DNA of 30,643 nucleotides from an uncultured Gammaproteobacteria bacterium. Lineage in GTDB: Bacteria > Patescibacteriota > Microgenomatia > UBA12405 > JAHJSD01. Positions within the stretch are counted from its first letter, which is position 1. Every line of letters starts with the position of its first letter. Below the pieces are notes generated by a model. It was given only the letters and a program-made list of their open reading frames with translations, was not told where the DNA came from and did no database searches. Positions 1 through 30,643 of the stretch are shown here, one piece after another. The translations under genes and the position numbers were made by a program. Where the stretch lies: positions 1-30,643 of the forward strand of contig CAZWLF010000001.1 in NCBI GenBank assembly GCA_964634805.1, written 5' to 3'.

Positions 1-62
1 GACTTGAACCGGCGACCTCACGCACCCCATGCGTGCGCGCTAGCCAACTGCGCCAATCCCCG
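1..62 (-). tRNA. tRNA-Pro(GGG), 3' part cut off by the window edge
   Basis: Reverse complement reads CGGGGAT TG GCGC AGTTGGCTA GCGC G CACGC AT GGG GT GCGTG AGGTC GCCGG TTCAAGT C: D arm, anticodon arm with GGG, and T-loop. Confidence 0.95.
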
Positions 63-257
63 TTGAATATCCAAGGCTGAAATATTATATTGCCGAGGTA
101 TTCGGTTGTGTGATTGTACCAAATAGCTCCCTTTAAGTAAATTTTTAACCCCTCATTGATACGATCGTTGAAATGAGCGGTTCAGTTGTTTTTTAATGAT
201 TTTTATGTTAGAAAATAAGAAGAGCGATTAGTTAATTTGAAATCTAAAGAGGAAGGC

Positions 258-1277
258 ATGACCAAACAAAAAGACGAAATTAAGAACAGAAACCAGGCGG
301 TGGAAGCGGCAATGGCGCAAATTGAAAAACAATATGGCAAGGGGGCGATTATGAGAATGGGCGAAAGGCAGAAGAAGCTTAAAATTGACGTCGTTCCTGT
401 CGGTTGCCTTACTTTGGACTTGGCTTTGGGGGTAGGAGGGTTGCCTCGCGGCAGGGTCACTGAGATTTACGGCCCGGAAGCCTCTGGAAAAACGACCGTT
501 TGTCTTCATGTTGTTGCTGAAGCGCAAAGACAAGGCGGGGTGGCTGCTTTTGTTGATGCCGAGCACGCTCTGGATCCGGAAAGAGCCCGGGTAATCGGGG
601 TGGATATTGACAATCTCTTAATTTCCCAGCCGGATACCGGGGAGCAGGCATTAGAAATTGTCGAAACTTTGGTCAGGTCAGGAGGTATTGATGTGATTGT
701 GATAGATTCGGTAGCCGCTTTAGTACCCAAGGCGGAAATAGAAGGACAAATGGGCGATGCCTCTATCGGTGTTCAAGCGAGGCTAATGTCTCAAGCGTTA
801 AGGAAATTGACCGGAGCGATTTCAAAATCGAGAACAGTAGTTATTTTTACTAACCAAATTAGACACAAAATTGGTGTCTTCTTTGGCAACCCGGAAACTA
901 CCTCCGGGGGATTGGCGCTGAAATTCTATTCTTCGGTCAGAATTGACCTAAGGAGAAAAACAGCAATTAAGGATAGCGATGGTCAGGTTATTGGCTCAGT
1001 TCACAAAGCGAGAGTGGTGAAAAATAAAGTGGCTCCTCCGTTCAGAGACGCGGAGTTTGAGATTTTAAACCGGGGTGGAATTTCCAAATCCGGCAGTCTG
1101 CTTGATGCCGCCTTGATTTTTGATCTGGTTAAGCAGAGTGGCGCCTTTTTTAAGTATCACGGGAAAAATATTGGACAAGGAAGAGAAGCAGTCAAGGAGT
1201 TTTTAGATAAAAACGAGAAAACGGCTCAATTACTGAAACAAGAAGTTCTGTCTGCCGCCGATAAGCCTTCCTCGTGA
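258..1277 (+). CDS. recA: Recombinase RecA
   Basis: Contains GPEASGKTT Walker [24 protein letters not shown] and ALKFYSSVR. The ORF opens at 237; ATG 258 follows the SD-like GAGGAAGG. Confidence 0.99.
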
Positions 1278-1399
1278 TCTTAATTTAAGATGACTGCCAA
1301 GTGATTTAACTCTCGTTGCGTGGTAAAATATTAAGGTTTAAGGAGAAATTATGTTTAATAAAATTTTTCTTCTTTTTAAAGTTTTTAAAGGAGGACTAG

Positions 1400-2917
1400 A
1401 TGATCAATATAATTCCGCGCCGGTTACTCGGTTTCTTTGGTGGGTTCAAAAAGAAAGAGTTGCCTGTTTCTGTTCCCGCACCTTCGCCTTTACCGCTGGA
1501 ACCGCCTCCTCAGGTTGCTCCTGAAAAATTTAAGGCCAAGAAGAAACCTCAACCGGCTAAAAAGTCTTTGGAAGAAAAGAGGATCCTTGATCTTTTGGAG
1601 AGATTAAGGCAAAGGGAGAGAGATTTAGACCTGAGGTTAAAATCGTTGGAAGGAAAGGAACGTTTTCTTCAGGAGAAAGAAACCAGAATAGAAAAGCTGG
1701 AGAGTTCTTTGAGGGAAGATAAAGAGAAATTGAGCGCTCTTCAACTGGAGGAGACCAAAAAGTTAGAGCAGATTTCCGGTCTCGACGAGGACCAGGCCAA
1801 GAACCAAATTACCGATCGGGTTGAAAAACAAATGGTTGGTTGGATCTCAAGAAAAGTAGAAGAGGCTAAAGAGTCGATTAAGACTCAAGAGACAGAGATA
1901 GCTAAAGAAATTTTAGTAGACGCTTTACAGCACGGAGTGGTTGACTGGGTCGCTGAATATACTGTTTCCACGATCCGTTTAGCAGACGAAGAAATCAAGG
2001 GGAGAATCATTGGCCGTGAAGGGAGAAATATCCGCGCTTTTGAGAGGGCCACTGGTGTTGAACTGGAGCTGGATGAAACTAACGACGTCAGGCTTTCTTC
2101 TTTTGATCCGGTCAGAAGGGAAATTGCCAAAATTTCTTTGGAGAAACTAATTCGTGATGGCAGAATTCAGCCTTCAAGAATTGAGGAGGTCGTTTCTCAA
2201 ACCCAAGCACAGATGGACAAAGTTCTCCTTGAAGAAGGAAAAAAGATTTGTCAGGCGGTTGGTGTTTATCATCTGCCAATTGAGCTGGTTAAACTGATCG
2301 GCAAATTTAAATACCGTTTTTCCTATGGTCAAAATCTGGCTCAGCACACAATCGAGGAAACCAGAATTGGGGTTGCTTTGGCTCATGAACTAAGGGCAGA
2401 CGTTAAACTGGTTAGGCTGGGCTGTCTTTTGCATGATATTGGTAAAGTGATCACCGATGAAGAAGGCAGTCACGTAGGCTTGGGGGTTGACTTACTGAAG
2501 CGGTATCAACTACCCGAGAAAGTGATTGCTTGTGTTGCCGAGCACCACGAGGATAAACAGTTTTCCTGTATTGAATCTATCATTGTATGGATTGCCGACG
2601 CCGCCTCCGGCTCCAGGCCCGGTGCCAGATATGAGGCCCACGAAGAGTATCTTAAAAGGATGGAGAACATCGAGGAGATTGTTAAATCTTTTGAGGGTAT
2701 TTCCAGCGTGGCCGCTTATCAAGCTGGCCGGGAGGTTAGGGTAGTTGTCCGGCCGGAAGAAGTTTCTGACAGCGAACTGGTCGTCTTGGTTCAAAAAATG
2801 GCCGAGAGGTTGGACGAGGAAGCTAAGTGGGCAGGGCAGATCAAACTAACCGCAATTAGAGAAACCAGGGCTACTATTACCGCCCCGCTTGTTGACAAGC
2901 AGAGAAAACACCTTTAA
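1400..2917 (+). CDS. rny: Ribonuclease Y (coiled coil, KH and HD domains)
   Basis: KGRIIGREGRNIRAFE (KH), LLHDIGK and HH (HD), and DAASGSRPGAR. SD GGAGG upstream. The recA-rny order is common. Confidence 0.97.
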   Translation: MINIIPRRLLGFFGGFKKKELPVSVPAPSPLPLEPPPQVAPEKFKAKKKPQPAKKSLEEKRILDLLERLRQRERDLDLRLKSLEGKERFLQEKETRIEKLESSLREDKEKLSALQLEETKKLEQISGLDEDQAKNQITDRVEKQMVGWISRKVEEAKESIKTQETEIAKEILVDALQHGVVDWVAEYTVSTIRLADEEIKGRIIGREGRNIRAFERATGVELELDETNDVRLSSFDPVRREIAKISLEKLIRDGRIQPSRIEEVVSQTQAQMDKVLLEEGKKICQAVGVYHLPIELVKLIGKFKYRFSYGQNLAQHTIEETRIGVALAHELRADVKLVRLGCLLHDIGKVITDEEGSHVGLGVDLLKRYQLPEKVIACVAEHHEDKQFSCIESIIVWIADAASGSRPGARYEAHEEYLKRMENIEEIVKSFEGISSVAAYQAGREVRVVVRPEEVSDSELVVLVQKMAERLDEEAKWAGQIKLTAIRETRATITAPLVDKQRKHL

Positions 2918-2968
2918 AATGCAATTAATTAAGCATTGGTTGTTTTAGAAGGAGGTGGGGATAACTAA

Positions 2969-3241
2969 ATGACCAAAAGAGAGTTGATAGAGATTTTAGC
3001 AAAGAAAACTAAACTTACTAAAAGAGCGGCCAAAGAGATTGTTGAAGCTTTTTTGGCAGAGATAGGCAAGGCCCTTTCCCGTGGCGAAAAAGTTAAGCTT
3101 TCTGGCTTCGGCGTCTTTTTTACTAAGCTTTTTAAGAAAAAAATGGTTTCGCCGATCGGAGGAGGAAAAAAGAAGTCGATTAGTTCTCGTCGGATGCCTA
3201 GATTCACTCCGGGAACGGCTTTAAAGAGAGCAGTAAGATAA
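2969..3241 (+). CDS. hup: HU family DNA-binding protein
   Basis: MTKRELI..., GEKVKLSGFGVF and PRFTPGTALK. Strong SD AAGGAGGT. Confidence 0.95.
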   Translation: MTKRELIEILAKKTKLTKRAAKEIVEAFLAEIGKALSRGEKVKLSGFGVFFTKLFKKKMVSPIGGGKKKSISSRRMPRFTPGTALKRAVR

Positions 3242-3259
3242 AACGGTTTTTAGGATAAA

Positions 3260-3296
3260 CTCAAGAAACCCCGATTTTTAAGATCGGGTTCTTGAG
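3260..3296 (+). terminator. Stem-loop after HU, likely terminator
   Basis: CTCAAGAA..CCGAT / ATCGGGTTCTTGAG inverted repeat just after the stop; no clear U-tract. Confidence 0.55.
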
Positions 3297-3317
3297 TATA
3301 TCCGCTTGTTACCACCG

Positions 3318-4301
3318 ATGAGCTTAATAGTTGCTTCTAACTTAAAAAAATACTACCGAGTCTACCAGAAAGAGCCAGGTCTTAAAGGGTCAATCAAGTC
3401 GCTTTTTGTCAGAAAGTATCAACAGGTAAAAGCGTTGGATGGGGTTAATTTTAAAATTGAGGAAGGCGAGCTGGTTGGCTTCATCGGACCTAACGGCGCC
3501 GGTAAAACGACCACTTTGAAATGCTTGTCCGGCCTGCTTTATCCGGACGAAGGTTTCGTTTCTGTTTTGGGCTTTAACCCCTGGCAAAGAAAAGCGGAAT
3601 TTTTAAAACAGATCGCTTTTGTTATGGGGCAGAAAAACTTGCTTTGGTGGGATTTACCGCCAATAGAAACTTTTTTGCTCAATAAAGAAATCTACTCTGT
3701 TCCTAAAAGAGACTTTGATCTGGTTTTGGAAGAGATGGTAGGTCTTTTATCAGTCGGCGATATTATCAGGATACCAACCAGGAAATTATCCCTTGGGGAG
3801 AGGATGAAATGTGAACTAATTGCCGCCTTGCTTCATCGGCCTAAGGTTTTGTTTTTGGATGAGCCGACGATCGGGCTGGATGTGGTGATGCAAAAGAAAA
3901 TCAGAGATTTTATCAAAACCTATAATGAAAGATACCGGGCGGCGATAATTCTTACCTCTCACTATATGGGTGATGTTCAGCAATTGGCCAAAAGGGTTAT
4001 TATTATCGACAAAGGGGTGATTGTTTTTGATGGGGAACTGGCCGAGATTACTAAAAAATACGCTGACCATAAATTGATTTCGGTGGTTTTTTCCAAAAAA
4101 GTTCTCAAAAAGGATCTTAAAAAAATCGGTGAAATCAAGGAGTTTGCCTTTCCTAAGGTTATTTTAGCGGTAAAGAAAGGGGTTGCTCCCTTAGCCGCCT
4201 CGGAGCTTTTGAAAAGTTTCCCGGTTGAAGACTTAAATATTGAAGAGCCGCCGATTGAAGAAATCATCAGGGAGCTTTTTACCGGCAGGGACTATGCATG
4301 A
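3318..4301 (+). CDS. ABC-2-type exporter ATP-binding subunit
   Basis: GPNGAGKTT, LSLGERMK signature, FLDEPT and H-loop LTSH. The ORF opens at TTG 3306; ATG 3318 chosen. Confidence 0.95.
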   Translation: MSLIVASNLKKYYRVYQKEPGLKGSIKSLFVRKYQQVKALDGVNFKIEEGELVGFIGPNGAGKTTTLKCLSGLLYPDEGFVSVLGFNPWQRKAEFLKQIAFVMGQKNLLWWDLPPIETFLLNKEIYSVPKRDFDLVLEEMVGLLSVGDIIRIPTRKLSLGERMKCELIAALLHRPKVLFLDEPTIGLDVVMQKKIRDFIKTYNERYRAAIILTSHYMGDVQQLAKRVIIIDKGVIVFDGELAEITKKYADHKLISVVFSKKVLKKDLKKIGEIKEFAFPKVILAVKKGVAPLAASELLKSFPVEDLNIEEPPIEEIIRELFTGRDYA

Positions 4302-5080
4302 AAAAATATTTGGCGATAGCGAAGTTAAGTTTTCAGGAGGATTTGGCCTATCGGAGTAACTTCTTTTTCTATTTTTGGGATCAGACGCTTTCTTTTTTGG
4401 TTCAGGTTTTGCTCTGGACAATTGTTTTTAAAGAATCTGAATCAATTGCCGGCTTTGATTTTAACGGTATTCTTCAGTACTTTATTATCGTTAAGCTGAT
4501 TCAAATTTTTACAGTTAGCAGAATTGCCTATGTTTTGGGGGATTTAATTATCAGTGGCGATCTATCCCGTTTTTTGCTTCGGCCCTGGTCGTTCTTTTGG
4601 GCGATGTTTTCGAGGCAGCTGGGTAAAAAATCTTATCGTTTTTTTTATCTTTCATTAGTAATCGGCGTGTTGTTTTTCTTAGATCTGCTTCAGCTTGGCT
4701 GGTTCAAAATTTTAGTTTTCATAGCGATGCTGATTAATATTTCGGTCCTCACTTTTCTTTACAGTTTTAATTTGGGCGCTTTGGCTTTCTGGGCTACTAA
4801 TATCACTTCTCTGATTTGGTTTTTTCAGCAAATTGCCGATTTTCTTGGGGGAGGCTGGCTGCCGGCTTCGTTTTTTCCGGTTTGGGCTTCCGCTTTAATT
4901 AGAAAACTCCCGTTTTATCTTGCCTTGGGATTTCCGGCGGAATTTTTCCAAGGAAGGGTTGAACCGGCGGCGGCTTTACTCGGTATCGGCCAGCAGTTAA
5001 TTTGGATCGTGGTTCTTTTCTTTTTAACCGCCCTAATTTGGGGAAAGGGGGTAAAGCAATATGAAGCGGTCGGCGATTGA
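4298..5080 (+). CDS. ABC-2 family permease
   Basis: About six hydrophobic segments, GDLSRFLLRP motif, ATGA overlap with the ATPase. Confidence 0.85.
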   Translation: MKKYLAIAKLSFQEDLAYRSNFFFYFWDQTLSFLVQVLLWTIVFKESESIAGFDFNGILQYFIIVKLIQIFTVSRIAYVLGDLIISGDLSRFLLRPWSFFWAMFSRQLGKKSYRFFYLSLVIGVLFFLDLLQLGWFKILVFIAMLINISVLTFLYSFNLGALAFWATNITSLIWFFQQIADFLGGGWLPASFFPVWASALIRKLPFYLALGFPAEFFQGRVEPAAALLGIGQQLIWIVVLFFLTALIWGKGVKQYEAVGD

Positions 5081-5882
5081 ATTTAAAGATGACTGGCTCC
5101 ACTCTTTCAGGGTCTACTTAGTTTGGGCTCGAATGATTTGGCTAAGGCACTTAGTTTATCGCTTTAATTCTATTTTTAACTCTTTAGGATCGATTTTTTG
5201 GGTTGCCGGAAGCCTGTTAATGCTTAATTTTATTTTTCAGAAAGTTCGCTCTCTGGCTGGCTGGGATTGGCATAGTATGTTGGTTCTTTACGGTGTTTAT
5301 AATCTCTGGTGGGGGGTAATGGTCGCTTTTTTCAATGGCGGTTTGGCGATCAACTGGCGGGTTAGAAGAGGCTCGTTAGACAAAATCATGCTTTGGCCGG
5401 GAAAAGTCTTTTTTTACGCCTCAATGAAATTTGAGCCGGAGCTTTTAATTCACTTTTTGTTTGGGCTGATAGTTTTGGTCGCCGCGCTAATTAAGTCCGG
5501 ATTAACAATTTCAATATCCAACCTGGGCCCTTTTATCCTTTTGATCTTTAACAGCTGGCTGTTGGTATTTTTTATTTCAATTATTTTTGGCGCGACCGCC
5601 TTCTGGTTTATTGAAAATTCGTATTTGACCAACCTGTTTTGGGTTTTTGAATCTTTGGCAAAATATCCCCGCCAGTTCTTTATTCCCTATAAATTTCTTT
5701 ACCTAGCGGTCTACACTGTTTTGCCGGTCGTTTTTATCGCCGCAGTGCCGACCGAGGTTATCTTAGGCCGGCCTAACTGGTTCTTGGCGGCCGGGTCTTT
5801 CTTGGCTACCTTAGTAGCCGCCTTTTTGGCCCAAACCGTTTGGCGTATCGGTTTGAGAAGGTATTCCGGCGTTTCAATCTAA
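5061..5882 (+). CDS. ABC-2 family permease (second subunit)
   Basis: Hydrophobic, GSLDKIMLWP and AKYP motifs; paralogous to the preceding permease. Confidence 0.85.
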   Translation: MKRSAIEFKDDWLHSFRVYLVWARMIWLRHLVYRFNSIFNSLGSIFWVAGSLLMLNFIFQKVRSLAGWDWHSMLVLYGVYNLWWGVMVAFFNGGLAINWRVRRGSLDKIMLWPGKVFFYASMKFEPELLIHFLFGLIVLVAALIKSGLTISISNLGPFILLIFNSWLLVFFISIIFGATAFWFIENSYLTNLFWVFESLAKYPRQFFIPYKFLYLAVYTVLPVVFIAAVPTEVILGRPNWFLAAGSFLATLVAAFLAQTVWRIGLRRYSGVSI

Positions 5883-5886
5883 AAGA

Positions 5887-6861
5887 ATGAGAAAAATTTT
5901 AGTAATCTGCGGCCCGACGGCGACCGGAAAGACCTCTTTTGGGGTAACTTTGGCTAAGAAATTTAACGGTGAGATTATTTCTGCCGATTCCCGCCAGGTT
6001 TATCAAGGCTTGGATATCGGTACCGGAAAGGATTTTGATAAAAAATCAAAGTTCAAATATCAAAAATCAAAAATAAAGCAAGGGAGTCAAAAATTTAAGA
6101 TTGGTTGGCATCCGATCGATGGTGTTCCGGTTTGGCTTTTAGACATCGTTTCTCCGAAGGTTCAATTTAATGTTTCCGACTGGCGGTCTTGCGCCGATTT
6201 GGCCATTGAAGATATCTGGTCCAGAAACAAACTGCCGATTGTTGTTGGCGGCGCCGGTTTTTACATTAAAGCCTTGATCGGGGGCGTTGAAACTTTGAAT
6301 ATTCCTCCAAACTTGAAATTGAGGAAAAAATTAGCTCAACTTTCTTTGTCCGGTCTGCAAGGGAGATTGAAAGAAATTAGTCCGGGAAGTTTCGAAAAAA
6401 TGAATCCTTCCGACCGGGCTAATCCAAGAAGACTAATTAGAAAAATAGAAATCAGTTTGGCGACGCTTAAAAAACCGCGCCTAGCCAAGACCAAGAACGG
6501 TATAAACTTTTTGTCAATAGGTCTAACCGCGCCGAGAAAAATAATTTATCAAAGAATAGATTTACGCGTAAAGAATAGGCTTAAGATGGGATTGATTAAT
6601 GAAATAAAAACTCTTTTGGCTAAAGATTTTTCTTGGGATGACCCGGGAATGAATACCTTAGCTTATCAAGAGTTTCGGCCCTTTTTAGAAGGAGAAAAAT
6701 CTTTTGAAGAGGCGGCCGGGAGGTGGTTTTTAGACGAGTGCCATTATGCCAAAAGACAGCAGACTTGGTTTAAAAAACAAAAGGGAATCTACTGGTTTGA
6801 TGTTTCTAAAAAAGGGATTCAATCTAAAATAGTAAAGTTAGTTGAAAGGTGGTATATTTAA
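5887..6861 (+). CDS. miaA: tRNA dimethylallyltransferase
   Basis: GPTATGKT, ISADSRQVY, DIGTGK, VGGAGFY, NPRRLIR and YAKRQQTWF. Confidence 0.97.
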   Translation: MRKILVICGPTATGKTSFGVTLAKKFNGEIISADSRQVYQGLDIGTGKDFDKKSKFKYQKSKIKQGSQKFKIGWHPIDGVPVWLLDIVSPKVQFNVSDWRSCADLAIEDIWSRNKLPIVVGGAGFYIKALIGGVETLNIPPNLKLRKKLAQLSLSGLQGRLKEISPGSFEKMNPSDRANPRRLIRKIEISLATLKKPRLAKTKNGINFLSIGLTAPRKIIYQRIDLRVKNRLKMGLINEIKTLLAKDFSWDDPGMNTLAYQEFRPFLEGEKSFEEAAGRWFLDECHYAKRQQTWFKKQKGIYWFDVSKKGIQSKIVKLVERWYI

Positions 6862-6878
6862 AAAGGAAGTATACTGCT

Positions 6879-7874
6879 ATGGCCAAAGAAACTCAAAATA
6901 TCGAAATCTCCAGAAAGACGGTTGTTTTTCTGGCTCTCTTTTTAATCTTAGCTTGGTTTTTATACCAGATAAAAGATATTTTGCTGGCCCTTTTTATCGC
7001 TCTGATTTTGGTAGGCGCTCTTAATCCTTTAGTAACCAGGTTAGAGGACAAGGGGATTGCCCGCTGGTCGGCAATTTTCTTTTTCTATTCATTAATACTA
7101 GTAGTTTTGCTCTTGGTAATCGCCGGGCTAGTTCCTCCCTTGGTTGAGCAAACCGGGCTTTTGGTTCAGGCAATTGTCAGTCTTTCCGGCAAACTTTCCT
7201 TTTTGGGCCTCTCTTCAGAAATTTTGCAATCCCAGCTTCAGAGTTTGGGCAGTTTACCTTCCCAGATAGTAAAGTTAGTTTTTTCTGCCTTCTCAAACCT
7301 AGCCGCGATCTTAGCCATTTTGGTAACCACTTTTTATCTGCTTTTGGAACATAAAAACATAGATCGTTACCTTTTCTCCGTTTTCGGCGCCAAGGGAAAA
7401 GATAAAGCCAAGGCGATAGTTGAGAGGTTGGAAGAAAAAATGGGCAGCTGGGTTCGGGCCCAATTACTTTTGATGACCATCATCGGCCTGCTTTCTTATT
7501 TGGGTTTTAGGCTTTTGGGGTTAAAATTCGCTCTTCCGCTGGCGATTTTAGCCGGGTTTTTGGAGCTGGTACCCAACATTGGGCCGACCATTGCCGCTGT
7601 TCCGGCTGTTTTGGTTGGTTTGATGGTTTCGCCTTTAGTGGCTTTTTTAACCCTGGCCTGGTGTCTTGTTATCCAACAACTGGAAAACAGTTTAATTGTT
7701 CCCAAGTTAATGCAGAAGTCGGTTGGGGTCAATCCTTTAATAACAATCTTGTCTTTGGCAGTGGGCTTTAAATTGGCCGGGATTAAAGGGGCAGTTTTGG
7801 CAGTGCCGATCTATTTGGCGGTGGAGACCCTCTGGTTGGAACGGACGTTTTTTAAAAAAACCAAAGGTGAGTAA
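6879..7874 (+). CDS. AI-2E family transporter
   Basis: Multi-TM protein with ELVPNIGP, QQLENSLIVPKLM and VNPLITILSL motifs. ATG 6879 follows AAGGAAG. Confidence 0.93.
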   Translation: MAKETQNIEISRKTVVFLALFLILAWFLYQIKDILLALFIALILVGALNPLVTRLEDKGIARWSAIFFFYSLILVVLLLVIAGLVPPLVEQTGLLVQAIVSLSGKLSFLGLSSEILQSQLQSLGSLPSQIVKLVFSAFSNLAAILAILVTTFYLLLEHKNIDRYLFSVFGAKGKDKAKAIVERLEEKMGSWVRAQLLLMTIIGLLSYLGFRLLGLKFALPLAILAGFLELVPNIGPTIAAVPAVLVGLMVSPLVAFLTLAWCLVIQQLENSLIVPKLMQKSVGVNPLITILSLAVGFKLAGIKGAVLAVPIYLAVETLWLERTFFKKTKGE

Positions 7875-8206
7875 GCCAGATTCTGTTCTTCCGAATCTTC
7901 AAAGAAACTCGGAATAAGTTCATCTATCTAATGCTCTCTACCTGGCGCTTTGCCCCAAAGTTTTGGGGGTAGAGGGAGGCTCTCGGCGCCTTTTTGAGAT
8001 TGCTCAAGGGAGGGTTGCCCGTTTCACTTCATCTACCTAAGCGTATAAGCTTTTGGCGGAATCTTCGTCACTGTGGCCCTATCTCTTCCCGACTTTTTAA
8101 AGTCAGGAGTTCCATCTTGCGGTGGAACACCTTTGCCTCCGCGAGTCTGGACTTTCCTCCCACCTAAATATGAAATTTTTGGCGGGCGAACTTTCCTGAC
8201 CTTTGG
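7861..8206 (-). ncRNA. rnpB: RNase P RNA, reduced bacterial type A
   Basis: The minus strand has GAGGAAAGUCCAGACUC (CR-I), GCCACAGUGA, GUGAAACG, GAGCAA, AGAUGAA and ACAGAAUCUGGCUUA (CR-V). P1 is CCAAAGGU/ACCUUUGG. Confidence 0.95.
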
Positions 8207-8213
8207 TGGCTCG

Positions 8214-8242
8214 ATTATACTACAATTATAGGATATATTCAA
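8214..8242 (-). promoter_or_regulatory. Sigma70-type promoter of rnpB
   Basis: TTGAAT-17 nt-TATAAT on the minus strand, ending 7 nt before P1. Confidence 0.8.
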
Positions 8243-8388
8243 GGTTCGGTTTTATTGGCTGGAACTGGAATTATAGATAGCGCGGTTATTAGTTTCTAAG
8301 AAACGGTGAACCAGTTTTAAAACTGCCTATTGTCGTCATTTTTGAACTTTTACCCTGTCGCATCACTGGGGTGTTTAGAATCCAGCTT

Positions 8389-8444
8389 GTCATTCTGAAT
8401 TTAATTCAGAATCTATATAGATTCCGGGTCAAGCCCGGAATGAC
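8389..8444. repeat. GTCATT...AATGAC paired-hairpin palindromic repeat
   Basis: GTCATTCTGAA-tttaa-TTCAGAATCT atat AGATTCCGGG-tcaag-CCCGGAATGAC. A degenerate copy follows at about 8469-8502. Confidence 0.8.
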
Positions 8445-8546
8445 AGAAAGAACCCCGGATCACGACAGTCATCCGACGTCGCGTTAAGCCCGGAATGATG
8501 TTTAGATAAGGTTTTGAAACAAGTGCGGTGTTTTGATTTAAGGGGG

Positions 8547-8703
8547 TTAACTCAGTAAGAACCCATCTGAGGCTTGGTCTGTTTCTGGTACGACCCCCAA
8601 GCAATCCTGGCCGCATCGCCTGGTTTTAGGCCTCTGGTTGCCCAAGGGCGGCCTTCTTAGCTTGGATATTATTGCTCGGGACAGAGTCATCATATTGAGT
8701 TAA
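8547..8703 (-). ncRNA. Candidate structured ncRNA, 6S (ssrS)-like
   Basis: The ends pair (UUAACUCAAUA/UACUGAGUUAA). Stems CCCGAGC/GCUUGGG and GGCCGC/GCGGCC flank an A/U-rich bubble, and there is a GCCUAAAAC motif and a GCAA tetraloop hairpin. Confidence 0.4.
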
Positions 8704-8770
8704 AAATATTCCCAGTGTCCTTCTTGCCGCCGCCAAAAGGCTCTATCTACTTGGCCATTTTAATAACACG

Positions 8771-9832
8771 CTATTCTTCAATTTCGCTAATTTCGGAACA
8801 GGGATCATCCATTATTAATGTTTCTCCATCCGGTCCGGTAAGAAGTAAGTCCAGCTGGATCTCAGAAATATCCGGGTCGACGAAACATTCGGCAGTAGAG
8901 CAGGTTCCCAAAAAGATCTCTTTATCAAACTGGTCGTTTTGAAGATCGCCCTCTCCATAAACTCCTTTGAGAGTGCCTTCTGACAAGTAGGTCAATCGGT
9001 AGTGAATTTTTCTGAACTTTTGCCTGAGCCTTCTTAGCATAAAAAGAAATTTTTTCTTACCTTTAAACCGGCAAGTACACTTAGGCTTTTCCCAGGTACT
9101 GACAGAAACAGTTGCGGTGGCTTTCTCGTAATCAAAAAGATAAGCTTGGCTGTCCGTTACTAAAAAAGCAGAAAAGGGGATCAGAAAGATCAGGATAGTG
9201 GTTAATGTTTTTAATCCCTTTTGAACCTTTTCGGCGCTACCTTTATTTTTTACAATTTCATCTTTAATTTTTAAAATCTCGATTAAAACTATTAAAAGGG
9301 CCGGCGTTGCTATTAAAGTGATGATTCCTGCCGGCTGGCGGGTAAAGTGGATTAAATAACCCAAAAAAGGAAGGATAAAAAAGACCTCGCCGACAACATA
9401 ATCAGGCCTTAGTCCCAAGCTATCTTCATTTTCGTTAGCGTCGCCTTTGGTAATAATCAGCTCTTGGCCGTTTTTATTTTCGAACCTGACTAACCGGTGG
9501 GTGATCAGTTCTTTAGGCACAGCCGGGTTTTTAAAAGTGATAACATCGCCCGGCTGATAGCTTTCCATGGATTTGGATAAAACCAGGGACCCGGTTTTGA
9601 TCGCCGGCTCCATTGAGCCGGACTTAACCACCAGAGCTTTCAGCTTAAATTGGCCGAAAAAATCAATCTGGGGATTGAAGTTTAAAAAGGCGATACCGAC
9701 CAATCCCAAGACAATTAAAAGATAAGCGGTAGAACCGGCTTTTTGAGAAATACTTTTTAGATTCACTTTTTTCAATAAAACTTGCTCTTTTGGAACGGGC
9801 GGCAGAAGCCCGTTCCTCCAGAACTTAATCAC
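8771..9832 (-). CDS. sipW: SipW-type (S26B) signal peptidase I with C-terminal extension
   Basis: VKSGSMEP catalytic Ser, GDVITF, ITHR (His) and TKGDAN. Directly downstream of the TasA-like gene. Confidence 0.9.
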   Translation of the reverse strand: MIKFWRNGLLPPVPKEQVLLKKVNLKSISQKAGSTAYLLIVLGLVGIAFLNFNPQIDFFGQFKLKALVVKSGSMEPAIKTGSLVLSKSMESYQPGDVITFKNPAVPKELITHRLVRFENKNGQELIITKGDANENEDSLGLRPDYVVGEVFFILPFLGYLIHFTRQPAGIITLIATPALLIVLIEILKIKDEIVKNKGSAEKVQKGLKTLTTILIFLIPFSAFLVTDSQAYLFDYEKATATVSVSTWEKPKCTCRFKGKKKFLFMLRRLRQKFRKIHYRLTYLSEGTLKGVYGEGDLQNDQFDKEIFLGTCSTAECFVDPDISEIQLDLLLTGPDGETLIMDDPCSEISEIEE

Positions 9833-9837
9833 TTTCT

Positions 9838-11010
9838 TTAGCTGTCGGTATCCTCGTAAGTGATTAGGTTCTCTTCAAACAGATAGGTGCTCGGCGACCA
9901 ACTATTCATTTTCTCGCCGGTTTCATCGTAATCAGCGCAAGGAACCAGCCAGATCTTGGCTCCGGCCGGATGATTGGCATCACCGGTGTGAGGCAAATCA
10001 TAGCCAAAATTGTGAGAGCCGGACAAGGTTAAAGCGCTACCGCTTGCTAGTCCTTGATCAATCAGGGCACCCGGGTGATCTCCCGGCCATGGGTCGGCGT
10101 AGTAGATCAGACAGTATTGGATATTTTGCAGACCGGTACCGTTGAAGTCATAGTCAAAGGTCTCGCCCGAGGTGTTATATCCCAAAGTACCCGAGGCGCC
10201 GGCGATCTCTACCCAAGTAGTTGGATTTTTGCCGATCATATTAAGTGTGGCTTGCTCGCCCAGCGGACCGGGCCCGTTTAATTGGGTTGCCATCAGCTCA
10301 ATGTCAAAGGTGAGTTTATCACCCTGAGCCCAGTTGGTTACTTCCGGTTCCGGAGCATCGGGCCAAGAGCTTAGATGATAGCTCTGGACCACTTTTAGCT
10401 CGTCAGTCGGTTCCAGCTTTCCCAAGGCAATCCAGATGCCGTCGATATTGTCCAAGCGGACATGTTGGTTCTCAGTCTCAGTAATAATTGGTGTCCAATT
10501 ACTTAGAGTGACAGGCTTGCTGTCCGTGTCAGTCTCGCATCCTCCTTGCGATGGGCTGGCGCAGACATACATATCATAGAGAATGTAAGCCGCCAGATTA
10601 TTTCTGGGGACATAGTTGCCAGTACAGCAAATGGCCGCGTCAGTGCAAGGCGTCCCTCCGCCGGTCCAACTTCCTCCTCCTTCGGTACACTCCGGTTCTG
10701 ATATGACCTCGTCGCTTTGGTCGGTAATATTGATGCGCTTCCAGAGATTGATAGGATTACTGTCTACCAAGTTTTTAACAGTAAACTTAATGTATTTGGT
10801 GTAAGACGGCTTCATATCTTTTAACTCAAAGGGTTCTGAATGAAGCTCCCATGGATTTACGCCATCGACAATAATATCAATAGTCCCCGCGCCCAAGACG
10901 TTGCCAACGCTTTTTTCCTCATCGAAAAAGTAAGCTCTGGTAGCGCCGAAGGCGACGCCAACGACAGCGACAATGGTCAAAAGACTCAAGAGAATTCTTT
11001 TTTTATTCAT
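9838..11010 (-). CDS. TasA/CalY-like secreted protein with SipW-class signal peptide
   Basis: MNKKRILLSLL...GATRAYFFDEEKSVGNVLGAGTIDI, then DMKP and NWAQGDKLTFDIELMATQ. SD AGGAGGTGA sits before ATG 11010; the ORF-track start at 11088 is probably too long. Confidence 0.88.
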   Translation of the reverse strand: MNKKRILLSLLTIVAVVGVAFGATRAYFFDEEKSVGNVLGAGTIDIIVDGVNPWELHSEPFELKDMKPSYTKYIKFTVKNLVDSNPINLWKRINITDQSDEVISEPECTEGGGSWTGGGTPCTDAAICCTGNYVPRNNLAAYILYDMYVCASPSQGGCETDTDSKPVTLSNWTPIITETENQHVRLDNIDGIWIALGKLEPTDELKVVQSYHLSSWPDAPEPEVTNWAQGDKLTFDIELMATQLNGPGPLGEQATLNMIGKNPTTWVEIAGASGTLGYNTSGETFDYDFNGTGLQNIQYCLIYYADPWPGDHPGALIDQGLASGSALTLSGSHNFGYDLPHTGDANHPAGAKIWLVPCADYDETGEKMNSWSPSTYLFEENLITYEDTDS

Positions 11011-11144
11011 ATTTTTCACCTCCTTTCTTACTCTTTGGAGCATTATCTCCGGAAGAGTTTTTAGAACGCAAATTCCCATCTCTGCCAAGGCTTTTGCCTT
11101 GATGGGATCTGCCCAATAAGAATATTATTGGCAAACCAGAATCC

Positions 11145-11219
11145 GTCATTCCTAAGGGTATTTTAACGGTAGAGGGCCGAGCTTTTTAGTAAACCTGCCC
11201 GATCGGACTTTAGAATGAC
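11145..11219. repeat. GTCATTC...GAATGAC-bounded element in the tasA leader
   Basis: Same terminal heptamers as the 8389 repeat. Confidence 0.55.
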
Positions 11220-11258
11220 ATTAAAGCCAAAAGATTAGGGCAGGAGGATTTCAACCAC

Positions 11259-11289
11259 AAAAAAACCCGGCCTACTTTAAGCCGGGTTT
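11259..11289 (-). terminator. Intrinsic terminator inside the tasA-sipW 5' leader
   Basis: Minus strand CCCGGC(U)-UAAAGUAG-GCCGGG followed by U7. Confidence 0.75.
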
Positions 11290-11388
11290 GCCAAACTTAT
11301 GGATAAAAGCCACTGTTGACTCCGGAGCTTGTCAGTCTCCGAAAAGACGCCCCCTCCGTTTGTGGTTAGCTCTTCCATCTTATTTTCC

Positions 11389-11430
11389 AGTATAGGTTTT
11401 ATAAAGATCTCTGTCAATAAAGATCTTTAT
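11389..11430 (-). promoter_or_regulatory. Promoter of tasA-sipW with operator-like palindromes
   Basis: TTGACA-17-TATACT (11417 to 11389). A perfect palindrome ATAAAGATCTTTAT lies at 11417-11430 and a partial copy ATAAAGATCT at 11401-11410. Confidence 0.75.
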
Positions 11431-11519
11431 AGGAGATGAATAAATTTGGGCAATAGGGTTTACTATAAGTAAGTTAAGTTCCGCTTGGTAGAAAATGGTA
11501 TAAATAAAGCAGGAAGATC

Positions 11520-13061
11520 ATGCTTGCCAAAATTTATTCTGTTGCCAATAAAGGTCTGGAAACGATAAGAATAGAAGTTGAGGTTGATGTGGCAAAAAAA
11601 GGCTTCCCCAGTTTGCAAATAGTCGGTTTGCCCAGCAAGGCGGTCGAGGAGGCCAAGGAAAGAGTCAGAACCGCGATTGTTAACTCCGGAATAGATTTTC
11701 CCAGCCGGTCAAAAGTAATTATCAATCTTGCTCCGGCAGATGTGGTCAAGGAAGGCTCTTGCTACGATTTACCGATCGCTTTGGCAATTCTATTAGCCTC
11801 CGGCATGGTTAAAAATGATCCTTCCCTGCTTAAGGAGAGTCTTTTTTATGGCGAGCTCTCTTTAGACGGCGGCCTAAGACATACCAAGGGAGTTTTTCTT
11901 TTAGCCGCTTTTGCCAAAGAGGAAAATTTTAAAAATATTTTTGTCCCTCTGGATTCCGCCAACGAAGCCGCTTGTTTAAGCAAGCCGAAAGTCTACCCGC
12001 TTTCCTCTTTGTCTAAACTATTGCTCCACCTAAGCAGTCTTGAAAAAATAAAACCTCTCAAAAAGGTTTCGGTTTCCCAGTTGCTTAAAAACCCTGAGTC
12101 GGAATTTGATATGGCCGATGTTGTCGGTCAATACCAGGCTAAAAGAGCTTTGGAAATTGCCGCCGCCGGCGATCACAATGTTTTTATGAAAGGTCCGCCC
12201 GGTTCGGGCAAGACTATGCTGGCTCGGGCGATGACCGGAATCATGCCTCCGCTGACAGAAGAAGAATCCTTAGAAGTGACCAAGATTTACTCGTTGACCG
12301 GGAATCTTAAGCCGGGCGAATTTATTGTTAAAGAAAGACCTTTCAGGGCTCCTCATCATACCATCAGCCGGGTTGGCCTAATCGGCGGCGGCAGTAATCT
12401 TCAGCCCGGAGAAGTAAGCATGGCCCACCGGGGAATTTTGTTTTTGGATGAACTTTCCGAATTTCCAAGGAATGTGGTCGAGTCCTTGCGCCAGCCGATC
12501 GAGGACCGCCGGGTGACCATCAGCCGGGCTGTTGGCACCGCCACCTTTCCCTCCACCTTTTTAATGGTGGCGGCCAGCAACCCCTGTCCGTGCGGCTTCT
12601 TGGGCCATCCGGAGAAAGCCTGCCGCTGTTTGCCCGGAGACATCGCCCGTTATCAGCGGAAAATATCCGGTCCGATCTTAGATAGGATTGATATCCATAT
12701 TGAAGTTCCGGCCGTGCCGGCAGATAAACTGGCGGCCGAAAATAGTTTGAGCGAATCATCCAGGATAATTCGCGAAAGAGTTAGAACTGCCAGGGAGAAA
12801 CAGCTGATTAGATTTAAGGGTAGTGGCACTAAGTCCAACGGAGAGATGAAAACCGAAGAGATTAAACGTTATTGCCCTTTGACCACTGATTGTCTTAATC
12901 TCTTGCGCCAAGCCGTTTCGAGTGACAATCTTTCTGCCCGGGCTTATTTTAAAATAATCAAAGTCGGCCGTACTATCGCTGATTTAGCCGGTGATAAAGA
13001 GATAAGGATTGCCTATTTGGCAGAGGCTTTGCAATACCGGCCGAAAGAGGACAATTATTAA
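11520..13061 (+). CDS. comM: YifB/ComM family Mg-chelatase-like AAA+ ATPase
   Basis: INLAPAD, YDLPIAL, GPPGSGKT, FRAPHHT, GEVSMAHRGILFLDE, NPCPCG, GPILDRID and EALQYR. Confidence 0.95.
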   Translation: MLAKIYSVANKGLETIRIEVEVDVAKKGFPSLQIVGLPSKAVEEAKERVRTAIVNSGIDFPSRSKVIINLAPADVVKEGSCYDLPIALAILLASGMVKNDPSLLKESLFYGELSLDGGLRHTKGVFLLAAFAKEENFKNIFVPLDSANEAACLSKPKVYPLSSLSKLLLHLSSLEKIKPLKKVSVSQLLKNPESEFDMADVVGQYQAKRALEIAAAGDHNVFMKGPPGSGKTMLARAMTGIMPPLTEEESLEVTKIYSLTGNLKPGEFIVKERPFRAPHHTISRVGLIGGGSNLQPGEVSMAHRGILFLDELSEFPRNVVESLRQPIEDRRVTISRAVGTATFPSTFLMVAASNPCPCGFLGHPEKACRCLPGDIARYQRKISGPILDRIDIHIEVPAVPADKLAAENSLSESSRIIRERVRTAREKQLIRFKGSGTKSNGEMKTEEIKRYCPLTTDCLNLLRQAVSSDNLSARAYFKIIKVGRTIADLAGDKEIRIAYLAEALQYRPKEDNY

Positions 13062-13124
13062 CTGTGTCGTCTCGGAGGCGGATCTTTAAAATATGGTTGG
13101 GATACGAACACTGAAGCTTTTTTA

Positions 13125-13342
13125 CTCGTCATTCTGATCTCCCTCGGGGAGAGAAGAATTTTGCTCTGTACCCTACGCGGTGCGGGGTCCTTAATCTTTA
13201 GGTAATTTGTTGCTAAAAAAGGGACCCGTCTGCTCGCCTCGCTGAGTAGTCAAGTCAGGTTGATGGCAAGTTTTAGCGAAAGGAAATTGGTCTTAGGAAA
13301 GTTGTTTTTCGAGCGAGTCTGACGAGTCGGGAAATATCGCAC
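13125..13342. repeat. Long direct repeat, copy 1
   Basis: 13179-13342 matches 13902-14065 at 162/164 nt. The first 50 nt or so are more diverged and start with a GTCATTCTGA hairpin. Confidence 0.97.
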
Positions 13343-13485
13343 CCCGGAGGGTGATAGGCTTGCCCGCCATCGCTATGCTCAGCCGTTGCGGGCGGGGATA
13401 CTTTGTCATTATCCGCTGGCTGGCGGGTTCCTTCCTGCCTCGCTCGGCTCGTCTTTTTGGTTGGGAACCGATTGAGTAATGAGTA

Positions 13486-13529
13486 AGAAAACCCCCCTGT
13501 TTCTTATCCTTGAAAAAGGGGAGTTTTCT
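13486..13529 (-). terminator. Stem-loop after the DUF5679-like gene
   Basis: AGAAAACCCCCCT...AGGGGAGTTTTCT inverted repeat just past the minus-strand stop. Confidence 0.6.
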
Positions 13530-13545
13530 AACCTTCAACTATATC

Positions 13546-13695
13546 TTATTTTGCGGAAACGAATTTAAACATCACTGTTCCGCAGTCCGGACACTTGGCT
13601 TTTACATAGGGTCTGCCATTTTTGGCAATACCGTGTTCACAACTGGCGTCGTCAACATCCTTTTTAGCGCGACATTTTACACAGTAGAAAACCAT
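13546..13695 (-). CDS. 49-aa zinc-ribbon protein, DUF5679-like (absent from ORF track)
   Basis: MVFYCVKCRAKKDVDDASCEHGIAKNGRPYVKAKCPDCGTVMFKFVSAK with two CxxC motifs. SD GGGGTGA; candidate promoter TTGCAA-18-TATATT at 13770-13741. Confidence 0.85.
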   Translation of the reverse strand: MVFYCVKCRAKKDVDDASCEHGIAKNGRPYVKAKCPDCGTVMFKFVSAK

Positions 13696-13850
13696 TGTTA
13701 CTTTCACCCCCTTCCAGAGCAGGAAAATTCAAGTAGGCACAATATAACACGGCTCAGGCAGGAATTGCAAGTGAAGCCCTCTTGGGCTATTTTTGGGAGC
13801 AAAGTTCTCGCTCTCTGCCGTTCTGAACCAATGACGAGGGAAGATTCTTC

Positions 13851-14065
13851 CTCGCCATTCTGATCTCCCTTAGGGAGGGGAGAATTTTATTCTCCCTATA
13901 TGGTGCGGGGTCCTTAATCTTTAGGTAATTTGTTGCTAAAAAAGGGACCCGTCTGCTCGCCTCGCTGAGTAGTCAAGTCAGGTTGATGGCAAGTTTTAGC
14001 GAAAGGAAATTAGTCTTAGGAAAGTTATTTTTCGAGCGAGTCTGACGAGTCGGGAAATATCGCAC
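13851..14065. repeat. Long direct repeat, copy 2
   Basis: Near-identical to 13125-13342. Confidence 0.97.
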
Positions 14066-14329
14066 TATCACATCCCCGGGGGTGGATTAAAGTCAAAAAA
14101 TGCCCGGTGGTTGTTGCTATTATCGGTGAAAAGCGAGCCGCGGCTTATTTCAAGACAGCGAAGACCCTGGACGCAAGTCCAAGGATGAAGCGGTACCAAA
14201 TGATATTCCGGCATTGCCCCGGAACGAACCAGGCGGATCAATCCGCCAGCGGGCGGACCGCGGGCGCAAGCCTGTCGTGTAGTTTATTAATCCTTGGGGT
14301 AATAAACATCAAAATCCTAACCCTTTTGA

Positions 14330-14359
14330 TTGACATAACCGATTTTATAACAGTACAAT
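14330..14359 (+). promoter_or_regulatory. Sigma70-type promoter
   Basis: TTGACA-18-TACAAT, 10 nt before ATG 14370. Confidence 0.7.
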
Positions 14360-14369
14360 TAGACTAATT

Positions 14370-14819
14370 ATGGCTAATGGATTTTTGTTTATCTCGCTTT
14401 TGGTTTGGAACCTAATCGCTACCGCATTTATTGTTTTGGTGTTTTTTCAATTTCGTCGCTTGACTAAAGGGGTTAAGCAGGGTAATCTTAGGAGAATTTT
14501 GAAGTCCCTCTTGAAGCAGGGAAAGCTTTCTGAAGAGAATTTTAAAGAATTAGAAAAAAGGATTGTTTGCTTGGAGGGAGAAGGCAGACTTTCTTTAAAA
14601 AAGGTCGGTTTAGCCAAGTTTAACCCCTTTTCTGAATTGGGAGGGGATCAAAGTTTTTCTTTGGCGTTGTTAAACCGAAAAGGCAGCGGAGTTGTTATTA
14701 CCAGCCTTCATGGTCGCCAAACTACCAGGATTTATGCCAAGCTGGTTGAGGATAAAGATAAAAAAGAGAAAGTGAGGTTTTCCGCAGAAGAGTCTGAGGC
14801 GATCAAAAAAGCTTTATAA
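14370..14819 (+). CDS. DUF4446-like membrane-anchored protein
   Basis: N-terminal TM and coiled coil, then KVGLAKFNPFSELGGDQSFSLALL...GVVITSLHGR...YAK. Confidence 0.8.
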   Translation: MANGFLFISLLVWNLIATAFIVLVFFQFRRLTKGVKQGNLRRILKSLLKQGKLSEENFKELEKRIVCLEGEGRLSLKKVGLAKFNPFSELGGDQSFSLALLNRKGSGVVITSLHGRQTTRIYAKLVEDKDKKEKVRFSAEESEAIKKAL

Positions 14820-14835
14820 AGCTTTTAAAACTAAA

Positions 14836-16062
14836 ATGAGTAATAAAACCAAAATCTTCTTGTTCGCTTTTGGTCTCTATTTTTTAAGCGCAGGGATATC
14901 TTTTGCCGCTTTTTCCCAGGCAGACTCGATCTCTTCAATTATTTCTCCGGCCGGGGATGAAAAGGATGAAGAGGATCAGTCTGAAGGGGGGCCGGTTTCC
15001 TTTTCCGGACCCAGAGACCAGGAGTGTCCTACCAACGGCAAAAAATACACGAAAGAACAGCTGGATATTTGGGAGAAAAAGAGACCCTTGCTGGTAACAA
15101 TTGAAAATCATGAAGATGCCCGGCCCCAGTCGGGTCTGTCCAGGACAGATGTGGTTTACGAGGCAGTGGCGGAAGGCGGGATTACCCGTTTTATGGGGAT
15201 TTATTACTGTGAGGCGACCGAACCTTATTCCGGTAAATACGATCTGGGTCCGGTTAGGTCAGCCAGAACTTACTTTTTAGATTGGGCTTCGGAATATTCA
15301 GACTATCCTTTGTACGTTCATGTTGGCGGGGCTCACTGCAGTTCTGACGGCAGTTACTGCACTACCGATAAAAGAGCCCAGGCTTTAGAGCAAATCAGTC
15401 AATATGGCTGGCTGGAGCCTGCTCATAGAAGCGATATGAACCAATTTGCCCTTAGCTACAAAGAATGCCGCCGGGAACCGGACAGGACCGGAGAATCCAG
15501 GGCGACAGAACATACAATGTATTGCGACAGCAATGCGCTTTGGGCGGTAGCGGAGTCGCGCGATTTGGCGGCAGAAAATAAAGAGGGCGATTCCTGGGAT
15601 GAAAATTTCCGCCAGTGGAAGTTTAAAGATGGCGCCGAGTTAGTAAAAAGAGGTGAAGTTTCTAAAATAGAATTTGATTTTTGGGAAGATTATAGCGGCT
15701 ACCATGTTCAATGGAACTATGACAAAGAAAAAAATTTGTATTTTCGTCTGAACGGGAGTCAGGAGCAAAAAGACTTTAACAATGGTCAACCTTTAAGCGC
15801 TGGTGTAGTGATAATTCAGTTTACTAAGGAAATTGGTCCGGTTGATGACAGTAAGCACATGCTTTATACCACTATCGGCCAGGGCAAGGCTTTGATTTTT
15901 CAGGATGGAGAAGTGGTTGAGGGTAAGTGGAGTAAAGAAGCCAGAAAAGAAAGAACAATCTTTACCGATTCTAAAGGGAAAGAAATTGAATTCAGCCGCG
16001 GCCGGATCTGGATTGAAGTTCTCTCAAACACTAACGAAGTAGACTACAATGAAGCCGGTTAA
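14836..16062 (+). CDS. DUF3048-like exported protein
   Basis: Signal/TM segment, then RPLLVTIENHEDARPQSGL, DVVYEAVAEGGITRF, GPVRSAR and GRIWIEV. Confidence 0.85.
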   Translation: MSNKTKIFLFAFGLYFLSAGISFAAFSQADSISSIISPAGDEKDEEDQSEGGPVSFSGPRDQECPTNGKKYTKEQLDIWEKKRPLLVTIENHEDARPQSGLSRTDVVYEAVAEGGITRFMGIYYCEATEPYSGKYDLGPVRSARTYFLDWASEYSDYPLYVHVGGAHCSSDGSYCTTDKRAQALEQISQYGWLEPAHRSDMNQFALSYKECRREPDRTGESRATEHTMYCDSNALWAVAESRDLAAENKEGDSWDENFRQWKFKDGAELVKRGEVSKIEFDFWEDYSGYHVQWNYDKEKNLYFRLNGSQEQKDFNNGQPLSAGVVIIQFTKEIGPVDDSKHMLYTTIGQGKALIFQDGEVVEGKWSKEARKERTIFTDSKGKEIEFSRGRIWIEVLSNTNEVDYNEAG

Positions 16063-16648
16063 AACTCTTAGGAGGATTATTGTTTCCGAATCCCGCCTCA
16101 AACTTCTGCAAATTTTTTTTTACAGTATGGACGGAATGTTTTATGTTCGGCAATTGACCCGGCTGACAAAAGAGAAACTGAATTCAATCCGCCGGGAATT
16201 GCAAAACTTGAAAGAGGCAGGGATCCTGGAAAGCGAGTGGCGGGGCAACAGACTTTTTTACCGGATAAATAAGAAGAATCCGTTTTACCAGGAAATTCTG
16301 GCAATGGTGATGAAAACAAAAGGCTTGGGGGGTAATTTAATTAAATTCCGCCAGAAGTTAGGAAAGATAAAGTTTGTTATTTTTTCCGGCAGGTTTGTTA
16401 GCGGTTTTAGCAGTCCGGGGAAAAAGGAGGCAATTGATCTTTTGCTAATCGGTAAAATTGTCTTGCCGGAATTGGGTGCCCTGGTGAGAGAAGAAGAAAA
16501 AATAAGAGGTTCAGAAATTAACTATACGGTTATAGATGAGGCGGATTTTACTTTCAGAAAGAAAAACAGAGATCCCTTTTTGCTCCAGATCCTGCTTCAG
16601 CCCAGAATAATGATTATCGGCAGTGAGGCGGAAATGGTAAATTTTTAA
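16049..16648 (+). CDS. Winged-helix protein with degenerate nucleotidyltransferase-like C-terminal domain
   Basis: FYVRQLTRLTKEKLNSIRRELQNLKEAGIL...GNRLFY (wHTH), then FVIFSG...IDLLLIG...INYTV. Confidence 0.65.
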   Translation: MKPVKTLRRIIVSESRLKLLQIFFYSMDGMFYVRQLTRLTKEKLNSIRRELQNLKEAGILESEWRGNRLFYRINKKNPFYQEILAMVMKTKGLGGNLIKFRQKLGKIKFVIFSGRFVSGFSSPGKKEAIDLLLIGKIVLPELGALVREEEKIRGSEINYTVIDEADFTFRKKNRDPFLLQILLQPRIMIIGSEAEMVNF

Positions 16649-16650
16649 AA

Positions 16651-17985
16651 ATGAAAAACAGAAGGCTTCTTTTTTGGTCAATCTTATTGCTCACTCTCGC
16701 TTCTTTGCTGATAGACTTGCCGACTAGTTACCGGCTGAAATTTAAAGTGGGTTCTTTTAGCTTTGATCAGGAAATTTCCCGGCCGTTTGCCTTTCTGCGT
16801 CGTTTTAAATTAGTCAGAGGTTTGGATCTTGCCGGAGGAGTTCACTTGATGTTCAGAGCAAAAATGGATGGCGTGGCCCAAGAAGATCGCGACCAGGCGC
16901 TGGTTTCTTTAAGAGACAACATTGAAAGAAGGGTCAATCTTTTCGGGGTTAGTGAGGCAGTGATCCAGACTTCCAAGGCGGCAGATCAGCATCGGCTGAT
17001 CGTCGAGCTGCCCGGTGTGGTTAACGTTGGGGAGGCGATCGACTTGGTTGGAAAAACGGCCCAATTGGATTTCAGAGAGTCGGTTGAAATTCCCCCGGAG
17101 GCGACCGAGTCGGCAACAATTTATGATCTTTTTGCCGGCAAGACCGGATTGACCGGCGCCCACTTAATCAAGAGCGAAGTTCAGTTTAATCCTAATACCG
17201 GAAAGCCCGAAGTCGGTTTGGAATTTGATGAGGAAGGTAAAAAACTTTTTGGCGAGATTACCGGAAGGAATGTGGAAAAACCGCTGGCAATCTTTTTAGA
17301 CGGTCTTTTGGTTTCCGCTCCCCAGGTAAAAGAGCCGATCACCGACGGCAAGGCGGCCATTAGCGGCGAGTTTGATCTAAGACAAGCGAAATCTTTAGTT
17401 TCCCAGTTGAATGCCGGTTCCCTTCCGGTCTCAATCGAACTGATCGAACGCCGCCAGGTTGGGCCGACCTTAGGAGAAGAATCGGTTCAGAAAAGTATGA
17501 AAGCCGGCCTGGTCGGTTTAGCAATCGTTGCCTTGTTTATGGCAATCTACTATCGCTGGCTTGGTATTTTGGCTGATGCCGGACTGATAGTCTATGCTTT
17601 GATTTCCTTAGCCATTTATAAATTGATTCCGGTTACTTTGACCTTGCCCGGTTTAACCGGATTTTTGCTCTCAGTAGGGATGGCGGTAGACGGCAATATT
17701 TTAATTTTTGAAAGAATGAAGGAAGAACTTAAACAGGGCAAACCCTGGAATGTAGCCATGGAGTTGGGTTTTGGCCGGGCCTGGGATTCGATTCGCGATG
17801 CCAATGTTTGCACCCTGATCATTTGTTTTTTGCTTTTTAACCCGTTTGATTGGGGTTTTCTTAGTAATTCCGCTATGGTTCGCGGTTTTGCCGTAACTTT
17901 GTTTTTGGGAGTCTTTATCGGTATGTTTACCGGCATTATCGTTGCCAGAACCTTGTTAAGAGTTTTTGCCAGGAAAAAAGCATGA
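16651..17985 (+). CDS. secD: Protein translocase subunit SecD
   Basis: GLDLAGG, IERRVNLFGVSE, VELPG, VGPTLG, GMAVDGNILIFER and IRDAN. Confidence 0.97.
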   Translation: MKNRRLLFWSILLLTLASLLIDLPTSYRLKFKVGSFSFDQEISRPFAFLRRFKLVRGLDLAGGVHLMFRAKMDGVAQEDRDQALVSLRDNIERRVNLFGVSEAVIQTSKAADQHRLIVELPGVVNVGEAIDLVGKTAQLDFRESVEIPPEATESATIYDLFAGKTGLTGAHLIKSEVQFNPNTGKPEVGLEFDEEGKKLFGEITGRNVEKPLAIFLDGLLVSAPQVKEPITDGKAAISGEFDLRQAKSLVSQLNAGSLPVSIELIERRQVGPTLGEESVQKSMKAGLVGLAIVALFMAIYYRWLGILADAGLIVYALISLAIYKLIPVTLTLPGLTGFLLSVGMAVDGNILIFERMKEELKQGKPWNVAMELGFGRAWDSIRDANVCTLIICFLLFNPFDWGFLSNSAMVRGFAVTLFLGVFIGMFTGIIVARTLLRVFARKKA

Positions 17986-18863
17986 ATGGAATCAAGTGGA
18001 CTAAGTTAAACTGGATTTTTTTTACTATTTCGGCCCTGTTTATTTTGCCGGGGGTTTATTCTTTGGTTCGCTGGGGATTGGAACTTTCAGTTGATTTTAC
18101 CGGAGGCACTCTTCTTGAAATTAGCGCCGACGGTTTAAACCAAGACGGAATCGCCGAGCTGATCAACGGAAAAGGCTTGAGTTTAAAAAGCATTCAGTCG
18201 AGCGGGGATAAATCTTTGCTCTTGCGCTTTGATTCTTTAGAGGAAGCTTCTAAAGACGACCTGCTGAACACTATTAATGAAACCAACGGCAGTTTGCCCG
18301 AGGTGGTTCGTTGGGAGTCTTTGGGTCCGGCGCTGGGACAGGAACTTTTAACCAAAACGGGAATCAGTATTTTATTAGCTATTTTAGTAATTTTGGTTTA
18401 CATCAATCTTCAGTTTAAAAATAGGGCTTTCGGTGTCTGCGCTGTTTTGGCAATGCTTCACGATAGCCTGATCTTATTGGGATCTTTTAGCCTTTTGGGC
18501 CATTTTTTCGGAGTCGAAGTAGACAGCCTTTTTGTGACCGCGGTTCTGACGATCCTTTCTTTTTCGGTTCACGACACCGTCGTTGTTTACGACCGGATCA
18601 GAGAACTTTCCAGGATAAATCCAAAGATGTCTTTTGAAGAAATTTCCGATTTGGCCATCAGCCAAACCCTGGTCAGATCAATCAATAATTCTTTAACTAT
18701 TATTTTTATGTTGATCGCTTTGGTCTGGTTGGGAGGAGAAACAATCCGGAATTTCGCCCTGGCCTTGCTGATCGGCACTGTTGCCGGTACCTATTCTTCC
18801 ACCTTTACCGCGGTGCCTTTATTAGTAGTTTGGCAAAAGGCCTTTAGGAAAAGATGGAAATAG
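17982..18863 (+). CDS. secF: Protein translocase subunit SecF
   Basis: SVDFTGG, LGPALG, HDSL, FSVHDTVVVYDRIRE, RSINNS and GTYSS. Confidence 0.97.
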   Translation: MNGIKWTKLNWIFFTISALFILPGVYSLVRWGLELSVDFTGGTLLEISADGLNQDGIAELINGKGLSLKSIQSSGDKSLLLRFDSLEEASKDDLLNTINETNGSLPEVVRWESLGPALGQELLTKTGISILLAILVILVYINLQFKNRAFGVCAVLAMLHDSLILLGSFSLLGHFFGVEVDSLFVTAVLTILSFSVHDTVVVYDRIRELSRINPKMSFEEISDLAISQTLVRSINNSLTIIFMLIALVWLGGETIRNFALALLIGTVAGTYSSTFTAVPLLVVWQKAFRKRWK

Positions 18864-19516
18864 GCGGCGCTGAATTTGCTTTTCAACCGGAAACAGAAGC
18901 AACACCTCTGCAGGTCTTTGATGTGGTTGTGGTTCACGGTAACATGTTAAAAAGAGGTAAAGAAGGAAAATTAAAGCTTAGTTTTGATGGAAAGATGAGA
19001 GCGATTGCCGCTGCGGAAATGTTAAGAAGGGGAATTTGTAGCAACTTGGTAATCACTGGAGGAAAAACAGCCGGGGAAAGAGAACTTTCCGAGGCGGAAA
19101 TGGTTAAAACATTCTTGACAGGAAGATATAAAAAGGGTCCGGGAAGTAGATTTGAGGCACTTGATCCAGAGAAAATCTTTTTAGAAGAAGAGTCTAAGGA
19201 TACTTCAGCTAATTTAGTAAATGTGAGAGATTTGATGAAAAAAGAGGGGTGGAGATCAGTTGCTTTACTATCTAACCAGTATCATTTAAGAAGAGTAGTA
19301 GAACTGGCGGGAAACTTAGGCTTGAGCGCGAATGTTATTTCTGCTGAAACAGGACTAATTTTTCGAGATAAGCGTTTTCAAGAAGTGGTTGATAACTATC
19401 TCTCTTTTCCTGAAACAATAAAAAAAGAAAAAAAGGAACGATTTTTTCGGATTCTTCTTTTATTTGATCCAAAAGGCACTCTTCCCAAAATAACGTCTTC
19501 CCTTTTTAGAAGATGA
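18854..19516 (+). CDS. YdcF/DUF218 (ElyC/SanA-like) protein
   Basis: VVVHG, LVITGG, SEAEM, LEEESKDTSANL and SNQYHLRR motifs. A/G-rich codon style unlike secDF. Confidence 0.8.
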   Translation: MEIGGAEFAFQPETEATPLQVFDVVVVHGNMLKRGKEGKLKLSFDGKMRAIAAAEMLRRGICSNLVITGGKTAGERELSEAEMVKTFLTGRYKKGPGSRFEALDPEKIFLEEESKDTSANLVNVRDLMKKEGWRSVALLSNQYHLRRVVELAGNLGLSANVISAETGLIFRDKRFQEVVDNYLSFPETIKKEKKERFFRILLLFDPKGTLPKITSSLFRR

Positions 19517-19522
19517 TTAGCC

Positions 19523-19612
19523 TACCCCCGGGGTGGGTTACAAGCGTATTAGGTTTGCGCTTCGGGATTTAATCCGATCCTGGATCGAAAGAGCTAAAAC
19601 GATCCAGGATCG
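19523..19612. repeat. CCCCGGGGTG palindrome plus CGATCCWGGATCG doublet
   Basis: CCCCGGGGTGGGTTA at 19526-19540, CGATCCTGGATCG at 19575-19587 and CGATCCAGGATCG at 19600-19612. Confidence 0.75.
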
Positions 19613-19614
19613 AG

Positions 19615-19911
19615 ATGATACTCTTGACAAAAGAGATGGGAAAGCAGCAAGATGTTTTTATGACAGAAACCAGAGGTGGTCCTCCTCCTAAGGAGGTAGT
19701 AAGACTTGTAATCCGGCTTGGTGTGGAGGCTGATAGAAATCCGTGCTTTAGGGTGCTGGCAGAGGAAACAAACGCCGAAATAAGCCGCGGCACTCGTTTT
19801 TACCAAAGACCGCTCCCTTCGGAGGTAGCAAAGGCAAGACAAGAGGCGGCAGTGTTTCAAGCCGGCGCACTAAGACAAATCAAGGCTTTAAGATTTTCTT
19901 TAGGTTCCTAA
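19615..19911 (+). CDS. Hypothetical protein (start uncertain; 19636 or 19660 possible)
   Basis: Open frame filling the space between two palindromic repeats; no recognisable motif. Confidence 0.45.
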   Translation: MILLTKEMGKQQDVFMTETRGGPPPKEVVRLVIRLGVEADRNPCFRVLAEETNAEISRGTRFYQRPLPSEVAKARQEAAVFQAGALRQIKALRFSLGS

Positions 19912-19923
19912 ATTTTCCCAGCC

Positions 19924-20091
19924 CACCCCGGGAACCCATTTACAAAACCCAACTCAATTTTTGTACACCCCCGGTTTGTACACCCCGGGGTGGGTTAGGC
20001 TTGCCCGCCCGCCTAAATATTCCGGAGGAATTTTTGGCGAGGCCCGCCAAAGCTGAGTTTGGGGATGCGGGCGGGTTGACACCCCGGGAGT
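19924..20091. repeat. Cluster of CACCCC(N)GG half-sites and one full palindrome with a GCCCGCC...GCGGGCGGG hairpin
   Basis: Half-sites at 19924, 19966 and 20080; full CACCCCGGGGTG at 19981-19992. Confidence 0.8.
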
Positions 20092-20099
20092 AGAAAGTC

Positions 20100-21455
20100 C
20101 TAATCACTCAGCCTTTCAATCCTCTCCAGCAAATATTTCCTCTTGTTTCTTTCTTTATCCTCTTCAACTTCTTTAAAAAGCTGTTTTAAAATCCGGCCTA
20201 TTTCCGGTCCCGGCCCTATTTTTAAAATCTCCATCACATCGTTGCCATTGACTTTCAAATCGGCGACTGAAAACGGCTGTTTTTGAACTTCGACTAACCG
20301 TTTTTTAAATAGATCAGTCCGCCAGGAGGTTTTTGGAACTCCACTGCCGAGCCTGTCTCCGGTCCGGATCGATAAAATATCATCCAAGTTTTCTTTACTT
20401 ACTCTTCGGATAAATCTGCGAATAGCGGCATCAGTCAGTTTCTCGTCCGGAGCAAATTGATGCCAGCGGACTAACCGCCAGAGCTTGTCTAATTGTTTAT
20501 TAGACAGTCTCAGCCGCAGTCCGATTTTTTTAGCGATTGCCGCGCCAACCACTTCGTGATTATGGAAACTTCTTTTCTCCCCTTCGCCTTGAACCACGAT
20601 TGGCTTGCCAATGTCGTGAAGCAAAGCCGCTAACCGGGTTACCGGATTTTTGGAGTCGCAAAATCTAAGCGTTTCGATAGCATGAGTCCAAACATCATGG
20701 ATATGGTGTTTTGCCTGATCAACTCCCCGTCCTTGGATTAATTCGGGCATCAGGTATTGGAGCAGTCCGCAGTTGTAAAGCATCAAAACCCCGTCAGCCG
20801 GATGCCGGCTGGATAAAAGTTTAAAAATTTCGACCCGGATTCTTTCCCAGGCAACTTCCTCAATCAATCGGGCATTTTTTTTGATTGACTCAAATGTTTC
20901 CGGCTCGATGATAAAACCTAGCTGAGTGGCAATCCTTACCGCTCTGAGTAATCTTAAGGCGTCTTCTTTAAATCTTTGATCCGGATCGCCAACTGCCCGG
21001 ATTATTTTTTTCTTTAGATCTTCCTGGCCGCCGAAAGGATCAATTATCTTTTGGATTTCGAATTTCGAATTTCGAATTTCAAAACTTATTGCTATAGCGT
21101 TGACAGTCAGGTCCCTTCTGGAAAGATCTTCCTCAATTGTTTTTCCCCAGCGGACCTGGTCAGGTCGTCTTCTGTCGGAGTATTCCCCTTCGGTCCGGTA
21201 AGTGGTAATTTCCAAAATATCATTTTTCTTTTTACCCATGACAATGCTGACCGTGCCGAACTTGTTATTATAAAAACTATTTTTGGGGAAAAGAGCCAGG
21301 ATTTGTTTTGGCGGGGCGTTAGTGGCAAAATCCCAGTCTTCAATTTTGTGTTTGGTCAGCAAGCCTCTGGAGGACCCGCCGACTAAGAAAAGATCAAACT
21401 TTGCTTTTCGGAAAACTTTAATTACTTTTTGAACCTTATCCGGTAATGTGGTCAT
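20100..21455 (-). CDS. cca: CCA tRNA nucleotidyltransferase with HD domain
   Basis: LVGGSSR, DWDFATN, EDLSRRDLTVNA, RFKEDALRLLRAVR, ERIRVE and LLHDIGK. Confidence 0.95.
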   Translation of the reverse strand: MTTLPDKVQKVIKVFRKAKFDLFLVGGSSRGLLTKHKIEDWDFATNAPPKQILALFPKNSFYNNKFGTVSIVMGKKKNDILEITTYRTEGEYSDRRRPDQVRWGKTIEEDLSRRDLTVNAIAISFEIRNSKFEIQKIIDPFGGQEDLKKKIIRAVGDPDQRFKEDALRLLRAVRIATQLGFIIEPETFESIKKNARLIEEVAWERIRVEIFKLLSSRHPADGVLMLYNCGLLQYLMPELIQGRGVDQAKHHIHDVWTHAIETLRFCDSKNPVTRLAALLHDIGKPIVVQGEGEKRSFHNHEVVGAAIAKKIGLRLRLSNKQLDKLWRLVRWHQFAPDEKLTDAAIRRFIRRVSKENLDDILSIRTGDRLGSGVPKTSWRTDLFKKRLVEVQKQPFSVADLKVNGNDVMEILKIGPGPEIGRILKQLFKEVEEDKERNKRKYLLERIERLSD

Positions 21456-21488
21456 TTTTTCATTTTTGACCTTTTAATAATTTGACCA

Positions 21489-21517
21489 ATTATAGCAGTC
21501 GGATTTGTTTGAGTCAT
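21489..21517 (-). promoter_or_regulatory. Promoter of cca
   Basis: ATGACT-17-TATAAT with a TGn extension. Confidence 0.6.
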
Positions 21518-21668
21518 TTCCTCTCCTTTGTCCCGGTCTCCCTCATGGAGATGATGGCGAAGGATCCTTTAATCTCAGGCAATTTGCTTTCTCAATTCAA
21601 ACACCCCCGGCGGTGGAAAATGAATAAATGGTCAAATGATTAATAAACGAATAACTTCTCTCCCCTCC

Positions 21669-21709
21669 GTCATCCTGAGTCCCCGACACAACGTCGGGGC
21701 GAAGGATCC
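21669..21709. repeat. GTCATCCTGAG...CGAAGGATCC palindromic repeat
   Basis: Inner hairpin CCCCGAC/GTCGGGG. CACCCC-type palindromes lie nearby at about 21602 and 21735. Confidence 0.65.
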
Positions 21710-21808
21710 AGGATCGTGATTTTCCAAAACGAAGCCCCGCGGGTGGAATTATCAATGAACCAATAGATAAATGAGTAAATATTAAGTGTTAATATATAAA
21801 TTGAAACG

Positions 21809-23458
21809 ATGGACAAGAAATGGCTGTTGCTTCACTCAAAAAAAATTACCCGGCAAATCAGCCCGGACCAAGTTTTGAAAATTCTGCTTAAAAATAGGAA
21901 AATAGTTTCCTCGAAAAGAGCCGAATTTTTGAACCCGACCCACCCTTCTAAAATTACTCCGGCTAAAGCAGGCATTGCTAAAACTTCTTTGGTTCGGGCG
22001 GGTGATCTGATCAAAAAATTCAAAAAAGAGAAGATTGTCGTCTACGGCGACTATGATGCCGACGGCCTGTCTTCAACAGCAATTGTTTGGGAGGCGCTCT
22101 GGGCTAAAGGTTACGACGCAATTCCGTTTCTGCCTCACCGGGAAGAAGACGGTTACGGCATCAATCCGGACTCGGTGAAAAAATTAAAGAAAAAATACCC
22201 AAACTTAGGTTTGATTATTACAGTTGACAACGGCATTGTCGCCTTCGACGGGATCAAGGCGGCCAAAGATTTGGGGATTAAAACAATCATTACAGATCAT
22301 CACCTTGCTTTAGACAAACTCCCTCCTGCCGATGTTATTGTCCATAGCGCCGAACTGGCCGGCAGCGGCGTTGCCTGGTTTTTGGCCTCTTTTTTCGGTT
22401 ATCGGTCTTTAGAATTGGTTGCTTTGGGCACTATCGCTGATATGCTTCCTTTATTAGGGATTAATCGGAGTTTTGTTAAGTATGGCATTAGAGAGCTGTC
22501 AAAAACTAACCGGGTTGGTTTAAAACTGCTCAAGCAAAAGGGCGGTATCAGTAATAATGACGAACTTCTTCCCTGGCATGTTTCTTTTATTCTGGCGCCA
22601 AGATTAAATGCGGCCGGCCGGCTCTCTGACGCGGTTGACGGCTTAAGACTGCTTTGCACCAAAAAGGCGGCTAGGGCGAAGGAATTGGTAGAAAAACTCG
22701 AAGCAATCAACTCTGAGCGTCAGAAGCTAACGGTTGATGGTTTGGACGATGCCAAAAAAAAGAATCCTCTTTCCCTGCAGAAAATGATTTTTGCTGTCGA
22801 CGAGTCTTACCATCCCGGAGTGATCGGTTTGATTGCTGGCAAACTGACCGAAGAATTTTACCGCCCCTCAATCGTAATTTCCAAAGGAGAAAAAATCAGC
22901 CGCGGTTCGGCCCGGTCGGTTAACGGTTTTAACATCATCGACTTTATCAGAAGGGCAGATTCTTTTTTAATTGACGCCGGCGGCCATCCCATGGCGGCCG
23001 GTTTTACCATCGAAACTTCGAAAATAAAAAAGTTTATCAGTCAATTGAAAAAAATGGCCGAAAAGGAAATTAAGACCAAAGATTTAGCTCCTGAATTAAA
23101 AATAGATTTTTTTATAGATGTTTCTTTAATTGGCAAAAAGCTTTACCGCTTGATTCAAGAACTGGCGCCATTTGGGTTGGGTAACCCGGAGCCGCTGTTT
23201 TTAATTAAAAAAGCCAGAGTGGTTAAATGCCAGGCCTTGGGATCGGGAAGACAGCATTTAAAGCTTTGGTTAGATGACCCGGAGACAAAAGCGGTAGAAA
23301 GAGTGGTTGCCGAAGCGATCGGTTTCGGCTGGGGAGATTTTTGGCAAGATTTGCTCACAGGCGATTTTGTTGACTTGGTTGCCAGCTTAAATTTGAACCG
23401 CTGGCGGGACAGAGAAACAATCCAGTTGAAAATCAAAGACCTAAGAAAAGCGGATTGA
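21809..23458 (+). CDS. recJ: Single-stranded-DNA-specific exonuclease RecJ
   Basis: YGDYDADG, ITVDNG, TDHH, GTIADM, PRLNAAGR, GGHPMAAG and PFGLGNPEP. Confidence 0.97.
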   Translation: MDKKWLLLHSKKITRQISPDQVLKILLKNRKIVSSKRAEFLNPTHPSKITPAKAGIAKTSLVRAGDLIKKFKKEKIVVYGDYDADGLSSTAIVWEALWAKGYDAIPFLPHREEDGYGINPDSVKKLKKKYPNLGLIITVDNGIVAFDGIKAAKDLGIKTIITDHHLALDKLPPADVIVHSAELAGSGVAWFLASFFGYRSLELVALGTIADMLPLLGINRSFVKYGIRELSKTNRVGLKLLKQKGGISNNDELLPWHVSFILAPRLNAAGRLSDAVDGLRLLCTKKAARAKELVEKLEAINSERQKLTVDGLDDAKKKNPLSLQKMIFAVDESYHPGVIGLIAGKLTEEFYRPSIVISKGEKISRGSARSVNGFNIIDFIRRADSFLIDAGGHPMAAGFTIETSKIKKFISQLKKMAEKEIKTKDLAPELKIDFFIDVSLIGKKLYRLIQELAPFGLGNPEPLFLIKKARVVKCQALGSGRQHLKLWLDDPETKAVERVVAEAIGFGWGDFWQDLLTGDFVDLVASLNLNRWRDRETIQLKIKDLRKAD

Positions 23459-23530
23459 TTGGTAAGGATATACAAGCACCCATCTTTCCCACCCTTCCCT
23501 GTTGGTCTTATTAACCTCATTAAGAAATTA

Positions 23531-23563
23531 CACACCAGGTGTGGGATAGGTTGACACATCGGG
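23531..23563. repeat. 33-bp direct repeat, left copy
   Basis: CACACCAGGTGTGGGATAGGTTGACACATCGGG, identical to 24725-24757. Confidence 0.95.
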
Positions 23564-23722
23564 AGTTGACTCCGAGATACTCTACACCGGGTATGCAAAA
23601 TTCTTTCAAAATGGTATACAATTTCTTCAGGGCGTCGGATGATGCCGCTGTCCATTAAACGAAGCCACCCTACGCCTACCTACACAAGAAGTTTTATATA
23701 ATTCAATCTTTATCAAAACACC

Positions 23723-24352
23723 ATGGCACAAAACAATTCGGAAAACTTAGAAAAAATATTCAACTTTTTGCATAAAATTGAAAATCTGAAATCTACTTTA
23801 AGATGTATCAAAACAACTTCCGGAAGAAAAGAATCCAGCGCTGAACATTCTTGGAGATTAGCCTTAATTACTTTCATAATTGCTGATGAATTGAGATTGA
23901 ATGTTGATGTGAACAGAGCAATCAAAATTGCCTTAGTTCATGATCTCGCAGAAGCGTTAACTGGAGATATCAATGCAATGTTAATTGCTGAAGGAAAATT
24001 CTCTAAAAGTGAAAAAGAAAGACAAGAAATTGAAGCGATTATAAATCTTCAAAAAACTCTTCCGGAAGTTATCGGTAAAGAGATTTCAGGTTTGTGGCAT
24101 GAATATAATGATAATAAGACAAAGGAAGCTAAATTTGTGAAAGCCTTGGACAAGATTGAAACTTTAACTCAATTAGCAGAAAGCGGTTATGAAATTTACG
24201 ATAAACCAGAGTTTACTGCGAATTACGCAAATAAATCTGTAAAATCGTTTCCCGAATTGTCAAGTATGTTGAAAATCGTTAAAAGAAAGCTGAAAGCTGC
24301 ATTTGATAAAGGAAACATTGGGTGGAAAAAAGAATATAACTCTCTTGATTAA
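23723..24352 (+). CDS. HD-domain phosphohydrolase (YfbR/HDDC2-like 5'-deoxynucleotidase family)
   Basis: ESSAEHSWRL, ALVHDLAE, GD and EAKFVKALDKIE. AT-rich. Confidence 0.88.
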   Translation: MAQNNSENLEKIFNFLHKIENLKSTLRCIKTTSGRKESSAEHSWRLALITFIIADELRLNVDVNRAIKIALVHDLAEALTGDINAMLIAEGKFSKSEKERQEIEAIINLQKTLPEVIGKEISGLWHEYNDNKTKEAKFVKALDKIETLTQLAESGYEIYDKPEFTANYANKSVKSFPELSSMLKIVKRKLKAAFDKGNIGWKKEYNSLD

Positions 24353-24446
24353 CGGTGGGTTCTGATCAGCTTACTATTACAGCTTGTCACACCCCTGGTG
24401 AGATAGAGGATCTTTCCGGAGTTATTAATTTATTAGGAGGAAACCT

Positions 24447-24677
24447 ATGAGCAAATTATCCTGCGGGACTGGGCTACAGAAAAATATCATAGATAAGGAG
24501 GTGTTCAAAAGAGAGCTTGCTCTGTGTCATAAACTGTCTCGGGAGAATGGCGGTAAATGTTGTTGGGGAGTCTGCGAAAGTTGTGGGGTGATACCGTTTC
24601 TTTACAAATTACACAAGGGTGTGTTGCTTGAGGACCCTGCTGAAATAAAAAAGGCAAAAAATAAAGTAGTGAAATAA
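24447..24677 (+). CDS. Small Cys-rich hypothetical protein
   Basis: Strong SD AGGAGG; C-x10-CC-x3-C-x2-C cluster. Confidence 0.7.
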   Translation: MSKLSCGTGLQKNIIDKEVFKRELALCHKLSRENGGKCCWGVCESCGVIPFLYKLHKGVLLEDPAEIKKAKNKVVK

Positions 24678-24724
24678 AATTCATAGGTCGCAAATCGTTA
24701 CACTTATATCCACACCAGTATATC

Positions 24725-24757
24725 CACACCAGGTGTGGGATAGGTTGACACATCGGG
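24725..24757. repeat. 33-bp direct repeat, right copy
   Basis: Identical to 23531-23563. It overlaps a perfect 14-nt tandem duplication TATATCCACACCAG (24705-24732). Confidence 0.95.
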
Positions 24758-24789
24758 GTTGAAGCGATCCAGAATTGTGATGATCCTGC

Positions 24790-24819
24790 TTGAATTTAAG
24801 CTCCAACCTCCGTTATAAT
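24790..24819 (+). promoter_or_regulatory. Promoter of the T-box-aspS transcript
   Basis: TTGAAT-18-TATAAT. Confidence 0.75.
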
Positions 24820-24832
24820 ATCAATCGAGAAA

Positions 24833-25036
24833 AACAACGATCCTGTTTGTGACCCAGGGGAGTTGAAGGAAGAAACCCCGCATTCGGCGGGAAAGTAGAG
24901 CCTTCCGGGCGCGCCCGTAACAGCGTTAAACGAGTTCCGACGTTACGTCGGAAGAAGCAGGGTGGCACCGCGAACTCACCTAAATCCTCGCCCCTGTCAA
25001 TCAGTTTGTTCTGGTTGATATGGGCGAGGGTTTTTT
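24833..25036 (+). promoter_or_regulatory. T-box riboswitch (ultrashort Stem I, Asp specifier GAC) with intrinsic terminator
   Basis: K-turn Stem I with GAC at 24851-24853, Stem II with AGUA/GAA S-turn, Stem IIA/B, Stem III, T-box AGCAGGGUGGCACCGCG (24956-24972), and terminator CCUCGCCC/GGGCGAGG followed by U6. Confidence 0.92.
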
Positions 25037-25077
25037 ATTGGGCCAAAATTTGTTAAAGTTTAACTAAGGAGTAAAAA

Positions 25078-26883
25078 ATGAAACGAACACTGATAAAAGA
25101 CACCGTTTCACGTGTTGGTGGAAAAGTGGCAATCTCCGGCTGGGTAAATAGTGTCCGGAGTCATGGCAAATTAGCTTTTGCTGATATCCGGGATAGGTCT
25201 GGAATGATTCAGGTAGTCGGGGGAAAAGAAATTGCCAAACTGAATCCGGAATTTGTAGTCGGAATTGAAGGTTTAGTTAAGAAAAGAGAAGAAAAATATT
25301 TTAACCCGAAGATAATTACCGGAGAAATCGAGCTCGAGGTTGAGAAGTTAGCCATTTTAGCGGAAGCAAAAGACCTTCCTTTTGATATTCACCAACCCAG
25401 TTTGGATGTTTCTTTGCCTATTTTGTTAGACTATCGGGCCGCTTCATTAAGAAACAAGAAAATCGCTGACATTTTCCGGGTTCAGTCCACTATTGTCAAG
25501 GCTTTCAGGAAGCACATGGTGGACAATGGCTTTACCGAATTCCAAGCACCGACAATTGTTGCCACCGCCACTGAAGGCGGCTCGCAGGTTTTCCCGATTG
25601 ATTATTTTGGCTACAAAGCCTATTTAGCCCAAAGCCCTCAGTTTTATAAACAGATCATGGTTTCTGTCTTTGAACGGGTTTTCACTCTGGCCCATGCTTA
25701 TCGGGCAGAGCCGAGTGTTACTACCAGACACATGACTGAATATGTTGGTATGGATGTTGAGATGGGTTTTATCGACAGCTGGTTGGACGTAGTTGAAACC
25801 GCAGATAAATTAGTCAAAGCGATTTTTGCCGAAATAGAAAAAGAACATCCAGATGTTTTAGCAAATTTTGGCACAACTATCCCTAAAACAGTAGAGGAAA
25901 CGCCGAGAGTAAAATTGTCCGAAGCCCAAGAAATAATTTTCAAAAGGACAGGCCGGGATATTAGGGGGGAGCCGGACATGGACCCGGAAGGAGAAAGGGA
26001 AATTTGCCGCTGGGCGGAAGAAGAACACGGCAGTGAGTTAGTTTTCATCAGCCATTATCCAACCAAGAAAAGACCTTGGTATACCTACCAGGATTTGGAA
26101 AACCCGGAAGAAACTTTGAGTTTCGATCTGATCGGCCGAGGAGTGGAGTGGATCACCGGCGGCCAAAGAATCAATGATTTTAATGTTCTTTCCGCTAATA
26201 TTAAAAAAATGGGCGCCAATCCGGAAGATTTTGAAATTCCATATTTACAGGCGTTTCGTTATGGCATGCCCCCCGAGGGCGGTTTTTGCTTAGGGCTGGA
26301 GAGAGTCACTCAAAATATTTTGGGCTTGTCCAATATCAGGGAAGCAACTCTTTACCCCAGGGATTTAGAGCGGGTCGATGCCAGACTTTCGACCATCGGC
26401 CAAAAACCCGGTGAAGAAACCAAAAGCCTTTTCGCCGAATTGGTTGACCTTCTTGCGGATAACAATATTAATTACCAGCTTTGTAATCACAAACCGGTTT
26501 ATACCAGCCAGGAAGCGGCTGAAGCCAGGGGAACCAAATTGGAGCAAGGGGCCAAGGCTCTGATCATGTTTGCTGACAAAAAGCCGGTTTTAATTGTCAT
26601 TTCCGCCGCTTATGAAGTTAATCTTGAAAAGCTGAAAAAATTGCTGAAAGTTAAAAAGCTAAAAATGGCCAGCGCTTCCGAGGTGGAGCAAATATCCGGA
26701 ACTAAAATCGGCGCTGTTCCGCCCTTCGGCAGTTTAATCGGGCTGAAAACATGGGTTGATAAAAGTTTGGCGGAGAATAAACAAATCGCTTTTAACGCCG
26801 GATTGCATACTAAGTCAATTATCATCAGTTATGACGATTGGCTTAAACTGGTCGAGCCGGAAAAAGCGGACTTTTCTTCCTAA
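25078..26883 (+). CDS. aspS: Archaeal-type aspartate-tRNA ligase (probably non-discriminating) fused to a C-terminal YbaK/ProXp domain
   Basis: OB-fold, YLAQSPQFYKQ, AYRAE..RH..EY, GGQRI, GMPP.GG..LGLER and YPRD. The last ~155 aa carry QGAKAL, GAVPPFG and IAFNAG. Confidence 0.93.
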   Translation: MKRTLIKDTVSRVGGKVAISGWVNSVRSHGKLAFADIRDRSGMIQVVGGKEIAKLNPEFVVGIEGLVKKREEKYFNPKIITGEIELEVEKLAILAEAKDLPFDIHQPSLDVSLPILLDYRAASLRNKKIADIFRVQSTIVKAFRKHMVDNGFTEFQAPTIVATATEGGSQVFPIDYFGYKAYLAQSPQFYKQIMVSVFERVFTLAHAYRAEPSVTTRHMTEYVGMDVEMGFIDSWLDVVETADKLVKAIFAEIEKEHPDVLANFGTTIPKTVEETPRVKLSEAQEIIFKRTGRDIRGEPDMDPEGEREICRWAEEEHGSELVFISHYPTKKRPWYTYQDLENPEETLSFDLIGRGVEWITGGQRINDFNVLSANIKKMGANPEDFEIPYLQAFRYGMPPEGGFCLGLERVTQNILGLSNIREATLYPRDLERVDARLSTIGQKPGEETKSLFAELVDLLADNNINYQLCNHKPVYTSQEAAEARGTKLEQGAKALIMFADKKPVLIVISAAYEVNLEKLKKLLKVKKLKMASASEVEQISGTKIGAVPPFGSLIGLKTWVDKSLAENKQIAFNAGLHTKSIIISYDDWLKLVEPEKADFSS

Positions 26884-26905
26884 CCCAAATTAGTTTCTCT
26901 GTTTT

Positions 26906-27787
26906 ATGATTTTTAAAAAAACCGTCTGGCCTTGGGCTTTGCTTTTAATTCTTTTTGGCACGCTTTTATTATTGAAAAGCTTTTTGTTTTGGAGGAAGTA
27001 CAATTTGGTTTTTAAAGAAGAGCCCTTGCCCTTGCTCGAAGAGCCGGTTTCTTTTCCGCAGATTAACGCCAAGTCGGCGATAGTAATTGATGCCGACTCG
27101 GGAACGGTTTTATTCGAAAAAGAGCCTCGTCTTAAGCTTAATCCCGCTTCGATTACCAAAATGGTTACGGCAATAACTGCCCTGGAAACCTATCCGGTTG
27201 ACGAGGTGGTCACTGTTATCAACCCTTATCCTGTCGGTAAAGTTATGGGGTTGGAATCGGGCGAGAAAATCACGGTTAAAAACTTAATTTATGGTCTTCT
27301 GGTTCATTCTGCTAACGATGCCGCTTTTGTCCTGGCCGGTCAGACTGAGGAAAAAATTCAAAAGTTTATCGTCAGAATGAACCAGGTTGCTTCTCAGGAG
27401 AATTTAAACGACACTCATTTTGTTAACTTTGACGGGGAAGAAGACGAAGACCACTATTCTACTGTTTTTGATTTGGCTAATCTAACCAGATGGGCCTTAA
27501 GAAATAATATTTTTAGCGACGCAGTCCGGTTGGATAAGATTACTGTTACTGACACCGCTGGCGCGATTACTCATGATTTGGAGACTACCAATGAGCTTTT
27601 AGGCATGGAAGAGATTAAAGGGGTCAAAACCGGCTGGACTCCTTTGTCCGGTGAGTGTTTTGTCGGTTTGGTAGACTTCAAAGACCGCCGTTTGATTACG
27701 GTAATTTTGGGCAGTGAAGACCGTTTTGGTGAAACTAAAAAGCTGGTTGAATGGGCAAAGGAAAACGTTTTCTGGAAAGAGCTTTAG
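26906..27787 (+). CDS. D-alanyl-D-alanine carboxypeptidase (peptidase S11)
   Basis: PASITK (SxxK), HSAND (SxN), KTG and an N-terminal TM. Confidence 0.93.
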   Translation: MIFKKTVWPWALLLILFGTLLLLKSFLFWRKYNLVFKEEPLPLLEEPVSFPQINAKSAIVIDADSGTVLFEKEPRLKLNPASITKMVTAITALETYPVDEVVTVINPYPVGKVMGLESGEKITVKNLIYGLLVHSANDAAFVLAGQTEEKIQKFIVRMNQVASQENLNDTHFVNFDGEEDEDHYSTVFDLANLTRWALRNNIFSDAVRLDKITVTDTAGAITHDLETTNELLGMEEIKGVKTGWTPLSGECFVGLVDFKDRRLITVILGSEDRFGETKKLVEWAKENVFWKEL

Positions 27788-27791
27788 TTTT

Positions 27792-27822
27792 TATTTATCA
27801 CACACCCGGTGTGTGATAAATA
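27792..27822. repeat. Perfect 15-bp-arm palindrome with CACACCCGGTGTG core
   Basis: TATTTATCACACACC-C-GGTGTGTGATAAATA. Confidence 0.85.
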
Positions 27823-28019
27823 TTCCAAGATAGCGAAAACCTCTGGCGTAAGCTCATCGTGTAGTTTATTGGTTATTTCTCTCTTGCTCCGGCGCCAACC
27901 CCGATAAAGCAATTGGGGGTGCCATGGACATTAGCCTGCGGGGCTCCATTTAACCGCTTGACTATCTGACTACCTATACACTCTGTAATTTTAAGATTTG
28001 AATTTTGACTTTTGGCTTC

Positions 28020-29078
28020 TTATTCCAACCACTCGGAAGAAACTGCGGAAACATAGCCGTAAAAATCATCGTCCCCTTGAAAAACAACCACCGGCTGTAA
28101 AAATTGGTCAGCAAAATAGGGGTCGAAATAGGCGAAATAAACTCTTCTTATCTTAACGCTAACGTCTTTTTGTCCGCCGCCGTAGGAGGCAAGATAGTAA
28201 TTGCCTGCTTTGAGTTCTTCCCAAGCCTGGTCAACCGTTTTGATCGGGTAACGGCCGTATTTTTCCGGATCGCTTTCGAAGTGGAGGTATTTTGCCTCTA
28301 CCACTTGTTCGTTTTGAATTCTAAACCCGGAAATCAATAGCGAAACCAAACTTTTGTCTGCTCTCGGAGAGACTACAGGATATTTGTCATCCACTTTTTT
28401 TCTAAAAACATCTGCTCTGACAAAATCGGCTTCGGAAGCGGCTAAGGCGTTAATTAGCTGGTCGCTGCTTATCTTCCAATAACTGAGCCGGTACTCACCG
28501 TCTTTAAGCTCATCGCTTAACCGTGAAGCCTTGCCCAGAAAATTTCTGGCAATGCTGACTGTGTCCGCCTCTTTGGGAAGCGAAGGCGGGTTGATCAAAG
28601 TTTGGTCTTCTAAATAAGCGTAAGTGTATTCAAAATTTCCGGTTAAGACATCAACTGTCAGTGAAGTTCTTTGTCCTGGGTTTTCAAAAAGGAAAATATC
28701 CTCCTCTATTTTTTGTGGATCCTCTTTAAACCCCAACGCCCTGGCTAATTCGGTTGCCTTTTCCAAAGAAAGAAATTTGCCCCTTTCCTGAGGGACAAAA
28801 TAAACTTTTTCGGTAAAAGGGATATCTTTGGGCAGTTCCCCGTCAGCGGTTTCCAGCTGGAAACTTTTTGGTTTTAGAATTGCTTCTTTTGGGAAGTTTA
28901 TTCTTGGCAGTTTGCCGAAGGCGGTATCCGGCGGCGGCGGCGGGATCGGGTGAATCATTCTCCAGTAAACAGTGAAAAGATTGATACTTATTTTCGAAAC
29001 AAAAAAAAGAACCAAGAGCGTGGCGCTAATTTTAATAATCTTCCGGGTATAGTAGGAAACAACCGTCAGTTGGGACAT
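28020..29078 (-). CDS. Single-TM membrane-anchored hypothetical protein
   Basis: MSQLTVVSYYTRK, a TM, PPPPP linker and a large soluble domain. The ORF opens at 29114; ATG 29078 or 29081 is the more plausible start. Confidence 0.8.
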   Translation of the reverse strand: MSQLTVVSYYTRKIIKISATLLVLFFVSKISINLFTVYWRMIHPIPPPPPDTAFGKLPRINFPKEAILKPKSFQLETADGELPKDIPFTEKVYFVPQERGKFLSLEKATELARALGFKEDPQKIEEDIFLFENPGQRTSLTVDVLTGNFEYTYAYLEDQTLINPPSLPKEADTVSIARNFLGKASRLSDELKDGEYRLSYWKISSDQLINALAASEADFVRADVFRKKVDDKYPVVSPRADKSLVSLLISGFRIQNEQVVEAKYLHFESDPEKYGRYPIKTVDQAWEELKAGNYYLASYGGGQKDVSVKIRRVYFAYFDPYFADQFLQPVVVFQGDDDFYGYVSAVSSEWLE

Positions 29079-29081
29079 CAT

Positions 29082-29114
29082 TTTAGTATACAATTTAGGT
29101 GTGTTAAAATTCAA
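29082..29114. promoter_or_regulatory. Overlapping divergent promoters
   Basis: Minus strand TTGAAT-18-TATACT. Plus strand TGn-TAAAAT at 29102-29110. Confidence 0.55.
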
Positions 29115-29116
29115 AC

Positions 29117-30586
29117 ATGAAATTAACTTCCCGACAGAACCGGAAGAAAGAATCTTTTGATTTTCCCGTTAGAACCAGGTTTGCTCCCAGTCCGACCGGT
29201 TTTGTCCATATCGGCAATATCTACGGGGCGATGCTGGATTACGCTTTTGCCAAAAAAAACCAAGGCAGTTTTATTCTCCGGATAGAAGATACCGACCAGA
29301 AAAGGCAAGTGGACCAGGCAGAAGAAAAAATTTACCAAGGTTTAAACTGGACCGGATTGGTTCCGGACGAAAGTCCGGAGCGCGGCGGTGAATACGGTCC
29401 TTATCGCCAATCGGAAAGACTGGAAATTTACCAAAAATATGCTTGCCGGTTAGTTCATCAAGGTGATGCCTACTATTGTTTCTGTACTCCAAAGAGGCTG
29501 GAAGAGCTAAGAGAGGAACAAAAAAGAAAAAAAAGACTGCCTAAATACGACCGTCTTTGTTGCAAAATTTCCAAAGAAGAGGCGGAGCAGAGGGTAAAAA
29601 GCGGTGAAAAATATGTGATCAGGATGAAGATTCCTGACCATGAAAAAATTGTTGTTGACGACTTGGTCCGCGGCAAAGTTGTTTTTGAGAGTAATTTGAT
29701 TGACGACCAGGTTCTTTTAAAAGCCGACGGATTTCCTACTTATCATCTGGCGGTAGTGGTAGACGACCATTTGATGAAAATTTCCCATGTTGTCCGCGGC
29801 GAAGAATGGCTTTCTTCGGCGCCGAAACACGTTTTGCTTTACCGCTATTTTGGCTGGAAAATGCCGACTATTGTTCATACCGCCAATTTGAGAAATCCGG
29901 ACCGGAGCAAAATGAGCAAGCGCCATGGTCACACTTCTTTGGATTGGTACATTGATCAGGGGTTTTTGCCCGAAGCATTGCTTAATTTTTTGTCTCTTTT
30001 GGGCTGGTCCCACCCGGAAGAAAAGGAATTTTTTCCTTTTAGTGAGTTTGTCAAACTCTTTGACTTAAGAGACGTTTCCCCAATCGGGCCGGTTTTTGAT
30101 TTGGTAAAACTGGAATGGATGAACGGAGTTTATATCAGAAATAAAACCGATACTGAACTGGCTAAGTTTTTGGCGCCATTTTTACCGGGGATGGCTGAAG
30201 GTAAAATTTTAGCGGCAGTGCCTTTAATCAAAGAGAGAATTAAAACTTTAAAAGAAGCTTCCGAGATTCTTGAGTTTGTTGCTCAAAAAGTTGATTACTG
30301 CCCGGATTTGCTATTGGTTAAAGGGTTGACTAAGGAGGTTATCAGACAGATGCTGGAAAAAGCAAGGGCGATTGTGGAGCAAGGGGGGATAGAAACGGAA
30401 AAACTCCAAGAGGAATTTCTGAAGTTAATTAAAGATAATCGCTGGAACACCGGCAGTTTCTTTATGGTTTTCCGAATCGCTATTTGCGGTAAAAAAATCA
30501 CTCCGCCGATTATCGAGTCTTTATCTTTAATCGGCAAAAAAGAAACTCTCTTACGACTGGAATCGGCCCTCTCCAAGTTGGCTTAA
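29117..30586 (+). CDS. gltX: Glutamate-tRNA ligase
   Basis: RFAPSPTGFVHIG, LRIEDTD, CFCT, PTYH, RGEEW and KMSKR. Confidence 0.98.
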   Translation: MKLTSRQNRKKESFDFPVRTRFAPSPTGFVHIGNIYGAMLDYAFAKKNQGSFILRIEDTDQKRQVDQAEEKIYQGLNWTGLVPDESPERGGEYGPYRQSERLEIYQKYACRLVHQGDAYYCFCTPKRLEELREEQKRKKRLPKYDRLCCKISKEEAEQRVKSGEKYVIRMKIPDHEKIVVDDLVRGKVVFESNLIDDQVLLKADGFPTYHLAVVVDDHLMKISHVVRGEEWLSSAPKHVLLYRYFGWKMPTIVHTANLRNPDRSKMSKRHGHTSLDWYIDQGFLPEALLNFLSLLGWSHPEEKEFFPFSEFVKLFDLRDVSPIGPVFDLVKLEWMNGVYIRNKTDTELAKFLAPFLPGMAEGKILAAVPLIKERIKTLKEASEILEFVAQKVDYCPDLLLVKGLTKEVIRQMLEKARAIVEQGGIETEKLQEEFLKLIKDNRWNTGSFFMVFRIAICGKKITPPIIESLSLIGKKETLLRLESALSKLA

Positions 30587-30643
30587 AAAAATCTTCCAAT
30601 GATTCGAATGATTAGAGGATTTAAACCTTCTGGTTTAAGCCAA

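Follow-up and report, generated by a model that had tools for sequence, protein, structure and literature searches.

The promoter-proximal segment of the 5' leader of a tasA-sipW operon is probably a transcription attenuator that depends on a ribosome or on some other factor. Tentatively, we go one step further and propose that termination is relieved by ribosomes by way of a short upstream open reading frame (uORF). The segment was studied in a stretch of 30,643 nucleotides from an ultra-small bacterium of groundwater type, hereafter the window. The promoter, the terminator, the geometry of the uORF, the lack of a competing helix and the repeated occurrence of this layout across other genomes were all computed. 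The features considered below are listed by their window coordinates.

11400..11431, no strand assigned: operator-like inverted repeat TATAAAGATCT-N10-AGATCTTTATA with 11-nt arms, 100% complementary
11389..11417, minus strand: sigma-70-type promoter, 11/12 consensus matches
11277..11378, minus strand: 33-codon uORF with ATG at 11378 and TAA at 11279-11277 in the terminator loop
11323..11358, minus strand: CGGAG/CUCCG stem with a GUCUU-UUCG-GAGAC hairpin inside, from MFE folds
11259..11289, minus strand: intrinsic terminator with a 12-bp stem at 11289-11263 and U7 at 11265-11259
11253..11261, minus strand: 3' arm UUUGUGGUU of a 9-bp long-range complement, with the 5' arm AACCACAAA at 11367-11359
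11194..11247, minus strand: element directly after the terminator, from folds and motif enrichment
11011..11258, minus strand: remainder of the leader, 248 nt, moderately structured (z -2.0)
9838..11010, minus strand: TasA-like gene (Peptidase_M73) that encodes a SipW-type signal peptide
8771..9832, minus strand: SipW-like signal peptidase gene, second in the operon, with weak S24/S26 matches

The tasA-sipW locus and its promoter

The window belongs to a genome of 856 kb in 117 contigs that is 88.7% complete. The annotated TasA homologs of the window protein are from Patescibacteria/Parcubacteria, and the S24/S26 matches of the SipW-like gene are below the curated cut-offs of Pfam. The closest TasA homologs (P0001-P0010) are 57-67% identical. 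The comM/yifB gene diverges on the plus strand from 11520, and the leader sits in the tasA-comM/yifB intergenic region of 509 nt (531 nt in the search for inverted repeats). The window also encodes an RNase P RNA of class A (7857-8206, minus strand) that scores 93.1 bits; since this is below the Rfam gathering score of 100, a default cmscan misses it. As this score shows, Rfam thresholds are tight for the lineage of the window.

The promoter is composed of a -35 hexamer TTGACA (11417-11412), a 17-nt spacer and a -10 hexamer TATACT (11394-11389), with the transcription start predicted at about 11383-11380. A promoter before tasA had been proposed in the initial annotation of this DNA, and its match to the consensus is beyond chance. 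The leader, put there at about 370 nt, measures 378 nt if counted from the -10 box as far as the ATG of tasA (11010). The -35 hexamer is the sole TTGACA in the tasA-comM intergenic region, and the best promoter-like site in the post-terminator leader (11149-11122) reaches merely 8/12 matches. The location of the sole consensus promoter upstream of the terminator supports an attenuator. The inverted repeat TATAAAGATCT-N10-AGATCTTTATA encloses the -35 hexamer and is likely a putative repressor operator, which would provide a first layer of control at initiation.

Structure of the leader RNA

The terminator is positioned between the promoter and the structural gene tasA, about 125 nt into the transcript. 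G-C pairs make up 6 of the 12 base pairs of its stem, the hairpin energy is -17.3 kcal/mol, and by its sequence it would be classed as canonical and strong. Together with this terminator and its U7 tract, every other feature that the initial annotation had described on the minus strand was found in its place. The arms CGGAG (11358-11354) and CUCCG (11327-11323) enclose the UUCG hairpin (11348-11335), and both are present in MFE folds, though they are not stabler than in shuffled sequences. The pairing of UGAC (11334-11331) with GUCA (11320-11317) was recovered by direct reading of the minus strand. The perfect 9-bp repeat does not stand alone, as the intergenic region has several inverted repeats with arms of 9-12 nt. 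Part of the 3' arm of the 9-bp repeat coincides with the U tract and the rest follows it; the arm is therefore transcribed too late for the complement to influence the termination decision. Of all these features, only the promoter and the terminator exceed chance.

The 136-nt unit as a whole folds with z = -3.5 relative to shuffles, a value that stems from the terminator and the 9-bp closing helix. For the 93 nt located 5' of the terminator the value is z = -0.80, and 40 of 200 shuffles are equally stable, which means that the structure of the supposed aptamer is unremarkable. We found no antiterminator helix. The best duplex that the 100 nt upstream can form with the 5' arm of the terminator has an energy of -7.8 kcal/mol, as compared with -10.1 +/- 1.9 kcal/mol in shuffles (z = +1.2), and the mean z for a competing helix over 22 leaders is -0.22. 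Because no upstream segment competes with the 5' arm, a self-contained RNA switch is excluded, and read-through would need an outside agent.

These results bear on the possibility of a metabolite or second-messenger riboswitch, with an aptamer between 11382 and 11290 that controls the terminator. A structured-looking leader with a terminator before a biofilm-type gene invites this reading, and in other phyla genes of this type are often under cyclic-dinucleotide control. The aptamer region, however, folds no better than shuffles, nothing in it competes with the terminator, and the family and homology searches described below yielded no match. We consider a riboswitch very improbable and this reading already largely refuted.

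With its position in front of a terminator in an extracellular-matrix operon's leader, the UUCG-capped hairpin could also be viewed as the target of processive antitermination, either by a LoaP-like NusG paralog or by a cis-acting RNA of the put or EAR kind. LoaP leaders are described as a hairpin plus a terminator, and such a system would have a second NusG-family gene, usually close to the regulated cluster. The hairpin is not shared by homologous leaders, however, and PF02357 matches one gene in the 88.7%-complete genome (contig C58) and none in the window. We consider this reading very improbable as well. The conditional read-through suggested by the initial annotation therefore stands in part: the terminator is real and its layout is enriched before TasA-like genes (see below), while two of the suggested triggers find no support, the ligand for want of an Rfam match, conservation, excess structure or an antiterminator, and the NusG paralog in view of the single NusG-family gene found in the incomplete genome.

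Search for homologous leaders

A cmscan of the whole window with Rfam 15, a check proposed in the initial annotation, gave no match at the gathering score. At E <= 10 the region 10900-11600 contained chance-level matches alone, and no relevant match was found in 20 homologous loci. The proposed comparison of leaders of tasA homologs was negative as well. BLAST of the leader in 60 relatives gave no homolog, not even within the genus; nhmmer and blastn in 42 and then 121 loci, with TasA homologs of up to 63% identity, matched the Shine-Dalgarno region alone; and neither 149 genomes nor 100 TasA loci gave any match to a covariance model built on the single sequence.

A sister species of the same genus (G001) has a ComM protein that is 89% identical, and its genome is collinear with the window on both flanks of the locus. 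Where the window has 8254-11492, the sister has 465 nt (L172, 1010-1473), so that a single indel block comprises the operator, promoter and leader together with both genes, tasA and sipW. A 59-nt remnant in the sister matches window positions 8790-8848 at the 3' end of sipW, which argues for a deletion of the cassette in the sister and not for an insertion in the genome of the window. As the whole cassette was lost together, the leader appears to be tied to the operon and not to be an independent sRNA gene. The same loss leaves no orthologous leader for comparison and is in part the reason why the leader has no detectable homolog.

Two other candidates were rejected. Copies of TTTGTGGTT in loci L017/L020 and L031/L033 amount to a few short alignments in BLAST (E about 1) and were taken as chance. 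The context of L031/L033 is, as it seems to us, archaeal; their TasA N-terminus resembles that of L055, which is labeled archaeal. SRP RNA or 6S RNA was considered for the leader because neither was detected in the genome of the window. The models RF00169 and RF01854 miss the locus, a domain IV motif of the GGAAGCAGC type is absent, and the leader is unconserved within the genus. As a separate observation, SRP RNA (RF00169) was undetected in the genome of the window and in 20 relatives, 11 of which are at least 90% complete, and RF01854 and 6S RNA (RF00013) were also negative in the genome of the window. Possibly the SRP RNA of this order has diverged beyond the reach of current models.

The upstream open reading frame

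The ATG of the uORF is located 10 nt past the -10 box and is not preceded by a Shine-Dalgarno sequence. The predicted 5' UTR of 3-5 nt suggests that the uORF is probably near-leaderless and not strictly leaderless. Its end in the terminator loop, already pointed out in the initial annotation, was confirmed. The peptide contains no codon runs and has no homolog in 150 relatives.

Taken alone, the leader of the window says little about the uORF, as a uORF of at least six codons that reaches the terminator occurs in 38% of its shuffles. Across leaders, uORFs that reach the terminator are present in 21 of 33 cases, compared with 13.5 +/- 2.6 in dinucleotide shuffles. A stricter feature requires that an ATG follows the -10 box at 5-14 nt and has an in-frame stop at or in the terminator, that is from 12 nt before to 25 nt after the hairpin. 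It is found in 5/19 leaders including that of the window, against 0.75 expected, by criteria that were set after some of the cases had been seen. Like the count of 21/33, this one comes from sets 1-2, from which the hypothesis itself had arisen. A count of five was reached by one of 500 shuffles. In these five leaders the ATG is about 8-11 nt after the -10 box; loci L017 and L160, judged by eye, match the same geometry. In the out-of-sample set 3 the feature was seen in 0/4 leaders, a test of low power. The ATG alone falls 5-13 nt after the -10 box in 7/20 leaders against an expected 9% (p 0.001), with cases partly shared between the tests. The peptides are 11-33 residues long and mutually unrelated, as leader peptides should be. 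Thus, the suggestion that a ribosome on the uORF is the trigger has modest comparative support from the counts of 21/33 and 5/19, the latter not reproduced in the small out-of-sample set.

Recurrence of the layout before TasA-like genes

The order promoter-terminator-ATG was scored with one fixed scanner, which requires a promoter with at least 10/12 matches and a terminator with a stem of at least 5 bp plus a U tract. The order was found for 6 of the 62 TasA-like genes scored, with a seventh case (L069) set aside as a presumed duplicate, for 1 of 116 flanking genes of the same loci, and for 5 of 622 other genes in the genome of the window. Independent samples contained it in 4/27 class-level and 2/27 phylum-level loci. 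Overall, the layout is present at about 10% of TasA-like genes as opposed to about 1% of others. Besides tasA, the scanner flags the leaders of rpoB and greA in the genome of the window; attenuators of both genes are known in other bacteria. On contig C8, two terminators in tandem precede rpoB; on contig C109, greA is preceded by a terminator within a 110-nt leader; and contig C39 has a promoter-terminator unit of about 75 nt upstream of a tRNA.

At least 12 loci have a terminator that ends 17-50 nt ahead of the ATG, with the promoter 60-130 nt further upstream. There is no room for a second promoter between such a terminator and the gene, and therefore TasA expression in these loci must read through. 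The leader of the window is different in its dimensions: TasA leaders with a strong promoter have a median length of 209 nt and the one studied here is the longest at 378 nt, and its 248 nt between terminator and gene are unlike most homologous leaders.

This distance leaves space for a separate tasA promoter, which may be located within the 248 nt, the 8/12 site at 11149-11122 being one candidate. The preceding segment could then be an independent small gene, either for an sRNA of about 125 nt or for the mRNA of a 33-residue protein. It forms a complete promoter-terminator unit, further mini-units of this kind occur in the genome of the window, and its stop codon within the terminator is typical of many compact small genes. 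Such a gene would, however, be conserved neither by the covariance model in 149 relatives nor by the BLAST and peptide searches, and it would have been lost along with tasA-sipW in the sister species. Homologous loci with the same layout lack the space for a second promoter, and TTGACA, of which the intergenic region has one copy, is a hallmark of promoters of TasA-like genes (38/96 leaders). On this evidence an independent small gene is unlikely.

An unbiased k-mer count in 96 leaders of TasA-like genes returned cTTGACA (38), AAGGTCG (19) and CTGCCC (17) at the top. The motif (C)AAAGGTCG(A/G) is present in 19/96 leaders against 1.2 expected and once on the antisense strand. It is strand-specific and found mostly where TasA genes have no Shine-Dalgarno sequence. 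Any leader terminator precedes it, and its distance to the TasA ATG is 26-146 nt; further copies follow about 1170-1300 nt past this ATG, ahead of the next gene. The loci include L052, L054, L056-L058, L060, L061, L063, L074, L087, L106 and L203; the genome of the window shows no enrichment. The motif may act as a promoter, as a processing site or in translation. Three unrelated loci have an ORF of 56-60 residues before the TasA leader, at -358 (L025), -344 (L141) and -462 (L159) from the ATG, with the motif G-S-[VL]-E-I-x-V-x-N-x-[QE]-V-T-Q-I. It is absent from the window and seems to resemble the YezD/DUF2292 family.

The CUGCCC box and the post-terminator leader

CTGCCC was counted in 17/96 leaders of TasA-like genes compared with 3.4 in shuffles. 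In the out-of-sample leaders it occurs in 10/27 by one tally (9 by another), with a genomic background of about 11%. Typically the box is reached after 8-30 nt of transcript, and some leaders have two or three copies; carriers include L012, L013, L021, L082, L143, L146, L160, L186, L188, L194, L201 and L203. It is a possible binding site for some factor.

The box is a candidate recognition element in another explanation, according to which the leader terminator is set by a protein or RNA acting in trans, or leaks constitutively and in part so as to damp a strong promoter, with the uORF idle. Both the enrichment of the promoter-terminator layout before TasA-like genes and the lack of an antiterminator helix in the window and in 22 leaders agree with it, and in the window a CCUGCCC directly follows the terminator (11244-11238). 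However, the terminator here precedes the box instead of following it, box and layout are weakly associated (odds ratio 3.2, p 0.04), a lone 6-mer is weak evidence, and no candidate binding protein was identified. We rate this explanation as rather unlikely, next after the ribosome-dependent one.

The post-terminator leader ends in the Shine-Dalgarno sequence AGGAGGTG (11024-11017). A CCUCCU at 11247-11242, complementary to it, overlaps CCUGCCC, and in both the MFE and the centroid folds of the post-terminator leader it pairs with the Shine-Dalgarno sequence of tasA (11024-11019). CCUGCCC could alternatively pair with GGGCAGG (11200-11194). According to these folds, the pairings past the terminator may provide translational control in read-through transcripts, and the overlap of CCUGCCC and CCUCCU may point to a binding factor or to a second layer of control that acts past the terminator. 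In addition, 11285-11294, which falls on the terminator's 5' arm and flank, is a perfect 10-bp complement of 11128-11137, a site located 147 nt downstream.

Proposed mechanism

In the ribosome-dependent attenuator that we tentatively prefer, RNA polymerase would start at the near-consensus promoter bracketed by the operator-like palindrome and reach the strong intrinsic terminator about 125 nt on. Read-through into tasA would require an agent from outside the RNA, most likely a ribosome on the near-leaderless 33-codon uORF. A ribosome at the stop codon in the loop would cover the 5' arm of the terminator and block the hairpin. Transcription of the fiber gene could thereby be coupled to ongoing, fast translation. 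We infer that the terminator is functional in this organism, that the uORF is translated and that its translation relieves termination.

We further speculate that TasA-like fiber genes throughout Patescibacteria are under a shared, previously undescribed leader system, of which the window contains a long-form member; such a system is conceivable, although the chances are against it. Its parts would be a consensus promoter, a short leader, CUGCCC boxes and/or a leaderless or near-leaderless uORF, and an intrinsic terminator that has to be passed by read-through. It would couple fiber production to the translational status of the cell or to a CUGCCC-binding factor.

Patescibacteria have tiny genomes with few recognizable regulators, and the control of their host-attachment surface structures is barely known. 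Our literature search, which included a relevant review, found no natural regulatory RNAs (riboswitches, noncoding RNA, intrinsic terminators) of Patescibacteria/CPR, and nothing on TasA leaders in Patescibacteria or on SipW/TasA terminators. If the proposal is true, a leader terminator that gates fiber genes would be a cheap, protein-free layer of control. For annotation, the lesson is that a promoter-terminator pair with a nice hairpin should be called a riboswitch only if its aptamer is conserved.

Comparison with known systems

Attenuators of the trp and his type need mutually exclusive antiterminator and terminator hairpins together with runs of regulatory codons. The leader of the window likewise has a short ORF before an intrinsic terminator, but a classical trp-type attenuator was rejected, as the leader has no competing helix and the peptide no codon runs. 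With riboswitches of the c-di-GMP-I/II type it shares a terminator-containing leader before a matrix- or biofilm-type gene; unlike them, it shows no conserved aptamer, Rfam match, excess structure or switching helix.

In the greA leader of Escherichia coli (GraL), a strong promoter and a leader terminator produce abundant short transcripts, and the gene is expressed by read-through. The layout in the window is the same, and greA in the genome of the window shows it too, whereas the gene controlled is different and the sequences are not similar. In the pyrBI leader of E. coli, a ribosome that closely trails the polymerase blocks the terminator, so that read-through reports the coupling of the two. 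The leader ORF of the window also runs into an intrinsic terminator. In contrast, UTP is sensed in pyrBI by polymerase pausing in a U-rich tract and no comparable signal is assigned here; the downstream genes of pyrBI are unrelated to tasA-sipW.

Among operons of related function, sipW-bsaA of Clostridium perfringens was rejected as a precedent, since its terminator is located after bsaA and not in the leader (PMC7395162). In the pil1 operon of Streptococcus gallolyticus, a premature terminator was shown experimentally to be destabilized by the ribosome (Danne et al. 2014, PMC3894217), and the operon is ON when the stop of the leader peptide is within or beyond the terminator (PMC3894217). The two leaders have no sequence relationship. 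Slippage at a GCAGA repeat shifts the frame in pil1, whereas the leader of the window contains no repeat tract, and its uORF begins near the transcript's 5' end and lacks a Shine-Dalgarno sequence. In both cases, however, a promoter, a leader ORF, a premature stem-loop terminator and the structural genes of a surface-fiber operon follow in the same order, without an antiterminator helix, and the stop codon of the leader ORF in the window is likewise within the terminator, in its loop.

Follow-up and report, generated by a model that had tools for sequence, protein, structure and literature searches.

The palindromes dispersed between genes of the window, a 30,643-nt stretch of DNA from a Microgenomatia contig, are quite probably REP elements belonging to a REP-RAYT system that is native to the Microgenomates/Patescibacteria lineage concerned. 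The repeat unit, P-T1, consists of a hairpin with 12-bp arms (P) and the invariant tail (G/T/A)TAGG-TTGACAC-N-TCGGGAA (T1). The hairpin is GC-centred, its arms do not exceed 12 bp, and the invariant 18-nt tail lies on one side (both sides in the full form).

In the window, 15 full or half CACMCC-N-GGKGTG sites were located, each at the coordinate listed in the earlier note or at most 2 nt off. As that note had claimed, they were all intergenic: 15/15 fell outside coding and RNA genes, in the non-coding fraction that makes up 14.2% of the window (p ~2e-13 assuming independence of the sites; p = 8e-6 for the six strict matches alone). The motif CACMCCNGGKGTG with at most one mismatch was matched six times; 100 dinucleotide-preserving shuffles gave an expectation of 0.07, and none of them (0/100) reached six. 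Of the 14 intergenic gaps exceeding 40 bp, nine contained sites, all of them within 13–28 kb. The sequences reported to be shared between copies were each verified, among them CACCCC..TAGGCTTGCCCGCC, common to the copies at 13340 and 19981 (86% over 29 nt). The GG(A/T)TAGG string was likewise present, but not as a tail: it forms the outer right arm of a palindrome with arms of about 12 bp, longer than previously described, whose true 3' tail is TTGACAC-N-TCGGGAA. The spacer of the palindrome ranged from 0 to 4 nt among the window copies.

The P-T1 family was present in many groundwater Microgenomates (Patescibacteria) contigs, and the exact 20-base tail pattern was found in 27 metagenome loci. 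The alignment of 28 non-redundant copies was gap-free and demonstrated that the arms covary: pair 26:32 was AU in 14, CG in 6 and UA in 4 copies, pairs 20:38 and 22:36 likewise changed on both sides, and the covariation score was reached by 0/500 shuffles. Arm pairing amounted to 83% compared with 35–56% in slid controls. In the same alignment, conservation ended sharply past TCGGGAA, and tandem duplication of the left arm was common. The element measures about 45–57 bp. A covariance model detected about 35 full and about 30 hairpin-only copies over 251 kb, and zero copies in two relatives with approximately 60% RecJ identity. The copies in the window are listed below together with their counterparts in the sister genome (about 83% nucleotide identity).

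23523 to 23595, plus strand: P-T1 with hairpin CACACC-A-GGTGTG, outer arm GGATAGG, tail TTGACACATCGGGA and an extension to 23595; 65 nt past the recJ stop; covariance-model match of 61.3 bits; ortholog after recJ in the sister genome at L004 11712-11790.
24708 to 24761, plus strand: P-T1 with duplicated left arm (CCACACCAGT ATAT CCACACC); 31 nt past the stop of the 76-aa Cys-rich gene; 55.4 bits; 24725-24757 identical to 23531-23563 (perfect 33-nt repeat); sister ortholog at L004 15290-15334.
27795 to 27819, no strand assigned: perfect 11-bp-arm palindrome TTATCACACAC-CCG-GTGTGTGATAA, P without the tail, identified from the sequence; 8 nt past the dacA stop; 25.6 and 25.0 bits on the two strands; full P-T1 at this position in the sister genome (L004 18877-18921).
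19979 to 20091, plus strand: composite of P (CACCCCGGGGTG GGTTAGG, 19981-19999) and T1 (TTGACACCCCGGGAGT, 20076-20091), separated by the nested hairpin element H of about 76 bp (CTTGCCCGCCCGCC...GCGGGCGGG, 20000-20075); covariance-model matches at 19975-19999 and 20065-20092.
19921 to 19978, plus strand: half-sites CCCACCCCGGG and TACACCCCCGG, two duplicates of the left arm that precede the 19981 palindrome.
19518 to 19541, plus strand: P copy TACCCCCGGGGTGGGTTA, 7 nt past the DUF218 stop; 16.8 bits.
13340 to 13397, plus strand: P copy CACCCCGGAGGGTG ATAGG followed by hairpin H (13359-13397), assigned to repeat family D18; this copy forms the right boundary of repeat R1.
14063 to 14089, plus strand: P copy CACTAT CACATCCCCGGGGGTGGATTA, the right end of repeat R2; 11.5 bits; architectural equivalent in the sister genome at L004 2617-2672.
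21602 to 21616, plus strand: degenerate P CACCCCCGGCGGTGG in the cca/recJ divergent region, from the sequence.
21735 to 21746, plus strand: degenerate P CCCCGCGGGTGG, from the sequence.
24388 to 24409, plus strand: P-like CACACCCCTGGTGAGATAGAGG, exactly at the junction with a truncated 3' remnant of an 81-aa gene.

Of 26 non-redundant copies, about 19 were situated 3' of a co-oriented gene, mostly 16–83 nt past the stop, and the published REPs show the same tendency (PMC3733652). The orientation bias could equally reflect an RNA function. The window genome and the sister genome have P-T1 in common at three positions (after recJ, after the Cys-rich gene and after dacA), so the repeats turn over slowly. 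No target-site signature was found for P-T1, nor was a clean pair of filled and empty insertion sites found for any single repeat. Some copies lay in frame within genes: one in a Curtissbacteria Fic protein encodes 16–18 residues, a gap in solved Fic structures, and others were found in RecG and in a PMT_2 glycosyltransferase.

The location of the repeats might also be expected of an immobile cis-acting host element, either a 3'-UTR hairpin (stabiliser or terminator) or the operator site of a dimeric DNA-binding protein. Copies downstream of and co-oriented with genes fit such a role, as does the conservation of the three positions with identity exceeding that of the neighbouring genes, and in about half of the copies pairing between the right arm and the tail can form a stem that precedes a U-rich tract. 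This terminator-like stem, however, showed no covariation, there was no consistent U-tract or -10 box, and a fixed dimeric operator would not tolerate the variation in spacer length. About a quarter of the copies were antisense or in divergent promoter regions, copies occurred in frame in genes and also inside a transposase gene, and the canonical terminators and sigma-70 promoters of the window were independent of P. We consider an immobile element improbable; 3' transcript ends or stabilisation at P hairpins would be compatible with REPs as well, since published REPs do both.

The earlier statement that the window lacks a transposase or recombinase is correct as regards site-specific enzymes: when its 27 larger ORFs were all scanned against Pfam, just recA, recJ and comM were returned. 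The earlier note had proposed a search for a RAYT/TnpA gene flanked by the same palindrome, and such a gene was found in the sister species, the window genome having been examined over 33 kb. It encodes a 223-aa Y1/HUH transposase, is single-copy and lies between serS and secA (L044 15790-16461). The protein scored 34.5 bits against Pfam Y1_Tnp (cutoff 23), and its sole NCBIfam match was the REP-associated tyrosine transposase (7e-13), with a score of 48.7 that is below the equivalog cutoff of 80; no match to solved RayT structures was obtained by sequence. The HUH motif (HYH) and the tyrosine motif RYVHLNP are both present. Two inverted P-T1 copies flank the gene, 19 nt upstream (plus) and 15 nt downstream (minus), the latter followed by tandem arm repeats, and the arrangement was identical in four assemblies. 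The upstream copy matches the P part of the window composite at 19979-20091. The transposase gene with its flanking repeats is a REP-RAYT ('REPtron') arrangement. Together with a second transposase gene embedded in the repeats, it bears out the link to HUH (RAYT) enzymes that the earlier note had drawn, and the window's own genome presumably carries the enzyme too.

The second gene, a truncated IS200-type tnpA in the sister genome (62 bits, above the NCBIfam cutoff), offers another origin for P-T1, namely as a non-autonomous, MITE- or PATE-like IS200/IS605 derivative, a subterminal hairpin from the end of a formerly active IS, moved by an IS200-type TnpA and not by a domesticated RayT. P-T1 shares with IS200/IS605 elements and PATEs the Y1/HUH class, subterminal hairpins, an asymmetric end with a sharp boundary and a single orientation within a locus, in part as generally known from IS608. 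The copies around tnpA (P-T1 and module D upstream, P downstream) are all direct, like IS200/IS605 ends, and the abrupt stop of conservation after TCGGGAA is what an IS end would give. Yet this tnpA is interrupted by P insertion, only one copy was found in 409 kb, and no autonomous IS was found intact. The Y1 gene that is complete is RayT-like, single-copy, at a fixed locus in the four assemblies and with inverted, not direct, flanks. We regard derivation from IS200/IS605 as unlikely.

A REP-RAYT system shares features with the known REPtrons of Escherichia coli, Pseudomonas and others, in which short GC-rich palindromes occur in many extragenic copies with occasional intragenic ones, often in DNA-repair genes (as in RecG here), the repeats bracket a single-copy Y1/HUH transposase gene, and mosaics with other short motifs are formed (PMC3733652; PMC3116915). 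The differences are the host, a reduced-genome Patescibacteria lineage that goes unmentioned in the one RAYT phylogenomic survey consulted, a conserved non-hairpin part that is an 18-nt 3' tail and not the 4-nt GTAG tag of REPs, a tag-like xTAGG that is partly paired, frequent left-arm tandem duplications and a protein scoring under the RayT equivalog cutoff. Rickettsia palindromic elements are also palindromic selfish repeats of a small genome that encode short in-frame peptides in tolerant loops, but RPE-1 is 100–150 bp long, shows no sequence relationship and is not known to have a transposase, in contrast to the P-T1 element of about 45–57 bp with its candidate transposase. The intergenic mosaics of short modules in variable order (P, T1, H, D and a CGTC-tagged A hairpin) resemble the BIMEs of E. 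coli and the BOX elements of pneumococcus, whose modules are unrelated in sequence. The additional modules in the window are:

13127 to 13159, plus strand: repeat family A, CGTC-ATTCTGA-hairpin-GAAGAAT, from the sequence; more copies at 13853-13885 and 21668-21709, with BLAST matches in L022, L025, L027 and L028.
19574 to 19612, plus strand: module D hairpin CGATCCTGGATCG...CGATCCAGGATCG, repeat family D15; half copies at 21702-21720 and 24763-24781; module D often lies 3' of P-T1 in the sister genome.

The earlier note had proposed that the palindrome acts as an integration/excision site for gene capture with an integron-like outcome. In a refined form of this idea, direct P-T1 pairs would serve as left and right ends, and Y1 would excise and re-insert the intervening DNA. 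Direct P-T1 repeats do bracket the HD plus Cys-rich genes and several gene blocks specific to the sister genome, breakpoints were found at P edges, and 23530 was joined to 24725 in one Logan contig. P-T1, however, fills most intergenic gaps in one orientation, so that any gene looks flanked, there is no integrase, and the joining contig is most likely an assembly artefact, given the coverage gap of the sample at 23572-23907 and a 33-bp repeat close in length to the 31-letter index words. The three supposed payloads gave the following picture.

13119 to 13342, plus strand: repeat R1, a non-coding copy of R2 between comM and DUF5679.
13845 to 14065, plus strand: repeat R2, the composite at the ancestral position, with CGTC-tagged hairpin, spacer and P.
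23655 to 24360, plus strand: HD_3 hydrolase gene with a 68-nt leader, a transfer unit of about 705 bp delimited by cross-genome homology.

DUF5679, considered a captured gene, belongs to the backbone: both the sister genome and two farther relatives covering the junction have it in divergent orientation to DUF4446, without flanking repeats. What the window gained is the non-coding duplicate R1 of the repeat of about 220 bp (13171-13342 versus 13894-14065, 97% identity over 172 nt; left portion 13119-13167 versus 13845-13893, 82%). R1 lies in an insertion of about 390 bp (13062-13455) absent from the sister genome, which has 55 bp between comM and the DUF5679 region; the module order of R2 recurs at L004 2500-2680. 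The HD gene is, on sequence comparison, a horizontally transferred unit, with a GC content of 32% against 43.7% in the window and 82–85% nucleotide identity to copies in the contigs L040-L043, which include a Parcubacteria contig, one with archaeal-type genes and one other, and in which no P copies were found; the unit therefore exists in other phyla without P. Its ends lie 88 and 357 nt from P-T1 copies and coincide with neither, and HD and the 76-aa Cys-rich gene do not form a single unit, the latter being conserved in place and HD not. The predicted empty sites joined by one repeat copy were not borne out either: the sister counterpart of the DUF218 and ORF98 site (secF to cca, 170 bp) has no palindrome, and recJ abuts or overlaps aspS in two farther relatives with no repeat of any sort. 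Integron attC sites and cassettes share with P-T1 imperfect palindromes adjoining small accessory genes, but an IntI integrase and an attI site are both absent here, a hairpin of this length has no room for R''/L''/L'/R' boxes, the genes are located on both strands with promoters of their own, and cassette ends are not at palindromes. Gene capture is very unlikely.

The suspected tie between palindromes and variable genes stood in another form: the repeats adjoin gene-content differences, and three rearrangement breakpoints fall exactly on palindrome edges, from which a role of the repeats in promoting local indels is probable. The 81-aa gene, intact in the sister genome, is reduced in the window to a 3' remnant adjoining the P-like copy at 24388-24409; L004 homology picks up again at AGAGGATCTT with a 5-nt microhomology.

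Altogether, these results favor a REP-RAYT system in which the single-copy Y1/HUH tyrosine transposase would, as in its family, act in trans on the repeats. By analogy with characterised Y1 enzymes, it may recognise the hairpin and tail in single-stranded DNA, copying the repeats or moving them, a putative mobilising activity. Copies would survive where they are least harmful, mostly just 3' of genes and sometimes in frame in tolerant protein loops. Being numerous, similar and hairpin-forming, they may serve as local breakpoints for duplication and deletion, which would explain why gene-content differences and truncated remnants abut them, and the accessory genes would come by ordinary horizontal transfer and not by palindrome capture.

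Pfam scans of the ORFs showed that the window carries mainly housekeeping genes of a Patescibacteria genome; by RecJ, the nearest named relatives were Patescibacteria/Woesebacteria. The same sequence was also present in groundwater metagenomes. For comparison, we used a sister genome (loci L004 and L015, MAG JAHJSD01; RecJ 89% identical in amino acids and DNA ~83% identical to the window) and distant relatives (L035, L036 and L038; RecJ 60–68% identical).

Genes of the window
recA, RNase Y, HU, an ABC transporter, miaA and an AI-2E transporter (Pfam)
11520-13061, comM
13546-13707, minus strand, DUF5679 gene
DUF4446, DUF3048, secD and secF, after DUF5679 in the gene list (Pfam)
18854-19516, DUF218 gene, with the 98-aa ORF next in the list
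cca, minus strand
21809-23458, recJ
23723-24352, HD_3 hydrolase gene (HD)
76-aa Cys-rich ORF, aspS, dacA and gltX, listed after the HD_3 hydrolase

A full-length bacterial RNase P RNA (class A) lies at 7857-8206 on the minus strand (93.1 bits; Rfam gathering score 100), with a near-consensus promoter, TTGAAT-N17-TATAAT, at ~8215-8245 of the same strand that is kept in the sister genome. A T-box leader carrying GGGTGGCACCGCG precedes aspS (24828-24998, plus strand; 44.9 bits, under the Rfam cutoff), with a canonical terminator at ~24990-25040. Two relatives with ~60% RecJ identity have no T-box leader at aspS because recJ abuts aspS there. AspRS of the window (25078-26883, 601 aa) carries a fused C-terminal aminoacyl-tRNA editing (YbaK-like) domain; in relatives at 60–68% RecJ identity the enzyme has 455–460 aa and no editing domain. 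A 32-nt direct repeat of 81% identity (..GGCG(C/T)AAGC...CGTGTAGTTTATT) occurs at 14257-14288 and 27839-27870, in unrelated intergenic regions.

Every CACMCC-N-GGKGTG palindrome and half-site named in the earlier note was found in the window sequence. The strict motif occurred six times against 0.07 expected, and the sites were indeed intergenic, all 15 falling within the non-coding 14.2% of the window, where they occupied 9 of the 14 gaps exceeding 40 bp (a density of about one site per kb across 15 kb). The tails shared between copies also proved real, as did the direct repeats at the flanks: a perfect 33-nt repeat (23531, 24725) and a ~220-bp pair, R1 and R2, around DUF5679. No further copies of the 172-nt core of R1/R2 were found, so it was rejected as a dispersed repeat or small RNA. 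With a covariance model built from 28 copies, ~35 full and ~30 hairpin-only copies of the palindrome family were detected in 251 kb of related loci. These are short, GC-rich, imperfect palindromes in many dispersed and mainly extragenic copies, as expected of repetitive extragenic palindromes (REPs).

Copies from the window, the sister genome and 27 metagenome loci retrieved by the tail pattern GTGNGNTAGGTTGACACNTCGGG were compared. The palindrome was confirmed, and the repeated unit turned out to be larger than first described. The hairpin arms extend up to 12 bp (CTAAC ACACC / GGTGT GTTAG) around a CC-N(0-3)-GG centre, with the variants CACACC, CACCCC and CCCACTCC, and the GGATAGG taken previously for a tail is the outer right arm. 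The actual tail, TTGACAC-N-TCGGGAA, stands 3' of the hairpin; it was invariant across the loci, partly through selection by the search pattern, and was conserved also among the independently found window and sister-genome copies. Similarity ends sharply beyond it. We refer to hairpin plus tail as the P-T1 unit. Many copies have the left arm tandemly duplicated, with one or two extra arms, and in four loci (L008, L012, L017 and L019) the tail stands at both sides, giving an imperfect palindrome of ~57 bp. Two copies in the window have an unrelated hairpin element, H (CTTGCCCGCC...GCGGGCGGG), after TAGG, ~40 bp long at 13359-13397 and ~76 bp at 20000-20075; H splits TAGG from the TTGACAC tail in the copy at 19981, and no tail follows it in the copy at 13340.

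The arms covary. At arm pair 26:32, 14 copies have A-U, 6 have C-G and 4 have U-A; none of 500 shuffles matched the observed score and slid controls collapsed. A REP of a REP–RAYT system is expected to bear a conserved unpaired tetranucleotide tag, GTAG or CGTC, at one hairpin end. The 3' foot of the hairpin here reads (G/T/A)TAGG, in which TAGG is fixed by the search pattern; of the 28 aligned copies, 6 have GTAG itself, and the xTAGG tag often pairs with CTAxC of the left arm.

Other functions for the unit were considered. A right arm–tail stem acting as an intrinsic terminator or attenuator pairs in 88% of cells, yet 148 of 500 shuffles reached its score and covariation was absent. TTGACA in the tail resembles a -35 box, but no consistent -10 box was present at 16–19 nt across copies, and the canonical promoters in the window sit elsewhere than the tails. 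A known RNA family was rejected since Rfam gave no match at the palindromes, returning RNase P RNA and the T-box alone in the window. The absence of matches to the tail pattern or the tnpA fragment described below among viral contigs (0 for each) argued against a phage origin. The half-site hexamers numbered 14 and 19, near the ~15 that chance would give in 30.6 kb for a 6-mer in which one position is two-fold degenerate, so a DNA-uptake sequence was rejected for lack of overall enrichment.

The family is biased in its position. Of 26 non-redundant full copies, about 19 follow a co-oriented gene, mostly 16–83 nt past its stop codon, and the remainder lie in divergent regions or antisense. REPs are expected near the 3' end of the upstream ORF, between unidirectional or convergent genes, and PMC3733652 describes them close to gene 3' ends and, now and then, within DNA-repair genes. 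The genes beside the copies were ordinary: holB, a T2SSE-family type II/IV secretion ATPase, truB, uvrA/B, rpsP, trmD and an ABC transporter. Three copies are intragenic and in frame, in RecG, a PMT_2 glycosyltransferase and a Curtissbacteria Fic protein. The 16–18 residues encoded by the element in Fic fall opposite gaps in the solved structures 6i7j and 4rgl, and this copy is therefore an insertion. The RecG copy was set aside as proof of insertion, being ambiguous because the linker varies in length in all homologues. Rickettsia palindromic elements also insert in frame into protein-coding genes; the likeness is one of behaviour alone, the sequences being unrelated. Copy orientation relative to GC skew was uninformative (10 loci agreed and 6 disagreed).

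The earlier note had proposed a search for a RAYT/TnpA or other nuclease gene flanked by the same palindrome. Such a gene, of the Y1/HUH class, was found in the sister genome, where it is intact and lies in locus L044 as listed; the window organism's own genome was covered for 33 kb.

Transposase locus L044 of the sister species
15727-15771, plus strand, P-T1 unit, 19 nt before the start of the 223-aa gene
15790-16461, intact gene of a 223-aa Y1_Tnp protein (MBU2592347.1), between serS and secA
16476-16510, minus strand, inverted P-T1 unit, 15 nt after the stop, followed by four tandem arm repeats

The same layout was seen in L045, L046 and L048, so that four sister-species assemblies carry the gene at the serS–secA locus; one copy was found in the 409 kb covered. 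A domesticated transposase would be single-copy at a fixed locus, unlike a multi-copy IS. The protein scored 34.5 bits with Pfam Y1_Tnp, over the cutoff, and its sole NCBIfam match was NF047646, REP-associated tyrosine transposase (RAYT), at 48.7 bits and 7e-13, under the cutoff of 80. It contains the HUH motif HYH in MPNHYHFVIQ and a tyrosine motif in CRYVHLNP, and a sequence search of the PDB gave no match. The gene with its flanking P-T1 units matches the REPtron layout described in PMC3733652.

Alignment of the orthologous loci L025 (window-type genome) and L027 (sister genome) revealed a sister-genome ORF that starts like an IS200 transposase. This truncated tnpA covers positions 2–68 of the Pfam Y1_Tnp profile (7.6e-13) and scored 62 bits, over the cutoff, with the NCBIfam IS200/IS605 transposase model, in agreement with its NCBI name. 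It is ended early by a palindrome copy and has P-T1 copies at both sides; its contig, from the MAG of L004, also bears the intact 223-aa gene. A non-autonomous IS200/IS605-derived element (MITE/PATE) would share its ends with an autonomous, tnpA-bearing IS of its lineage, and this truncated gene with its flanking P-T1 copies was the only IS200-type tnpA found. At the same site in L025 stand a different 195-aa ORF and two P-T1 variants instead, and a candidate tRNA-like sequence (L025 ~650-720, minus strand of the locus) adjoins the site.

The earlier note had also regarded the palindromes as integration/excision sites of a gene-capture system with an integron-like outcome. An integron would have an IntI tyrosine recombinase, with attI and Pc, beside its array; in the window ORFs Pfam detected neither Phage_integrase nor another recombinase family, and the same held for the sister-genome-specific ORFs scanned. 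Integron attC sites are 57–141 bp long with paired R''/L'' and L'/R' boxes, whereas the palindrome arms here are at most 12 bp around a 0–4 nt centre. Each integron cassette is bounded by attC, but the ends of the HD unit do not fall at the hairpins. Integron cassettes are promoterless and co-oriented; here DUF5679 is on the minus strand and HD has its own conserved leader behind a promoter-like box, TGGTATACAAT, common to the sister genome. Neither the window and L004 nor L025 and L028 offered a clean single-element filled/empty pair for target-site duplications. Y1 transposition is not expected to produce such duplications, which are a mark of MITEs in general.

The three supposed payloads were compared with relatives. 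DUF5679 is a backbone gene: it and DUF4446 diverge in the sister genome and also in L036 and L038, the two distant relatives for which the locus extends to this junction. A gap of 55 bp separates it from comM in the sister genome; what the window gained near comM is ~390 non-coding bp (13062-13455) consisting of R1, a palindrome and the H hairpin, and R2 is a composite at the ancestral position. DUF218 and the 98-aa ORF are both missing from the sister genome, in which the 170-bp secF–cca gap has no palindrome; each relative has different accessory genes at this junction. HD and the Cys-rich gene do not form one unit, as the latter is present in both genomes and HD is missing from the sister genome, where ~3.2 kb of other ORFs occupy its position. 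HD homologues with 72–88% protein identity came from organisms named Parcubacteria, Moranbacteria, Aenigmarchaeota and Nanoarchaeota. DNA homology, 82–85% to other HD-bearing contigs (L040-L043), is confined to 23655-24360, the gene plus a 68-nt leader, and none of these contigs has a palindrome copy. They include a Parcubacteria contig and one encoding archaeal-type ribosomal protein L32e and RNA polymerase Rpb1 domain 5. HD has a GC content of 32% against 43.7% for the window. The shared HD unit points to recent transfer between Patescibacteria and archaea. In the two relatives with ~60% RecJ identity, recJ, aspS and dacA touch or overlap one another, and no P-T1 was found there with the covariance model. 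Gene capture at the palindrome is thus not supported.

A 48-nt promoter-like block (TGGTATACAAT) with leader is 90% identical between window 23596-23643 and L004 14016-14065, preceding HD in the former and a 189-aa Cys-containing ORF without Pfam match in the latter. Two contig joints, 23530>24725 and 13184>13907, were considered as empty sites and taken as artefacts: they run through repeats at ~5x depth with a coverage gap. The public-run evidence consists of low-depth assembled contigs, in which joints across a 33-nt repeat are unreliable.

Three rearrangement breakpoints coincide with palindrome edges. Homology of the sister genome to the 353-aa gene of the window (8771-9832) ends at 8848 and a P-T1 unit starts at the next base, leaving a 3' gene remnant. 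In the window, a palindrome-like site at 24388-24409 adjoins what is left of the 3' end of an 81-aa gene; the sister genome has this gene whole, and the junction shows 5 nt of microhomology. R1 and R2 share a 97%-identical core that, in both copies, stops exactly at the left edge of a palindrome. Three P-T1 positions are orthologous in both genomes (after recJ, the Cys-rich gene and dacA) and the other positions differ.

Around the first of these breakpoints (window 8253-11493 against L004 47-512), the sister genome lacks two minus-strand genes and ~540 bp of repeats. The genes encode the 353-aa protein, with weak S24/S26-peptidase similarity, and a 416-aa Peptidase_M73-like protein; of the first gene, the last 78 nt alone are kept. 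Two further repeats were noted, a second dispersed family (CGTCAT(T/C)CTGA, a variable GC hairpin, GAAG(A/G)AT) and module D (hairpin CGATCCTGGATCG-(12 nt)-CGATCCAGGATCG, then TGATTATCC).

Further repeats in the window and the sister genome
Window 13127-13159, 13853-13885, 21668-21709 and 8390-8450, second repeat family
L004 2506-2530, 8272-8325 and 9862-9915, second repeat family
Window 19574-19612, 21702-21720 and 24763-24781, module D
L004 270-316, 15390-15440 and 18925-18970, module D

CGTC-tagged REPs form a superfamily reportedly without a known transposase. It is this superfamily, that of Di Nocera et al. 2013, which the second family resembles. Module D mostly follows P-T1 directly, and in L027 it separates P-T1 from the truncated tnpA. 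It may have belonged to the left end of an ancestral IS.

Altogether, the repeats and the Y1 gene probably form a REP–RAYT system in Patescibacteria. The REP/HUH background invoked in the earlier note was correct, given the flanked Y1 gene in the sister species. The literature searched contained no report of such a system in Patescibacteria (Candidate Phyla Radiation), and published REP–RAYT surveys centre on Proteobacteria. By analogy with IS608 TnpA and E. coli RayT, the Y1 enzyme is predicted to recognise, in single-stranded DNA, the hairpin together with its neighbouring bases and would cut close by, spreading the repeats in trans. The window organism probably bears an orthologous enzyme. 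The repeats may provoke local duplications and deletions, which could arise by recombination between copies, hairpin-stimulated template switching or enzyme cleavage. We consider it quite unlikely that gene flux in these reduced genomes is driven mainly by the REP copies and their Y1 transposase, with cleavage or recombination at P-T1 ends deleting, duplicating and perhaps mobilising the DNA between copies. If they were, REP-bounded segments would behave as cassettes and REPs would shape which acquired genes, such as the HD unit, stay between housekeeping genes.

Repeats identical over 33 nt cause short-read assemblies of such genomes to break or to join wrongly. The 223-aa Y1 protein and the 45-nt hairpin plus tail form a candidate enzyme–substrate pair testable in vitro without culture. 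The repeats mark spots where close relatives differ in gene content, and so dense a REP family in a lineage usually thought streamlined means that selfish repeats persist even there.

Follow-up and report, generated by a model that had tools for sequence, protein, structure and literature searches.

A candidate Asp-specific T-box with an ultrashort Stem I and an intrinsic terminator upstream of aspS in a CPR genome

Introduction

How could a T-box that has almost no Stem I be coupled to the termination of transcription? Of the switches in which one RNA senses another, T-boxes are understood best, and the tenet is that terminator-coupled T-boxes need a long Stem I to catch the tRNA elbow before the polymerase reaches the terminator; on this tenet, an ultrashort Stem I is affordable only where control is slow, reversible, and translational, namely, for ileS in Actinobacteria. 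Ultrashort stems have been tied to translational control, with transcriptional T-boxes generally requiring the elbow platform (PMC7583486), and, according to a 2023 preprint, ileS is the gene regulated by every ultrashort T-box, the regulation being translational. The preliminary description of the DNA considered here, which took ultrashort T-boxes to be established as actinobacterial, ileS-specific, and translational, agrees with both sources.

The locus that raises this question lies in the window, i.e., the whole stretch of DNA that was analysed (30,643 nucleotides):

24833-25036, plus strand: structured leader of around 200 nt, upstream of the aspartyl-tRNA synthetase gene (aspS)

This leader is very probably a functional T-box riboswitch that couples the transcription of aspS to the charging state of tRNA-Asp, a reading that is based on sequence comparison and predicted structure. 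Moreover, the presence in one leader of a class II decoding module, a class I terminator platform, and Asp specificity is supported by the analysis set out below.

The Regulated Gene and Its Host

The gene downstream of the leader encodes a two-part protein:

25078..26883, plus strand: 601-codon ORF encoding an archaeal-type non-discriminating AspRS with a YbaK/ProX-type editing domain
Amino acids 1-433 of this ORF: AspRS part
Amino acids about 455-600 of this ORF: YbaK/ProX-type editing domain

The ORF scores 459 bits against NF003483 (aspartate--tRNA(Asn) ligase), which is above the curated cutoff of 353 bits, so that the non-discriminating type of AspRS, raised as a condition in the preliminary description, is what the gene encodes according to this family model. 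The domains recognised in the ORF are PF00152, PF01336, and PF04073, and for its C-terminal domain the nearest matches are PDB 3op6 and YbaK. The closest homologues of the AspRS come from the Microgenomates group of Patescibacteria (Woese-, Shapiro-, Roizman-, and Amesbacteria), which bears out the earlier suggestion of a CPR genome. The neighbouring genes in the window are ordinary chromosomal ones, namely, recA, rny, secDF, the gene for a CCA-adding enzyme, recJ, a gene for an HD hydrolase, dacA, and gltX.

Identity and 5' Boundary of the Leader

The search with a T-box model that had been proposed as a check gave a match of RF00230 to the leader with 44.9 bits and E=7.8e-9 in a permissive scan of 421 nt. 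The alignment spans model positions 1-219, with about 76 Stem I positions being replaced by 9 nt in the leader. This score is below the RF00230 gathering score of 93 bits, and no Rfam match was found at the gathering threshold in the entire window; the shortfall is attributed to the deletion of these ~76 Stem I positions of the model. The full leader folds better than all of 200 shuffles of it (z=-4.15 for the MFE fold), and each of the elements listed in the preliminary description was found at its claimed place when the coordinates were checked between 24833 and 25036 on the plus strand.

The 5' boundary of the leader is suggested by a promoter-like site:

24790..24819, plus strand: promoter-like site TTGAAT, 18-nt spacer, TATAAT (10/12 matches)

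The start of the transcript predicted from this site is at about 24826-24829, and the site itself ends 14 nt 5' of the K-turn with which the leader begins. The relative L081, the protein of which is 86% identical, has the same promoter hexamers with the same spacing as the window, and a -10-like element is present shortly before the K-turn in 12 of the 19 related leaders, with 9-21 nt between its end and the K-turn. In these leaders, as in the window, where the promoter-like site abuts the K-turn, a long Stem I could not be accommodated further upstream. A 51-aa ORF on the minus strand (24813-24968), which overlaps the leader, was treated as spurious.

Related Leaders and Conservation of Structure

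The comparison was based on 168 related aspS loci (166 of them distinct), of which 80 were taken from GTDB genomes, 80 from metagenomes, and 8 from contigs obtained via exact-protein look-ups. A covariance model built from 11 short-Stem-I leaders was then searched against all of the loci, and this search yielded, at E<0.001, 19 distinct short-Stem-I leaders including that of the window. The other short-Stem-I leaders score 31-55 bits against RF00230.

In the model-fitted alignment of the 19 leaders, 92.6% of the cells are paired as compared with 32-46% in slid controls, 28 of the 30 pairs change on both sides, and none of 500 shuffles reaches the observed pairing values. Since a model-fitted alignment favours the model, pairing was recounted on a plain MAFFT alignment, in which it is 88.6% as compared with 32-49% in slid controls. 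The free prediction by RNAalifold contains the C-stem of the K-turn, the short Stem I, both parts of Stem II, and the two antiterminator helices (A1 and A2, see below) around a 7-nt bulge. L081 retains every element, with base changes in the upper hairpin of Stem II and in Stem III that preserve pairing. These comparisons suggest that the leader of the window is one member of a class that extends across several CPR lineages rather than a lone oddity.

Stem I and the Specifier

The 5' part of the leader contains the following elements:

24833..24864, plus strand: ultrashort Stem I including the K-turn (Rfam alignment, covariation, RNAalifold)
24833-35 (AAC) and 24862-64 (GUU), plus strand: C-stem of the K-turn, which covaries
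24839-40 (GA) and 24860-61 (GA), plus strand: tandem GA/GA of the K-turn, with an AAC bulge (near-invariant columns)
24841-45 and 24855-59, plus strand: NC stem of Stem I, UCCUG/CAGGG, 5 bp
24846-54, plus strand: apical loop of Stem I, UUUGUGACC, 9 nt
24851..24853, plus strand: specifier GAC (Asp codon, complementary to the anticodon GUC), followed by C24854

The GA...GAG columns of Stem I are invariant or nearly so in the alignment of related leaders, all 8 of the 8 pairs in the Stem I region covary in both alignments, and the C-stem and Stem I were recovered de novo by RNAalifold. The double T-loop platform of a long Stem I is absent, as the 76 model positions correspond to a 9-nt loop. An ultrashort Stem I with its codon in the terminal loop and without T-loops, as put forward in the preliminary description, is thus what is found, both from the missing Rfam positions and from the promoter-like site directly upstream.

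The assignment of the specifier to Asp, also made in that description, holds up on two grounds: no triplet other than GAC is shared by 17 of the 19 loops, and the downstream gene encodes an AspRS. GAC occupies the same loop position in these 17 leaders, consistently toward the 3' side of the loop, and AAC is found there in the other two (L141 and L036). Examples of such loops in the relatives are CUGACA, UUGACA, AAGACA, AUGACAA, UAGACA, UAUGACG, UUGACG, and CUGACGA. T-boxes carry a conserved purine after the specifier codon (PMC7583486), whereas the base 3' of GAC in the window is C (C24854); of the 17 leaders with GAC, L081 and L079 likewise have C there, and the remaining 14 have A or G.

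Stem II, Stem IIA/B, and Stem III

Stem I is followed by the elements that, in other T-boxes, complete the decoding module:

24865..24905, plus strand: Stem II, with the lower helix GAAGG/CCUUC (Rfam alignment, covariation)
24872-74 and 24894-97, plus strand: S-turn of Stem II, GAA opposite AGUA
Within 24865-24905, plus strand: upper hairpin of Stem II, CCCGC-AUUCG-GCGGG
24906..24925, plus strand: Stem IIA hairpin CGGG-CGCG-CCCG and tail UAACAGCG (F-box-like CCCGUAA)
24928..24956, plus strand: Stem III with its flanking purines, AAACG (RRRxG)-AG-UUCCGACG-UUA-CGUCGGAA-G-AA
24935-53, plus strand: Stem III proper (inverted repeat, MFE structure, Rfam alignment)

In Stem II, alignment positions G40, A41, A42, A62, U64, A65, and A67 show little or no variation, and 10 of the 10 pairs change on both sides in the model-fitted and MAFFT alignments alike. 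The S-turn reported earlier is present, since GAA opposite AGUA aligns with the Stem II of Rfam and the pairs of this stem covary. The claim of a IIA/B element stands in part: the IIA hairpin covaries (95.5% paired in the model-fitted alignment), and the IIB pairing of CGC with GCG is possible in the leader of the window, but across 15 leaders the loop-to-tail helix of IIB is no better than in shuffles (70/500). Stem III, which had likewise been described, was found as an inverted repeat, in the MFE structure, and in the alignment to the Stem III of Rfam; the RRRxG ... AA purine motif that flanks it is the one defined in PMC7583486. L081 keeps Stem III with changed bases, and most of the other CPR members are without it.

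Antiterminator, Terminator, and Expression Platform

The 3' part of the leader and the region before the start codon contain the following:

24959..24995, plus strand: antiterminator (T-box sequence) AGGG-UGGCACC-GCGA...UCGC-CCCU (Rfam alignment, covariation)
Within 24959-24995, plus strand: helix A1 AGGG/CCCU and helix A2 GCGA/UCGC, with a 14-nt loop
24963-69, plus strand: 7-nt bulge UGGCACC
24985..25036, plus strand: intrinsic terminator, with arms at 24985-25004 and 25011-25030 and the loop UUUGUU (MFE, inverted-repeat search)
25031-36, plus strand: U6 run after the terminator
25066..25071, plus strand: Shine-Dalgarno sequence AAGGAG, 6 nt before the AUG (read from the sequence)

Pairing is complete (100%) in helices A1 and A2, which show compensatory changes among the relatives, and UGGC is found in 16 of the 19 leaders. 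G73 is the discriminator of bacterial tRNA-Asp and of bacterial tRNA-Asn and would fit the UGGC bulge. ARAGORN found no tRNA genes, either in the window or across the 26 related loci that were scanned.

Each arm of the terminator is 20 nt long, and the two 3' strands of the antiterminator (24988-24995) lie within the 5' arm. Since the terminator re-uses these strands, the two structures exclude each other; the predicted stability is -31.6 kcal/mol for the terminator versus -6.1 kcal/mol for the antiterminator. The mutually exclusive helices and the U6 run of the preliminary description are therefore confirmed by the overlap at 24988-24995, and its transcription-attenuating platform is borne out by the terminator hairpin followed by U6 and by the position of the Shine-Dalgarno sequence outside the T-box pairing. 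A simple terminator scanner missed the hairpin at 24985-25036, probably on account of its long stem with an internal mismatch, and the scanner's sole call, a minus-strand site inside Stem II, was judged to be spurious.

The Shine-Dalgarno sequence is located 30 nt downstream of the U-run, none of the T-box strands pairs with it, and the MFE fold shows no more than weak A-U pairing in the downstream region. Sequestration of this sequence was rejected for the window on this basis, and translational control is therefore unlikely there.

Distribution of the Leader and of Its Platforms

The terminator type, defined by a strong hairpin that re-uses the 3' strand of the antiterminator and is followed by a U-run, comprises 13 leaders: that of the window, L081, L008, L009, L021, L024, L036, L114, L124, L134, L141, L146, and L159. 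From record titles and homology, all 13 are apparently from CPR. In the two leaders from Actinomycetota (L068 and L079), CCUCCC pairs with GGGAGG beside the start codon and there is no U-run; these two and L070 (Parachlamydia) look SD-sequestering. This suggests that Actinomycetota, too, have Asp-specific T-boxes with a short Stem I, which take an SD-sequestering form. L010, L022, and L110 were left out of the platform classes. Among the Chloroflexota relatives of this aspS, the Asp T-boxes have a full-length Stem I and are found with either platform.

The leader has a patchy distribution around the gene itself. In the clade in which the AspRS has the same fusion-type organisation, L081, the 86%-identity relative, was the only one with a leader of the window type; no leader was found in the fusion-type relatives L085-87, L030, L102, L164-166, and L168, and a derivative of the leader without the UGGN bulge is present in L001, L084, and L167. 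Since most of the close relatives of the gene are without the leader, the regulation is dispensable.

Proposed Mechanism and Alternative Readings

In the decoding module of the ileS T-boxes, the codon loop of Stem I is clamped laterally by the S-turn of Stem II, while the K-turn and IIA/B position these elements (PMC7583486). A similar arrangement may be proposed here. Transcription would start a few bases upstream of 24833, and the nascent RNA would fold into the K-turn, the 5-bp Stem I carrying GAC at its apex, and Stem II, the S-turn of which would be docked beside the loop. The Stem I loop and the S-turn would then clamp the GUC anticodon of tRNA-Asp; there would be no contact with the tRNA elbow, because the distal platform of Stem I is missing. 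If the tRNA-Asp were uncharged, its 3'-GCCA would pair with UGGC in the bulge, and Stem III would stack on and stabilise the weak antiterminator (-6 kcal/mol), such that RNA polymerase would read into aspS. If the tRNA were aminoacylated or absent, the terminator (-32 kcal/mol) would capture the 3' strands of the antiterminator and transcription would stop at U6. We infer tRNA binding, the discrimination of charge, and read-through from the elements described above. According to the kinetic argument, co-transcriptional T-boxes need an elbow-binding platform for the timely capture of tRNA (PMC7583486), from which it follows that a short Stem I joined to a terminator could be inefficient or depend on assistance.

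An important question is whether tRNA-Asp would be the only ligand. The T-box might sense both substrates of a non-discriminating enzyme, tRNA-Asp(GUC) with a perfect match and tRNA-Asn(GUU) via a G-U wobble pair at codon position 1, with both tRNAs presenting G73 to UGGC. The enzyme is of the tRNA(Asn)-charging type, AAC occupies the same loop position in the CPR leaders L141 and L036, which precede an enzyme of the same kind, and a partial induction of a T-box by the non-cognate tRNA-Asn has reportedly been observed (PMC2916919). However, specifier and anticodon form three Watson-Crick pairs in T-boxes (PMC7583486), a mismatched 3-bp helix without an elbow contact should bind very weakly, and GAC and AAC have been retained separately, in different lineages, instead of as one ambiguous signal, so the sensing of both tRNAs is considered improbable. 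A specifier other than GAC would change the ligand altogether. The 9-nt loop also contains GUG (Val, then A) and UGU (Cys), and GUG-A obeys the rule of a purine after the codon, which GAC-C does not. However, neither triplet recurs in the other leaders, for whose loops GAC is the sole shared triplet; the regulated gene encodes an AspRS; GUG violates the C at the third specifier position; and UGGC implies G73, which fits tRNA-Asp, whereas in E. coli tRNA-Val has A73 and tRNA-Cys U73. GUG and UGU were rejected as specifiers on the comparison with the other loops, and another triplet now has hardly any claim to the role.

Even if the ligand is tRNA-Asp alone, as preferred here, control by that tRNA could have been lost or could act at a different level. 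The patchiness of the leader among close relatives, the derivatives without the UGGN bulge (L001, L084, and L167), and the non-purine after the codon would all be expected of a decaying or non-regulatory T-box remnant, which would now serve in constitutive attenuation or as an RNA stability hairpin. That the leader is such a remnant is, all the same, decidedly improbable: all of the functional elements are intact and are conserved at 86% protein identity with changes that preserve pairing, and an unrelieved terminator of -32 kcal/mol before what is apparently aspS would be strongly deleterious. As regards level, a short Stem I has so far been linked to translational control (PMC7583486; 2023 preprint), and the leaders L068, L079, and L070 seem to sequester their Shine-Dalgarno sequences, so control of translation instead of, or besides, that of transcription might be envisaged; it is very hard to reconcile, though, with the position of the Shine-Dalgarno sequence at 25066-71 and with a hairpin followed by U6 that has the classic form of an intrinsic terminator. 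The reading of the leader as a transcriptional, tRNA-Asp-responsive T-box is therefore the one retained below.

Relation to Known T-Boxes

The actinobacterial class II ileS T-boxes (M. tuberculosis, M. smegmatis, and Nocardia farcinica), of which the structures PDB 6UFG and 6UFM are available (PMC7583486), share with the leader of the window a short K-turn stem, a specifier in the apical loop, and the lack of a double T-loop elbow platform; they also share the S-turn of Stem II, Stem III, the UGGN-ACC bulge, and, beside Stem I, a IIA/B element, which is a candidate one in the window. They differ from it in the specifier and gene (AUC and ileS, as opposed to GAC and aspS), in the platform (SD sequestration, as opposed to an intrinsic terminator with U6), and in the host (Actinobacteria, as opposed to CPR), and the window has C rather than a purine after the codon.

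The canonical class I T-boxes (RF00230), which include those of the Chloroflexota aspS loci L046, L048, L053, and L062, have the same logic and the same 3' half, that is, Stem II, a IIA/B region (of which IIB is a candidate in the window), Stem III, and a UGGC antiterminator that competes with a terminator and U-run. The Asp T-boxes of Chloroflexota also share with the window the GAC specifier and the family of the regulated gene. In class I, however, Stem I is around 90 nt long, with an AGAGA specifier-loop motif and elbow-binding distal loops, whereas the window is without about 76 of the model positions. Another T-box that is naturally reduced and transcriptional is that of glyQS in Bacillus and Geobacillus (PMC7583486), but there the reduction is the opposite one, with Stem II and IIA/B lost and the long Stem I kept.

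The class II model of TBDB was built from ileS leaders, and it was searched only in Actinobacteria and in the sequences already found by the Rfam model; with 31-55 bits as compared with a gathering score of 93, none of the short-Stem-I leaders would therefore enter TBDB. More generally, the lack of an Rfam match at the gathering threshold and these low scores in the relatives imply that standard Rfam-based annotation misses elements of this kind. The combination of a short Stem I with a terminator was not found described in the papers through 2023 that were searched, the one on TBDB among them, and no link of T-boxes with CPR was found in that search, although an earlier mention of short-Stem-I aspS leaders is possible.

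The basic mechanism would be familiar, with the combination of classes, the Asp specificity, and the CPR host probably constituting the new part. A broader proposition is that CPR carry uncatalogued T-boxes that terminate transcription without an elbow platform, many of them without Stem III or even Stem II, on a scaffold that can be switched between GAC and AAC and that has given rise to bulge-less derivatives; the chances of this being correct are about even. If it is, the co-transcriptional sensing of tRNA would need no fast-capture module. A conserved family with both an ultrashort Stem I and a strong terminator is a natural test case for the kinetic argument. The class of leaders would extend T-boxes into CPR, where it could mark how reduced genomes regulate the supply of aminoacyl-tRNA, notably via the Asp/Asn transamidation route. 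On the practical side, such leaders would be compact tRNA-responsive transcriptional switches of around 200 nt.

The same proposition bears on the two leaders with AAC in the loop (L141 and L036). The genes that they precede also score as non-discriminating AspRS, and these CPR relatives may monitor tRNA-Asn instead. As AAC sits at exactly the loop position of GAC, a single point mutation, from G to A, would switch the scaffold between the two tRNA substrates of a non-discriminating AspRS. A precedent for such AAC loops is the Asn T-box of Clostridium acetobutylicum, which, in work attributed to Saad et al. (2012), reportedly controls tRNA-dependent asparagine formation. This T-box belongs to the indirect transamidation route to Asn-tRNA(Asn), a pathway that includes a non-discriminating AspRS; it differs from the window in that it comes from a Firmicute and presumably has a long Stem I, and in that the window reads GAC rather than AAC.

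The Aspartyl-tRNA Synthetase and Its Editing Domain

A non-discriminating AspRS deliberately mischarges tRNA-Asn. In the window, this enzyme is joined to a C-terminal editing domain:

Window, aa about 455–600 (roughly 26440–26880): YbaK/ProX-type aminoacyl-tRNA editing domain (PF04073), C-terminal part of the AspRS encoded at 25078–26883

The nearest solved structures to this domain are 3op6, which is uncharacterised, and the YbaK Cys-tRNA(Pro) deacylase. Among the top 120 homologues, which without exception come from the CPR, the majority carry the fusion, while some have no editing domain and are 443–472 aa long; no description of the fusion was found in the literature searched. In L166, one of the related aspS loci gathered for comparison, a further class II synthetase gene of the Asp/Asn type (positions 1–683, 437 aa) ends 18 nt upstream of the fusion-type aspS, such that two paralogous synthetases lie in tandem.

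Asn Specifiers

In two related loci, the apical loop position held elsewhere by GAC (Asp) carries AAC (Asn):

L141:691–825: AAC short-Stem-I terminator-type T-box
L036:540–655: AAC short-Stem-I terminator-type T-box

The genes downstream of both T-boxes score as non-discriminating AspRS, and in L036 a 233-aa ORF of unknown identity precedes the synthetase gene. Since an AAC specifier lies upstream of such enzymes, it appears from these sequences that tRNA-Asn charging is monitored for non-discriminating AspRS in some CPR lineages.

Reduction and Absence of the Bulge

The CPR short-Stem-I class shows further reduction, two arrangements being the following:

L114:834–944: reduced T-box without Stem II, Stem I running directly into IIA
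L009:1364–1445: reduced T-box without Stem II and without recognisable IIA

Reduction also occurs in L008, L021, L024, L124, and L159. Stem III has been called indispensable for binding the tRNA 3' end (PMC7583486), yet it is absent from most CPR members of the class.

The UGGN-ACC bulge is absent from the leaders of three fusion-type aspS relatives:

L001:1321–1500: bulge-less leader
L084:177–418: bulge-less leader
L167:577–700: bulge-less leader

The three share a base resembling a K-turn, a short Stem I whose loop contains AAC-A, an S-turn in Stem II, and the IIA hairpin. In place of the bulge, there is a GUGUGUCG...CGGAGCAC hairpin in L084 and L167, and UCGCC...GGUGG in L001. A terminator and U-run follow in L001 and L084; the hairpin of L167 overlies a GGAG situated 11 nt upstream of the AUG. 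These leaders may be a T-box derivative in which acceptor-end sensing has been lost.

aspS T-Boxes Outside the CPR

Short-Stem-I GAC T-boxes also occur under other labels:

L068:1347–1469: Actinomycetota, SD-sequestering helix, upstream of aspS
L079:548–671: Actinomycetota, SD-sequestering helix, upstream of aspS
L070:1316–1476: MAG labelled Parachlamydia sp., adjoining the aspS start

The actinobacterial translational T-boxes are said to regulate only ileS, whereas those of L068 and L079 precede aspS; by their predicted structure, they are Asp-specific members of that class. The L070 T-box scores 52.8 bits with Rfam and has the bulge UGGA, and its hairpin is apparently SD-sequestering. None of the 10 Chlamydiae genomes covered by an early survey yielded a T-box (PMC2494555).

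Two nearly identical leaders with a long Stem I contain two or three GGUGGNACC T-box cores in tandem, which look like tandem discriminator domains:

L074:340–530: tandem cores upstream of aspS, labelled Candidatus Sulfomarinibacteraceae
L077:1300–1490: tandem cores upstream of aspS, labelled Chloroflexota

Sequences Upstream of the T-Box

Three features precede or overlap the window's T-box:

24447–24677: 76-aa ORF, flanked by the HD hydrolase gene on one side and the T-box promoter on the other
24705–24740: tandem repeat TATATCCACACCAG (twice), palindrome CCACACC-AG-GTGTGG, then GGTTGACAC, just 5' of the promoter
24746–24764 and 24850–24868: 19-nt direct repeat, 79% identity, copies about 100 nt apart

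The ORF has no Pfam match; L081–L083 have a called gene, also of 76 aa, at the equivalent position. Similar palindromes (TCACACACCCGGTGTGTGA) occupy the position matching 24705–24740 in L081. The element in the window may bind a protein, or it may mark where the upstream transcript ends. The downstream copy of the direct repeat (TGACCCAGGGGAGTTGAAG) covers the 3' half of Stem I and runs into the beginning of Stem II, the upstream copy being TGACACATCGGGGTTGAAG; the pair may be a duplication remnant or due to chance. GATCCTG-TTG is found again at the -35 region of the T-box promoter.

What the first reader, a model, noticed from the sequence alone, without database searches (positions are those of the whole stretch)
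26400..26883. AspRS carries a fused YeaK/ProXp-y-like editing domain
Seen: after the complete class IIb core (ending YPRDLER) the frame continues with about 155 aa containing RGTKLEQGAKAL, ASASEVEQISG..GAVPPFG and IAFNAG..KSII. Established: these motifs resemble the INS/YbaK superfamily, most closely E. coli YeaK (ProXp-y), a trans-editing deacylase of Ser/Thr-tRNAs; AspRS normally has no editing domain. Inference: cis or tethered trans editing on AspRS, or a way for a reduced genome to co-express a general deacylase under T-box control.
Basis: partly seen in the sequence, partly recalled or inferred. Interest (0 to 1): 0.65.

Follow-up and report, generated by a model that had tools for sequence, protein, structure and literature searches.

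The report
AspRS fused to YbaK-type tRNA deacylase
An aspartyl-tRNA synthetase of an ultra-small groundwater bacterium carries a proofreading (aminoacyl-tRNA deacylase) domain at its C-terminus, which matters because AspRS is not among the synthetases known to have an editing domain and the papers searched do not describe this fusion.

Summary
ORF 25078-26883 (601 aa) is a complete archaeal-type AspRS, named non-discriminating by NCBIfam. A roughly 20-residue low-confidence linker joins it to a 150-aa INS/YbaK-superfamily domain (Pfam tRNA_edit, E 2e-29). The Lys and GxxxP motifs that define the superfamily are invariant in 101 fused homologues.

The fusion is not an assembly artefact. Contigs from four independent runs span the junction, and at least 100 sequence clusters and a single-cell genome carry it.

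The closest characterised relative is E. coli YeaK/ProXp-ST1 (33% identity). Membership of that orthologous group is unresolved.

New here: the same domain is fused to three AspRS architectures (archaeal-type, bacterial-type with GAD, bacterial-type without GAD). It also occurs as a separate gene translationally coupled to aspS, and in DPANN archaea, once between aspS and asnS. It has been lost cleanly at least four times and is sometimes fused to the downstream D-Ala-D-Ala carboxypeptidase instead.

An Asp-type T-box-like leader precedes the gene.

Best reading: an AspRS-associated post-transfer editing module whose substrate is unknown. Main rival: a general Ser/Thr-tRNA trans-editing factor fused to a neighbour by adjacency. 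No paper found describes the fusion.

The parts
24790..24819 (+). promoter-like site TTGAAT-18 nt-TATAAT directly upstream of the leader
   Evidence: 10 of 12 matches. The number of such sites in the region is no higher than in shuffles, so only the position is suggestive.
24828..24998 (+). T-box-like leader with a very short stem I. The terminal loop UUUGUGACC contains GAC (Asp codon). The T-box core is AGGGUGGCACCGCG, where UGGC would pair with a G73 discriminator base.
   Evidence: RF00230 44.9 bits, E 1.7e-8, below the gathering score of 93. Sequence, fold. The same core motif lies upstream of aspS in L010, L018, L032 and L036.
24982..25036 (+). long terminator hairpin followed by a U-run (the attenuator of the leader)
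   Evidence: whole leader MFE -83 kcal/mol, z -3.5 against shuffles
25066..25071 (+). Shine-Dalgarno AAGGAG, 6 nt before the ATG
25078..26883 (+). aspS-edit fusion ORF, 601 aa plus TAA
25126..25356 (+). OB-fold anticodon-binding domain (aa 17-93)
   Evidence: PF01336, E 2e-13
25420..26364 (+). class IIb catalytic core (aa 115-429), archaeal-type AspRS without GAD insertion
   Evidence: PF00152, E 2e-70. (NF003483 aspartate--tRNA(Asn) ligase, 459 bits against cutoff 353). (best PDB match is T. thermophilus non-discriminating AspRS2, 1n9w/3kfu, E 6e-88). (Foldseek 3nel/1b8a, TM 0.86).
26374..26433 (+). linker (aa 433-452), poorly conserved and of variable length
   Evidence: pLDDT 58-72; residues 446-448 below 50. 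(39% mean identity against 63% for the core; 21-36 residues between R432 and L459 across homologues).
26434..26880 (+). INS/YbaK-superfamily aminoacyl-tRNA deacylase domain (aa 453-601), YeaK-like
26554..26556 (+). codon of K493, which aligns with the YbaK K46-type lysine
   Evidence: Aligned with the K of the YbaK 'FKTLL' motif. At least 98% conserved in 101 fusions. Codon AAG.
26710..26724 (+). GxxxP loop (G545-A-V-P-P549)
26906..27787 (+). downstream D-Ala-D-Ala carboxypeptidase (Peptidase_S11), 22 nt after the stop. It is a conserved neighbour and in some lineages the fusion partner of the edit domain instead of AspRS.

Best explanation
The gene encodes a two-module enzyme. The N-terminal 432 residues are a complete archaeal-type AspRS, predicted to be non-discriminating. 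A flexible linker of about 20 residues ties it to a catalytically intact INS/YbaK-fold aminoacyl-tRNA deacylase.

The most likely role is as an AspRS-associated post-transfer editing module. It would hydrolyse a wrongly esterified tRNA released from, or still bound to, the AspRS dimer. By homology to YeaK the acyl group is probably small and polar (Ser/Thr-like), on tRNAAsp or tRNAAsn. The deacylase is held at one copy per synthetase.

An Asp-specific T-box-like attenuator raises expression of both activities when tRNAAsp is uncharged. That is when Asp is scarce and mischarging by non-cognate amino acids should be relatively most frequent.

Shown here: the architecture, the fold, conservation of the superfamily motifs, authenticity of the fusion, and recurrent genomic linkage to AspRS.

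Inferred: deacylase activity, the substrate, action on AspRS products, and the starvation logic.
For: (1) The domain is a bona fide, conserved INS/YbaK member:
- Pfam E 2e-29.
- AF2 pLDDT 95 with Foldseek TM 0.77-0.86 to 3op6, YbaK, ProXp-x and ProX.
- K493, G545...P549, H471, R484, FNAG 572-575 and S580 are at least 98% conserved in 101 fusions, although the domain as a whole is only 48% identical on average.

(2) The fusion is real.

(3) Linkage is specifically to AspRS and recurs:
- Among 80 GTDB loci, 10 are fused to archaeal-type AspRS, 11 to GAD-less bacterial-type AspRS and 5 to bacterial-type AspRS with GAD. Four more are adjacent split genes.
- Every fusion to a synthetase that was examined scores as AspRS; none is AsnRS, LysRS or any other aaRS.
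- Split forms overlap aspS by ATGA or TAATG, typical of translational coupling.

(4) Linkage also appears outside the Microgenomates synteny, in DPANN archaea:
- Woesearchaeota carry fusions next to Translin.
- A Nanoarchaeota MAG has aspS-edit-asnS.

(5) A separate, well-conserved stand-alone paralogue family exists in the same phyla and sits in unrelated gene contexts. It is the more natural general factor.

(6) T-box-like leader with a GAC loop, a UGGC core and a terminator.
Against: - No activity or substrate is known, and AspRS has no documented need for editing.
- The tether is dispensable. The domain has been deleted cleanly in at least four clades nested inside the fused clade.
- It exists as a separate gene.
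- In two 50%-identity clusters it is fused to the downstream membrane-anchored Peptidase_S11, with aspS inverted.
- The AF2 model gives no confident interdomain geometry (pTM 0.72).
- The domain trees are unresolved. A single fusion followed by core replacement cannot be told apart from several independent fusions.
- Part of the AspRS linkage within Microgenomates could simply be inherited synteny.
Confidence: 0.5

Rival explanations
1. The domain is a general ProXp-ST1-like trans-editing factor. It clears Ser/Thr (or other) mischarged tRNAs made by other synthetases such as AlaRS, ThrRS, ValRS, IleRS or LysRS. Its gene happens to lie between aspS and dac in a conserved housekeeping cluster. 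In streamlined genomes with overlapping stop and start codons it has repeatedly become fused to whichever neighbour lost a stop codon. The fusion gives co-expression and nothing more.
For: - The closest characterised relative, YeaK, has broad tRNA specificity (PMC11295145; similarity).
- The same domain is fused to the downstream Peptidase_S11 in L094/L095.
- Split genes with 1-4 nt overlaps exist.
- At least four clean losses show AspRS works without it.
- A stand-alone Nanoarchaeota/Woesearchaeota homologue lies two genes from AlaRS.
Against: - The aaRS partner is always AspRS, across three non-orthologous AspRS architectures and in DPANN contexts that lack the dac synteny.
- A distinct stand-alone paralogue family, more conserved and not linked to any aaRS, exists in the same phyla and could fill the general role.
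Confidence: 0.3
2. The domain is a right-amino-acid, wrong-tRNA editor. It hydrolyses Asp-tRNAAsn made by a non-discriminating AspRS. This would make the enzyme functionally discriminating in organisms that use AsnRS, or would act as a safety valve when GatCAB transamidation stalls.
For: - The core scores as aspartate--tRNA(Asn) ligase, and its best PDB match is the T. thermophilus transamidosome AspRS2.
- In Nanoarchaeota L049 the deacylase gene lies between an archaeal-type AspRS and a bona fide AsnRS.
Against: - No INS-family enzyme is known to select against a cognate-like Asp moiety on the basis of tRNA identity.
- Hydrolysis of the obligatory Asp-tRNAAsn intermediate would be futile if GatCAB is used.
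- The domain is also fused to bacterial-type AspRSs of unknown discrimination status.
- Presence of GatCAB or AsnRS in these genomes could not be checked with the tools.
- Only one locus shows the asnS adjacency.
Confidence: 0.08
3. The domain is a deacylase for D-Asp-tRNAAsp or for tRNA charged with an aspartate analogue (for example a beta-hydroxylated or sulfinate analogue). It would protect scavenging symbionts that import amino acids of uncontrolled composition.
For: - The linkage to AspRS.
- Strictly conserved polar residues T476, S477, N573 and S580 in the AspRS-linked clade. T476/S477 are absent from YeaK.
- From general knowledge, AspRS can charge D-Asp.
Against: - No member of the INS superfamily is known to be D-specific.
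- T476/S477 are shared with the unlinked paralogue clade, so they are not specific to AspRS-linked forms.
- There is no direct evidence.
Confidence: 0.06
4. The domain is a non-catalytic appendage. It would serve as a tRNA-binding or tRNA-retention domain, or as a protein-interaction module, like YbaK-fold domains found in signalling proteins.
For: Foldseek also finds the YbaK fold inside non-editing proteins (3mem, SadB 9qzk).
Against: The Lys, the GxxxP loop and other pocket residues are at least 98% conserved over a family that has diverged to 38-76% identity in this domain. That pattern is expected for an enzyme, not for a scaffold.
Confidence: 0.05
5. The fusion is an assembly or gene-calling artefact.
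For: None was found for the window. Some database 'stand-alone' entries are in fact miscalled pieces of fused genes, which shows that annotation in this family is unreliable.
Against: - Four independent runs give contigs across the junction with no indel.
- At least 100 clusters at 90% identity, contigs up to 1.2 Mb and a single-cell genome carry the fusion.
- The reading frame is continuous and the linker is conserved in length.
Confidence: 0.01

Closest known systems
E. coli YeaK (ProXp-ST1, formerly ProXp-y), a free-standing Ser/Thr-tRNA deacylase of the INS superfamily
   Same: - 33% identity over 151 aa, BLAST E 3e-27.
- Shared motifs: H, RGT..QGAKAL, G..PPF, FNAG..KS.
- Same fold family.
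   Different: - YeaK is a single-domain protein, not fused or adjacent to AspRS.
- It lacks the conserved T476/S477 pair and has a divergent PPFSFHP loop.
- Orthology is not established: the trees are unresolved and 3op6 is equally close.
Legionella pneumophila lpg1207 (PDB 3op6), an uncharacterised YbaK-family protein
   Same: - Best solved-structure match by sequence (E 2.8e-20) and by fold (E 1.6e-14, TM 0.77/0.85).
- Shares GAMPPFGNL and FNAG.
   Different: - Free-standing, with unknown function.
- It has LAKTV instead of GAKAL around the lysine.
ProRS INS cis-editing domain, and the ProXp-ala-ProRS fusions of some protists
   Same: An INS-superfamily deacylase in the same polypeptide as a class II synthetase. 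The Lys and GxxxP motifs are conserved.
   Different: - In bacterial ProRS the INS domain is inserted between motifs 2 and 3. In protists ProXp-ala is N-terminal.
- Here the domain is C-terminal on a flexible linker and the partner is AspRS.
- Sequence similarity to INS and ProXp-ala is weak (E 1e-3 to 3e-2).
Archaeal-type non-discriminating AspRS (T. thermophilus AspRS2, PDB 1n9w/3kfu; T. kodakarensis AspRS 1b8a/3nel)
   Same: The core aligns end to end (E 6e-88 and about 1e-81; 38-39% identity to 3nel/1b8a; TM 0.86) and ends at the same ...FPRD..R motif.
   Different: The solved enzymes stop there, at 422-438 aa. None has a C-terminal deacylase domain (no hit covers residues beyond about 440).
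Actinobacterial-type T-box leaders with a truncated stem I
   Same: A short stem I with the candidate specifier in a terminal loop, the T-box core sequence, and a downstream regulatory hairpin. The comparison with the actinobacterial class comes from my own knowledge, not from a test.
   Different: - Here the expression platform is an intrinsic terminator (transcription attenuation).
- The Rfam score is below the gathering threshold.
- The specifier assignment (GAC) is by inspection only.

Membership tests
INS/YbaK superfamily (Pfam PF04073 tRNA_edit) | matches the family HMM above the curated threshold | tested here: met
   102.6 bits against cutoff 25.5, E 2e-29, covering profile positions 1-123 of 123
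INS/YbaK superfamily (Pfam PF04073 tRNA_edit) | YbaK alpha/beta fold | tested here: met
   AF2 domain model pLDDT 95.2. Foldseek TM 0.77-0.86 to 3op6, 1dbx, 2cx5, 1wdv and 2dxa; ProRS INS domains are also hit.
INS/YbaK superfamily (Pfam PF04073 tRNA_edit) | conserved lysine (YbaK K46 / INS K279 position) | tested here: met
   K493 aligns with the K of 'FKTLL' in H. influenzae YbaK. It is at least 98% conserved in 101 fusions and invariant in 25 homologues. The K46 role is cited from PMC3532385.
INS/YbaK superfamily (Pfam PF04073 tRNA_edit) | GxxxP loop | tested here: met
   G545-A-V-P-P549; G545 and P549 are at least 98% conserved. That this loop defines the family is from my own knowledge.
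INS/YbaK superfamily (Pfam PF04073 tRNA_edit) | hydrolyses aminoacyl-tRNA | not testable with these tools
   needs an enzyme assay
ProXp-ST1 (YeaK) family | orthology to E. coli YeaK (closest family in a supported phylogeny) | tested here: inconclusive
   YeaK is the best characterised hit (87 bits). However 3op6 is as close (76 bits) while YeaK and 3op6 score only 25 bits against each other. NJ trees place YeaK near, but not inside, the AspRS-linked group, with 0/100 bootstraps for the exact clade tested. Reference sequences for ProXp-ST2, -7, -8 and -9 were not available.
ProXp-ST1 (YeaK) family | free-standing single-domain protein | tested here: not met
   Fused to AspRS. The review states that INS-superfamily members other than INS are single-domain.
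ProXp-ST1 (YeaK) family | deacylates Ser- and Thr-tRNAs with broad tRNA specificity | not testable with these tools
   biochemical property (PMC11295145)
Archaeal-type non-discriminating AspRS | matches the equivalog HMMs for aspartate--tRNA(Asn) ligase | tested here: inconclusive
   NF003483 scores 459.3 bits against cutoff 353, which is met. TIGR00458 scores 338.6 bits against cutoff 368.4, which is not met.
Archaeal-type non-discriminating AspRS | OB anticodon domain plus class IIb core without a GAD insertion, about 430 aa | tested here: met
Archaeal-type non-discriminating AspRS | charges both tRNAAsp and tRNAAsn | not testable with these tools
   The residue aligned with T. kodakarensis W26 (a discrimination determinant, from memory) is Asn, and His in T. 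thermophilus ND-AspRS2. This is only suggestive.
Synthetase with a cis-editing domain | synthetic and hydrolytic sites in one polypeptide | tested here: met
Synthetase with a cis-editing domain | the 3' end of the tRNA bound to the synthetase reaches the editing site | not testable with these tools
   AF2 gives no confident interdomain arrangement (pTM 0.72, linker pLDDT 58-72).
T-box leader (RF00230) | reaches Rfam's gathering score | tested here: not met
   44.9 bits against 93, though E 1.7e-8. The deficit comes from stem I, where 9 nt stand in place of about 76.
T-box leader (RF00230) | T-box core sequence with UGGN, plus a terminator | tested here: met
   AGGGUGGCACCGCG at about 24958-24971 and a long hairpin plus U-run at 24982-25036
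T-box leader (RF00230) | specifier codon matching the regulated synthetase | tested here: inconclusive
   GAC lies in the stem I terminal loop UUUGUGACC. Assigned by inspection, with no covariation test.

The most novel reading that the evidence does not exclude
AspRS is an eighth synthetase family with a resident editing activity. In ultra-small CPR bacteria and DPANN archaea this activity would solve a problem peculiar to the Asp/Asn system. Either it removes Asp from tRNAAsn, so that tRNA discrimination is achieved by editing rather than by anticodon recognition, or it removes an aspartate analogue or D-Asp that scavenging symbionts cannot exclude. That would be a new substrate class for the INS superfamily and a new logic for keeping Asp and Asn codons apart.
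Probability: 0.15. Interest if true: 0.85.

Novelty: new variant of a known kind. Interest (0 to 1): 0.66.

Why it matters
Editing domains are currently described for seven synthetase families, and AspRS is not one of them (PMC11295145). INS-superfamily deacylases are described as single-domain proteins apart from ProRS-linked forms.

A conserved AspRS-deacylase fusion has three implications:
- AspRS in these organisms may make an error worth correcting, which no one has looked for.
- It gives a natural gene-fusion ('Rosetta stone') link that could assign a physiological partner to an otherwise poorly understood branch of the YbaK/YeaK family.
- It adds a translation-fidelity feature shared by CPR bacteria and DPANN archaea, two radiations of reduced symbionts that depend on imported amino acids.

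It is directly testable with recombinant protein. The practical lesson for annotation is that these genes are currently named plain 'aspartate--tRNA(Asn) ligase', or are split into a pseudo-AspRS plus an 'aminoacyl-tRNA deacylase'.

Tried and rejected
- **Rfam at gathering threshold.** It found nothing in the window. The T-box appears only in E-value mode.
- **tRNA genes.** ARAGORN found none in the window, so acceptor-stem features of tRNAAsp/Asn could not be examined.
- **NJ phylogenies of the 150-aa domain**. They are too poorly resolved to assign a ProXp subfamily or to count fusion events: the exact clade tested was recovered in 0 of 100 bootstrap replicates. No ML tree program was available.
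- **Primary ProXp papers.** The Liu 2015 PNAS and Vargas-Rodriguez 2013 JBC papers are not held. Pocket residues that define ProXp-ST1 and reference sequences for ProXp-ST2/7/8/9 could therefore not be used.
- **Co-occurrence of the fused form and the stand-alone paralogue in one genome.** Cluster members gave NCBI accessions PIY69549.1 (fused) and PIY70312.1 (stand-alone), 763 apart, which is only suggestive. The contig look-up returned a different assembly.
- **Literature searches for an AspRS-YbaK fusion**. They returned only ProRS-linked cases. The Leishmania paper concerns ProRS.
- **T-box core motif in L087.** It is a chance hit inside an opposite-strand ORF.
- **Assembly-artefact hypothesis.** Rejected.
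- **'Stand-alone' database entries.** P0125, P0131, P0123 and P0130 turned out to be miscalled C-terminal pieces of fused genes, so counts of stand-alone forms among short contigs are inflated.
- **Foldseek on the full-length model.** It found no solved structure covering both modules.
Full report
**1. What is in the sequence**

The window is a typical Patescibacteria (CPR) housekeeping region. Its genes are RecA, RNase Y, an ABC transporter, MiaA, ComM, SecDF, the CCA-adding enzyme, RecJ, an HD-domain nucleotidase, aspS, a D-Ala-D-Ala carboxypeptidase and gltX. G+C content is about 43%.

The finding lies in one uninterrupted ORF, 25078..26883 (+), of 601 aa. Pfam resolves three domains:
- an OB anticodon-binding domain (aa 17-93);
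- a class II D/K/N core (aa 115-429, E 2e-70);
- tRNA_edit PF04073 (aa 471-591, E 2e-29, full-length match to the profile).

NCBIfam names the first 433 residues aspartate--tRNA(Asn) ligase (NF003483, 459 bits, cutoff 353). The older TIGR00458 model falls just short of its cutoff. The best solved relatives of the core are T. thermophilus non-discriminating AspRS2 (1n9w/3kfu, E 6e-88) and T. kodakarensis AspRS. Both end where this core ends.

The tail beyond YPRDLER is 169 aa rather than about 155.

**2. Is the fusion real?**

Yes.
- Assembler contigs from four separate groundwater or aquifer sequencing runs cover the core/domain junction without indels or joints.
- Of the 120 best homologues in a 5.8-billion-protein collection, 101 have the same three-domain architecture. 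Identities run from 86% down to 51%, on contigs up to 1.2 Mb, from NCBI, JGI, ENA and Logan. Where named they are Woese-, Shapiro-, Roizman-, Ames- and Pacebacteria.
- A single-cell genome also has a fused form.

**3. The domain itself**

AlphaFold2 with a 108-sequence alignment gives two well-folded modules (mean pLDDT 91). The linker at aa 433-452 has low confidence (pLDDT 58-72). The pTM of 0.72 means the relative orientation is not defined.

The domain alone models at pLDDT 95. By Foldseek it matches lpg1207 (3op6), YbaK, ProXp-x (2cx5), APE2540, ProX and the INS domains of ProRS, with TM 0.7-0.86.

Conservation across the 101 fused homologues:
- The domain averages 48% identity to the window, against 63% for the core and 39% for the linker.
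- H471, T476, S477, R484, G491, K493, A494, G545, P549, G551, F572-N-A-G575 and S580 are each at least 98% conserved.
- K493 aligns with the critical lysine of YbaK (role cited).
- G545...P549 is the GxxxP loop.

This is the pattern of an enzyme under purifying selection, not of a decaying appendage or a scaffold.

**4. Which ProXp family?**

Among characterised proteins E. coli YeaK (ProXp-ST1) is clearly the nearest, at 33% identity over 151 aa and E 3e-27. YbaK and ProXp-x score about 37 bits, ProRS INS about 22 bits and ProXp-ala 18 bits.

The uncharacterised 3op6 is equally close, at 76 bits. YeaK and 3op6 barely recognise each other (E 1.5e-4). The window's domain is therefore a slowly evolving, central member of a large family: 1018 representatives at E<=1e-10.

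NJ trees are unresolved, and reference sequences for ProXp-ST2/7/8/9 were not obtainable. 'YeaK-like' is fair. 'Is a ProXp-ST1' is not shown.

**5. Comparative genomics (the main new result)**

(a) *The domain is fused to three different AspRS architectures.* They are the archaeal-type (about 600 aa), the bacterial-type with GAD (about 745-760 aa; P0160, L017, L027, L030, L040) and a bacterial-type lacking GAD (about 630-650 aa; L005, L006, L015, L020, L023 and others). Among 80 species-representative genome loci recovered with the domain:
- 26 are fused (10, 5 and 11 for the three architectures in that order);
- 4 are adjacent split genes;
- 48 are unlinked stand-alone genes, mostly of lower identity (34-43%), including enterobacterial YeaK orthologues.

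(b) *Split forms exist.* In L008 and L010, aspS and the deacylase gene overlap by ATGA or TAATG. L008 is nested within the fused clade of the AspRS-core tree and L010 is basal.

(c) *The domain can be lost.* Domain-less AspRSs form at least six clades nested among fused ones. The four inspected show aspS followed directly by the peptidase gene with no remnant.

(d) *It can fuse to the other neighbour.* In L094/L095 aspS is inverted. The domain is instead fused, through a transmembrane helix, to the downstream Peptidase_S11.

(e) *The linkage crosses domains of life.* Woesearchaeota MAGs carry bacterial-type AspRS+GAD+edit next to a Translin gene. A Nanoarchaeota MAG has aspS - edit - asnS.

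(f) *A separate stand-alone paralogue family exists.* It comprises 1391 clusters, is widespread in Patescibacteria including Roizmanbacteria, and sits in unrelated contexts. It shares the TS, QGAKA, PPFG and FNAG motifs.

(g) *Several database 'stand-alone deacylases' are miscalled C-termini of fused genes*.

**6. Regulation**

Upstream of the gene lie, in order:
- a promoter-like TTGAAT-18-TATAAT;
- a T-box-like leader (24828-24998; E 1.7e-8, but below Rfam's gathering score because stem I is very short);
- a strong terminator hairpin with a U-run (24982-25036);
- an AAGGAG ribosome-binding site.

The stem I terminal loop holds GAC (Asp). The T-box UGGC would pair with a G73 discriminator. 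Both are consistent with tRNAAsp, but both were assigned by inspection. A similar leader precedes aspS in L010, and the core motif precedes aspS in L018, L032 and L036. The peptidase gene follows 22 nt after the stop and is probably co-transcribed.

**7. Interpretation**

The deacylase is almost certainly active. It is linked to AspRS far more often than chance adjacency would explain: three non-orthologous cores, two domains of life, and never another synthetase.

I therefore favour an AspRS-associated post-transfer editing role (confidence about 0.5). The linker would allow the domain to reach a CCA end on the dimer or just released from it. T-box control would couple editing capacity to Asp starvation.

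The covalent tether is evidently optional, as the split forms, the peptidase fusion and the repeated losses show. The main rival (about 0.3) is a general YeaK-like Ser/Thr-tRNA trans-editing factor that merely fuses with neighbours in compact genomes.

More novel readings are not excluded but have thin support. They are an Asp-tRNAAsn-specific editor, suggested by the ND-type core and the aspS-edit-asnS cluster, and a D-Asp or analogue deacylase.

**8. Novelty**

A 2024 review lists seven synthetase families with editing domains. It states that INS-superfamily members other than INS are single-domain, with ProXp-ala-ProRS and the plant CTD as the only elaborations. Full-text searches found no description of an AspRS-linked form.

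The proteins are in public databases but annotated only as AspRS. I rate this a new variant of a known kind: a known fold and chemistry with a new synthetase partner, new lineages and an unknown substrate.

Noticed in passing
window 24790-25036: T-box-like leader with an unusually short stem I. The terminal loop UUUGUGACC carries GAC. There is a promoter-like site and a strong terminator. It scores only 44.9 bits against Rfam's gathering score of 93, so standard annotation would miss it. Related leaders or core motifs lie upstream of aspS in L010, L018, L032 and L036.
   Followed up: partly
L005 2609-4501; L006 2525-4435; about 11 further loci in L014-L048: Bacterial-type AspRS lacking the GAD insertion domain (about 470-aa core) fused to the same deacylase domain. 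In the NCBI records only the last 144-166 aa are called as a gene ('aminoacyl-tRNA deacylase').
   Followed up: partly
L094 3501-4961; L095 1986-3446 (P0187; also P0221): The deacylase domain is fused through a transmembrane helix to the D-Ala-D-Ala carboxypeptidase (Peptidase_S11), with aspS inverted next to it. This is seen in two independent samples and two 50%-identity clusters.
   Followed up: partly
L049 1710-5038: A Nanoarchaeota MAG has archaeal-type aspS, the stand-alone deacylase gene (4-nt gap) and a bona fide asnS in a row.
   Followed up: partly
L017 1174-3462; L030 1216-3456; L040 1189-3456: Woesearchaeota (DPANN) MAGs carry a bacterial-type AspRS+GAD+deacylase fusion next to a Translin-family gene. 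This suggests transfer of the fused gene between CPR bacteria and DPANN archaea.
   Followed up: partly
L002 877-879: In-frame TAA at a conserved Glu position (NG[YF]E) of a bacterial-type AspRS-deacylase gene, on a 4x-coverage contig. It is either a sequencing error or a pseudogene.
   Followed up: partly
P0297-P0416; L051, L057, L058, L070, L096-L100: A separate, well-conserved stand-alone paralogue of the deacylase (about 162 aa, 1391 clusters) is widespread in Patescibacteria, in contexts unrelated to any synthetase. NCBI accessions PIY69549.1 (fused) and PIY70312.1 (stand-alone) are close enough to suggest one genome holds both.
   Followed up: partly
P0149, P0153, P0152; P0291: Proteins made of two or three tandem tRNA_edit domains, and a tRNA_edit + GNAT acetyltransferase fusion, appear among the closest representatives of the domain.
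   Followed up: no
window 28020-29114 (-) and 24447-24677 (+): A conserved syntenic protein of about 350 aa with an N-terminal hydrophobic segment always lies between the peptidase gene and gltX and has no Pfam match. A 76-aa Cys-rich ORF just upstream of the T-box leader also has no match.
   Followed up: no
L014, L018, L020, L028, L029, L031, L032, L034, L037, L038: MAG record titles (Bathyarchaeia, Gammaproteobacteria, Pseudomonadales, Methanosarcinales) sit on contigs with Microgenomates-type genes and synteny (aspS-edit followed by Peptidase_S11). The taxonomic labels look unreliable.
   Followed up: no
L009 3501-7468 (= L041): In a Nanoarchaeota/Woesearchaeota MAG a stand-alone homologue (52% identical to the window's domain) lies two genes upstream of AlaRS.
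   Followed up: no
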